Positions 1-44,978 of a stretch of DNA of 44,978 nt are shown piece by piece. Position 1 is the first letter of the stretch. Each line of letters begins with the position of its first letter. A program made the position numbers and the translations under genes. The DNA lies in the IMG/VR virus record IMGVR_UViG_3300018031_000011, positions 1 to 44,978 of that record. The stretch is one strand, 5' to 3'. Under the pieces are notes generated by a model, which had not been told where the DNA came from, did no database searches, and saw only the letters and a list, made by a program, of their open reading frames with translations. This stretch comes from a virus. Its lineage: Duplodnaviria; Caudoviricetes.

Positions 1-126
1 GGGCTTACAACTACACTGGCGCCGGACGGCTTGAGGGAGTTCATTATCGGTTTTGAGGGTGATCCCTTCGTGAATGCTGCCGGTAACGGTGGCCTCCACG
101 GACTCCGGCACTTCTTCATCGGATAG
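1..126 (+). CDS. C-terminal fragment of a virion (capsid-associated) protein; probably the end of the gene starting at 44425
   Basis: Frame 1 reads GLTTTLAPDGLREFIIGFEGDPFVNAAGNGGLHGLRHFFIG* with TAG at 124-126; the ORF at 44425 is open at the window end. Confidence 0.6.
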   Translation, partial: GLTTTLAPDGLREFIIGFEGDPFVNAAGNGGLHGLRHFFIG

Positions 127-154
127 CGTGTGACTCACACAAGGAACTGTCCAT

Positions 155-832
155 ATGTCCGCAACCATCCGAACAATCGTAGACGATGCTACTGAATTGA
201 TCGGAGAGGTTGCGGGCGTGGGCGTCCAGCAATTCGACGATGACGTTCTGTTTCGTCATGTCATTCGCGCGTTCAATTTACTGTTCAAGAAGACGCATTG
301 GGAGAACTATCGCCAATGGTTTACTGTTGTGCTCGATGGAACGACCGGAGTCATTACAACCGATACGTTCGAGCAGGTAATTGATTTTGACGATTTTATC
401 GCTGTTCACATCGCCGGTGAGACAGGAGCGCTTCCCACGTTATCGAAGAACATAAATCCAAATACGATTAAAGGCACTCGGCCGCGGTGTTATACAAGTT
501 TGCCTGTGACAAATGCGAACTATGTCAAACGCAAGTTGCAAATTTATCCGGTATTGGCAACAGGATCACTAGACGTACATGCCCGTGTATATCCTCTGGT
601 TCCACCAGCGCTAGATTGGGACTTCCTTGATGTTATGCATCTGGACAAGGATATGCTCGTTTATGCGACGGCGTTCATGGCATTGATTGGCAATTCGCTC
701 AATCCAGATGCTGCGAATGTGTGCAAAGAGCTTATGGAGATGAAATTCAATACAATTACTGCTGGTCTGGCAGGTCAGCCTATTCCAATTGAAGGCGACA
801 CGTCTATTCCAACTCAATGGTTCGAACGATGA
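155..832 (+). CDS. Putative head-tail adaptor / tail tubular protein A
   Basis: 225 aa; AAGGA RBS; helical N-terminus and C-terminus typical of adaptors; lies between capsid genes and the nozzle gene. Confidence 0.6.
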   Translation: MSATIRTIVDDATELIGEVAGVGVQQFDDDVLFRHVIRAFNLLFKKTHWENYRQWFTVVLDGTTGVITTDTFEQVIDFDDFIAVHIAGETGALPTLSKNINPNTIKGTRPRCYTSLPVTNANYVKRKLQIYPVLATGSLDVHARVYPLVPPALDWDFLDVMHLDKDMLVYATAFMALIGNSLNPDAANVCKELMEMKFNTITAGLAGQPIPIEGDTSIPTQWFER

Positions 833-2658
833 CCGCTACGTTGCTTCCAAAGAATTTACGAGCGGTCAAGAAGATTCCGCTCGTTCCTTTGACCATTCGC
901 GGTTTCAAAGGCGGGCTGAACTCTGTCGATAATGACATTGAGATGGCTGGGCAGTTCTGTCCGGTGCTGGACAATTGGCGCCGATCGCCTTCCGGTACAC
1001 AGATTCTTCGGTTTGGATCGAACTGGTTCACAGACATTAACAGCGTATCCAATAGTCCAATCGTAGACGAAGTTTTCTTTTCCAATTCGATCATTTCGGT
1101 GCAAGAGAATGGTCAGGTCGTTGCGACGGATGTTGATGGCATTGATACTATCATTTGGAGTGACGCTATTGCAGCCGCTCTTCTTGGAAGCCCTGATGGA
1201 TGGTCTACTGGGCTGGATTCCATAGACTTCGTTCCATTCAAGAACAAATTAGTCATTCACAACGGAGTCGACAAGCCTATCATTTTCGATAGCAATCTCG
1301 TCGGCAAGTATCTGCAAGACGAGGCAACTGGGAGCAATACCAATGTCCCAATCGGCAAGTACGGATGCGTTGTCAGCAATTATCACTGCGTGGCAGGAAT
1401 TCCTGCGGCTCCAACAACTGTCTATATCACAGCACAAGGAACAGTCGGAACGTTTCCTGGCGATCCTCCTCCTAACGATGCTATTTCTCTTGATGTGGGC
1501 GCTTACGCTCCCGAAGGTGCGCCAGAAATTCGAGGAATTGCAGGCTTCCGATCCTTCCTCATCGTCTTCTTTGAAAAACAAGCTCTGCTGATCCAATTGG
1601 GAGTATATGATACCGAATCTCCTCCGAATCATACGCCCAGTTTCAATGACACGATGCCTGCCTTTGGCTTGTTGGGTCATCGATGCATCCTTCAAGTCGA
1701 AAAGGACCTTTTGTTTGCTAGTCAATCTGGTGTCTGCTCTGCCTCACGTAATCTTTTTAGTGGATTGGTCGAAAGTTCGCCGCTCAGCAGTTATGTCGAA
1801 CCAGAGTACAGGCGTGATGTCGGAGCTTTGACCGATGCGCAACTTCTTAAGTCCTGTTTCATGCTCTACAACGAAATGGCGCACGAAACAACGCTGCATC
1901 TTCCTGACGGCAACGGGTTCTTGTACTGTGCCAACGATCAACTTAAATACAAGAGTTGGTCGACGTTTAGCGGCGAGTCTTATCGGTCAGGATGCGTGTC
2001 GTCAAAAGGGCGAATGTTTCTATCATTTGGCAGTCGTATATTCCAAGGAGGCAATAGAATCTTTGCCGGCGAAAGTTATCATGCCGATCGTCTAAACGAC
2101 CGAGACGGCAATTGGAATACCGGTACGCCATATGTAGTGGGCGATATAGCTCGTGATATCGATGTAGATATAAGCTTTATCTGTATCGGGGACCATACAA
2201 GTGGCGGCACAACGTTCGAAGCCGACAGGACAGCACAAGCTACTGAGCCGAAGTGGGAGGAATATCTTGGAGAACCTATCGACTTTGAGCTTGAGATGCC
2301 TTGGCTTGATGGAAAAGATCCAATGCAGATCAAACATATTCGATACGTTTCGATTGCTACGAAAGGAACTGCAGAGTTTACGCTCTCAGTATGGGTGGAC
2401 AATTTATATAAAGATGCTGATGGTGTACTGCAGTATGCCCCTGCTCTATCTATGTTGTTTATTGGTAATGATGCCCCTGGTTTTGGTTTTGACGCTGGCC
2501 CTTATGGTGGTGGTCGGCGTTCTAACGATCCTCGCCTGTATAAGTTCCCTGTTCGTTTCAAAGCTATTAAACCGAAAATATCCGGTTCTACCAGATTCCC
2601 GCTAGAGGTGTCTGGACTGACGTTTCTGTTCGCCCGTGGCAAATATGGACGCGTGTGA
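829..2658 (+). CDS. Putative tail nozzle / tail tubular protein B (P22 gp10 / T7 gp12-like)
   Basis: ~610 aa beta-rich; N-terminal F(K)GGLN motif typical of podoviral nozzle proteins; ATGA overlap with the upstream gene (alternative start 817). Confidence 0.65.
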   Translation: MTATLLPKNLRAVKKIPLVPLTIRGFKGGLNSVDNDIEMAGQFCPVLDNWRRSPSGTQILRFGSNWFTDINSVSNSPIVDEVFFSNSIISVQENGQVVATDVDGIDTIIWSDAIAAALLGSPDGWSTGLDSIDFVPFKNKLVIHNGVDKPIIFDSNLVGKYLQDEATGSNTNVPIGKYGCVVSNYHCVAGIPAAPTTVYITAQGTVGTFPGDPPPNDAISLDVGAYAPEGAPEIRGIAGFRSFLIVFFEKQALLIQLGVYDTESPPNHTPSFNDTMPAFGLLGHRCILQVEKDLLFASQSGVCSASRNLFSGLVESSPLSSYVEPEYRRDVGALTDAQLLKSCFMLYNEMAHETTLHLPDGNGFLYCANDQLKYKSWSTFSGESYRSGCVSSKGRMFLSFGSRIFQGGNRIFAGESYHADRLNDRDGNWNTGTPYVVGDIARDIDVDISFICIGDHTSGGTTFEADRTAQATEPKWEEYLGEPIDFELEMPWLDGKDPMQIKHIRYVSIATKGTAEFTLSVWVDNLYKDADGVLQYAPALSMLFIGNDAPGFGFDAGPYGGGRRSNDPRLYKFPVRFKAIKPKISGSTRFPLEVSGLTFLFARGKYGRV

Positions 2659-2667
2659 GTCACACAG

Positions 2668-4311
2668 ATGACCGATTTCACGGCCCATTTTCGCTTCCAA
2701 ATCCCTGACTTCAACCAGGACCCTTGGCATGCCGAGCTCGAGGCGGCGATTCGCGCAATTGACACAGCGATCTATGAGGCACTGCTCGTCCAGAACGTTG
2801 CAAATTGGGCTAACTCCACCGTCTATGCCGTTGGTTCCATTGTCATTGACCCCGCGACCGGGCTTATGTGGACGTGCGGAGTTGCGAATACAAGTTCTGC
2901 GGCTCCGACAACGTTCGCTCAAGAGCGAGTTGCTCACCCAACTTTCTGGAATGTTACGGCTAATATACCACAGCAACGTGGGACTTGGGTCACTGCGACA
3001 TCGTACATACCAGGAGATTTTGTCGTTGACTCAAACCGTTATGCGGTGTGTCTAATCCCTCACGTCTCTGGCGTGTTCAATACTGATCTTGCTGCAGCGC
3101 GATGGGTCGTCCTCATCGATTTGTCGAGCCTCGGTGTCGGCCTGAATGCAACTGCCGAGGATACGATCGCTGCTGCAGGCACAACCGATATTGGCTCGAA
3201 GGCTGCAACGCGTTTGAGCGTGACGGGTTCAGCGGTCATTACTAGTTTCGGCGTCGTCGCGAACACTTATAAGATTCTTCGATTCGCGGCAGGATCAACG
3301 CTGACGAATAACGCCAATATAATATTGTTCAGTGCGAATATCACAACCGAGGCGAATGATATTGCGTTCTTCTCATCGAGTAACACTGGTGTGTTTCGCT
3401 TGTATTTCTATTCACGTGCGTCCGGTGTGCCTCTGGGGCAGCCTGATGCATCTGAGACAGTTAAAGGGATTGCCGAGCTCGCGACACAGACCGAAGTCAA
3501 TACCGGTACTGACGATTTGCGTATCGTCACGCCTCTTAAGATGGTTACGTATGTAACGGCGTCTATAGCAAACGCTGTCAGTATCATTCTTGGTGGTGTC
3601 GGTTCCACGCTCGATACACTTGGCGAGATTGCAGCGGCTATCGGTTTGTTGGCGCCAAAAGCTAATCCTACGTTTACAGGTACTATCGAAGCCGATCAGT
3701 TACATACAACAGGCAACGCGAATCTAGCTGGCGGTACTAGCCTTCCTGCCGGCGATATCTCGATGACCGATTTAGCAGCAACTGCAAGTCCGTATGAACG
3801 ACAACATTATCATATTCGCGAAGAGCAGACGAACGGTACGGATGGTGGGCTCTTGACGCACAATGCATGGAATACATGTGTATTGAACGCTGAATTAACC
3901 GACGACTTCGCGATTACTCCTTCTGGCAATCAGCTATCTTTGGCCTCGGGGAGGTATCGGGTCGAAGCGGATGCTATGGCGCACTTTACTGGCTTGATGC
4001 AGCGTGCTTCTGGAGAATTTGCTAATAGTAAACTGCGCGTCAGGAACATAACGGATGGGGCTACATTACTAACTGGACTGTCTGCGCGCTTTTCCATTCT
4101 TGATGATGGCGGAGGTAACGATGAAGCTGCAGACTTTACACTCTTTGTAAGAATGTCAGGTGAATTTACACTTGCTGGTACCAAGACAATAGAATTGCAA
4201 CATTGGGTGTTTAACAGTTTTGTCTCGAGTCCGGCTATTAGAAGCGGAAAGGCTGTATCGTCAGGTGAAAAAGAAGTATATACAGACTTTCGGTTCTGGA
4301 AGATATCGTAA
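2668..4311 (+). CDS. Tail fibre / receptor-binding protein 1
   Basis: 547 aa Ala/Thr/Gly-rich; W-x5-Y-x2-G carbohydrate-binding-like modules; ASETVKGIAELATQTE and LDTLGEIAAAI fibre repeats. Confidence 0.75.
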   Translation: MTDFTAHFRFQIPDFNQDPWHAELEAAIRAIDTAIYEALLVQNVANWANSTVYAVGSIVIDPATGLMWTCGVANTSSAAPTTFAQERVAHPTFWNVTANIPQQRGTWVTATSYIPGDFVVDSNRYAVCLIPHVSGVFNTDLAAARWVVLIDLSSLGVGLNATAEDTIAAAGTTDIGSKAATRLSVTGSAVITSFGVVANTYKILRFAAGSTLTNNANIILFSANITTEANDIAFFSSSNTGVFRLYFYSRASGVPLGQPDASETVKGIAELATQTEVNTGTDDLRIVTPLKMVTYVTASIANAVSIILGGVGSTLDTLGEIAAAIGLLAPKANPTFTGTIEADQLHTTGNANLAGGTSLPAGDISMTDLAATASPYERQHYHIREEQTNGTDGGLLTHNAWNTCVLNAELTDDFAITPSGNQLSLASGRYRVEADAMAHFTGLMQRASGEFANSKLRVRNITDGATLLTGLSARFSILDDGGGNDEAADFTLFVRMSGEFTLAGTKTIELQHWVFNSFVSSPAIRSGKAVSSGEKEVYTDFRFWKIS

Positions 4312-4327
4312 TGTGTGAGTCACACAG

Positions 4328-5791
4328 ATGACAACGTCATTTACCACACACTTTAGGTTTGGCATACCAGACTTCTTGTCGGCGCCGTGGCACGCCGATT
4401 TTCAGACGTTGGTACAGAAAATTGATGAAGTTCTTTACGAAATTGCGATCGTAAGTAATGTAACAATCTGGACAAATTCAACAGTTTATACTGTTGGCAT
4501 GCTTGTTATTAGTCCCGAAGACGGGTTGATGTACACTTGTCAAGTTGCACATACCAGCGCGGCCTCGCCAACAACATTCGCGGCTGATCGCATTGCACAT
4601 CCAACGTTCTGGCTTGCCTTTGGTGTCGGACCGGACCTGTCAGCAGTTGAGGCATTGACAACAACAGGCATAGCTGTCCGTACTGCCGATGCTTTATGGA
4701 CAACACGTACACTTGTAGCGCCTGTAGCGGGTCTCACAATAACTAATCCTGCTGGCATTGCCGGCAATATCACATTCGCGTTGGCGAATGATTTAGCAAC
4801 GTTAGAAGCATTAGCGTCCACTGGATTCCCTGTCCGTACTGCAGCGGATACATGGGCACTGCGTACGTGGCAAGCACCAGTTGCAGGCATTACAATTTCA
4901 AATCCGGCAGGTATTGTAGGTGATCCAGCTATTGTACTGGCAAACGATCTTGCCGCTGTAGAAGGACTGGCATCTACGGGACTTGCTTCACGTACTGGAA
5001 CCGATACGTGGACTGTGCGGACGATGCAAGCTCCAGCTGCTGGTTTCTCTATTACTAATCCAGCAGGTATAGCCGGCGATCCTACTTTTGCGTTGACTAA
5101 TGACTTAGGTGCTATTGAAGCTCTAAACGCGAACGCGATACTTGTCAGAACAGTCACCGATAGCGGGACCGCCCGAACAATAACGGCACCAGCCTCTAGC
5201 AGCACTGTGTCTAATGGGAATGGTGTGTCTGGCAAGCCGACACTCGCGCTTGCGAATGATCTGGCGGCGCTTGAGGCACTTGCGTCTAATGGCTTCGCCG
5301 AGCGTACGGGTACTGATACTTGGCAAATTACTGGTTTCACTGGTACTGGGAACGTAGTTCGTGCAAGTTCGCCGGCGCTCGTCACACCAGCGCTTGGCAC
5401 ACCTGCATCTGGCGATCTTTCTAACACTGTTGGCTACACGGAAAGTATCGTTGTCGCTGTTGGTGATGAGTTGACTGCAATTACGACCGGAGCCAGCAAA
5501 GTCACGTTTCGCATGCCGTACGCCTTCACGGTAACGGCGGTGCGTGCTTCGCTGACTACGGCGCAGGCGTCGGGTAGCATTTTCACCGTCGATATCAATG
5601 AGACTGCGACAACGATCTTGAGCACCAAGCTCACGATCGACAATACCGAAAAGACTAGTGTTACTGCGGCCACCGCTCCGGTGATTTCGGATGCCAGTTT
5701 GGCTGACGATGCGGAAATCACAATCGACGTTGATCAGATCGGCGATGGCACTGCTAAGGGTCTCAAGGTTACTTTGATTGGGAAGCGCTGA
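4328..5791 (+). CDS. Tail fibre protein 2 with 52-aa internal repeats
   Basis: N-terminal ~95 aa paralogous to fibre 1; 4.5 tandem 52-aa repeats; beta-rich C-terminal domain. Confidence 0.75.
   Translation: MTTSFTTHFRFGIPDFLSAPWHADFQTLVQKIDEVLYEIAIVSNVTIWTNSTVYTVGMLVISPEDGLMYTCQVAHTSAASPTTFAADRIAHPTFWLAFGVGPDLSAVEALTTTGIAVRTADALWTTRTLVAPVAGLTITNPAGIAGNITFALANDLATLEALASTGFPVRTAADTWALRTWQAPVAGITISNPAGIVGDPAIVLANDLAAVEGLASTGLASRTGTDTWTVRTMQAPAAGFSITNPAGIAGDPTFALTNDLGAIEALNANAILVRTVTDSGTARTITAPASSSTVSNGNGVSGKPTLALANDLAALEALASNGFAERTGTDTWQITGFTGTGNVVRASSPALVTPALGTPASGDLSNTVGYTESIVVAVGDELTAITTGASKVTFRMPYAFTVTAVRASLTTAQASGSIFTVDINETATTILSTKLTIDNTEKTSVTAATAPVISDASLADDAEITIDVDQIGDGTAKGLKVTLIGKR
4637..5330 (+). 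repeat. 4.5 x 156-bp (52-aa) coding tandem repeat in tail fibre 2
   Basis: Units like LAAVEGLASTGLASRTGTDTWTVRTMQAPAAGFSITNPAGIAGDPTFALTND. Confidence 0.85.
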
Positions 5792-6543
5792 TGGACTTCT
5801 TCGCCGCAAAACCAGCGATCATTATCCCGTCCAAGGAACTTGTGCGGCCGGATCGCAAGCTGATCTTGCCAGCGATTAGCTTTCTATCTTCTGGCCGATT
5901 TGGTAGCGTTGCATCACCGACATCGACATTCATAGGGTCAGCTGTCGACGCGACCAATCTGACTACTTACACATTTACGTCGCAAGCCATTGGTGCTGCC
6001 GATGCAACAAGGCGCGTAATCGTTGCGTTACAGGCTGCTGGTAACGGTGTAAATCGCACCCTTAGCAGTGCGACCATTGGAGGCGCTGGGGCGACCATAC
6101 ATGTACAAACTGGCGCAAGTCAAAATTCAGCAGCCTTTATATCACTTCCTGTAGCTGCCGGAACAACTGCTACTATCACGGCCACGTATAGTGGCGCATG
6201 TGCTAGTTGTGGCATCGGTGTGTATAGACTTATTAATGAAACATCAGGATCGCCGACTGATACAGATGTTGACATCAACTTGTCCGGTGCCGATCTATCA
6301 GTTGCAATTGATGTTCCATCACAAGGATCGTTGTTTGCTGTTGCTGGTGGACAGCCTGTTCTTAGAACGGTGACGTGGACAGGAGCCACTGAGCAGTATG
6401 ATGCGGCCGTAGATGCCGTGTTTGTATCCTTCCACTCTGGAGCTTTTGAGTCATCGTTAGGGAGTCAGACTGGCCGAACTGTAACGGCTACTTATAACGT
6501 CGCTCCCACTGGTGCAGGAATGGCGGTAATGACTTGGGGTTAG
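5791..6543 (+). CDS. Putative tail-fibre tip / receptor-binding subunit
   Basis: 250 aa Ala/Thr/Ser/Gly beta-rich; TGATG overlap with fibre 2. Confidence 0.55.
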   Translation: MDFFAAKPAIIIPSKELVRPDRKLILPAISFLSSGRFGSVASPTSTFIGSAVDATNLTTYTFTSQAIGAADATRRVIVALQAAGNGVNRTLSSATIGGAGATIHVQTGASQNSAAFISLPVAAGTTATITATYSGACASCGIGVYRLINETSGSPTDTDVDINLSGADLSVAIDVPSQGSLFAVAGGQPVLRTVTWTGATEQYDAAVDAVFVSFHSGAFESSLGSQTGRTVTATYNVAPTGAGMAVMTWG

Positions 6544-6555
6544 CAGGAGAGAAGA

Positions 6556-6765
6556 ATGAAACATCATATGTCTACATACGTGTCCGTTCCCGAAGAAGAC
6601 GGTCAAGCCAAACTGCGCGCATTAGCTTCCGAGCGTTTGGGCGGTACCGAAGGGCTAGAGTGCGTATCTTGGCACTTGGTAAGTGAACAATTGTGTGGTA
6701 CATTTACTCGTACTTGGGAAGACCCTGAGCCCGATGCTGATCCCGTACCAGAAACTAAAGAATAG
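6556..6765 (+). CDS. Hypothetical protein (possible fibre chaperone)
   Basis: AGGAG RBS; 69 aa; follows the fibre genes. Confidence 0.55.
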   Translation: MKHHMSTYVSVPEEDGQAKLRALASERLGGTEGLECVSWHLVSEQLCGTFTRTWEDPEPDADPVPETKE

Positions 6766-6791
6766 CTGTGTGAGTCACACGGAGAGCGAAC

Positions 6792-7736
6792 ATGTCCTGG
6801 ATTAGCGAAATGTTCAGTCACAATGCAGCCGAGGGCGCAGCACGGGCTGAGGAGGAGAAGCGTAAGTCTGACGAAGCAAAGGCTGCGGCCGATGCCAAGG
6901 CTGCGAAGGAGGCTGCAGATGCCAAAGCGTATGCAGACGCCGAGACGCTTCGAACAGGTGCTTCAGGCGCCGCTCGAACGTCAGCCAATCGATATTTTCA
7001 GGAACGCGGCTTCAATCCAGATGACTACGCTCCTGAGATCGACCAACGCATATCAGAGATCATGGGGTCTACGGCCCACGATGATCCGAACATCGGGTCT
7101 TATCTCAAGAATCTGGGCGACACCATCTTTACGAATCGCCAAGATGCCGACCGTTCGAAAGCAGGTATCTCACTGAACTCACAATTCGGTCCAGACTATG
7201 AGTTCAGTCACATCACCGATTCCCTCGACGACCCAATTCTGGGTGACATCTATAATGAACAATACAACACCGCCGACAACTATATCAAAAACCTCTCGAA
7301 GCGTGGCGTCATCAATCAAACTGGCGTTACCAGCGCTGAGAACGACCTGAACAAACAAGGATCAAAAGTCCGTGCAACTCTCAATGATCTTGGCAATACA
7401 ACACTGGCGGGTGGTCGACAGGGACTCACTGACATCATCAACCGTGCCCGCAGCACTGCTTCGACCTTACCATTTGGGTCAAACTTCGACGCCGGCGCAT
7501 TCGCTGGACAGGCAAATACTGCTTTCGACAAATTCGTGTCTGGTCTCGGGGATACACTGCGTTCCAAGGTTCCGACGGAAGGACTATTTGACACAAGCGG
7601 GCTTGCCTCTATAGCCGGTGCCGGTCAAGGTGCGCAAAACTTCAAGTTCGATCCGAAGGCGTTGGCTGGTATAACGCAAGGCGATAATCAAGACGACGAA
7701 GATCAGAACAACGCTGTGAGCCGTATCAGCTTCTGA
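6792..7736 (+). CDS. Putative internal virion / DNA ejection protein
   Basis: 314 aa helical, Ala/Gly-rich; GGAG RBS; position after tail genes as in podoviruses. Confidence 0.55.
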
Positions 7737-7746
7737 GGTACATCCG

Positions 7747-8694
7747 ATGCCTATTGATCCAGTCACTGGCTTCCTCACTGCCGGAACGTTAGTAGGCAAC
7801 ATCCTACAAGGTAGTGAACAGAGCTATCAGAATCAGCAGAACCTCGCATTCCAGAAATGGCTTGCGAATGAACAGCTGAAGCTGGGCAAGGCGTCACGTA
7901 CAGACGCCATGGGTAATACTGTTCGCTATGATCCAGGTCTGAATGCTTGGGTCACGGACCTTTCGCCAACGCAACGCGCACTCTCGAAGGCAGGTGAACA
8001 TGAACAACTGCTTGGTCTTACAGACGATGCTGCAAAAAGTCGTGTTATCCGGGAGCGTGCATACAATCGAGGAATGGGCGCCGCCGATGATTTTACCCGT
8101 GCCAGAGCCGATTACAACTACGGCTACAATCCTTCTGAAGGAGCCATTACCAACGATATCGCGAGCTTGATGCTTCGCGCTAGATCAGGCGCTGGTGGTA
8201 ACGATGCACCAAACAAGTTCCTTCGCCAACGAGGCAATTTGCCTGTTATCAATTCTGGCGCCGGTAGTCCTGGGGGTGTGTCTGGCGTTGCTGATGCTCT
8301 ACTACAAGCGCGGCAAGGGGCCATAGGTGAGCGTGGTCAGCGACAACAACAGCGTCAAGCAAAGCTTCCTGAAATGCAATCACTTGCTGCTATGAGCGAC
8401 GCCGGCGGTGGAGGCAATACGCCGTTCCCGAACTTCGACAAACTGTTCGCTAGTGAAGGTGATCAGTCCAAACAATTACTTGGTGCCATGGAAGCTGGTG
8501 GCAAAGGAGTCGGCAGCGCCTATACCAATATTAGCAAACAGAAACCGATATTTGATATGGGCGACACCGCTCGATTGATAACGGCTCTGCGCGGTGGTAC
8601 TCCCTCTACGGGCAAGGCAAAAGCAGACGCGATTGCATCGTCGACAACGGATGAGCGATCGATCGACGATATCATGTACGGCTTAACCGTGTGA
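7747..8694 (+). CDS. Putative internal virion / ejection (pilot) protein
   Basis: 315 aa Gly/Ala/Gln-rich with hydrophobic Gly-rich N-terminus (DPVTGFLTAGTLVGNILQG). Confidence 0.55.
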   Translation: MPIDPVTGFLTAGTLVGNILQGSEQSYQNQQNLAFQKWLANEQLKLGKASRTDAMGNTVRYDPGLNAWVTDLSPTQRALSKAGEHEQLLGLTDDAAKSRVIRERAYNRGMGAADDFTRARADYNYGYNPSEGAITNDIASLMLRARSGAGGNDAPNKFLRQRGNLPVINSGAGSPGGVSGVADALLQARQGAIGERGQRQQQRQAKLPEMQSLAAMSDAGGGGNTPFPNFDKLFASEGDQSKQLLGAMEAGGKGVGSAYTNISKQKPIFDMGDTARLITALRGGTPSTGKAKADAIASSTTDERSIDDIMYGLTV

Positions 8695-8906
8695 GTCACA
8701 CAGTGGACGAAAAAGAAATCGAAAATCGAATGCTGCGCGAGCAATACGGCATGCTCAAACGTCGTGGTACGCCCGATACCGATCCGCGTATCAAGGCCAT
8801 CCTGCGCACTATCGAAAAGCAGAAGCTTGGGAAGCCCAAAGAGGGTGTAGATTTCCCGCCACAGATCAAGTTTAAGCCTCGGAGGAAGCAACATGGCCTC
8901 AGTTGA
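8691..8906 (+). CDS. Hypothetical basic protein (start GTG 8691 or 8703)
   Basis: Fills the gap between adjacent genes with overlaps at both ends. Confidence 0.55.
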   Translation: MSHTVDEKEIENRMLREQYGMLKRRGTPDTDPRIKAILRTIEKQKLGKPKEGVDFPPQIKFKPRRKQHGLS

Positions 8907-9684
8907 TCCCAGGATTATCGAGGCTATTGTCAACTCGCGTCTCAAGGGGCGTGGGCCTGATTCTATGCAGCCGCACAATCCGGAGTGGTTCGGTTACAAG
9001 AACTACCCAGAAATCTTCGATGGGATAGATCAAGGCAATTACGAAGGCTATCTTTTTCAGAATGAGCCAGACGACCGACAACATTTGTTTGGGAAGTTTG
9101 CACAGTACCAAGGTATGCCGCAGGCTCCAGACGTTCCCAGTGCTCGTGATATCCGAGGGCTCGAGCGCGGCGATCCTGAGATGCGTAGTCGGTTCGAAGA
9201 TCGTTTCGGTACCGAGTCACGTAACCGTGCTGATCAAGGCGTTGCGCAGAACGATAGAAACTACATACCGACGCCACGGCCACGTCCAGGCGAGGCGCCG
9301 CAAGCCGGGCCTGACGATTATATCGGCACTATGCCTGAGCCGATGAAACCATTCGAGACACCTGGGCCTGTACCTGAGGAAGTCTATGGCTATATGCCAG
9401 GGTTACGGGACCGTGTGAAGGAGCAGCTGGAGGGCGAAGGGCCATCGCGCGATCTGAAACGTGACCGTTTAGACGGCAGCATGTGGGATCGTGCGATGGC
9501 TCCTTTTGCTGATCAGCCAACAGGCAATATACAAGACTATCGCATGATGGCAATTGAGAACATGATAAAACGGGGCGCAGATACCAATCCGCAGGAAGAT
9601 TACAATCCAGAGTCACTACCGCCTATGCCTGAAATGGATGCTGACGAATTGGTCCGAAAGCAACTTGAGGGGTGGAGACGATGA
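8893..9684 (+). CDS. Hypothetical Pro/Asp/Glu-rich protein
   Basis: 263 aa; GGAGG RBS. Confidence 0.7.
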   Translation: MASVDPRIIEAIVNSRLKGRGPDSMQPHNPEWFGYKNYPEIFDGIDQGNYEGYLFQNEPDDRQHLFGKFAQYQGMPQAPDVPSARDIRGLERGDPEMRSRFEDRFGTESRNRADQGVAQNDRNYIPTPRPRPGEAPQAGPDDYIGTMPEPMKPFETPGPVPEEVYGYMPGLRDRVKEQLEGEGPSRDLKRDRLDGSMWDRAMAPFADQPTGNIQDYRMMAIENMIKRGADTNPQEDYNPESLPPMPEMDADELVRKQLEGWRR

Positions 9685-9717
9685 CCAAAACGTGTGAGTC
9701 ACACAGGAGAAGGTACC

Positions 9718-9921
9718 GTGAACACCCCGGATATCAATGTCATCATGTGGCTGATTATCGCCGTGATGAATGGACTTAACTTGTACTATACACGTACGCT
9801 CGAGAAGAATACCAATAGCAAAATGGATAAGGTGATCCAACTAACTGCAGCCCTGGCAGAAGCTAAAGGCCGGAGCGATATGCAAAAAGAGACACGGGAT
9901 AGAGCCGGAGACGAACAATGA
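9718..9921 (+). CDS. Small membrane protein (one N-terminal TM helix)
   Basis: AGGAG then GTG 9718; INVIMWLIIAVMNGLNLYY hydrophobic segment. Confidence 0.55.
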   Translation: MNTPDINVIMWLIIAVMNGLNLYYTRTLEKNTNSKMDKVIQLTAALAEAKGRSDMQKETRDRAGDEQ

Positions 9922-10595
9922 CCGACGAAGAGATGCTTCGGTATATTCGCGGTTCGATGGGCGGTAAGCGTGCAGACGCTACGGACTATCTGAAAGAGTT
10001 ACAAGAGCCGATGATACCAAAGCGTACACAGCCTATGAACGCAGGAGCGGTGTACGATGTGGAACCGGAACCTTATGAAGAAGGCGAGGAGCCGGAATAT
10101 GCCGGAGCGGCACCTATGCCTCCGATAGAACAAACATCACGAGACCGGTACCAAGAGGATGCAGACCGCGTTCGTAGCAATCGGCTCGCTGATCCATACG
10201 AGGATCGTGGCATTTTCAATTTCAAGCTCGACGATATCCGCGACGCGTTGCGATGGGGTAAAGGCGACGAGGTAGGCGACGATGCGCTTTACTCTCTCAA
10301 CGAGTCAGAAAATCCGTTCAAAGGTATAGCCGATGCTGTTTATCAACGTATCAAAGGGCTCAATCCAGACGCCGACGACTTCGATCTGATAAGGCAAATG
10401 CGACAAAAACTCAACATGTCGAAGCCAAGCAAACTATACGATATGGTCCGTGACGATGACGAGTTCCGTGCTGCGAATCCAGGTAGAGGCGGGATGTTTA
10501 GGCTCGACGAGGCAAAGGGCGATCCGGCCGGCGATAGATATGCCTATCCACAGCGAGGCGGACGGGCGCGTCGAGGTTCAGTGTACGAGGAATAA
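9918..10595 (+). CDS. Hypothetical acidic protein
   Basis: 225 aa; GGAG RBS; ATGA overlap. Confidence 0.7.
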   Translation: MTDEEMLRYIRGSMGGKRADATDYLKELQEPMIPKRTQPMNAGAVYDVEPEPYEEGEEPEYAGAAPMPPIEQTSRDRYQEDADRVRSNRLADPYEDRGIFNFKLDDIRDALRWGKGDEVGDDALYSLNESENPFKGIADAVYQRIKGLNPDADDFDLIRQMRQKLNMSKPSKLYDMVRDDDEFRAANPGRGGMFRLDEAKGDPAGDRYAYPQRGGRARRGSVYEE

Positions 10596-10621
10596 CCGTG
10601 TGAATCACACAGGAGGCAACA

Positions 10622-10837
10622 ATGGGACCTAAGAGTTTACTCGTGCGCGTGCTGATGATCCTATTGGCAATCGCGTTCGTCGTGCTATGCTACTACGTTA
10701 CTATTTGGGTACTGGGCCTGCTTGGTATTCATATTCCGCAGAACATCTTGAACGTGATATTCGTCATCATCGGCCTGTTGGCCGCAATATGGGCACTAAC
10801 TGGACAGCTTGACGTCTGGTTCGTTAAGGGGCAGTGA
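10622..10837 (+). CDS. Small two-TM membrane protein
   Basis: AGGAGG RBS; two hydrophobic helices separated by HIPQN. Confidence 0.7.
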   Translation: MGPKSLLVRVLMILLAIAFVVLCYYVTIWVLGLLGIHIPQNILNVIFVIIGLLAAIWALTGQLDVWFVKGQ

Positions 10838-11574
10838 TGCCAACGAAACGTTTTCCAAGACTGCCAGAGCCTCCGAATCAAGCCCCTATGTGGCAGGATG
10901 AGGAGAACGATCCGTACCAGGGCATCGTCTCGCATCGCGGCTATGACATGCATACGATGCGAGAGTTCCCTGCACCATTCGATACCGATCCTGGTCTATC
11001 GGGCGAGGGCGATGACTTACCGGGACTACAAGAACCCGGCGAGATGTTTGGCATGCCACTAATAGATGAGGCTAAAATGCAACAACGTGATCCTCGTATC
11101 GATGCCATTGAACAAATGGCCCGTCAAGGTCAAGTCCAGCGTCCAGGAATGAAAACTGAGCAGGACTTGGAAGCTTTTGGTAAACAATATGGTATGCCGA
11201 GTGAGCAAGAGCGTTTGGCTGCTCCACAGCGCCGGACACTTGGGGATATGATGGGCATGCCGTTCGGTGGGCAAGGTACGCCTGATGAATTAGCGGAGGC
11301 CGACGCCACAGCAAAGATGAGCGATGAAGATCTGCTATCGCAAGTACAGAAACAGATGAATCGTCCGATGGATGCACAAGGGAACGATCCCATACCGCCT
11401 CCTGTGCAAGACCCGCCTGATATGTGGCCATCTACACCTGAGGAGTTCAAACAAAAGTACGGCCGCGCTCCTGCCACTGATGATGAAATAGCCCATTATT
11501 ATGGCGATGTAGAAGATGACTATCCTACCGACGAACCGACTAACGAGGACGATATGCGACGTGGGAGGTACTGA
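10834..11574 (+). CDS. Hypothetical Pro/Asp/Glu/Met-rich protein
   Basis: 246 aa low complexity; overlaps both neighbours. Confidence 0.7.
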   Translation: MMPTKRFPRLPEPPNQAPMWQDEENDPYQGIVSHRGYDMHTMREFPAPFDTDPGLSGEGDDLPGLQEPGEMFGMPLIDEAKMQQRDPRIDAIEQMARQGQVQRPGMKTEQDLEAFGKQYGMPSEQERLAAPQRRTLGDMMGMPFGGQGTPDELAEADATAKMSDEDLLSQVQKQMNRPMDAQGNDPIPPPVQDPPDMWPSTPEEFKQKYGRAPATDDEIAHYYGDVEDDYPTDEPTNEDDMRRGRY

Positions 11575-12077
11575 TGAATCCGGCAATCCTAAAAGAAATT
11601 ACCGATCTGTTAATGGCACAGGAACGTCCTGGCAACCCGTTCCCAGGTCGACGCGGGGCTCCTGACATGCCATCACCGCGTGATGAAAAACGCTTGGCAC
11701 GAGAGCCTACCGACGACAATCTCCAGCACTTCATGGACGTGTTCGGCGAGGAGGCGCTCGGCAATGCAGGCCGCAAGAAGTCCGGTCCAAGTCCTGGCTA
11801 CACGCCACAACCGCGGCCTCGGTATCCTGACGTAGAATCCGACATCATGGGTGGGTATACGCCGAAATCGATGGACGAAATTCAACAACAAGGTGCTGAC
11901 TTTCGTCCACAAGACCTCGATCGTATGCGCAGAGAACGTTCACAGTACCAAGACGATGTTGAACGTGAGACTGGAACATATCCAGATGATGCTGAGCGGC
12001 CCACCGCACCTGGAATGAACGACGAGGAAATTCAAGAACTGATCCAGCGCGGACTTGCTCCTCCACGCCGTCGTTAA
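11574..12077 (+). CDS. Hypothetical Pro/acidic protein
   Basis: 167 aa; GGAGG RBS; TGATG overlap. Confidence 0.7.
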   Translation: MNPAILKEITDLLMAQERPGNPFPGRRGAPDMPSPRDEKRLAREPTDDNLQHFMDVFGEEALGNAGRKKSGPSPGYTPQPRPRYPDVESDIMGGYTPKSMDEIQQQGADFRPQDLDRMRRERSQYQDDVERETGTYPDDAERPTAPGMNDEEIQELIQRGLAPPRRR

Positions 12078-12092
12078 CTGTGTGAGTCACAC

Positions 12093-15000
12093 ATGCCGTA
12101 CAAGCTCAAGATCACAGGTCCCGGACCCCAGGATTTCGAATGGGTCTGGGAAGACACGCCAACGGAATTGCCGCCGGTCGATCTTCCTGAGTGGCCGGCA
12201 CTTCCACGTGCTGCTGAAGGCGATATTGAAACTCCGCTCGGGAAAGAAGAAGCTCCGGCAGATGCTCCTGCGGCTGCTGGTGAACAGACATCGCCTTCTC
12301 GTGAGGCAATGCGGCCACGGATAAGGATCACACCACGCGAACGTGATAACGTAGGACCGGTCGATCCTCGTTCTATTGTGCCTGATGCTATAGACAACGT
12401 ATTCCCAGAACCGCCGCGCGTGAGTATGGCTGACGACTTGCCTATTCCTACAATGCAGCAGGTGAATGAGCCCGAACCTGTCAGGTCAATGGACCCGCTG
12501 CGCCAGTTATACTCGTCAGTGGTGTCGTCGCCGGCCACAGCTATATATGATACTGGTGCAACTATCGCCGAGAACATGGGACCTGCTGCCGCTTTAGCTG
12601 CGCGTGTGCCATACCGTACTGCACGAGAAATGCCGACGCCTGATATCTACAAGGCTGCTGGAGATTTCTTACGTCGTGCCGGAGCGTCAGCGCGTAGTCA
12701 AACACGGAACTGGTTCGGTGCAGCAGAGGAGCCGCCAGATGTCTTTTCTCGGACTGGTCGAACTGTCGGTGAAAGCATTGTCCCGTATGGTAAAGCCCCA
12801 GCCCTTACCTCCGCAATCGTCGGAGGTACCAATACCGCTGTCAATGAGGCGCGTCGTGCCGTTAAGAATTCCTCTATTACTGACTTTGAAGTGCCTCCTG
12901 GGTGGGTCTCCGGGGGCTTCGTCAGCCCTGCGATGGCTGCTCCGAATCAGTTTGATGCACCTCCTGCGAATTATACGGTAATGGAGACTGTCGGTGGTCC
13001 CAAAAAGGTATCAAACACTGAACTCGCCGCGGTTGGTTCCATTGTGCTCGCGACTGCGGGAATGGTATTTGGGCCGCGCATCTATCGCCGCTTTCGATCC
13101 GGAGACTTGCCGAGTATGCGTCCTGTTGCGGATGCACCGCGCGGCACGTTTGCAATTAGTAAGCCCGGCGACTTGGCACGTACCTACGATGATGCAAACG
13201 CGGGAGCGATGCGTCTGCTGCGTCGCACAGGTATCGATCCAGTGGCTGCCCGCGAAGTCGAAACAACTATGCGTATCCAGACCAGAGCTACAGCCAACGC
13301 AATGGCCGATTCTGCTATCAATGCCGGGCGCATGGAGACTCCAGCTTTCACCTTCGCCTCCCGAGTCCCATTAGCACGCCTCGCTCCATTGGAAACTCCT
13401 GAGGTGCGCAACTATCTTCACCTTATGGACACTCTCGACGATCTGCGTGCACACAGTCTGTACATGCTCAATCGTCGGATGCCGGGCACGCCTGTCGTGC
13501 GCGGTACAGACCAAATCACAGGCGGCGCAACTCGACGTGCTATGGAGGCAGCCAATCCAGAAGTCGTACAAATAGCTCGTGAGTATTGGGACATTACGCG
13601 TAACCTACGGAACTTCGAAGCCACTGGCGAATATGCAACCGTGTCTCGATCACAGAACGCACACCTCAAGCGCTCGCGGCCGCATGAAGTGCCTATGCAT
13701 CCTCGTCAAATAGGCGACGATTTCGAGCGTGGTAGCGCTGTCGAGTCACTTGCCGATGACATGCGCAATCGAATTCGTGCTCGTCTCGAAAACGAAGCCA
13801 AAGGCAAATATGTCGACGCAGCCAATCGGACTATGCCAAATCTATTCACTCGTGTTGATGCTGCAGCCCTGCACGATAACCCGCGTTGGCGCCGTAACAC
13901 GGTAGAATTCAAACGTCGCGGCGTGACTGAAACCTATGTCACCGATCCGTTCCTCGCTGACGTTCTGCGCATGGACCCGTACTACATCATGGGCAATGCA
14001 GCCGGTTTCTTATATGGTACGAAGCGTCTCCTAGAAGTATCAACAACAGGCGAATTGGCACCATGGTTTGCCATCACTAGCCCCATTCGTAGTTGGGGTA
14101 TTGGCAAGTTCACTGCTGAGCCTGGAATGCGTAGCCCTACAGCCCTAGGAACAGTCGCTGCCATTCCAAGGCAGGTTGCTCCACAAGTGGCAAATTCTGT
14201 CGCAGGTATGTTAGATCGAGGGAGTGGCGGATGGTTAGGACGTGTATTTGGTCAGGGGAACGTACAGGCTTTGAGTGCACGGCTGGCGAATGCTTATCAG
14301 AATTCTCTGTACTACCAACTGCAGACAGTCGGTGGTGGGCGTGGCTCCATCTTACAGCAGCAAACGACCGCTAATAATCGGTTGGCAAATGCTATCCGCT
14401 CAACTCAGGGACCTGGACGTGTATTCCTGGAAACCTATCGCTCTCTGCTCAACGCTTCACATAACGCAGCAGCCTTTGACTACGCCCGACGCAATAGTGG
14501 GAGGCTCATTCGCGACCGTATTCGTGGCCGCGGACCTGCCGTACCACTACCCGAGTTGGCTATGCGTGCTCGGCACATGACAGGCGACCCACGTATCGGC
14601 GGCGAATACTACACCAATACGCCAGGTAGCAAGGGCGGCGCCAATCCAATCCGTTTTGTGGACGAATCCAGCCGTGTGAATCACACACTTGGCGTCATCG
14701 CGAAGCAGTACGGCAAAGTCACCGAAGCCGGTCGTGTAGCCATTCCTTGGTACAACGCGACAACTCAAGGCGTGAAGCGTCTCGGCGAGGCGTATCTGGA
14801 CAACCCAGCCAAGTTCACAGCGCGTACGTGGCTGTACTACATCGCACCAACTGCAAGTCTGTACCTTGGTACTAAATCTCTTGGTAATGATCCGAACGGG
14901 CGCAGTTACATAGACTATGCACAGAACGGGCGCAGTGAATACAGCAAGACCATGAACTGGTACATACCAATCCCAGGACAGCCGGCTGAGAAGGGTATCG

Positions 15001-16109
15001 AGTTTCCGAAGTTTCACGAACTATCCATAGCAGCGCGCATGACCGATGTTGCCATGGATCACTTCATTGGGGACTCACCGTTCACTGAAGCTGAAGACAT
15101 GCGCAAGGCAGCCATGAGCGTTGCAGACGTTCTGTACCCGCCGATGCCTCCTATCATGGGCTATGGTTCAGCCATGGGCGGGTTCGTTCCCCCGCAAGGA
15201 CCTTTCGGCGGCGAAGGATATAAGCCGAATGTCGATCCGTTCGATCAGCTAGGCGGCATGTCTAAAGGTACAGAGATGTATGCACGAGCAGTCGCGCCAG
15301 GAATCGCAGACGTAATAGGGACAGGATATGCTGCTGCCACTCAAACGCCAGAAGGCTTCCTTGAAAAGTTGTGGAACGGAACCAAGGCATCCCTCCGACG
15401 AGTTGTCGAGAAGACTCCAATCGTGCGCAATATTCTTGGAGTTACTCCGGTGCGCACAGGTAACACGCCGGTCATGGAAGAATTGTTCGCCAAGAAAAAG
15501 GAAGTTGATGTACTCGCGAGGTTCATCAAGAAGTGGTCGGGTCAGGGCGGACTCATAGGCCGGGACAAGCCACCGTCTAAGGCCGGAGGTGCGGTAGCCG
15601 ATGAGTTGTTTGGGCCGCGACCCACACGACAGGCAGCCGGTTTGCCTCAGCCTGAACCGACTAATCCTCTCTACACAATGTTCGCGGAGGAGATATACAA
15701 CAAGACCATGCACGACGCTCCTGGAAAATCAGGCGGCATGGGGTACAAGTCCATGTGGGATCGATTCTACATGGCCACGGAACAAGTCCAACGTCTGCGC
15801 AAGACCAACGAGGGCAACAACGCTGTATGGGAACGTTACATACAGACGCAGCCTGAAGTGATCGATGAACTGAATAAGAACAAAATCAATCCGCGAGATA
15901 TCAAATCCGTGCGCAACTACTATGAGTACCAACGACAGAACATTGCACGGGTCATTCTTTCGAAGATTCGAGAGGTGGAGCAGGATTTCTCTCAGCGTCT
16001 AGGTCGTAAGATAACCTTAAAAGATTTGGACCCTTATAAGGCTGGTCTGAAAGAGGGCGGGAGTTCCGACTTGGTAGACACTCTGCCCGATGTCGGAACT
16101 CCGCAGTAG
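12093..16109 (+). CDS. Large internal virion / ejection protein
   Basis: 1338 aa; last gene of the late block, the position of T7 gp16-like ejection proteins. Confidence 0.6.
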   Translation: MPYKLKITGPGPQDFEWVWEDTPTELPPVDLPEWPALPRAAEGDIETPLGKEEAPADAPAAAGEQTSPSREAMRPRIRITPRERDNVGPVDPRSIVPDAIDNVFPEPPRVSMADDLPIPTMQQVNEPEPVRSMDPLRQLYSSVVSSPATAIYDTGATIAENMGPAAALAARVPYRTAREMPTPDIYKAAGDFLRRAGASARSQTRNWFGAAEEPPDVFSRTGRTVGESIVPYGKAPALTSAIVGGTNTAVNEARRAVKNSSITDFEVPPGWVSGGFVSPAMAAPNQFDAPPANYTVMETVGGPKKVSNTELAAVGSIVLATAGMVFGPRIYRRFRSGDLPSMRPVADAPRGTFAISKPGDLARTYDDANAGAMRLLRRTGIDPVAAREVETTMRIQTRATANAMADSAINAGRMETPAFTFASRVPLARLAPLETPEVRNYLHLMDTLDDLRAHSLYMLNRRMPGTPVVRGTDQITGGATRRAMEAANPEVVQIAREYWDITRNLRNFEATGEYATVSRSQNAHLKRSRPHEVPMHPRQIGDDFERGSAVESLADDMRNRIRARLENEAKGKYVDAANRTMPNLFTRVDAAALHDNPRWRRNTVEFKRRGVTETYVTDPFLADVLRMDPYYIMGNAAGFLYGTKRLLEVSTTGELAPWFAITSPIRSWGIGKFTAEPGMRSPTALGTVAAIPRQVAPQVANSVAGMLDRGSGGWLGRVFGQGNVQALSARLANAYQNSLYYQLQTVGGGRGSILQQQTTANNRLANAIRSTQGPGRVFLETYRSLLNASHNAAAFDYARRNSGRLIRDRIRGRGPAVPLPELAMRARHMTGDPRIGGEYYTNTPGSKGGANPIRFVDESSRVNHTLGVIAKQYGKVTEAGRVAIPWYNATTQGVKRLGEAYLDNPAKFTARTWLYYIAPTASLYLGTKSLGNDPNGRSYIDYAQNGRSEYSKTMNWYIPIPGQPAEKGIEFPKFHELSIAARMTDVAMDHFIGDSPFTEAEDMRKAAMSVADVLYPPMPPIMGYGSAMGGFVPPQGPFGGEGYKPNVDPFDQLGGMSKGTEMYARAVAPGIADVIGTGYAAATQTPEGFLEKLWNGTKASLRRVVEKTPIVRNILGVTPVRTGNTPVMEELFAKKKEVDVLARFIKKWSGQGGLIGRDKPPSKAGGAVADELFGPRPTRQAAGLPQPEPTNPLYTMFAEEIYNKTMHDAPGKSGGMGYKSMWDRFYMATEQVQRLRKTNEGNNAVWERYIQTQPEVIDELNKNKINPRDIKSVRNYYEYQRQNIARVILSKIREVEQDFSQRLGRKITLKDLDPYKAGLKEGGSSDLVDTLPDVGTPQ

Positions 16110-16117
16110 CGTGTGAC

Positions 16118-16471
16118 TCACACAATCTTGTGCTTCTTTCTCATGTACGCGGCCCAATTCTCCAGCTCTTTAATCGTTCCTTCCATGATGCGTTCGTCGC
16201 CTGGTGATACACCATCTCCTGGACTCAAGGTACTCATCATGGTCGAGAACAAGTGCTGTGCACCGCCCATGTAGGCATCGTATAGGTCCGTGAGCCTCGG
16301 ATCGTTATCAGGAATGTGCTTGTATAAACCTGCCCTAGCAACAATCCATCCGCTGAGCAAGATCAATCCGGATTCAACGGCTGCCTTGTTGATAACTGCC
16401 GAAACCAAAGTGACAACTGCGTCTCGCTTGTTCACGTTGCAACCTCCAGAATTTTGGTCGTGGCTCTCCAC
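16118..16471 (-). CDS. Hypothetical protein
   Basis: ORF track; its TGA stop lies inside palindrome 16111; the true start may be downstream of 16471. Confidence 0.6.
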   Translation of the reverse strand: MESHDQNSGGCNVNKRDAVVTLVSAVINKAAVESGLILLSGWIVARAGLYKHIPDNDPRLTDLYDAYMGGAQHLFSTMMSTLSPGDGVSPGDERIMEGTIKELENWAAYMRKKHKIV

Positions 16472-16680
16472 ACAGTGAACCGTCGCCCGCCACGCCTGCC
16501 AGACGCCGGTATGTTGAACTTCTGCACACGATCGTCAGCAGCCAAAAATTCTAGCTCCTGTTCCAATCGTTTGGCCGTTGCGAAGGCATCAAACTTCGTC
16601 ACGATCTGTGCCTGCTTCCGACCGATGACCCCGCCCTCGATAAGGAAATCGATCAATTTGCTTTGCCAGTCCATCACCAT
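16432..16680 (-). CDS. Small putative winged-helix DNA-binding protein
   Basis: AAGGAG RBS; helices followed by a basic GRRGGRRFTVWR wing. Confidence 0.55.
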   Translation of the reverse strand: MVMDWQSKLIDFLIEGGVIGRKQAQIVTKFDAFATAKRLEQELEFLAADDRVQKFNIPASGRRGGRRFTVWRATTKILEVAT

Positions 16681-16684
16681 CTCC

Positions 16685-19174
16685 TTATAGCTTGACTACT
16701 TTCATATCGGACCATCGATGTAGTCCTTTCGGGTCTTCTACGAACTTACGCTCCTTGTCGTCCCACGATGTAGGATAACTCATCTTAAGTTCTGCCGCGA
16801 TCGATAGTGGCTCGGGCTTCCTGCGTTTATACACATCTTGCAGTAGGATGGGTGTCTCGGCATGCTTCATCATAATTTTGAGGCAGGTCTTCGCGTACTT
16901 CGGCGCCGAGATCGCGACAAGGTTATCGTGTACATCGATGGCAATCCGAGCGTACATATAGTCAGGCCATTCATCGTCTGCTTCGGATTGATACCAAACC
17001 TGAATAACTTTATCTCCAATCGTCGATTGGGGATAGAAGGCGATGATCGAATCGAGGACATCATCGTCGATTCTCTGTACGATCTTAAGTCTTCGGCCGA
17101 AAGGGTTATAGATCGCTCTCGTTTCACGGAATCCCTTCTCCTCTGCTACCCACCATTCTTGCAACTCTGGCGTAATCGAATGATAGAGCGTAAACGCTTT
17201 GGCTGACTGATGATACGGAAGGCCCGTGACTTGCGAAAGTCGGTAACGCTCCATCCGATAATTAAGGCCATGACGGCAACGCTTAGCAATGTAACGCTTC
17301 GTAGGCTGGAGTTGGTCATCCCAATCCCTCGTCGGTATCTGATCGTACGGTATCTTGAACATCTCAGATGCTAGCGCTCGGTGGCAGTCGTACGACCCAT
17401 CCTTCCGCGCTCTCGCAAACTGGGCCTTCCATATGGGGATGTCCGCTCTAAATGATACGACTTGAGCTTCGGCCTGGGCAAGATCGAAATACAACAGCAC
17501 GCACCCTGGGTCAGCAACGTACATTCCGCGTGCTCGCATGGGCTGGTTTTGCATATTGCCACCGTCTTTTTCGACGAGTAGCTGAGAAGAAGAGAGACGG
17601 CCAGGAGCCCGACTGACTCCGAACTGCTTGTATTCGCATCGAAAACGACCGTCATCGGACACACGACTTTCAGCATATGTTCCACGGAATTTGTCCTCCT
17701 CTTTCCACTTGTCAAGCGATGCCAGCATCTCTTTACAGATAGCCGGCGTGCGAGGGTTCTTGATTATTTCTTTTCGATTAGCTTCATCTGTGGAGCGCCC
17801 CCTGCCTTCAAGTTTGAGAACCTCGAAGAACAGATGCTGCAACTGCTGCCACGAACCGGGATTAACCTCGTAACTCTCGTCTCCTGTAGCCTCACGGACA
17901 AGACGAAGGAATTCAGCTTCGCATTTGTCAACGTCCTCGCGCACCAACTCGCCAATTCTGTCTTTAACTGCGAGGTCAACTGCCACGCCGTGCACCGTCG
18001 AGCGATATAGATGGGGCTGTGCCCGCATGATGTGATTAAAGAAGACTTTGTCCATTCCCTGCTTATGGAGTTGAGTGTCCAGCTTTTCATAACTGGCATA
18101 CGTAAGCGCCGAGTCTTTACAGTTGTATCTCCAAAAGGTGTCGATGTCACTTTGTTCTCCCCATGATTCAACGTCATCTTTGTAGTACGGATGGTTAGTG
18201 TATTGCGCAACTATGAATGCCAACGAATGTGGTAGTAGTGGGTACAGTGCGTGATGCGCCAGCAATGTATCGAACCAGAAGTCTATCCTTAGCAATTGGT
18301 GCATCCACGAATAGTACGCATCGAATTGACAGTTCTGTCCGATCATCGCGTGTGAATCACACAGTTCCTGGATCGCGTATAGTATGTCTGTCTCCTGCGA
18401 TACCGTGAACCTATTTTTCGTCAGGTCCCTGAAGTTGATGCACATGGCCCTGTGTGGATTGTTCGACAGGCCAATGCACGCCATCTCCTTATTGATCGCC
18501 TCGACGTCCAACGCGATTGGTCTGTCCACTTTTCTTAGGTCTCTTATAAAAGACATGGCCTCCTTATACGTAGGATTTATAATTTCTTCTATGCGATGTG
18601 GTACGAATTTCCCGTCCCTTGCCAGCATCGCCTTCTTCAGGTCCATGATGAAGAAAGGCTCGAAGCGCGGCTCGCGTCCCGGCAACACGTAGGCCGGATT
18701 GAATGTGCATGCCACGTGGCCATCTCGTCCATTGGGTAGCTCCATCGGCAAAATGGAGCCACGCCATTTGGTAATGCCGTCCAGTCCTGCGACGGCCTGT
18801 AAAGCATAGTTGCCTAGGCACACAATCACCTTCGCGTTCTTGAGTTGTGACAGTTCCCATTGCGTAAGGTCGATCCACTTGTCGAGCTCATCCTGTCCGA
18901 CGGCGTACTTTTCTTTATCCTTACCTGAACCAGCAATCTGCCTTTTAACCACATTTGTTGCGTATACTCTTTCCCTCTGGTACCCTTCACGACCTGCGGC
19001 TTCCCATAGGAGATTCCCTGAAGCTCCCACGAAGGGCTTCCTTCTGCGTATCTCAGTTTCTCCAGGGCCTTCTCCGATAAATACGATCTCTGCATTTTGC
19101 GGGCCATCTGAGAATACCTCCACGTTCAGACGCATGTCCGATGCTTGGCACTCGAAATCATACTGCAATGTCAT
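16685..19174 (-). CDS. polA: Family A DNA polymerase with N-terminal uracil-DNA-glycosylase-like domain and 3'-5' exonuclease
   Basis: UDG family-4-like GEGPG..PFVGASG..TNVVK; Exo I LDVE, Exo II NCQFD, Exo III YNCKD; Pol motifs A DLAQAE, B RYIAKRCRHGLNY, C VHD. Confidence 0.93.
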   Translation of the reverse strand: MTLQYDFECQASDMRLNVEVFSDGPQNAEIVFIGEGPGETEIRRRKPFVGASGNLLWEAAGREGYQRERVYATNVVKRQIAGSGKDKEKYAVGQDELDKWIDLTQWELSQLKNAKVIVCLGNYALQAVAGLDGITKWRGSILPMELPNGRDGHVACTFNPAYVLPGREPRFEPFFIMDLKKAMLARDGKFVPHRIEEIINPTYKEAMSFIRDLRKVDRPIALDVEAINKEMACIGLSNNPHRAMCINFRDLTKNRFTVSQETDILYAIQELCDSHAMIGQNCQFDAYYSWMHQLLRIDFWFDTLLAHHALYPLLPHSLAFIVAQYTNHPYYKDDVESWGEQSDIDTFWRYNCKDSALTYASYEKLDTQLHKQGMDKVFFNHIMRAQPHLYRSTVHGVAVDLAVKDRIGELVREDVDKCEAEFLRLVREATGDESYEVNPGSWQQLQHLFFEVLKLEGRGRSTDEANRKEIIKNPRTPAICKEMLASLDKWKEEDKFRGTYAESRVSDDGRFRCEYKQFGVSRAPGRLSSSQLLVEKDGGNMQNQPMRARGMYVADPGCVLLYFDLAQAEAQVVSFRADIPIWKAQFARARKDGSYDCHRALASEMFKIPYDQIPTRDWDDQLQPTKRYIAKRCRHGLNYRMERYRLSQVTGLPYHQSAKAFTLYHSITPELQEWWVAEEKGFRETRAIYNPFGRRLKIVQRIDDDVLDSIIAFYPQSTIGDKVIQVWYQSEADDEWPDYMYARIAIDVHDNLVAISAPKYAKTCLKIMMKHAETPILLQDVYKRRKPEPLSIAAELKMSYPTSWDDKERKFVEDPKGLHRWSDMKVVKL

Positions 19175-19722
19175 CGGTTGTTTCCTACAATGTACTTAGC
19201 CAACTCACCAACCTTCACCCATACCTCAGCGAACGATCCGTTGTTTGATAACGTCCAATCATACGGATCAACAAACCCGCGGGAGTCGCCGCTGAAACTC
19301 TTGCCTTCCCTGTATACTTGTATCACGAGTCGATTAGGTACAGCGCGAATCTCATCAGGGAAGCCGCCGTCATCAATTATTACAAACTTTGGCTGTTTGT
19401 GTGGATGCTTCAACGAACGGTACACAAGCCACTTGGCGAATATATCACTCCCGTACACTTCCTTACAGTGATCTTCTGCCAACCCTATCAGTCCTTGTCG
19501 CACCGATCGTCCAGACAGTTCTGCTCGCGGCATCTCCTTATTCATACTGGCGTACTTCTCGGCAAGGGCTGCTGCAAAGAAATGCTTCAGCGGTGCGCTG
19601 AATGAATCGGATATAACTTCGTCAGGACGACCCAACTCATGGCGCATTGCACGGATCAACTCGACTGATATCGAAGTTTTCCCAGACCCAGGCGGCCCGT
19701 TCAGTATGATGTAGCGGATCAT
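19171..19722 (-). CDS. P-loop kinase, deoxynucleoside monophosphate kinase-like
   Basis: NGPPGSGKT Walker A; FSAPLK, R..LI.LAE and IIDDGGFPDE resemble phage dNMP kinases. Confidence 0.75.
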   Translation of the reverse strand: MIRYIILNGPPGSGKTSISVELIRAMRHELGRPDEVISDSFSAPLKHFFAAALAEKYASMNKEMPRAELSGRSVRQGLIGLAEDHCKEVYGSDIFAKWLVYRSLKHPHKQPKFVIIDDGGFPDEIRAVPNRLVIQVYREGKSFSGDSRGFVDPYDWTLSNNGSFAEVWVKVGELAKYIVGNNR

Positions 19723-19819
19723 TCTCGCCTCCCATGAAGATGAATGCAGCGACCAACACGATCGCGATGAGTGCCCCTGTGGAGTTGGCTTGCAGTTCCT
19801 GTGCCTGTTCTGGTGTCAT
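19637..19819 (-). CDS. Small membrane protein
   Basis: ATG 2 nt after palindrome 19822; hydrophobic LIAIVLVAAFIFM; 3' end overlaps the kinase gene. Confidence 0.5.
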   Translation of the reverse strand: MTPEQAQELQANSTGALIAIVLVAAFIFMGGENDPLHHTERAAWVWENFDISRVDPCNAP

Positions 19820-19828
19820 CTGTGTGAC

Positions 19829-19981
19829 TCACACGATCCGGATTAGTAACAGGAACGCAACTGCTACTGCGATGGGCACGATGATCATGGACAGCCATAG
19901 CGGTGTTGCCATGATCATCGCACGTCCAGGATGGAAGCCAGTCCTGCGATAGTAGTAGTAACGCCGTTCGAAGGTATGCAT
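19829..19981 (-). CDS. Small membrane protein
   Basis: TAATG coupling to the helicase stop; GAGG RBS; C-terminal TM; stop inside the palindrome. Confidence 0.55.
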   Translation of the reverse strand: MHTFERRYYYYRRTGFHPGRAMIMATPLWLSMIIVPIAVAVAFLLLIRIV

Positions 19982-21225
19982 TAGCTCACCTCGTGTTTCT
20001 TCATGGATAGAGCCATCGCGCGTCTGTCGGTTACAACGATGACGTTCTTCTTTGCCCTGGTCACTGCCGTATAGAAGTTCCTCCTGTTCAACAACCACGC
20101 CTGTCCTCTCGCTATGCAGTAAATGATCGTGTGGAACTCCGATCCCTGTGCCTTGTGCGTCGTAACTGCATAGCCCAACTCAAGTTGCTTTCTGGGATCG
20201 TAATCGATGACGTGCCCATGGTACGGGCTATACGTCTTCATTCTCGCTGGCACATCGACGGACCTATCTTGCATTCGCAGTTTAAAACTCCCGTCTTCGA
20301 GATCAATACTGTCAACCGCCCCGATTTCCCCGTTAAACATGTCCAACTTATAATCGTTCCTGACCCAAAGGAATTTGTCACGTGCTCGTATGACAAGCTT
20401 CGGTTCATCTGTGTCATAACGATCCAGCAACAACAGTGGTCCTTTCCCGTTAAATCGCAACTGCAGTGACGGATTGATCCGCATGGTACCATACTTCCCT
20501 TTTCGGGTCGGCATAATGATCTGACAATCGTCACGGGCGAAGTCCTTCGTTACCATGGACAGCATAGCCTTGAGTGGGTTGTCTGCGTAGTGTATTTCGA
20601 ATTGATCATTACGCTGTGGCATCCTACCACTCAGTATTCGCATAGCGTTGGACACGATAGCGTCGTCACTGCGGAAGTTGAATATCAACTCAACCGCTGG
20701 GAACCTCTCTAGTATGTTGATGAATGGCGGCACTCCTTCCTCTACAGGCGGCAACTGATTGTTGTCACCAAAGAACCTAATAGCTCCTGTCTTTTGCAGC
20801 GCATCCATCAATTGCCTGAACAACGTCGGCCCGATCATTGACGACTCATCAACAATCACAACCTTCTGATCAAGCTTCAAGATCTTCCCACGCTTAGGCT
20901 CATTGATGAACTCTGGATCTATCTCTTCGAACTCGTCGGGCATAGGAAATTCCAGTAGTCTATGGATTGTCTTTGCAGCGATTCCTGTAAGTTCTTGCAC
21001 TCTCTTAGCCGCTCTGCCTGTGGGAGCGCACAGCACGGTCGAGATCCCTTTGGACACGAGTTCATTGTACACGTGACCGAGCACCAGTGTCTTTCCAGTT
21101 CCGGCGCCACCTGTAACACCCACGATCGTGTTAGTAAGATCACAACACAATTCCACTGCATGTTGTTGCTCCGTCGACAATCTATCTGCCAGCACCGCAG
21201 TCTTCGCTGCCTTACGCATACTCAA
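19981..21225 (-). CDS. RecD/Dda-like superfamily 1B helicase
   Basis: GGAGTGKT, APTGRAAKR, TIHRLLE, IVDESSM, GDNNQLPPV, YAVTTHKAQGSE, YTAVTRAK. Confidence 0.93.
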   Translation of the reverse strand: MSMRKAAKTAVLADRLSTEQQHAVELCCDLTNTIVGVTGGAGTGKTLVLGHVYNELVSKGISTVLCAPTGRAAKRVQELTGIAAKTIHRLLEFPMPDEFEEIDPEFINEPKRGKILKLDQKVVIVDESSMIGPTLFRQLMDALQKTGAIRFFGDNNQLPPVEEGVPPFINILERFPAVELIFNFRSDDAIVSNAMRILSGRMPQRNDQFEIHYADNPLKAMLSMVTKDFARDDCQIIMPTRKGKYGTMRINPSLQLRFNGKGPLLLLDRYDTDEPKLVIRARDKFLWVRNDYKLDMFNGEIGAVDSIDLEDGSFKLRMQDRSVDVPARMKTYSPYHGHVIDYDPRKQLELGYAVTTHKAQGSEFHTIIYCIARGQAWLLNRRNFYTAVTRAKKNVIVVTDRRAMALSMKKHEVS

Positions 21226-21497
21226 CTCCTAATGGGTTTGACGCCCGGAGGCAACATCGTATCACGCACCACAAACTTAACTGGTGTTGCCTCTTGAGCA
21301 TTGCCTTCTCTCAACACTTGATGCGCAGCCTGCACCATGACTGTGCGCATGAACCGATTGACTGATATGCCCAGAAGTTTGGCAGCAGCCGTGATCAAGT
21401 TCCTATCCGACGGCTCGCCACGGAATACGATTTGAGCCTTGCCTGCACTGGGAGGCTCTCGCAGATCGATGGATATTGTGTAACGGGCTTCGAGCAC
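21222..21497 (-). CDS. Ribbon-helix-helix DNA-binding protein (DUF1778-like)
   Basis: QIVFR..SDRNLITAAAKLLGISVNRFMRTVMVQAAHQVL matches the RHH pattern. Confidence 0.65.
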   Translation of the reverse strand: MLEARYTISIDLREPPSAGKAQIVFRGEPSDRNLITAAAKLLGISVNRFMRTVMVQAAHQVLREGNAQEATPVKFVVRDTMLPPGVKPIRS

Positions 21498-21534
21498 GAG
21501 AATTACTCCGATCTAGCGAGAGCCTCTGTGATAA

Positions 21535-21852
21535 CTAACGACGGTCAGTCATCGTCAGTAGATAAGAGAACAAGTGATAGTCGTGATCACTGGCCGCGCC
21601 AACAAGCTGGGCGAGACGCTCAATCCCTTCCGCTTGGCGCCGCAGTTCACCAGCCCTCGTGTGCAACATGCTCACGACGAGCCGCTTGTCCATGATCTGA
21701 TTGACGGCTTGCGCGCCTTGGATCATGCCTTGCCCGGCCGTGTCATGAGATGCCATCCGATCTTGTTTCTCAGCCTCACGCTGCTTGCTGTATTCCTCTG
21801 GCGTTGGCTTTCGGCTTGGGTTTTCAAAGTCCCTGTGCATGTTACACTCCAT
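21535..21852 (-). CDS. Hypothetical protein
   Basis: 105 aa ORF; GGAG before a second Met suggests a slightly later start. Confidence 0.6.
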   Translation of the reverse strand: MECNMHRDFENPSRKPTPEEYSKQREAEKQDRMASHDTAGQGMIQGAQAVNQIMDKRLVVSMLHTRAGELRRQAEGIERLAQLVGAASDHDYHLFSYLLTMTDRR

Positions 21853-21863
21853 CTGGTTTGTGG

Positions 21864-21892
21864 CGGGACCGTGTGTGAATCACACGGTCCCG
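21864..21892. terminator. 12-bp hairpin CGGGACCGTGTG/CACACGGTCCCG overlapping palindrome 21873; possible terminator after the SSB gene
   Basis: Perfect inverted repeat with 5-nt loop in an intergenic gap; no clear U-tract on the - strand. Confidence 0.4.
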
Positions 21893-21910
21893 TAGCATTC
21901 TCATCTCGTC

Positions 21911-22477
21911 TTAGCGACGAGCGCCGCGTCCTGCTGGCTTAGCACCAGCACCACGCTTGACGTTGCGAGGCGGAGGTGCTTCAGCTTCTTCATCCTCCTG
22001 AACCTCTTGCTTGCGGACCTTGCCGTTGCGTGACGGAGCTTCGGCCGCTTCAATGGCCTGAATCTCTGCACGCATCTCGCCCTCGTAAGGCTTGTGCCTG
22101 ACCTTGATCCTCACGTGACAGCCCATCCACTCGTTCGGATCGACAGTCGTCGTGGCGGCATTCAGACCCATGGCCTCGATCAGTTTACGCAGGCTGAACA
22201 GAGCGCGACGGTCGCCCTTCTTCGGAACGACCTGACGGTTCCACGAAAGCGTTGCGCCATCGGGGAAGTCGTCCTTGACATCGGCAGAAATCTCGTCCGC
22301 CGGGACGTGCAGTCGGATAGCGTAGTATTTGTTCCCCTTGCCCTGGGAAATTGCCGTCTGCACATCCTGAACCTCCGCCGTATACATGCCCGGCGGCAAT
22401 TCTGCTGGCTTCTCGACATCCTCAAGGTTGTCTTCGAGTTCGAGAATGTCCAGTTCGCCATTATCTTCTGGTATCAT
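21911..22477 (-). CDS. Putative single-stranded DNA-binding protein (DUF669-like)
   Basis: LPPGMYTAEVQDV, OB-fold-like strands, low-complexity tail; adjacent to the AAA ATPase and nuclease. Confidence 0.65.
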   Translation of the reverse strand: MIPEDNGELDILELEDNLEDVEKPAELPPGMYTAEVQDVQTAISQGKGNKYYAIRLHVPADEISADVKDDFPDGATLSWNRQVVPKKGDRRALFSLRKLIEAMGLNAATTTVDPNEWMGCHVRIKVRHKPYEGEMRAEIQAIEAAEAPSRNGKVRKQEVQEDEEAEAPPPRNVKRGAGAKPAGRGARR

Positions 22478-22529
22478 AACTTACTCCTGTACAGGTTTGC
22501 TGTGTGGATCGGCCACAGTCTTTGTTTCG

Positions 22530-22784
22530 TTATCCCTCCCCCGACCCGGGAGTTCGTTTGATCGTTCCCTTAGACTCGTTGTATTCAACAAATTCGATTG
22601 TCTTATCATTTCGGTCTAGGACCTGCGCTGGCGAGTCGCAATCGATATGCACGGCCCCGCCTTTACCATCGAGCTTATATCTGTGCGTCGCCTCTATCGT
22701 TTTCTTACAACTGGGACAAGAGATGATAATCATCTTGCCCTTCCCCTTGGAACGTTTATCTTTTCGTATCCACCGTCGGCCCAT
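22530..22784 (-). CDS. Small CxxC-containing protein
   Basis: SCPSC..HIDC; probable start at the MIIISC Met. Confidence 0.45.
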   Translation of the reverse strand: MGRRWIRKDKRSKGKGKMIIISCPSCKKTIEATHRYKLDGKGGAVHIDCDSPAQVLDRNDKTIEFVEYNESKGTIKRTPGSGEG

Positions 22785-23596
22785 TTATCGTACCAACTCG
22801 CTATCGTCATCTGCCCTTTGTCTGGTTTGTCTGCATCATACGTCAGTTCAAACTCAGCCGTGTCCAGGCCACTGAACATCCTAGTTTTCATCGGGCGCCT
22901 TCTCCTTACTGGCCGCACTGCCAGCATCCTCTTGCCCGACGACTCTGACATGTACCAAATCTCTGAGAGTCGATACGTCATGTTATTCACTAGTTGCCCT
23001 CCCAACATCACCGACACATAGTCAATGATATCATTCCCCATATCGTCCTTCCTTGTACTAGCATCCGCCTCGTGAGCCGTCAGTATCAAATGGACCCCAT
23101 GTTTGGCTGTCACCCTGAGGAGTCCTGTCACTGTCTCCAGGACGATCCCATTCCGCCCACCGTAGGCTGACTTCCCTGGCTGTTCCATGGAAGGCTTGAA
23201 GTTGCGCGATGCGCCGACTCCATCTTTCACGGCTTTCTGTAGAGCCCGGAATGTCAGGGCCGTAATGGAATCCGCTACGACTGTTGTTATGTGTTCGTTC
23301 TCCGCCAGCGCCTTGTCCAAACCGAACGGGTCGTCGTTCTGGGCATGCCTGAATAAGTCTTCCAACCCCAGTCCATGTAAAGGGGCAACTGTCACATCTT
23401 TCCTGTGGGCAATTGATACATGTTCGTTGTCGCCAAACGATAACCACAACTTGTGTCCTGGAGCCGTTGCCGCGAATGTCGACTTCCCCACGGTAGCTAA
23501 TCCCCAGAGGAGTATCGCCATTCTCGTTGACAGGTCTGACGCAGGCTCTGCCACTACTGGCCCTAGCTGAATCCTCTTTGCACTCACTCCGGCCAT
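22730..23596 (-). CDS. AAA_24 / Sak4-like ATPase (recombination)
   Basis: ILLWGLATVGKST Walker A, VVADSIT Walker B, LILTAHE. Confidence 0.8.
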   Translation of the reverse strand: MAGVSAKRIQLGPVVAEPASDLSTRMAILLWGLATVGKSTFAATAPGHKLWLSFGDNEHVSIAHRKDVTVAPLHGLGLEDLFRHAQNDDPFGLDKALAENEHITTVVADSITALTFRALQKAVKDGVGASRNFKPSMEQPGKSAYGGRNGIVLETVTGLLRVTAKHGVHLILTAHEADASTRKDDMGNDIIDYVSVMLGGQLVNNMTYRLSEIWYMSESSGKRMLAVRPVRRRRPMKTRMFSGLDTAEFELTYDADKPDKGQMTIASWYDKWADGGYEKINVPRGRAR

Positions 23597-23691
23597 GTTC
23601 TAGTTTCCGTTCCTTACAACAATCACAACACCGTCCCTCTATTCGGCAGCAGATGAAATCGCACCTAAACCTTGGGTCTGTGTGATTCACA

Positions 23692-24804
23692 CTAAGCCTC
23701 CTCTATTGCCCTCTCGCTCGGACTCTTGAGTGCCGGTACCATCTCTCCGTACTGCTCCACCCTTCCCGCGGCACTATCTCCACAGAACGGGATAAGAGCA
23801 CACGGGCGAAAGAACCTGTTACATGAATGTGTGAACCGTGGCGCGTCTTCAAAGTTATCACGGTATTGCTCATACACATCAACTGTATATCGGCACCACT
23901 TACCCCAGGTCTCAAACATCTCTGGCGTTCGTACCAAGGGTTCCACAGGATACACGTCTTCCCCTTTCCCCGTAGGCTTAATTTTAACGCCTTGTACCCG
24001 ACTGCGAACGATCGGAAATCCGAAGATGATACTTGCTGCGAGGCAGTATCCAGTAATCTGGTGATCAAGTTCCCACTTCGCTCGCCAGCCATCACTCAAC
24101 CTCGCTGCTGTCTTGTTCTCGTCCAGTACCGGGGCCTCGTCGAACTTGATGTGATGCACCAGCCCGTCGACAGTTCCTATAAATCGTATCTCTTTCGCGT
24201 CACCAAAGGTGATAACGACATCGAAAGTTTGCTCGATCCCAAGGAATGATTTAGGGTCTCCTCTATCTTCAACGTATATCTTCCAGTTCTCCATTTTCGG
24301 TAGAGACGCATCAATGTAAGCAAGAGTCGCAAGCTGCATGTTCTCCATTGTCCTGACGTTGTCGTCCGGGTTGTCTTCCCATCCAGCGCTGTCAAGGATT
24401 CCGAAACACAAATCCATGAGTTTCTCGCGAGTGCCCCACCCCCCTTTCTTATGAGCACCAATTCCATCCAGTACGTCGTGCCACCGCCTGTATCCGAAGA
24501 TGCGTTCACCTGTTACCTCGGCGTGCTTTGGGAGTTGGTCGACGTGGTGTAACTGCCAGATCCTCGTCGTTGCGAATATCTCGTGCATTTGGTTGCCGGC
24601 CTCTAGGGCCATTGACCTTGCGTTGGTGGCGTATCGGCGTTGGCTGGATATAACTCCCCAGGTCGGACATTGGTTTACGGACTCCAGGCGGGAGTGGCTG
24701 TATGCTTTGAGCTTCTTCTGATGCTCCTTCGTCTTCTTCACCGAAATTATCGTCGTCTTCGATGGAGTCGGCGAGGACGTCATCAGCAACTTCGGCGAAT
24801 TCAT
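23692..24804 (-). CDS. PD-(D/E)XK exonuclease (Cas4/RecB-like)
   Basis: YSHSRLES..CP, GIEQTF, GTVDG, DENKT, QITGY, C-terminal C..FFRPC..IPFC. Confidence 0.85.
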   Translation of the reverse strand: MNSPKLLMTSSPTPSKTTIISVKKTKEHQKKLKAYSHSRLESVNQCPTWGVISSQRRYATNARSMALEAGNQMHEIFATTRIWQLHHVDQLPKHAEVTGERIFGYRRWHDVLDGIGAHKKGGWGTREKLMDLCFGILDSAGWEDNPDDNVRTMENMQLATLAYIDASLPKMENWKIYVEDRGDPKSFLGIEQTFDVVITFGDAKEIRFIGTVDGLVHHIKFDEAPVLDENKTAARLSDGWRAKWELDHQITGYCLAASIIFGFPIVRSRVQGVKIKPTGKGEDVYPVEPLVRTPEMFETWGKWCRYTVDVYEQYRDNFEDAPRFTHSCNRFFRPCALIPFCGDSAAGRVEQYGEMVPALKSPSERAIEEA

Positions 24805-25039
24805 CGGCCTGTTCCTCGTCTTGTTCTGCAGTTGGCAAATTACCTATCGCTGTTAGGTACCGAAGTATTTGATCGCGACAACGCTGTATCAACACGAACG
24901 CTGTCTGCGGTTCCTTAATCCCCAGTGCCGCGAGTGCCTCCTTCAGCCCTTCCTGTGCGTCGTAGGCTTCGCACTGCTCTCCATCGTCGAAGAACTTACC
25001 GTCCGACGCGAGAAACCCTGTGACCTTCTTAACCATCAT
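24506..25039 (-). CDS. Hypothetical protein with acidic tract; overlaps the nuclease gene by 299 nt
   Basis: AGGAGG RBS after palindrome 25048; FLASDGKFF..EQCEAY N-terminus. Confidence 0.65.
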   Translation of the reverse strand: MMVKKVTGFLASDGKFFDDGEQCEAYDAQEGLKEALAALGIKEPQTAFVLIQRCRDQILRYLTAIGNLPTAEQDEEQADEFAEVADDVLADSIEDDDNFGEEDEGASEEAQSIQPLPPGVRKPMSDLGSYIQPTPIRHQRKVNGPRGRQPNARDIRNDEDLAVTPRRPTPKARRGNR

Positions 25040-25054
25040 GGCCTCCTGTGTGAC

Positions 25055-25585
25055 TCACACGATAATGGGACTGCCGATTTCCTTAGACTTATTATTGAAC
25101 GCTTCACGCATGCACTCTTCCATCGTCCAGCCGCACGACTGACACAATAGGTCCAGGTATATTCCTGTATCGCCAAGCTCAAGCCTAAGCTTTAGCGGCA
25201 ACTTGTCTGGCGCCTCCTTATTCAAATGTCCCATTCCATCGCGTACGCGGTTCATCTTCTTGATGATGTTCGCGGCCTCACCTAACTCGCCAACAGTCGC
25301 GACCATCCACTCGCTTACTGTCCACGCGTTAAGCCTATGACCCATCCCAATAGACGATTCGCATCTAGCCTTATTGGCTTGAGCGAACTCCGAGAACGTC
25401 AGTGCTATTCTGCCGTTGTCGATCAGTCGCCGAATGAATGCTTGGATCGCACCTTCGTATTTCACTCGGTACTCCGGGTAGCTATCATCCACGATGGGAG
25501 GCATAGCCTTGAATGCATTCCACACTTGGAGTAACGCACCGAACTCGGCACTCTGCGCAGCAGTCCTATCAGCGATCGCAACCAT
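25055..25585 (-). CDS. MazG-like nucleotide pyrophosphohydrolase (with N-terminal extension)
   Basis: VGELGEAANIIKK and LELGDTGIYLDLL ExxE/ExxD motifs. Confidence 0.8.
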   Translation of the reverse strand: MVAIADRTAAQSAEFGALLQVWNAFKAMPPIVDDSYPEYRVKYEGAIQAFIRRLIDNGRIALTFSEFAQANKARCESSIGMGHRLNAWTVSEWMVATVGELGEAANIIKKMNRVRDGMGHLNKEAPDKLPLKLRLELGDTGIYLDLLCQSCGWTMEECMREAFNNKSKEIGSPIIV

Positions 25586-25590
25586 GGGTT

Positions 25591-25746
25591 TTACCTTTCT
25601 ATGACAGGTCCTGGTATACAGAATACATGTGCCGCCCGCAGCCTACTTAGATGTGTACCTGCGGCGTCGCACTCAGCGGCCGAATAGTACGTAGGACCAA
25701 ACGTCAGTCGGCTGCCAATAACGACAACAAGTATCCAGGTTTGCAT
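25591..25746 (-). CDS. Small hypothetical protein (51 aa, not in ORF track)
   Basis: AAGGAG RBS; MQTWILVVVIG...SAAECDAAG...VFCIPGP*. Confidence 0.5.
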   Translation of the reverse strand: MQTWILVVVIGSRLTFGPTYYSAAECDAAGTHLSRLRAAHVFCIPGPVIER

Positions 25747-25758
25747 CAATCTCACTCC

Positions 25759-25959
25759 TTACTTAGGAAACGCGGCAATGCGCTGTGATAAGATGCTTGA
25801 GTATTCAGCCATCACATCGAACTGCCTTCCCAAGCGACTACGCTCGTCAGTGGAGAGATTCCTGTACACTGCGCTCGTTTCGATGAAAGCCTTTAGCTTA
25901 TCGAGCTTCTCGTCCAATTCCTTCTTCTCGTCCACGACTCGTTGCTGATGTGGTTGCAT
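25759..25959 (-). CDS. crAss001_48-like small coiled protein
   Basis: MQPHQQRVVDEKKELDEKLDKLKAFI...Q..VM..YS.IL..RI pattern recognised from phage proteins. Confidence 0.7.
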   Translation of the reverse strand: MQPHQQRVVDEKKELDEKLDKLKAFIETSAVYRNLSTDERSRLGRQFDVMAEYSSILSQRIAAFPK

Positions 25960-26240
25960 TAGTGCTTCTCCGGGTCATTAGCTACACTGGAAACGTCGAC
26001 GCCATCGGCCATTATACCACGCGAAATGTTGTGCAACCTTCGCGTGTTCACCTCGTTCAGTTCGGCAAGCCCTTGAAGGTTCCCTGCCAACTGCGTACAC
26101 ACTTCGGCCAGCGCCACCTGAGACTTCATCACCTCGGCCAGCCTCTCGTATATGAGTGTCATCATATACGCCGTGTTCGGTGGTATGTCCCTCTTGCGAA
26201 GCTCTCGCTGAAACTCATTAAAGGTCAGGTCAGTCATCAC
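25959..26240 (-). CDS. Hypothetical protein
   Basis: GGAGG RBS; coupled to neighbours. Confidence 0.65.
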   Translation of the reverse strand: MMTDLTFNEFQRELRKRDIPPNTAYMMTLIYERLAEVMKSQVALAEVCTQLAGNLQGLAELNEVNTRRLHNISRGIMADGVDVSSVANDPEKH

Positions 26241-26541
26241 TCACCTCCGTTACGCTGTCACCTAATTGATCGTGTTCATTCTGTAGCTCTTGTATCTCAG
26301 CCAAGTAATCGTCGACGCGGCCCTCGGCTCTCTCTAGTGCCACTATCGCCTTGTGCAGCATCTCGATCTTCTTGTTGATCCTCTCACCAACTGCGCCCTG
26401 CCTCAGTTCCAGCTTGCGATTCTTGGTTGCGAAGTACTCAACTGTAGCGGCCATGCGCTTGGCTCTTACAGCCGTTATGTAGTCTTCGACCGCAGATCGT
26501 TCTAAGTCGCCAAGTGTCGGCCTTAGTATAAGCTTTGCCAT
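26230..26541 (-). CDS. Hypothetical coiled-coil protein
   Basis: GGAG RBS; heptad pattern. Confidence 0.65.
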   Translation of the reverse strand: MAKLILRPTLGDLERSAVEDYITAVRAKRMAATVEYFATKNRKLELRQGAVGERINKKIEMLHKAIVALERAEGRVDDYLAEIQELQNEHDQLGDSVTEVSDD

Positions 26542-26621
26542 GTGAGGCTCCGACTCTATGCAGGGAATTTAACTGGACTTCTACCAGACCTCACCGCGCC
26601 CTTAGTCAGCGAGCGTGTGAA

Positions 26622-26978
26622 TCACACAGCCTTGTCAGTTTCCTTCGCGGCAGGCTTCAACATCAAGCCGATGACATAGTCGTGAATGTCCGTGCCCTTG
26701 TCGAGGAAGTGCTGGCCCTCATCGCAATCGACGAACAAGCGACCGTTCCAGTCCTGCTTCACCTCTTTCTCCTCGCCGTCGTGGATGCAATCATACTCGT
26801 CGCCAGTGACGACAAGGGTATCGCCCATCTTCACGTCCGCGACCTTGACATATACATGCTCTCCGGACTGCTCCTCTTCGGCAGTAGTCCCTTCGTTCAG
26901 TGGCCCTGTGTTGAACCCGGCTGTGTTCTCCTCGTCGAACCCATGATCGTCCTGAACCTTGTCCTTACGCTTCGTCAT
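26622..26978 (-). CDS. Hypothetical acidic protein
   Basis: AAGGAG RBS; stop inside palindrome 26615. Confidence 0.65.
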   Translation of the reverse strand: MTKRKDKVQDDHGFDEENTAGFNTGPLNEGTTAEEEQSGEHVYVKVADVKMGDTLVVTGDEYDCIHDGEEKEVKQDWNGRLFVDCDEGQHFLDKGTDIHDYVIGLMLKPAAKETDKAV

Positions 26979-26981
26979 CTC

Positions 26982-27347
26982 TTACTCCTTACCCGCATAC
27001 GGGATCAGCTTCCTAGATGGCGATTGCCCGGCTCTAATGTTCGCGGCCCTTACTACTTTGGACCGCTTAGGCATGTCGGCACGGGCAACCATATTGCCGA
27101 CATAACCATGACTCACACCCCACTTTTCCTTTATCCCGTCGCACGTCATCCCTTTGTAATAATCAGTCAATACACCAACACGAATTGCTATTGGATGTTG
27201 CGCCGCTGCATGAGTGCCAGACTTAAGGAATGCACAATGCCCTATCGCCAAACACCGGACCTTAAGCTCCTTGCTGTGACATTGCGGAGTATTGCAATAG
27301 CACAAATCAACGTAATCCTTACTAGGCAACGGGCGCAACTTGGCCAT
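26982..27347 (-). CDS. Putative HTH DNA-binding protein with Cys-rich N-terminus
   Basis: YYKGMTCDGIKEKWGVSHGYVGNMVARA HTH pattern; CYC..C..C..C cluster. Confidence 0.55.
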   Translation of the reverse strand: MAKLRPLPSKDYVDLCYCNTPQCHSKELKVRCLAIGHCAFLKSGTHAAAQHPIAIRVGVLTDYYKGMTCDGIKEKWGVSHGYVGNMVARADMPKRSKVVRAANIRAGQSPSRKLIPYAGKE

Positions 27348-27350
27348 AAC

Positions 27351-27770
27351 TTAGCGCTCCAGAATGGTAATGGTCTTGCGTGGTGTGCCTGTTGGTTGCT
27401 TGGCCAATTCAATAGCCGAAAGCACAGCAGGTAACGGGACCTTATGCGTCTTGAACAGACTAGCGGCCGCTGCCTTCGGATCAAACGTCTTGACCTTCTC
27501 AGTAATCTTGACAGTCGCAATGAAGCCTGTGGTCTCACCAAGCTCGTGACTGCCAGCCTCCATGTCCTTCATGTCCTTGAGCAGTCCGCTATCGAACAGC
27601 CCTTTCTTGACGGTTTCGCCCTTGTTCTTGGCAAGTGTCTCAAGCTCGTCCCAGAAGTACCACTCGGCGAACAGCATCCCCGAATTGGTCTTATCCCTCT
27701 TCTTTGCTACCTCCAGGAATGCCCTCAGCGCTATCGTGATCAGATTGACCATTACTGGTTTCAGTGCCAT
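27351..27770 (-). CDS. Hypothetical protein
   Basis: AGGAGG RBS right after palindrome 27782. Confidence 0.7.
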   Translation of the reverse strand: MALKPVMVNLITIALRAFLEVAKKRDKTNSGMLFAEWYFWDELETLAKNKGETVKKGLFDSGLLKDMKDMEAGSHELGETTGFIATVKITEKVKTFDPKAAAASLFKTHKVPLPAVLSAIELAKQPTGTPRKTITILER

Positions 27771-28035
27771 TGTCGCCTCCTGTGTGATTCACACGACCCA
27801 AGAACATGTTCATTGCATCGCGCAGTGCTGTTACTTTATCCACTACCTTCGTTACGTTCCTTCTGAAATACACAACCTCTTGTGAATTCTCATAATCACC
27901 GATAGATATCTCCATAGTTGTCCATCGGTGTTCACATTTACGGCACCGTCGCCGACGACGAATACAACCATTCGCCGTCGGCCGGGAGTCTCTCACTTCA
28001 CTCTCACGGTGAGCACAGTATGGACAAGGCAACAT
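27691..28035 (-). CDS. NrdR-like zinc-ribbon protein (no ATP-cone)
   Basis: CPYC..SEVRDSR..IRRRRRCRKC..RWTTME closely matches the NrdR N-terminal domain. Confidence 0.75.
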   Translation of the reverse strand: MLPCPYCAHRESEVRDSRPTANGCIRRRRRCRKCEHRWTTMEISIGDYENSQEVVYFRRNVTKVVDKVTALRDAMNMFLGRVNHTGGDNGTETSNGQSDHDSAEGIPGGSKEEG

Positions 28036-28117
28036 CTAGAGTAACCCTATGATAGCTGCCAACACCATTGCGCTAACGATTAGCAAAGCCAGATATACTT
28101 TATTCTCTCTTGTCATT

Positions 28118-28357
28118 CTACCATTCGCCCTCTGAACTGCCGGAACCACGTGTCTTCACGGCATAGCCAAGACCGCGGCGTGTAGCGATAACGACCTGTT
28201 GCGTATCCAGGTCAAGCTCGTTCTTCTTTGCGAAATGCTTCTCGATCGCGACGCGCAACTCCTCATGCGAAGTCTTGTACTTCTCGTAAGCCGTTGCGAT
28301 GAGCTTCGGCATACCATCTGTCGGAAGGGTCTTCCAGTCCAGCTTTGCAGCAGCCAT
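28118..28357 (-). CDS. Hypothetical protein
   Basis: GGAGAGTGTT-ATG start (MAAAKLDWK). Confidence 0.65.
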   Translation of the reverse strand: MAAAKLDWKTLPTDGMPKLIATAYEKYKTSHEELRVAIEKHFAKKNELDLDTQQVVIATRRGLGYAVKTRGSGSSEGEW

Positions 28358-28506
28358 AACACTCTCCATTGGGTTTGTCGTGTGAGTCACACAATGATGG
28401 GGGGCCTTTGCATATAGCCCCCCGCATTGGTGCCTCCTACGTTAGTCACACTTTCTCGGATACCCTCAAACCTTACTAACTTCAGGTACCATACTCTACA
28501 GAAACC

Positions 28507-28535
28507 ATGCTATCACCTAATGATAGCTGTGTCAA
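28507..28535 (-). promoter_or_regulatory. Sigma70-type promoter TTGACA-17-TAGCAT with extended -10 TG
   Basis: TTGACA cagctatcattaggtga TAGCAT on the - strand, intergenic. Confidence 0.7.
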
Positions 28536-28567
28536 GTGCCTTGTCGCACTAATGACACAATTGAAAA

Positions 28568-28822
28568 TCAGTACTTAGGAGTCTCCTTTGGCGGTCCCAT
28601 GTGAAAAGTCTTATCGATGGTCCTGTCCAGTTCATTTAGGCTGTCCTGGAACCTAGCCCTAGCCAGGATCGACTCACCATCCGTCATCTGCACAGGTTCG
28701 TACTGTGCCTTCCTCGCTATGTGCCATATCTCGTGGATCTTATCGGCGATGAAACCACCGATACATGTGAGCACTGCCTGCATCGCGAGGATCGCCCAAC
28801 ACAACATCTCTACCCTACTCAT
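28568..28822 (-). CDS. Hypothetical protein with N-terminal TM
   Basis: GGGAG RBS; hydrophobic N-terminus. Confidence 0.55.
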   Translation of the reverse strand: MSRVEMLCWAILAMQAVLTCIGGFIADKIHEIWHIARKAQYEPVQMTDGESILARARFQDSLNELDRTIDKTFHMGPPKETPKY

Positions 28823-29052
28823 AACGGCGTACTCCCATCTGCCTCTAGCAGGTCGAAGCCTGTGAACTGCGCTAGACTGCCTGCGAACTCCCGCGCAGCT
28901 TGATAAGCCGAGATGTTTACATCGAACACTCGGTATTCAGGACGCCACACTATCCTTTCGCCTACGTAGTAGCCATCGTCTAGATCGAATGCGGCGATGG
29001 CCACGTATCCATCCTTTCTTACCACTATCTTGAATTCCATGATCGCACCCAA
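28819..29052 (-). CDS. Hypothetical protein
   Basis: ORF track; ATGA-type overlap with the downstream gene; start uncertain. Confidence 0.5.
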   Translation of the reverse strand: MGAIMEFKIVVRKDGYVAIAAFDLDDGYYVGERIVWRPEYRVFDVNISAYQAAREFAGSLAQFTGFDLLEADGSTPL

Positions 29053-29094
29053 TCATCCAGTCTTCATCGTCGTACACCGCGGCCTCCGTGTGAC

Positions 29095-29454
29095 TCACAC
29101 AATACTAACGCCCGCCCTAATCACTGGTATATGTTTACTGCGAGCAACATTAACCATATCAGCGGTCCCATTGCCACCAGGGAATGCAATAACCACATCA
29201 GGCATTCCCCTCTCCACCATGGCTCTGTTTCTAATGGGACCTGCGGCCTTACCGTGTTTCTTCCAATCTGCCTTGTATGTCGTGAGTTGAACGTTATTCG
29301 CTTGCGCCCAACGACGCGCTTGATAGTCCGCACCTTCCGATCCTCCCTCTATCAGATGCGAGATGCCTACATGTGCATGGAAACAGTCCAAGAACCCACA
29401 TAGGTACATGAAGTTTCCATAGTCCCTACCGCCGCATACAAGGACCCGACCCAT
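29095..29454 (-). CDS. YspA-like SLOG family protein (DUF2493-like)
   Basis: RVLVCGGRDY, LIEGGSEGAD, ADWKKHGKAAGPIRNRAM, VIAFPGGNGTADM. Confidence 0.85.
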   Translation of the reverse strand: MGRVLVCGGRDYGNFMYLCGFLDCFHAHVGISHLIEGGSEGADYQARRWAQANNVQLTTYKADWKKHGKAAGPIRNRAMVERGMPDVVIAFPGGNGTADMVNVARSKHIPVIRAGVSIV

Positions 29455-29622
29455 TACTTCGCTCTCCTATAGCCCGCAGCATAGAATTCATCTATGGCCG
29501 CAACCATGGTCGGCTTCTGGAACACATCTATAACCTTGCCTCTGAAATAGACTATAATCTTATAGGACATATCAGACTGTGTACCTTCCTCGAACTCAAA
29601 CTCCTTTGTTGCCTTGCGCATA

Positions 29623-29958
29623 TCACATCTCCACTAGACGCACAGCAATGGGCCAATCATTATCGAAGCATATCTGCATCCATAGACCAGATGCCCGCAC
29701 AGCATCATCCATGGTCTCGAAACGTTTCTTACTCCTCTTCCACTTAGCACTACGCCAGACCGTTGATCCTTCCGCCGGTATGTACTCGAACGTGTACGTC
29801 ACGGGCTTAATAATATGCTCAATCACTTTCTTGTTAGGAAACGAAGACGCCATGTTACCCTCCCACACTAACTTATCCATGGGCCTATGCCCACATCCAC
29901 AGGGCATCAGTCTCAAACGTGGCAATTGCGGGCCACTCGACACGCAACAGTCGCTCAC
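29623..29958 (-). CDS. Hypothetical protein (start probably at the MASSF Met)
   Basis: GGAGG before the internal Met. Confidence 0.45.
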   Translation of the reverse strand: MSDCCVSSGPQLPRLRLMPCGCGHRPMDKLVWEGNMASSFPNKKVIEHIIKPVTYTFEYIPAEGSTVWRSAKWKRSKKRFETMDDAVRASGLWMQICFDNDWPIAVRLVEM

Positions 29959-30118
29959 TGCCTATGGACATATTTGGTTGCTCGGCATGCGTAGAGAACA
30001 CAAGATGATTGGTGCCACGCAAAGCCCACACCCCTGTATACTTACAGGCCCCGGCCTGATGCCCTGTACGCATCTGTCTACGCACTTCCATCAACTTACC
30101 TGTATGCACCCCATTCAT
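29885..30118 (-). CDS. Hypothetical protein
   Basis: AGGAG RBS; ATGA overlap. Confidence 0.5.
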   Translation of the reverse strand: MNGVHTGKLMEVRRQMRTGHQAGACKYTGVWALRGTNHLVFSTHAEQPNMSIGSERLLRVEWPAIATFETDALWMWA

Positions 30119-30441
30119 GATCCTAGCTCCTCTTTATGTGTGCCTATCCATACAGCATGTTCGGCCAGTTTATCCACATCGATAGAACCATTCAGGTACA
30201 TGATCCTTCCGTTTCTTATCAAGGAGTCGCCATCGTTTATGCAATAACTCAGTATCTTCTCGAACTCCTTGATATTCTCATCAGTCGCCTTATAGCGTAG
30301 CAGCTTCAATATGCACTCGAACACTTGCGCTAAATGACGCCTATCGCCGTGTGACTCACACGCCAAGTCAGCGTAGAACTTCATCTTCTGGAGGAGTTCC
30401 AGGCGCCGATGCTTCCTTATGGTGCTTTCTGATACTGGCAT
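30115..30441 (-). CDS. Hypothetical protein
   Basis: GGAG RBS; contains palindrome 30349. Confidence 0.55.
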   Translation of the reverse strand: MPVSESTIRKHRRLELLQKMKFYADLACESHGDRRHLAQVFECILKLLRYKATDENIKEFEKILSYCINDGDSLIRNGRIMYLNGSIDVDKLAEHAVWIGTHKEELGS

Positions 30442-30601
30442 TGATCTTCTCCATTACCATAAGCGGCACAGAAATCTTAGCCTCTGTGTTGCCACCATAC
30501 ATAGCAGCATAACCATAACGCTTCAACTCCGTGCGCAGACGCCTGTCCTTGAGCTTGCCCATTACTGCAACATACTGCTCCTGAGTAAGCATAATAGGCA
30601 T
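30368..30601 (-). CDS. Hypothetical protein
   Basis: GAGG RBS; TAATG coupling. Confidence 0.5.
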   Translation of the reverse strand: MPIMLTQEQYVAVMGKLKDRRLRTELKRYGYAAMYGGNTEAKISVPLMVMEKINASIRKHHKEASAPGTPPEDEVLR

Positions 30602-30761
30602 TACACCTCACTCCTTATCCGGACTGACGCCCACCGACACTGAAACGCACTGAAGCTGAACACCCAAGCCGTAATGCGCGAACCTTTTGTACGATGCCTC
30701 GTGAGCATTGGCCACAGCATCCACCAACTAGGCCAATACATTTGCCAATGAAATCCCATCA

Positions 30762-30974
30762 TCACACAATCCTCAGATCGCTAGGTTCCTTGTCGATATC
30801 TACCTGCGTCAGCCTCATGAAACTATTGAAGCCTATCTTACATGGCACATACCATGCCTTTCCGAACTCAGGTCTGGTCTTGCCGTTGCGCCGTACCTTC
30901 CACCACTTGCCGTTAGACATGCGACACTCAAGCTTACCTGAGTCGAGTGCAGCCTCTAGCTCTAGCTGTGTCAT
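30762..30974 (-). CDS. Hypothetical protein
   Basis: GGGAG RBS; TAATG coupling; WWKVRRNGKT motif. Confidence 0.6.
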   Translation of the reverse strand: MTQLELEAALDSGKLECRMSNGKWWKVRRNGKTRPEFGKAWYVPCKIGFNSFMRLTQVDIDKEPSDLRIV

Positions 30975-31156
30975 TAGTCATTCTCCCATCTCTTGTACTC
31001 TGTCCGTGCCTCTTCTTCAGTCTTAAAGCTCTTACTCCAATGATTGATATCATCTGGAGTCCACATATCTACGTCATACTTGCCCTCCTTCATCTTTGTT
31101 ATAGTTACTTCGAACCTGTCCTTGCGCTTATGCGACTTGATCACCTCATCGAACAC
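30974..31156 (-). CDS. Hypothetical protein
   Basis: AGGAGG RBS right after palindrome 31168; first gene after the 31235-31263 promoter. Confidence 0.6.
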   Translation of the reverse strand: MFDEVIKSHKRKDRFEVTITKMKEGKYDVDMWTPDDINHWSKSFKTEEEARTEYKRWEND

Positions 31157-31234
31157 ATCAGCCTCCTGTGTGACTCACACAACCAGTCCTGAGATTGCAC
31201 TAGCTGTCCTGAGATTTGGGTGTGTGTAAAGGGA

Positions 31235-31263
31235 ATAATATCACATAAATGTCACTGTGTCAA
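31235..31263 (-). promoter_or_regulatory. Strong sigma70-type promoter TTGACA-17-TATTAT with extended -10 TG
   Basis: TTGACA cagtgacatttatgtga TATTAT on the - strand, intergenic. Confidence 0.8.
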
Positions 31264-31314
31264 TAGGGCAACACCGTGGCTTTTGGGCCACGGTGCTGGT
31301 CTGGTGGCCTATCC

Positions 31315-32220
31315 TTAGACCAGGACGCTATCAAGGTGCTCATAAACACCCTTGATAATCTCCCGCTGCTTGTCGCTCATTTTGTCTTTCATGGTGTTGA
31401 CAACCGAGATGAAAGACTTAGCGATATCGCGCAATGCCTCCGTAGGATTGGCGAGTACCTTTGACCTGCCGCGCGTGCCGCTAGTGCGATTTACGCTTTG
31501 TCCGCGCTTCTCAGCCGCATTAGCCGCCAATGCAGTGAAACTCGGCTTTTCGGTAAGCTTCACTGCCTTGTCACCAGTGCCGACGGTTTGCTTCTCGTTC
31601 AAGTGTACCGACGGCGCACCGAATATCTGCTTAACCGCAGGACCAGACAATTGAAGCGTTCCCGCCTCCTTGTCCATCTTGGCATTGATCTTGTTATCGA
31701 TCAGCGCTTGCGTAGCTTGGCAGCACTTCTTAAGCGCATGAAGGAAATTGCTCCTTACTGTCCCCTTGCGCTTGCCGATATCGGTATTCTTTTCGTCGGC
31801 AGTCGAGAGCACATAAGGCGCAACAGCCTTTGACCACGCAACCCGCTGTTGCTCCTTATCAGTTCCGGGATTAATCGTCTGAACTTCCTTAAATCCAAGC
31901 GCAATCCCTAACTGATCATTCAGATAACCTTGCGCCTTGGCATCCTTGTTGAATGCCACGGTAAGGTCAATTGACTTGTCGTGTTGTGCCGCCTTCAAGA
32001 TACCCGCCGTCAACTGCGACAACAGGTCATAACGCTTGGCATCCACGTCCTTCAACATAGCGTTAGCCATTTCCTCATCCTGCCGCGTCTTCGCAAATCC
32101 CATGATGACCGCAGGACCGACATCGACGGACAGAGCACCCTTCTTGATGACTGGCACGAGTCCCGTGCTTTCCTCAGTCTCAGTCTTAGCAATCTTTGCC
32201 TTCTTAGCCATTTTCAACAC
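31315..32220 (-). CDS. Hypothetical Lys/Ala-rich early protein
   Basis: 301 aa; AAGGAG RBS; probable start at MAKKAK. Confidence 0.75.
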   Translation of the reverse strand: MLKMAKKAKIAKTETEESTGLVPVIKKGALSVDVGPAVIMGFAKTRQDEEMANAMLKDVDAKRYDLLSQLTAGILKAAQHDKSIDLTVAFNKDAKAQGYLNDQLGIALGFKEVQTINPGTDKEQQRVAWSKAVAPYVLSTADEKNTDIGKRKGTVRSNFLHALKKCCQATQALIDNKINAKMDKEAGTLQLSGPAVKQIFGAPSVHLNEKQTVGTGDKAVKLTEKPSFTALAANAAEKRGQSVNRTSGTRGRSKVLANPTEALRDIAKSFISVVNTMKDKMSDKQREIIKGVYEHLDSVLV

Positions 32221-32319
32221 TCCTTAGCGGGCTTCCTCAAACCATACACATGTATGGCCAATTGCCCGTCATTGTGCCCTATGCTTGTCCCATAGGGCAC
32301 AATAACTCGCAATCGTTAA

Positions 32320-32577
32320 CTAGGCTGCACGCGTCTTTGTCGTTCCCTTCTTTCCCCATCCCTTTTCGAGGACACACTTAGCGCGGAACTCTTGCCACTT
32401 GGCCGCGCCTTGTCCCTTCTCGACTGCCTTACGCTCTGCACTGCCTTTCCATTCGGCGCCGCACTGCTTAAGGACGTCACGATATTCCGGCGCGGCTTTG
32501 TCAGCCTGACCGAAAGCAGCACCGATAGACGCCAGCGAAAGAACCGAGGCGAGAACGATATTACGAAAGGACTTCAT
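32320..32577 (-). CDS. Secreted small protein with C..EWK...W..F...C motif (PsiF-like)
   Basis: AGGAG RBS; signal peptide MKSFRNIVLASVLSLASIGAAFG; two Cys. Confidence 0.65.
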   Translation of the reverse strand: MKSFRNIVLASVLSLASIGAAFGQADKAAPEYRDVLKQCGAEWKGSAERKAVEKGQGAAKWQEFRAKCVLEKGWGKKGTTKTRAA

Positions 32578-32667
32578 AGCTTGCACTCCTAGGGTTATGG
32601 GCAAGATCGCCCCTTATGGTGTGTGAGTCACACAGCATGACTAACACACCATAGAGCGCAATCCTTG

Positions 32668-32865
32668 TCAAGCCCCTAATTGTGTAGCCGGATCGATATC
32701 TATAGGCCACACAACCTTGTCAGTTCGCTCAATCACGCGATAGTACAACTTCCTATGCACGAGATATTCGCCGTAAACTCGCTTAGCATCTTCTAGATTG
32801 CTAAATGAGCCACTATCGTACCAGTTGCCATCGACTGATCTATATTGCAAGTACCAGATTTTCAT
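32668..32865 (-). CDS. Hypothetical protein (first early gene)
   Basis: AAGGA RBS; 65 aa. Confidence 0.55.
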   Translation of the reverse strand: MKIWYLQYRSVDGNWYDSGSFSNLEDAKRVYGEYLVHRKLYYRVIERTDKVVWPIDIDPATQLGA

Positions 32866-32986
32866 CTATTATCCTTTCCCGTTCATTCGTTAGGGGATAA
32901 TCGACTAGCCGGTTTTCATCTTGTCTGGCACCTCCGTTCGTTTCAACACGATCACCCTACATCACTGTGTGAGTCACACAACAGCG

Positions 32987-33223
32987 AATCTCGCATAGCT
33001 GATATGCGATTTTGCATAGCCAAGAATCGATCTCTTGTAGCGCACTCGCGATCTACTGAGTTTTTACTAATTCTCTCGATCGATCTACTGTAGCGCACGA
33101 GCGATCTACGCTAGGATCTATCTTTTAATCTTGCGATCTACTGTAGCGCCTAATCGATTTACTGTAGCGGAGATTCTATTCCTATGTGATCTCTTGTAGC
33201 GCCTATGCAATCTATGGTAGAGG
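32987..33223. repeat. Phased non-coding repeat array: ~15-bp GATCT(A/C)(C/T)TGTAGCG unit in four 53-bp periods
   Basis: Main copies at 33029, 33082, 33135, 33188; secondary copies 21 bp later at 33050, 33103, 33156, 33209; degenerate copies at 32987 and 33008. Confidence 0.85.
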
Positions 33224-33931
33224 AGCTTTTAATCCTATTTGACATGCGGTGAATTCTCTTTTGAGCCGCTGTTTTTCTCTTGGTCAACTGTACTCGCCGT
33301 AAAGGCGCGATAGTTGTCCATTGCTATCATCACTCCCAGTCATTTCACTCTGCGCTACATGTGTGACTCACACGCTTGACTTATAGTGATAGCATTTCGT
33401 TGTATTCCTAGGCATTGATAGCAGAGCGATCCGCCGCGTCGGCGCTATTATTACTATCCGTGAATTGGTTTCGCTATAGGTGAATGAGTTTCACACTGTG
33501 TGACGTACGCGCCTTTTGACGGCGAGTGAATATAACCAACCCAATTACAACCCCGGGTAGTGCCCCCTTTGTCCAATATAGGTATGATAGTGGGGTTGAC
33601 TTGCAGGGGGGCCGACGCAGGAGGACAGGCCGCACCACGTTATTGCTATTGGATCGTTATGGGACACGGACAACTGTGTGACTCACACGCATATGATGCA
33701 TGCCATGAGAATTGTGGACATGATTGGGACAGTATACGCGCCTTCGGCGACACGGATACTGGGCCCAAGAGGAAAACAGCGGCTATTGGTGTGCGCGCAG
33801 GGGGTTTTAGAGGAATAATATCAGGAGTTTTGGGTCCTGAGACGATAAAATCGGAAAAGTGGTACCATGATAAGTGTCGGATACCCGACATTCGTCACAA
33901 TTTTGACACAAAATGATCACGAAAATGTCAT

Positions 33932-33960
33932 TTGACTGTGTGAGTCACACGGTGTATAGT
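33932..33960 (+). promoter_or_regulatory. Sigma70-type promoter TTGACT-17-TATAGT with palindrome 33938-33950 in its spacer
   Basis: TTGACT gtgtgagtcacacggtg TATAGT. Confidence 0.75.
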
Positions 33961-33985
33961 GATTGGACTGTGCAGGGACGTAATT

Positions 33986-34030
33986 GCCCCGGTGAACCCA
34001 TCGCAAGGTCGGTTCGCCGGGGCTTTCTGT
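33986..34030 (+). terminator. Intrinsic terminator-like hairpin
   Basis: GCCCCGGTGAACC / GGTTCGCCGGGGC stem (one G-U), GCAA-capped loop, then TTTCTGT. Confidence 0.65.
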
Positions 34031-34031
34031 G

Positions 34032-34223
34032 TCATAAACTCGGCATGACATAGTCTTCGGGAGGGTAAAACCACACGCGGCGATTGATCATGTCGATTGT
34101 AAAGGTTCCGCGGCGGTTTGAATTGACCCGATTGATGTATTCGCGCAGTAATTCATTAGTTTTATACGTTTCTAGGTCGATATAGAGGCGATTTCCACTC
34201 ATTTTAAAGGGGATGTATGACAT
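34032..34223 (-). CDS. Hypothetical protein (63 aa) in the control region
   Basis: ORF track; downstream of a - strand promoter. Confidence 0.5.
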   Translation of the reverse strand: MSYIPFKMSGNRLYIDLETYKTNELLREYINRVNSNRRGTFTIDMINRRVWFYPPEDYVMPSL

Positions 34224-34271
34224 AGGAGCGCTCTTTGTCGGTTTGGGTTATGTTTTCGGTGTGTGGTTAGA

Positions 34272-34300
34272 AGGGTATCACGAAGTGAGACCTATGTCAA
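34272..34300 (-). promoter_or_regulatory. Putative promoter TTGACA-17-TACCCT
   Basis: TTGACA taggtctcacttcgtga TACCCT; divergent from the 34347 promoter. Confidence 0.5.
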
Positions 34301-34346
34301 GTAGTATTTTTCTATATGGTTCATCTGTGTGAGTCACACGGGCGAG

Positions 34347-34375
34347 TTGACACGGTTCGTGTAATGGTGTAGGAT
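34347..34375 (+). promoter_or_regulatory. Putative late-operon promoter TTGACA-17-TAGGAT
   Basis: TTGACA cggttcgtgtaatggtg TAGGAT; palindrome 34327-34339 lies 7 bp upstream of the -35. Confidence 0.7.
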
Positions 34376-34382
34376 TGTGGGA

Positions 34383-34512
34383 TGCCGCAGGTTTCGTTGG
34401 GTTTCCTCGCGGCAGTTGACGATCCTCCCATGAGGCGACCGCTGGTAGCACTCCCGGCGCAACGTCTCTCGTCGACGGCGGGTCGTGTCTTCTTGTCGGG
34501 ACACGGCCCGTC
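34383..34512 (+). ncRNA. Candidate structured RNA / leader with three adjacent hairpins
   Basis: Stems 34383-91/34405-14, 34415-45/34454-76 and 34477-89/34500-12; stem mismatches are G-U pairs on the + strand. Confidence 0.5.
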
Positions 34513-34544
34513 CCCATCGTGTGAGTCACACAGAGGAGATGGTT

Positions 34545-34940
34545 ATGGCTTTTCTCGCATCGTCAGCCGTCATCAAGGGCGGATTCTGGGAAGTGAATGG
34601 TGTTGGTCCGTTGACTCCGATCAGCGGGCGCAGTGCTGCACGTCGTCGTGTTGCGCAGTGGATGAGTAAGAAGGGCACGTACGCGATGCGCGAAGACTTG
34701 CGCACGTTGGATGGTGCCGTTCCAGGCACGACGGCAACGAAGACGTACACGCAGATTCAGAACAATAGTGAGCTTGGCGGTAAGCGTGTCATCGAGACTG
34801 TGAACTTGATCAACCGTGCCACGACTGCCCAGGACGTTACCGATACGAAGGCCGACCTGCTTTCGTTGTCGGCGCGTACGACCAAGGCCGCACAATTGAA
34901 CTTGAACCGCAATCCATTGGGTTCACCAGGCTTGTTCTAG
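34545..34940 (+). CDS. Hypothetical protein, first late gene (possibly virion)
   Basis: GAGGAG RBS after palindrome 34519. Confidence 0.7.
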   Translation: MAFLASSAVIKGGFWEVNGVGPLTPISGRSAARRRVAQWMSKKGTYAMREDLRTLDGAVPGTTATKTYTQIQNNSELGGKRVIETVNLINRATTAQDVTDTKADLLSLSARTTKAAQLNLNRNPLGSPGLF

Positions 34941-35016
34941 GGTCCGACCTCAAGCCTAGAACGAGGGCGGGTGGTAGGGATTCAGCCTCCGGTCATCCGC
35001 CACAACTTGGAGTTGT

Positions 35017-35664
35017 GTGATGCCTGCTGCTAAGAAGATTACGAAGAACGGAACGAAGCCTGCGCCCGTAGCTAAGAAGAGGGAACTGGCTAGACCGGGC
35101 GATCCGTACGTCGCACCGGACAAATCTGTGATTCCGCCGGAGCCATTGAGTCGCACGCCGGCGATAGATGTGAATACGAAGATCGAGCCTAAAGATTTTA
35201 AACCGAGTGCCCGTCGCACGCTGAAGGACCTGCCCGCAGATGTGAGGATGGTCAATGCGTGCTCTTGCATTTTTATGTATACGCTTATGGGCATTGGTGA
35301 TCGACAAATTTCTGAGGCTCTTAAGATTTCAATCACCCAAGTCAATCAGATTAGAGAACATTCGGCGTATGCAGAATGTTTTAACCTCGTCGTCGGTGAA
35401 TTCATCAACGCGAATTCAGATCACATACAGGCACGAATTGCTGCGTATTCGCATGGCGCGCTTAGCCAGACTGCGCAGATCGCGTTTACAGGCGAGAAAG
35501 AGAATAACAAATTGAAAGCTAGTCTTGAACTGTTGAACATGGCGGGGTTCAGCAAGAAGGATATTGCTGGCAAAGGTGATGCGCTCATGAACGAATTGCG
35601 TATCATTGTTGTGAATGATGAAGGTGCTGTCAATGTTAATGTAGGAATGAACGGTGCCGAATAG
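35017..35664 (+). CDS. terS: Putative terminase small subunit (HTH)
   Basis: GIGDRQISEALKISITQVNQIRE HTH, helical oligomerisation segment (KLKASLELLNMAG), upstream of terL. Confidence 0.6.
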   Translation: MMPAAKKITKNGTKPAPVAKKRELARPGDPYVAPDKSVIPPEPLSRTPAIDVNTKIEPKDFKPSARRTLKDLPADVRMVNACSCIFMYTLMGIGDRQISEALKISITQVNQIREHSAYAECFNLVVGEFINANSDHIQARIAAYSHGALSQTAQIAFTGEKENNKLKASLELLNMAGFSKKDIAGKGDALMNELRIIVVNDEGAVNVNVGMNGAE

Positions 35665-35748
35665 AGAGTATTGGACTTGTCTACTGCCGCCTGGGCATGA
35701 AGGTCCGTGCGTTGGTGGCTGGGCGTGTGAATCACACAGGAGAAAATC

Positions 35749-35985
35749 ATGGCGATCGTTAATAATAAGGCTCTTACAATGGCGAACGACGTGCCTTGGT
35801 GTACGTATAATCGCAAGGTGGAGGAAGCGGCGTTTGCCACGATTGAAGCCGTTACGCCTTTATATGTTGGCGAGAGGGTGCTGTGGTCGTCGACAGCGGC
35901 CGGACAGTCCTTGTTATATCAGGCGCTTGACATAACTACTAGCGGTTGGCAGTTGTGTCAATTGGCTAAGATGTCGGGTGCGTGA
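35749..35985 (+). CDS. Hypothetical protein
   Basis: AGGAG RBS after palindrome 35725. Confidence 0.6.
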   Translation: MAIVNNKALTMANDVPWCTYNRKVEEAAFATIEAVTPLYVGERVLWSSTAAGQSLLYQALDITTSGWQLCQLAKMSGA

Positions 35986-36200
35986 TGGAGCTAGGATACA
36001 AGAAATACATCCGTACAAACATGGCGGAGATGACGCCTTGGCATGAGGGGCACTCTATGCGGGGCGTTAGCATTGCGGAGCCGGATCGAAAGAACGGATC
36101 GCCAAAGCCGGGTGATATGATTGCACGCAATCCCAATAACCACGAGGACAAGTGGTTGGTTGCGGCTAAGTATTTTGCGGAGAACTTCAAGGAGCTTTAA
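35982..36200 (+). CDS. Conserved small phage protein
   Basis: SPKPGDMIARNPNNHEDKWLVAAKYF motif; overlaps both neighbours. Confidence 0.6.
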   Translation: MMELGYKKYIRTNMAEMTPWHEGHSMRGVSIAEPDRKNGSPKPGDMIARNPNNHEDKWLVAAKYFAENFKEL

Positions 36201-37747
36201 TGCCAAGTTATAAACTGAAGCGCGGTTCGGTTCAGGCAGGTTTCCAGGACAGCCGCGCAAAGATTGAGATATTCGCTGGGGCTTACGGTAACGGTAAGTC
36301 CACGGGAATGATTGTTAAAGGGTTGAAAGTTTGCAAGTTATATCCCGGCAGTCTTGGATTGATGGGTCGATCGACTTATCCAAGATTGAACGATACGTTG
36401 CGTCGCGACTTTTTTAAGTGGTGTCCCAGGAATTGGATTAAGCGTCGTCCTACGAAGGATGACAACACTTGCGTTTTGCAGGATGGCACGACCATTCACT
36501 TTCGGTACATCAGTCAGAAGGGAAAGAAGGCAGAGGATGGCAACACGGTCTCGAATCTCCTATCGGCATCTTATGATTGGGCCATTGTTGATCAGATTGA
36601 AGACCCGGAAATTACCCATAAGGATTTTCTTGACATCCTTGGCCGGCTTCGTGGGAGCACGCCTTTTAGAGAAGTCGAAGGGATGTCGGAAGAAGACATA
36701 ATGTCATGGCCCGCGTCTGGGCCACGTATGCTGTTCGTTGGTTGCAATCCGACGCGCAATTGGGTTTATCGTGAGTTAATTGCCCCACTGAAGTTGTGGA
36801 AAGACAAAGGAATCATGACTGAAAAGTTGCTCGTTGATAAGGAAACGATGCAACCTATCATGGAATTGTACGAAAGCGACGTTTACGCCAATAAAGACAA
36901 TCTCGATCCAGATTATATCAAGACGCTCGAGACTTCGTACAAAGGACAGATGTTCGATCGCTATGTGATGGGCAAGTGGGTTGCCTACGAAGGATTGGTG
37001 CATCCTGCGTTTGATCCGGCAATTCATTTTTTGTCGCGTCAAGATATTATGGATTATCTTATTGAGTTGAAACAAAACCATGTGGAAGTGCGCGCGCTCG
37101 AAGGTTATGACTTTGGGAATACATCGCCGAGTTGTTACGTTTTGGCATTTGTTGATAATTGGGGTCGCGTGATTATTGTTGATGGATTCTACTTACCAGA
37201 TTTCAATTATCAGCATCAGCCGGCGAAGGTCAATGAGATCAGACTGAAGTATATGGGATTGATTAATTTTGAAGATCCTATCATTGCAGATCCAGATATC
37301 TTCAGGAAAAAAGTTGTCGCGCATCGCGATACAGGCACGTCAATTGCGAAGCTTTTGACCGAAGGCGGTATGGATTTGCGTCCAGGATTTAATGACATCG
37401 TGTCAGGTATTGCCAAGGTTAACGCATATCTATCGGATAAGATCGGTTGCAGACATTTGTTGACTGGTGAACCTAACGGACCTATGCTGTATGTCTGCGA
37501 CGATCTTACGTGGTACGAAGGCGAAATCACTAACTATTACTGGAAAAAGAATCCGTTCGGCGAGAAAATCGACGAGCCTCAAGACACGAATGATCACGCG
37601 ATGAATACGACCAAGTATCTGTTGTCGTTCTTGCCCGAACCTGCTGACGTTGTCATCCCGACGAAGCTCCTTCCGCCAGACTGGATGTTCTGGCGAGAGA
37701 TGGAGCCTGAAGAGTACACGGCGTCAATCAATCGCCGGTACCAATAA
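36200..37747 (+). CDS. terL: Terminase large subunit
   Basis: GAYGNGKS Walker A, AIVDQ Walker B, GCNP motif C, GYDFG nuclease, DTNDHAM. Confidence 0.92.
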   Translation: MPSYKLKRGSVQAGFQDSRAKIEIFAGAYGNGKSTGMIVKGLKVCKLYPGSLGLMGRSTYPRLNDTLRRDFFKWCPRNWIKRRPTKDDNTCVLQDGTTIHFRYISQKGKKAEDGNTVSNLLSASYDWAIVDQIEDPEITHKDFLDILGRLRGSTPFREVEGMSEEDIMSWPASGPRMLFVGCNPTRNWVYRELIAPLKLWKDKGIMTEKLLVDKETMQPIMELYESDVYANKDNLDPDYIKTLETSYKGQMFDRYVMGKWVAYEGLVHPAFDPAIHFLSRQDIMDYLIELKQNHVEVRALEGYDFGNTSPSCYVLAFVDNWGRVIIVDGFYLPDFNYQHQPAKVNEIRLKYMGLINFEDPIIADPDIFRKKVVAHRDTGTSIAKLLTEGGMDLRPGFNDIVSGIAKVNAYLSDKIGCRHLLTGEPNGPMLYVCDDLTWYEGEITNYYWKKNPFGEKIDEPQDTNDHAMNTTKYLLSFLPEPADVVIPTKLLPPDWMFWREMEPEEYTASINRRYQ

Positions 37748-37762
37748 CGTGTGAGTCACACA

Positions 37763-38149
37763 ATGCCGTGGGTTCCAGACGAGTTCCTAAAGCTTTATCG
37801 TGACCTTAATGCGTCGATGGTCACGGTCGTTCAGGGTATACAAAACATTGAACGGCATACGAGACGCTTAGAGAGAAGGATGGACGAAATGGCGAAGTCA
37901 AATCAAGCAATTATTGATGAGGTGCGCCAGATTCGCGGCTTCGTTGCGAGTCTCAAGGCGGCGTTCGATGGTCTGCAGCAGCGCATTACCGATCTTCTGA
38001 AGGACGGCGAAGTCGACGATGCGGTCGTCGCTGAAGTCGATACCGCGTTCAACGAGGCGAAGGATGCCGCGGCTGCGATCGGACAGGCGGTTGTCACCAA
38101 TCCGACGCCGGCTGATCCAGTGCCGCCTCCGCTTCCGCCCGGTGCCTAA
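37763..38149 (+). CDS. Hypothetical coiled-coil protein with Pro-rich tail
   Basis: ATG 1 nt after palindrome 37749. Confidence 0.6.
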   Translation: MPWVPDEFLKLYRDLNASMVTVVQGIQNIERHTRRLERRMDEMAKSNQAIIDEVRQIRGFVASLKAAFDGLQQRITDLLKDGEVDDAVVAEVDTAFNEAKDAAAAIGQAVVTNPTPADPVPPPLPPGA

Positions 38150-38177
38150 GCGCGTGTGATTCACACAGGAGAGTGTT

Positions 38178-38741
38178 ATGACGGATGCCCGCCTCCTCGC
38201 AGCAAAAGCCATTATCGATTTCGAAGCGCGACGCGACAAGCAAGGTCACTTGATGGTGTATGCGTTGCCGCCCAACGATGGTGGTGGTCGTTTCGAGGTG
38301 GCGGGTATTAACGAGCGTTACAACCCGGCCGAGTGTGCGCATCTTGTTGAATTGATTGGCGCGAAGAAGTTTGCCGAAGCAGAGACTTATGCGCAGGAAG
38401 TCATTGCTCGCGATACGGATGGGGCTGAGAAGTGGCACACCGATCCTGGTGTTCAATTCTTTTTGCGTGACAGTATATTCAATCGTGGACTGCACGGTGC
38501 GGCGCGTATCCTTCAGCGTGCTGTGAAAGTCAAAGATGATGGCATTGTGGGACCGATCACGAGGGCTGCTATTGCAAAGATCGACCCCGATGACTTGCTC
38601 GATGCGTTGCGAGCAGCGCGCGAAGACTATGAAAGGCATGTAGTCGGTTTTCGTGCGAACTTCTGGAAGGGGCTGGTGCATCGATGGGACAACGCACTCA
38701 AAGTTGCACAGAAGATGGACGTCAATACTAACGTAGCATGA
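38178..38741 (+). CDS. Endolysin, glycoside hydrolase 108-like with peptidoglycan-binding segment
   Basis: FEA..DGGG..EVAGIN; LQRAVKVKDDGIVGPIT; FWKGLVHR. Confidence 0.8.
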   Translation: MTDARLLAAKAIIDFEARRDKQGHLMVYALPPNDGGGRFEVAGINERYNPAECAHLVELIGAKKFAEAETYAQEVIARDTDGAEKWHTDPGVQFFLRDSIFNRGLHGAARILQRAVKVKDDGIVGPITRAAIAKIDPDDLLDALRAAREDYERHVVGFRANFWKGLVHRWDNALKVAQKMDVNTNVA

Positions 38742-38752
38742 AGGAGGGTTGA

Positions 38753-39124
38753 ATGGCGAACGGTTCTGCGGCTCCTGCGCTGTCTATACAAACACAACAA
38801 CTGATCGCGCAGGTCATATCGATTGCTGGCATGTTGGCAGTCGGCTTCGGCTTTATGACGTCGGAGCAAGTTGCTGGGCTAACGACGAACATTCTGGCGG
38901 TTATCGGTCCGCTGATGACGATCGGCGGGCTTGCGTATTCGTTGTTCACGGCACGTAAGAATGCTGTCGTTACAGCGGTTGCCGCACTTCCTGAAGTTCG
39001 AGCCGTCGTTACCGAGAATACTCCAGACGGTCGTACCTTGGCGCATTCGGACAATACGCCGTCCAATGTTGTTGTCGGCCAGCCTCCAGGCTCGCCGATC
39101 CCTGTGACGCCGGCACATCCGTGA
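38753..39124 (+). CDS. Putative holin
   Basis: Two TM helices; directly after the endolysin; AAGGAGG RBS. Confidence 0.7.
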   Translation: MANGSAAPALSIQTQQLIAQVISIAGMLAVGFGFMTSEQVAGLTTNILAVIGPLMTIGGLAYSLFTARKNAVVTAVAALPEVRAVVTENTPDGRTLAHSDNTPSNVVVGQPPGSPIPVTPAHP

Positions 39125-39396
39125 CGTACGTCAAGATCATACTAGCGCTGTTCCAGATCATCGAGGCAATTCTCGATTGGTCTAAGGAGCAGCGCTTTAA
39201 ACAGGAGGGTGCCGATGAAGAAATCGCCAAGGCAGCTATTCGCACTCTCCAAAAAACTGAATATGCCAAGCGCATGCTTACTCAGGCTCACAGCATGTCT
39301 GAGTCTGACATTCTTGACTACTTGCAGTCACTTGAGCCCGCTGGTAACGGACAGCTTCTGCCAGACGTATCAGCCCCTAATCCAACAAAAGGGTGA
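39121..39396 (+). CDS. Putative inner-membrane spanin (Rz-like)
   Basis: N-terminal hydrophobic anchor and helical body; follows the holin. Confidence 0.55.
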   Translation: MTYVKIILALFQIIEAILDWSKEQRFKQEGADEEIAKAAIRTLQKTEYAKRMLTQAHSMSESDILDYLQSLEPAGNGQLLPDVSAPNPTKG

Positions 39397-39493
39397 CGCA
39401 GCAATTAAAGTGCCTAAAACGGTTCTGGATCGTATTTATGCCAACGAGAAAACTTACCGAGACAACTGTGTGAGTCACACAAATGGCAACTGA
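39263..39493 (+). CDS. Putative outer-membrane lipoprotein spanin (Rz1-like)
   Basis: MPSACLLRLTACLSLTFLTTC lipobox-like signal; DSFCQTYQP...C; overlaps the i-spanin in another frame. Confidence 0.6.
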   Translation: MPSACLLRLTACLSLTFLTTCSHLSPLVTDSFCQTYQPLIQQKGDAAIKVPKTVLDRIYANEKTYRDNCVSHTNGN

Positions 39494-41711
39494 GGACCTA
39501 TACGATCTTTTCGATATCGATGAGGCTCTCAAGCCAGTTAGGGTTAAGGAGAAGCCTCAGCCGCTTTATCAGATTTACGAGGGTAGCCGAATTGCGGTTG
39601 GCAAGGCCCTTGGTAAAATGTGCCAGCGAAAGGTCGAGGCAGCCAAAAAGGCGTATGAGCATATTTACAACATTTGGGAAGAAGTTTTTCGCTATTACAA
39701 TCACGATCAATCGCGTACCCAGAACACTCCGCGTGGCGTTTTCAAGCGCGGAGACGGTACTGAGAATATCGTTTTCAGCAATCTGAACGTGATGTTGCCT
39801 GCGGTCTACAGCAAAGACCCGGACATCACTTGTTCGGCCAGTGACGAAACAGACGAGCCGTTCCTGCGCACGTTAGCCGCGTTGATTAATGGCCTTTTCA
39901 AGCGCAAGGACGGTTTGAACGCGAAGCCACATATCAAGAAGGCGGCCGGGATGGGGCTGCTCACGAATTGCGGCATCATCAAGTTGAATTTTACACGCAA
40001 GAGTGATTCCAAAGAATTGGCGCTTCAGGAAATGGAGCGCATGACTCAACAACTTGCGAAGTGCGAGACGCAGGAGGAAGTCGATGAAATCTACGGCGAG
40101 TTTGAAGCGCTGGAACGTAACATGGAAGTGCTCGAGCCCTCTGGATTCAGTCTCGGAAACACGTTGCCGCACAATTTGGTTGTCGATCCATATGCCGAGG
40201 AACCGGACGGCATGGATGCAAGGTGGATGGCGGAACGAGTTTTCTTCCAGACCAATTATCTCACCGCGCGCTTTACGAGGCCCGAGGATGAGGATGAAGC
40301 AGAGGACGACTCCTACGCCAATACAAATCGTGTCCTTATCTACAAGCCAACGCATAAAGCACGGTTTGTCACTGGAGAGGGCGGAAACCGTGACGATGGC
40401 GTCGGTCTGGTTATGGAAGCGATCAATGCCCGTGACAGTGTACCGACGAGCAATACGGAAGACGAACGTACAGCTTATATCAACATGTATTATACCGAGT
40501 GTTGGTATTTCTGGGATAAGGCTACGCGACGTTTACTCTTGTTCAGCGCGCAGGACTGGTCTTGGCCGATATGGGTCTGGGACGATCCACTTGGGATAAC
40601 GCGATTCTTTCCGTATTTCATCATGGCGTTCGTGATGAGCACTGGGGGGACCATCAGTGCCGGCGAAACTGCGTACGTATTGGATCAGCAGGACGAAATT
40701 AACGATATCGCTCGACAACAAGCACGTATACGCCGTTCGATCTTCGATTTTTTCTTTTATAATACGGACAAAATCAAAAAGGATGAAGCTGAAAAGTTTG
40801 TCAAGGCGCTACGTGGCCAGACCCAAGGTGGCAAGCATGCTATCGGAATTGCGGCTGGAGAACTCGATATTTCTAAGTGTATCGAGGCGATGGCGCCACC
40901 GTCTGCACATTACGAGAAATTATTCGACAAGGAGCCAGTCTTAGCATCAGTCAATCGAATCACGAACACCAGCGATGCGTTGCGCGGTGTGCAGTTCAAG
41001 ACAAACACGACAGAGGATGCTGTCCAGTCCTACATGGAATCGTTGAAGCTTAGCGTCGGCGCAAAAGTCGATGTTGTGGAAGATACTGTCGCCGATGTAG
41101 CTCGGTCAGTCGCCGAAATCGCTGTGCAATTCCTGGACGAGGAGGAAGTTGCTGGTATCATCGGTGAGAGTCTTGCGCAGAACTGGCAGAATATGACTGT
41201 CGAAGACTTCCGGGCGAATTACAATGTCAACATCATTGCCGGCAGTATGGAGAAGCCGAATAGCATCTTCAAAAAGAAGGAGGCGGTTGAGATTTGTCAG
41301 GCAGTCGGTCAATTTGCACAGGCTGCGCCGGGCACAACACTCAGAATTATGCTCAAGGTGTTGTCTAATGCGTTTACGGACGTGAATATTAAGCCCGAAG
41401 ATTGGGCAGCGCTTGACGCCGAGATCAAGGCAAATCTTGCTCGTGGCGTTAGTGATGGTTCGTCTCCTGGAGGAGGTGGCGCACCTGGAGGAGCACCGCA
41501 AGGCGGTGGAGATGATTTACGGGCTCAAGCACAAAGTCTGCCCCCGGAAATCAAACAAAAAATCGTGCAGATGAAAAACTCAGGGGCGTCGCCCGAACAA
41601 CTCAAGGCGGCGATCCTGCAGGCTGTCCAGCAACAAAGCAACTCCGGTCAGCAGCAACAGCAGCAGCCCGGTAGTCCTCAGCAAAGGAGTATAACAAATG
41701 GCGCCGCGTAA
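39483..41711 (+). CDS. Portal protein
   Basis: 742 aa; ENIVFSN..VMLPAVY, DQQDEIN, Gln-rich C-terminal tail; precedes the scaffold and capsid genes. Confidence 0.8.
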   Translation: MATEDLYDLFDIDEALKPVRVKEKPQPLYQIYEGSRIAVGKALGKMCQRKVEAAKKAYEHIYNIWEEVFRYYNHDQSRTQNTPRGVFKRGDGTENIVFSNLNVMLPAVYSKDPDITCSASDETDEPFLRTLAALINGLFKRKDGLNAKPHIKKAAGMGLLTNCGIIKLNFTRKSDSKELALQEMERMTQQLAKCETQEEVDEIYGEFEALERNMEVLEPSGFSLGNTLPHNLVVDPYAEEPDGMDARWMAERVFFQTNYLTARFTRPEDEDEAEDDSYANTNRVLIYKPTHKARFVTGEGGNRDDGVGLVMEAINARDSVPTSNTEDERTAYINMYYTECWYFWDKATRRLLLFSAQDWSWPIWVWDDPLGITRFFPYFIMAFVMSTGGTISAGETAYVLDQQDEINDIARQQARIRRSIFDFFFYNTDKIKKDEAEKFVKALRGQTQGGKHAIGIAAGELDISKCIEAMAPPSAHYEKLFDKEPVLASVNRITNTSDALRGVQFKTNTTEDAVQSYMESLKLSVGAKVDVVEDTVADVARSVAEIAVQFLDEEEVAGIIGESLAQNWQNMTVEDFRANYNVNIIAGSMEKPNSIFKKKEAVEICQAVGQFAQAAPGTTLRIMLKVLSNAFTDVNIKPEDWAALDAEIKANLARGVSDGSSPGGGGAPGGAPQGGGDDLRAQAQSLPPEIKQKIVQMKNSGASPEQLKAAILQAVQQQSNSGQQQQQQPGSPQQRSITNGAA

Positions 41712-42879
41712 TCTGATGAATTCGACTGCGATGGATACGGTTTTCGGCAACCTGGGAATGGACTCCCAAGATTTGGGGATGACCGATGACGACTTTGGTA
41801 ATGATCTTGGTGGCGACGACGATCCTGGTGGTGATGACCTGCAAGCGGGAGAAGAACAGGATGACTTCGGTCAGGATGATGCAGGAGAAGACGATGATCC
41901 GTTTGCGATCGATGACGGATTCGAAGACGGACAACAACAGCGGCGTGTGATTCACACACGGGACCGGCGCCAGCAAGACCGTCAGCCTCAACGTCAGCCG
42001 CAACGTCAAGCCGATCCTCAAGCAGCGCGAAAGTTCCGTCCCGATGGCAAAGGTAATGTCGTCAACGGGAAAGGCGAAGTTGTTGCGCGTGCTGGCAAAG
42101 AAGCTCGCATTTTCTGGAGTGGCGAGAAGCATCGTAAGACTTCGGAACGCTCTCAGTTACAACTGCGTGAGACTGCTGGACGCTTGAACAGAATCACTCA
42201 GATTGCGGAGCGTCTCTACAACGATAATAATTCGTACAAGGCTGAGCGTCAGGCGTTCGAGAAGCTCGGCCTGAAGGCGGAAGATCAAGTTTCTGCTATG
42301 CAGTTGTACACGCAGTTAACAAAGAACCCGAAAGAGACGCTCACGAAGTTGTTGACACGTGCAGCGGCAAATGGTATAACTCTAGATGCGAACAACTCCA
42401 ATGCCAACAACAACCAACTCCCTGCTGGTATTGCTGACATTGTGAAGGAAGTTCTCGGTGAGAAGCTGAAGCCCATCGAGACCTTCGTAACCACCCAACA
42501 GGCTCGCGAGGCTGCTCAACAGCGCGCGCAGCAGGATCGGGTGGCTGTGCAGTCCGAAGTTGAAGGTTGGTTTGCACAGAACCCTGCGGCTAGGCCCCAT
42601 GCCCAGGTGTTTCAAAGGGTGTTGCGTAACCCACAATTCGCCAACATGTCGTTGGGGGAAATCTGGGCACGTATTCAATTGAACCATGCGCGCAACCCTC
42701 AAAACGGTCGGCGCATGCGGGACAATTTGAACGGCAATCGTCGTTCCACCTCCCGACATCGGGGGAGTCCACCAAATGGTCGCGGAATGCCTCCTCAGGG
42801 TACTTCTGAGATGGCTGACGTTAACGCGTCATGGGACTCGATCGTCCGCGACGTACTCGATGCAAACGGCGTTGTGTGA
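41698..42879 (+). CDS. Capsid scaffolding protein
   Basis: Acidic N-terminus, coiled coils; between the portal and MCP genes. Confidence 0.7.
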   Translation: MAPRNLMNSTAMDTVFGNLGMDSQDLGMTDDDFGNDLGGDDDPGGDDLQAGEEQDDFGQDDAGEDDDPFAIDDGFEDGQQQRRVIHTRDRRQQDRQPQRQPQRQADPQAARKFRPDGKGNVVNGKGEVVARAGKEARIFWSGEKHRKTSERSQLQLRETAGRLNRITQIAERLYNDNNSYKAERQAFEKLGLKAEDQVSAMQLYTQLTKNPKETLTKLLTRAAANGITLDANNSNANNNQLPAGIADIVKEVLGEKLKPIETFVTTQQAREAAQQRAQQDRVAVQSEVEGWFAQNPAARPHAQVFQRVLRNPQFANMSLGEIWARIQLNHARNPQNGRRMRDNLNGNRRSTSRHRGSPPNGRGMPPQGTSEMADVNASWDSIVRDVLDANGVV

Positions 42880-42901
42880 TTCACACAGGGAGATTTAGGT
42901 T

Positions 42902-43879
42902 ATGGCAGCGTTAGACACCGTTATCCACGCCATGCTTGAGCGTAGCCGTGCTAAGCTCATTATGGCGTCGGCGATATCCGGCTCGGTGAGCGCGTACCTT
43001 CATGCGAAGAAACGCGTTGTCATCGAAGACGGCGGCCCTGAGATCGGCAACCCGCTGATCAACAGCCTCAACCCGAACGTCACCTCGATGCAGTATTACG
43101 ATCAGGTGCCGGTCGACCAGACGAGCGAATTCATCACCGTGAGCTATTCGATGAGTCGCGTCGTCGGAAGCTTGATCATCTCCGATCAGGAAGAAGACGA
43201 AAACCAGGGCCGTGCAGTGATCTTCAAGATTCTCAAGGGCAAAATGATGGCCCTGGAAGAGTCCATTGCGCGTCAATTTGCTACGTATCATACGGCCGTC
43301 GGTACAGGCACCGATCCGAATGGTCTCGGCAACTTGATTCCAGCAGACCCGACAACTGGTACCATCGGCGGCATTTCGCTTGCTACCGAGGCTCAGTGGC
43401 GTCCATCGTCGTACGATTTCGATGGCTCGCTGAACCCGGAGAACATCGAGGAAGCGTTCGACGACATTCTCGAACTCGACCTGAACCGTGGCCAGACCAC
43501 GAACTCTGAGACTAAGGAGAAGCCGACTTGCATCTTCGCCGGTCGGAACATCTATCGCATGCACAAGGCCGCGGCTCGTGACAAGACCTCGATCCAACTC
43601 GGCGAGACCGGCTTCGGTAAGAAGCTGATCAACCTCGGCATCGTCGGCACAACGCACAATGGCGTGCCGCTCATGTTCGATGAGAAGTTGGCTGCGAACG
43701 ATGCCTACTTCATCAACGATTCATATCTGACCCTGCACATTCTACGTGGCGTCAATATGAAGATCAAGCAACTCGTCGCGCCATGGGACACCGACGCAAT
43801 CGGTCGCCGTACCGTCTGGGAAGGTCAGTTGTGCTCCTGGAGGAACTACCGGACCCACGCGTACCTCACCAACACCTAA
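42902..43879 (+). CDS. Major capsid protein
   Basis: 325 aa; EDGG.EI, EEDENQG, GTIGGI, WEGQL...R motifs typical of this MCP type; strong RBS and codon bias. Confidence 0.85.
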   Translation: MAALDTVIHAMLERSRAKLIMASAISGSVSAYLHAKKRVVIEDGGPEIGNPLINSLNPNVTSMQYYDQVPVDQTSEFITVSYSMSRVVGSLIISDQEEDENQGRAVIFKILKGKMMALEESIARQFATYHTAVGTGTDPNGLGNLIPADPTTGTIGGISLATEAQWRPSSYDFDGSLNPENIEEAFDDILELDLNRGQTTNSETKEKPTCIFAGRNIYRMHKAAARDKTSIQLGETGFGKKLINLGIVGTTHNGVPLMFDEKLAANDAYFINDSYLTLHILRGVNMKIKQLVAPWDTDAIGRRTVWEGQLCSWRNYRTHAYLTNT

Positions 43880-43918
43880 TCGCTGTGTGACTCACACGGC
43901 TCTCTAAGGAGACAGGTT

Positions 43919-44386
43919 ATGTATATTGCACCGAAGATGGCTGGTACCAGGCTTTCGTACGTCGTGGTCAAGTTGGAAGGTACGTTGCAGCGAGACGTTA
44001 TCACTCCTGTACGTACGAAGAATCGCCACGACGGCAAGCCCGGTATGCTCACACTCAAGCGAGTCACAAAAGCTGTTCCGGCAGGTTGGCTCGTATACTT
44101 TCCGAAGGGACACGTGGTTCGTATCAAGGACTCTGAACATTTGGAACACTACGGCCTCGATCGCAAGCCGCAGTGGATCAACTTGAAGGGTCTACACAAT
44201 CCTGAGAGCGCCCTGGGCAAAATGATGAACGCCCAGGACGATGCAGCCCGCAAGCATGCCTATCAGGATATGGAGCAGGCAGTGATGCAATTAGCGATTG
44301 CCAAGAGCGGCCCGGTCATCATGCCGGAGCAAGTCAAGGCCGTTCGCTTCATCGAGGCGGGAGACTACACTACACCAACGTCCTAA
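43919..44386 (+). CDS. Hypothetical protein (capsid region)
   Basis: AAGGAG RBS; 155 aa. Confidence 0.7.
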   Translation: MYIAPKMAGTRLSYVVVKLEGTLQRDVITPVRTKNRHDGKPGMLTLKRVTKAVPAGWLVYFPKGHVVRIKDSEHLEHYGLDRKPQWINLKGLHNPESALGKMMNAQDDAARKHAYQDMEQAVMQLAIAKSGPVIMPEQVKAVRFIEAGDYTTPTS

Positions 44387-44424
44387 TCAACTATCTACCG
44401 TCCAACAGAAACAGGAGATAGGTT

Positions 44425-44978
44425 ATGGTTGCTCGAACTCGTCAGGCGCTATTCCGTGGCGTGAATAACTACGTTCCCGGCATGTCGTATTCTGGAGACT
44501 TGATGGTGGGAGCGCCGAAAGCGTTTTCGCTTGGCAAGCCTGCGGCCGCGGCTGCTTCAGCTATCTCGGCTAATGCTGGGGCTGCGAACGCGCTCACGAC
44601 CTACCCGCTGAACTTTGAAATGGATTCCACGTTCGGCCGGGGCATCCGTGTCGATTTCAGTGGTGTTCCTGGCACCAATGCTGTAGTTCGTTTGATCGGA
44701 GAAGACTATCTCGGTCAGCCGATTTCTCGAGACTTTACAGGGGCAGCTGCTGCAACGACTACGACGCCGGGAGGGGTTATCTTCTGGAAGCGTATTACTG
44801 CGGCACGTATGACTGTCGTGGCATCCAATGCTGTCAATATACAGATCGGTACAACAGTCATACTAGGCCTGCCGTACAAGGGCAACATCGCATGGCAGAA
44901 GGAAGGCAACCCTCCTGCGCTTACTGCCGTTGTCCTCGCTAACAGGAGCCTGCCAGATCTTACCGACCCACAAGTAAC
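44425..44978 (+). CDS. Virion protein (possible capsid decoration), truncated at the window end
   Basis: AGGAG-ATAGGTT-ATG; MVARTRQALFRGVNNYVPGM... open to the end (...PDLTDPQV). Confidence 0.7.
   Translation, partial: MVARTRQALFRGVNNYVPGMSYSGDLMVGAPKAFSLGKPAAAAASAISANAGAANALTTYPLNFEMDSTFGRGIRVDFSGVPGTNAVVRLIGEDYLGQPISRDFTGAAAATTTTPGGVIFWKRITAARMTVVASNAVNIQIGTTVILGLPYKGNIAWQKEGNPPALTAVVLANRSLPDLTDPQV

Follow-up and report, generated by a model that had tools for sequence, protein, structure and literature searches.

The window analysed here, a stretch of 44,978 nucleotides that holds an uncultured phage genome, raises the question of what 35 copies of one perfect palindrome do along a viral chromosome and which protein reads them. 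An exact motif scan found GTGTGANTCACAC 35 times between 128-140 and 43885-43897 (Table 1), a 13-base palindrome made of two 6-bp arms and a free 1-bp centre, and thereby reproduced the count, the twelve fixed bases and the plus-strand centres (G14/C10/A6/T5) given in an earlier note on this DNA. Its near-zero chance expectation is also borne out, with 0.00 copies expected and any copy at all in 0/100 dinucleotide shuffles. The genome scan returned no site with one mismatch, and allowing up to two mismatches added a single two-mismatch site at 6047, against 1.97 expected. The palindromes are flanked by a pyrimidine 5' and a purine 3' at 35/35 sites, a rule that the earlier note overlooks and that some relatives break. 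When placement was judged against a hand-curated gene set, three sites (14674, 18350 and 41945) lay deep within genes, and all others except that at 27782 lay at gene junctions or in the control region, so that the mostly junctional placement described before holds, as do the site at 16111 where late and early blocks meet and the seven sites in the control region (32621-34531). The TGA of the palindrome serves as a stop codon at 8 sites, and at 20/35 sites a start codon is no more than about 25 nt away.

The phage itself has no close cultured relative and no megablast match. Identity to the best cultured matches is 23-26% for the capsid, 20-25% for the terminase and below 28% for the polymerase, no mycobacteriophage is among the capsid or terminase matches, and neither the portal nor E301, an early protein discussed below, has a match among cultured relatives. 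Among 76 scanned ORFs there is no integrase or repressor match, in agreement with the earlier description of an integrase-less phage; protein features pointed weakly to a repressor family of Streptomyces, with a score of 0.81, under the tool's mark of 0.9. Our search of GTDB genomes for prophage copies, which finds close relatives only, gave 112 candidate stretches, none of them confirmed. The genome carries no tRNA genes, and its depletion of GANTC hints at an alphaproteobacterial host.

Table 1. Positions of the palindromes and of other features in the window (strand "." for the symmetric sites)
Feature	Position	Strand	Remark
Site 1	128..140	.	15 nt 5' of ATG 155
Site 2	2653..2665	.	TGA = stop of 817-2658; ATG 3 nt downstream
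Site 3	4313..4325	.	Junction; ATG 3 nt downstream
Site 4	6768..6780	.	Junction
Site 5	8689..8701	.	TGA = stop of 7747-8694
Site 6	9692..9704	.	Junction
Site 7	10598..10610	.	Junction
Site 8	12080..12092	.	Adjoins ATG of 1338-aa gene
Site 9	14674..14686	.	Within 1338-aa gene, codon ~860
Site 10	16111..16123	.	Late/early block convergence; TGA = stop of 16118-16471
Site 11	18350..18362	.	Within DNA polymerase, codon ~270
Site 12	19822..19834	.	TGA = stop
Site 13	21873..21885	.	Junction; part of longer inverted repeat
Site 14	23680..23692	.	Junction
Site 15	25048..25060	.	TGA = stop
Site 16	26615..26627	.	TGA = stop
Site 17	27782..27794	.	3' part of ORF, just ahead of ribosome-binding site of 27351-27770
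Site 18	28380..28392	.	
Site 19	29088..29100	.	TGA = stop
Site 20	30349..30361	.	
Site 21	31168..31180	.	3' of leftward promoter-like match, ahead of ribosome-binding site
Site 22	32621..32633	.	Control region; heads unit with candidate binder E301
Site 23	32967..32979	.	Control region
Site 24	33361..33373	.	Control region
Site 25	33676..33688	.	Control region
Site 26	33938..33950	.	Control region; occupies spacer of rightward promoter-like match 33932-33960
Site 27	34327..34339	.	-35 of promoter-like match 34347-34375 lies 7 nt downstream
Site 28	34519..34531	.	Ahead of first late gene
Site 29	35725..35737	.	Junction
Site 30	37749..37761	.	Follows terminase large subunit
Site 31	38154..38166	.	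Precedes endolysin
Site 32	39468..39480	.	Portal ATG 3 nt downstream
Site 33	41945..41957	.	Within likely scaffold gene, codon ~82
Site 34	42874..42886	.	TGA = stop; precedes major capsid gene
Site 35	43885..43897	.	Follows major capsid gene
Sigma70-like promoter match, palindrome in spacer	33932..33960	+	Consensus match only
Sigma70-like promoter match, just 3' of site 27	34347..34375	+	Consensus match only
E301, candidate binder, early protein	31315..32220	-	301 aa, basic (pI 9.6), no family match
E301 helix 147-175, candidate recognition helix	31696..31782	-	His161 codon 31738-31740
Ribbon-helix-helix gene (TacA1-like)	21222..21497	-	Weighed as binder, set aside

A palindrome next to start and stop codons might act in RNA or single-stranded DNA, as a hairpin or a translation signal, and the 20 start-proximal sites and 8 stop codons speak for such a role. 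In six genomes, however, the symmetric sites numbered 30/22/14/21/13/8 against 29.0/24.4/19.4/25.1/17.1/11.8 expected; symmetric arms are not in excess, the two arms vary independently, and the palindrome therefore behaves as a site on double-stranded DNA and not as a hairpin. The centre is G in 77/82 cases where the motif ends 0-4 nt 5' of an ATG, but G61:C57 where a separate ribosome-binding site is present. This centre-base bias arises because the motif doubles as a ribosome-binding site, so that translation is a side use, orientation bias is confined to such sites and the array has no true orientation. A hairpin or translation role also leaves the intragenic and control-region sites unaccounted for, and we regard it as highly improbable, while a protein site on duplex DNA is very probably what the palindromes are.

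The sites are spaced much more evenly than chance would give. The largest gap is 2594 bp and the coefficient of variation of the gaps is 0.54, which is more even than uniform placement (P ~5e-5) and more even than random picks among the 71 junctions (0/20,000 as even); with the three intragenic sites held fixed the value is 5e-4. Evenness beyond that of uniform placement (P<0.05) holds in 13/15 genomes and in 6/8 further ones, even spacing failing in G003, G004, G033 and G034. Long genes gain internal palindromes: across genomes the alignment of the longest gene shows internal sites at some ten distinct positions, and the site within the polymerase occupies the same codon in 13/14 genomes that hold the region, where it changes Cys to Phe in 5/9 GTT-dominant genomes. 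The sites could also serve as recombination points for gene-module swaps, and 24/174 alignment ends between relatives do fall no more than 20 bp from a site, where uniform placement would give 4.7; site-to-site deletions are described in Cluster O mycobacteriophages, in the available text of PMC4351075. However, breakpoints are found at gene ends without a site (68/343) much as at those with one (21/94, P=0.57), and sites are conserved inside the polymerase. Recombination as the main role is thus largely refuted, and we consider it scarcely credible. Strong promoter-like matches occur near 12/716 sites in 22 genomes (7.4 expected), so that promoter repression covers few sites. Most palindromes lie away from both promoters and recombination breakpoints.

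A motif scan in relatives, which the earlier note had proposed as a check, reveals that the array is family-wide. Close relatives have GTG, GTT or GTA arms and distant ones have other palindromes, including other odd-centred dyads in G031, G032 and G038; dyads are weak in G036 and G039, and none was seen in G037. With independent arms, even spacing and conservation throughout the family, a dimeric protein on duplex DNA genome-wide, as earlier suggested, is the best reading. The proposed comparison of the motif with DNA-binding genes led to a candidate for this protein, E301, whose true start is probably the ATG at residue 4. E301 is found in 14/15 close genomes, the one miss being a fragment, and has homologs in the distant genomes with other dyads (5e-73 in G031, 2e-25 in G032 and 5e-6 in G038). 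Among 90 homologs K152, T154, R156, N158 and K164 are each conserved in 84-89, and residue 161 is His in 74 and Thr in 14; all six positions fall in one predicted helix. The predicted structure has long helices, and a flexible linker carries a C-terminal piece of two helices. E301 belongs to no recognisable DNA-binding family: searches of Pfam, of PDB sequences and of folds gave no match, in the case of Foldseek against PDB at E<=0.001. The best Z in VIA is 5.0, for the C-terminal two helices only. The fold need not thereby be new, for in the model the domains were folded together and not apart. E301 and its distant positional counterpart in G034 share the same top two viral fold matches, and the hhalign profile comparison of E301 with positional counterparts is not significant (probability <1%).

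Residue 161 links E301 to the palindrome. His161 pairs with arms in which G dominates at base 3 in 14/14 lineages and Thr or Ala161 with T/A-dominant arms in 12/13, so that 26/27 lineages, which are not independent, fit the rule. The exception is G041, which has Thr161 yet 94% GTG arms, and arms are weakly G-dominant in G004/5 and L239. The Fisher P of 7e-7 is overstated because the lineages share ancestry, with perhaps 3-4 independent switches; the switch recurs in separate branches, namely the GTT clade, G046/G051 and G032. The rule was spotted by eye ahead of the column scans, which covered the core proteins other than the 1338-aa protein. Of 6446 core-protein columns, 20 follow the rule with at most two errors and 6 of these 20 place G046 correctly, position 161 of E301 being the sole non-conservative one among the six. 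Under a looser one-residue rule applied to 6665 columns, 7 scored better than this position and 35 equally well. Taken together, we infer that E301 is probably the protein bound to the palindromes.

Other readers of the site were also considered. A ribbon-helix-helix protein is present in 15/15 close genomes, the Q-x-V-x-R of its TacA-like strand lines up with positions that read bases, R8/D10/R12 in KacA (PMC6698736), and its Gln22 is lost in the two lineages whose outer G is relaxed, as is the case for 13/1898 invariant columns. This candidate looked good on 15 genomes and failed on wider data: the gene was not found in G032, G033 and G038, all of which have dispersed dyads, but is present in G036 and G037, where the dyad is weak or absent. 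At new loci, GTG arms are strict where the strand carries Thr, His, Lys or Arg in place of Gln, one Gln strand goes with relaxed arms, and G031 combines a Gln strand with a different motif. We now consider this protein a very unlikely binder. The terminase small subunit and an 82-aa winged-helix-like ORF were rejected as well; judged by eye, their predicted recognition helices are acidic or unconserved, and no column of either stood out in the scan. CcrM methylation and GcrA are tied to GANTC sites, and a host protein could read the palindromes, for example through methylation of their GANTC core. GANTC is present in 35/35 sites and depleted elsewhere (O/E 0.73 here); its O/E is below 1 in 15/15 genomes and is the lowest of 16 such words in 9/15. 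Against this, G031, G032, G038, G033 and G034 share the gene order and use dyads without GANTC. The motif also drifts from branch to branch of the phage tree and changes in step with a residue of a phage protein, and we rate a host reader as very unlikely.

We propose that the basic helix 147-175 of E301, as predicted, would read each half-site, and that bound E301 would form a non-polar lattice of repressors or roadblocks that lowers transcription along the genome; on site 26 it would also block the late promoter whose spacer this site appears to fill. As a whole we give this proposal an even chance, and if binding is granted, we rate repression, as opposed to organisation or protection, at a little under even. 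Regulation is favoured, as far as consensus matches can tell, by one site within a putative promoter spacer and another 7 nt from a putative -35 element. The lack of an integrase among the scanned ORFs and of any prophage relative in our search counts against silencing. A close rival is a structural job similar to that of MatP on matS, in which E301 on sites every ~1.3 kb might bridge, compact, shield or self-mark the phage DNA as it enters and replicates. Such a job is favoured by the selection that keeps gaps below an upper limit, repeated site gain in long genes, the lack of orientation and the scarcity of sites at promoters, as well as by the predicted long helices of E301 and a C-terminal two-helix piece that could oligomerise. 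However, a control region with about five-fold higher site density (7 in 2.2 kb, the late genes having 16 in 26.5 kb) and two sites on promoter-like matches fit regulation. We rate a structural job as possible but on balance doubtful. With similar reserve we entertain that E301 founds a new sequence-specific DNA-binding family in which a single residue switches recognition, and that a large family of uncultured phages uses it to build on its own genome a chromatin-like lattice whose gaps stay below ~3 kb and which organises, shields or self-marks DNA and does not regulate promoters. On this reading, the unexplained dyad arrays of integrase-less phages would for the first time have a protein partner and a purpose.

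Genome-wide dyad arrays of integrase-less phages have been known since the Cluster O paper, and our literature search returned no paper that gives them a binder or a function, or that reports this motif. If the assignment to E301 is true, it would add a DNA-binding family without a database match. It would also show that phages select even protein coverage, including where this alters amino acids of the polymerase. With a named protein, a helix and a predicted switch from His161 (GTG) to Thr (GTT/GTA), the question comes within reach of one recombinant protein and short oligonucleotides, with no host needed.

The earlier note took the array for an undescribed system with L5 stoperators as its closest precedent, and neither view is supported. 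Cluster O mycobacteriophages (Corndog and relatives) already have 34 dispersed 17-bp dyads and no integrase, and in the available text of PMC4351075 these dyads are non-oriented, partly intragenic and of no known function, with a dimeric binder proposed. Our array resembles them, as far as that text describes them, in that its copies number more than 30, have fixed arms around a free centre, are scattered over the genome and mostly off promoters with some inside genes, and show no meaningful orientation; no integrase or partition hit was obtained here among 76 ORFs, many of them unannotated. It differs in that phage and sequence are unrelated and the arms are 7 with a centre of 3 there and 6 and 1 here. 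Microbacterium cluster EG phages, which lack a repressor and an integrase, have similar 18-bp inverted repeats (PMC7302621). These are conserved dyads that lie in short stretches between genes, but in 8-10 copies only, start-associated and at one genome end. Cluster A stoperators, in the parts of PMC4351075 and PMC12266134 available, share with our palindromes a length of ~13 bp, a genome-wide distribution at junctions and proposed silencing by one phage protein. Those sites are asymmetric, oriented with transcription and found in temperate phages with a helix-turn-helix immunity repressor; the palindromes here are symmetric and not truly oriented, and no integrase was found among the scanned ORFs. 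MatP/matS of E. coli, as outlined in the available text of PMC3330122, likewise has one protein that serves structural ends by binding many copies of a 13-bp target across a DNA domain, but with 23 sites in 800 kb of host chromosome vs 35 in 45 kb, and our Pfam, PDB sequence and fold searches linked E301 to no known family. The type of array is not new; what is new is the candidate protein with its residue-base association, the tested evenness of spacing, and the spread and diversification of the motif across a phage family.

The palindrome GTGTGANTCACAC, two 6-bp arms around a free centre base, has 35 exact copies in the window, where none is expected, as the earlier note had claimed in setting 35 exact palindromes against a negligible chance expectation. 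One-mismatch copies are absent from the window. All 35 sites have flanking Y and R; for about twenty a start codon is no more than 25 nt away, eight provide a stop codon and three lie deep within genes. The clustering in the control region that the note described is borne out by a five-fold greater site density there, and its description of the phage as apparently integrase-less agrees with our finding no integrase match among the 76 ORFs of the window. The window is one entire contig of 44,978 bp, probably from a circularly permuted genome with a few bases absent at the join, and its genes include terminase, portal, capsid, tail fibres, endolysin, RecD/Dda helicase, Sak4, exonuclease and family A polymerase. 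No primase or DnaB-type helicase was matched in these 76 ORFs or in 130 more ORFs of six relatives. The 53-bp tandem repeats of the control region, a period not seen in relatives, are a possible replication origin. The 1338-aa protein, whose counterparts in relatives reach 2155 aa via a proline-rich N-terminus, is likely an injected virion protein, and the overlap of the 177-aa ORF with the exonuclease ORF recurs in relatives.

Coordinates of features in the window and in contigs of relatives
Sequence	Position	Strand	Feature	Remark
Window	12093-16109	+	1338-aa protein	feature look-alike of LPD38-containing cluster
Window	16432-16680	-	82-aa winged-helix-like ORF, conserved	five relatives have it behind largest gene, on opposite strand
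Window	16685-19174	-	family A DNA polymerase	conserved in every relative; N-terminal domain resembles family-4 uracil-DNA glycosylase
Window	21222-21497	-	ribbon-helix-helix gene	TacA1-like
Window	21863-21895		longer inverted repeat	embeds site 13; upstream of unit with ribbon-helix-helix gene
Window	24506-25039 (within 23692-25039)	-	177-aa ORF	shares ~300 nt with exonuclease ORF, other frame
Window	31315-32220	-	E301	301-aa early protein
Window	33028-33242		53-bp imperfect tandem repeats, three to four	control region
L082 (G001)	7197-7466		Tad2-like anti-Thoeris domain	
L082 (G001)	16369-19853		large insert between terminase genes	lectin-like and 1492-aa ORFs, with G003 insert
L087 (G003)	4337-10259		large insert between terminase genes	lectin-like and 1492-aa ORFs, with G001 insert
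L350 (G039)	13975-17340		run of paralogous early ORFs, 100-170 aa	repeated cysteine motif

No close cultured phage was found for the window. A capsid protein search of viral contigs gave 207 relatives, and the motif scan of related genomes for which the earlier note had asked covered 30, picked for long contigs from 80 listed of the 207 matches; GTNTGANTCANAC is present in all 30, with copy numbers of 5-40 where the contig is near-complete (12 contigs), and a reversed control pattern is absent from 29. Among 14 fully read relatives the arms are GTG, GTT, GTA or mixed, and the outer G is relaxed in two lineages. More distant family members with the same gene order (capsid profile E<1e-115) carry other dyads in place of the window motif: GTTGTG-N3-CACAAC in G031, CTTTAA-N-TTAAAG in G032, GATTAA-N-TTAATC in G038, CAACA-NN-TGTTG in G034, an even 16-bp dyad in G033 and weak ones in G036 and G039, with none found in G037. 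Since close relatives share the motif and distant ones hold other dyads, the array is an old family feature whose sequence drifts along with the phage. The inserts between the terminase genes of G001 and G003 are the longest site-free stretches and were perhaps acquired recently.

Our candidate for the binding protein is E301, a basic protein (pI 9.6) encoded by the first large early gene, which adjoins the control region and occurs in every odd-centred array genome holding that region. Its predicted structure is confident (pLDDT 88.7), and sequence family and fold searches returned no family or solved-fold match. In helix 147-175, K152, T154, R156, N158 and K164 are near-invariant among 90 homologs, and position 161 is two-state (His in 74, Thr in 14). 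This residue answers the earlier proposal to look for covariation of the motif with one gene: G at the third motif base accompanies His161 in 14 of 14 lineages, and T or A accompanies Thr or Ala161 in 12 of 13, G041 being the exception. The rule was first spotted by eye in an alignment, and eight loci outside it all agree, several being near kin of genomes within it. The change recurs on the core tree (GTT clade, G046/G051 and G032). Position 161 is among six of 6446 columns that place G046 correctly with two errors or fewer, and the sole non-conservative one; when the rule is relaxed, 7 columns out of 6665 outdo it. N158G goes with GTG/GTA relaxation in G004, G005 and L239, and their kin L133 retains N158 and GTG in 20 of 22 arms. 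G033, G034, G036 and G039 have an ORF of 272-359 aa at E301's place, for which sequence-profile comparison found no link to E301; the modelled G034 ORF resembles E301 in the order of elements of its second half and shares with it the two top viral fold hits, a modest, transitive indication that the two may be linked. The ribbon-helix-helix gene, found in all 15 close genomes, looked right as the binder at first and failed on new loci; it is also missing from three array-bearing genomes and present in two with a weak or no array.

The largest gap between window sites is 2594 bp, and their spacing is more even than under uniform placement (P about 5e-5) or junction-based nulls (P 5e-4 or less). 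Evenness beyond that of uniform placement is likewise seen in 13 of 15 genomes and 6 of 8 further ones, the relatives being compared with the uniform null only and G033 and G034 with rough motif definitions. Long genes hold internal sites: that of the polymerase lies at the same codon in 13 of 14 genomes, turning Cys into Phe in 5 of 9 GTT-dominant genomes, and those of the longest gene lie at about ten differing positions across genomes. Even gaps together with sites inside long genes point to a job that requires coverage of the DNA.

As to the kind of site, in six mixed-arm genomes symmetric sites are no commoner than expected from independently varying arms, a pattern incompatible with a hairpin. 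The centre base on the coding strand is G at 17 sites and C at 4 in the window, and G:C is 226:169 over 15 genomes, the bias being reversed in one. It is confined almost wholly to sites ending 0-4 nt 5' of an ATG (centre G in 77 of 82, versus G61:C57 at sites with a separate ribosome-binding site downstream; 18 genomes, sites not independent), from which we infer that the motif serves there also as a ribosome-binding site and lacks true polarity. For recombination, junctions that bear a site (21/94) show no excess of breakpoints between relatives over junctions that lack one (68/343). GANTC, the word recognised by CcrM, is depleted outside the motif; it is missing from the motifs of five relatives and is thus ruled out as a required element. 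Sites near a strong sigma70-like match number 12 of 716 against 7.4 expected (22 genomes); in the window, where the total of 11 matches is at chance level, one site takes up the whole spacer of a match pointing rightward, and another is 7 nt away from the -35 of a promoter-like match.

From these comparisons E301 would be expected to occupy each site, probably as a dimer. We favour a reading in which bound E301 would form a non-polar repressor or roadblock lattice, because the sites are densest in the control region, one fills the spacer of a promoter-like match in the late direction, and silencing stray transcription needs even coverage. An array that organises or shields the phage DNA is nearly as likely and matches the spacing equally well. 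For the repressor or roadblock lattice, we speculate that the onset of late expression could be set by E301, which would be made early and then titrated away as genomes replicate.

The earlier note had put the array forward as its best candidate for an undescribed system, with the L5 stoperators as its nearest precedent. Unlike stoperators, the window array is neither asymmetric nor oriented with transcription. The window array works like the Cluster O 17-bp array (PMC4351075), has its descriptive features and is not homologous to it. The array as such is therefore not new; what is new here is the candidate protein partner and the spacing evidence.
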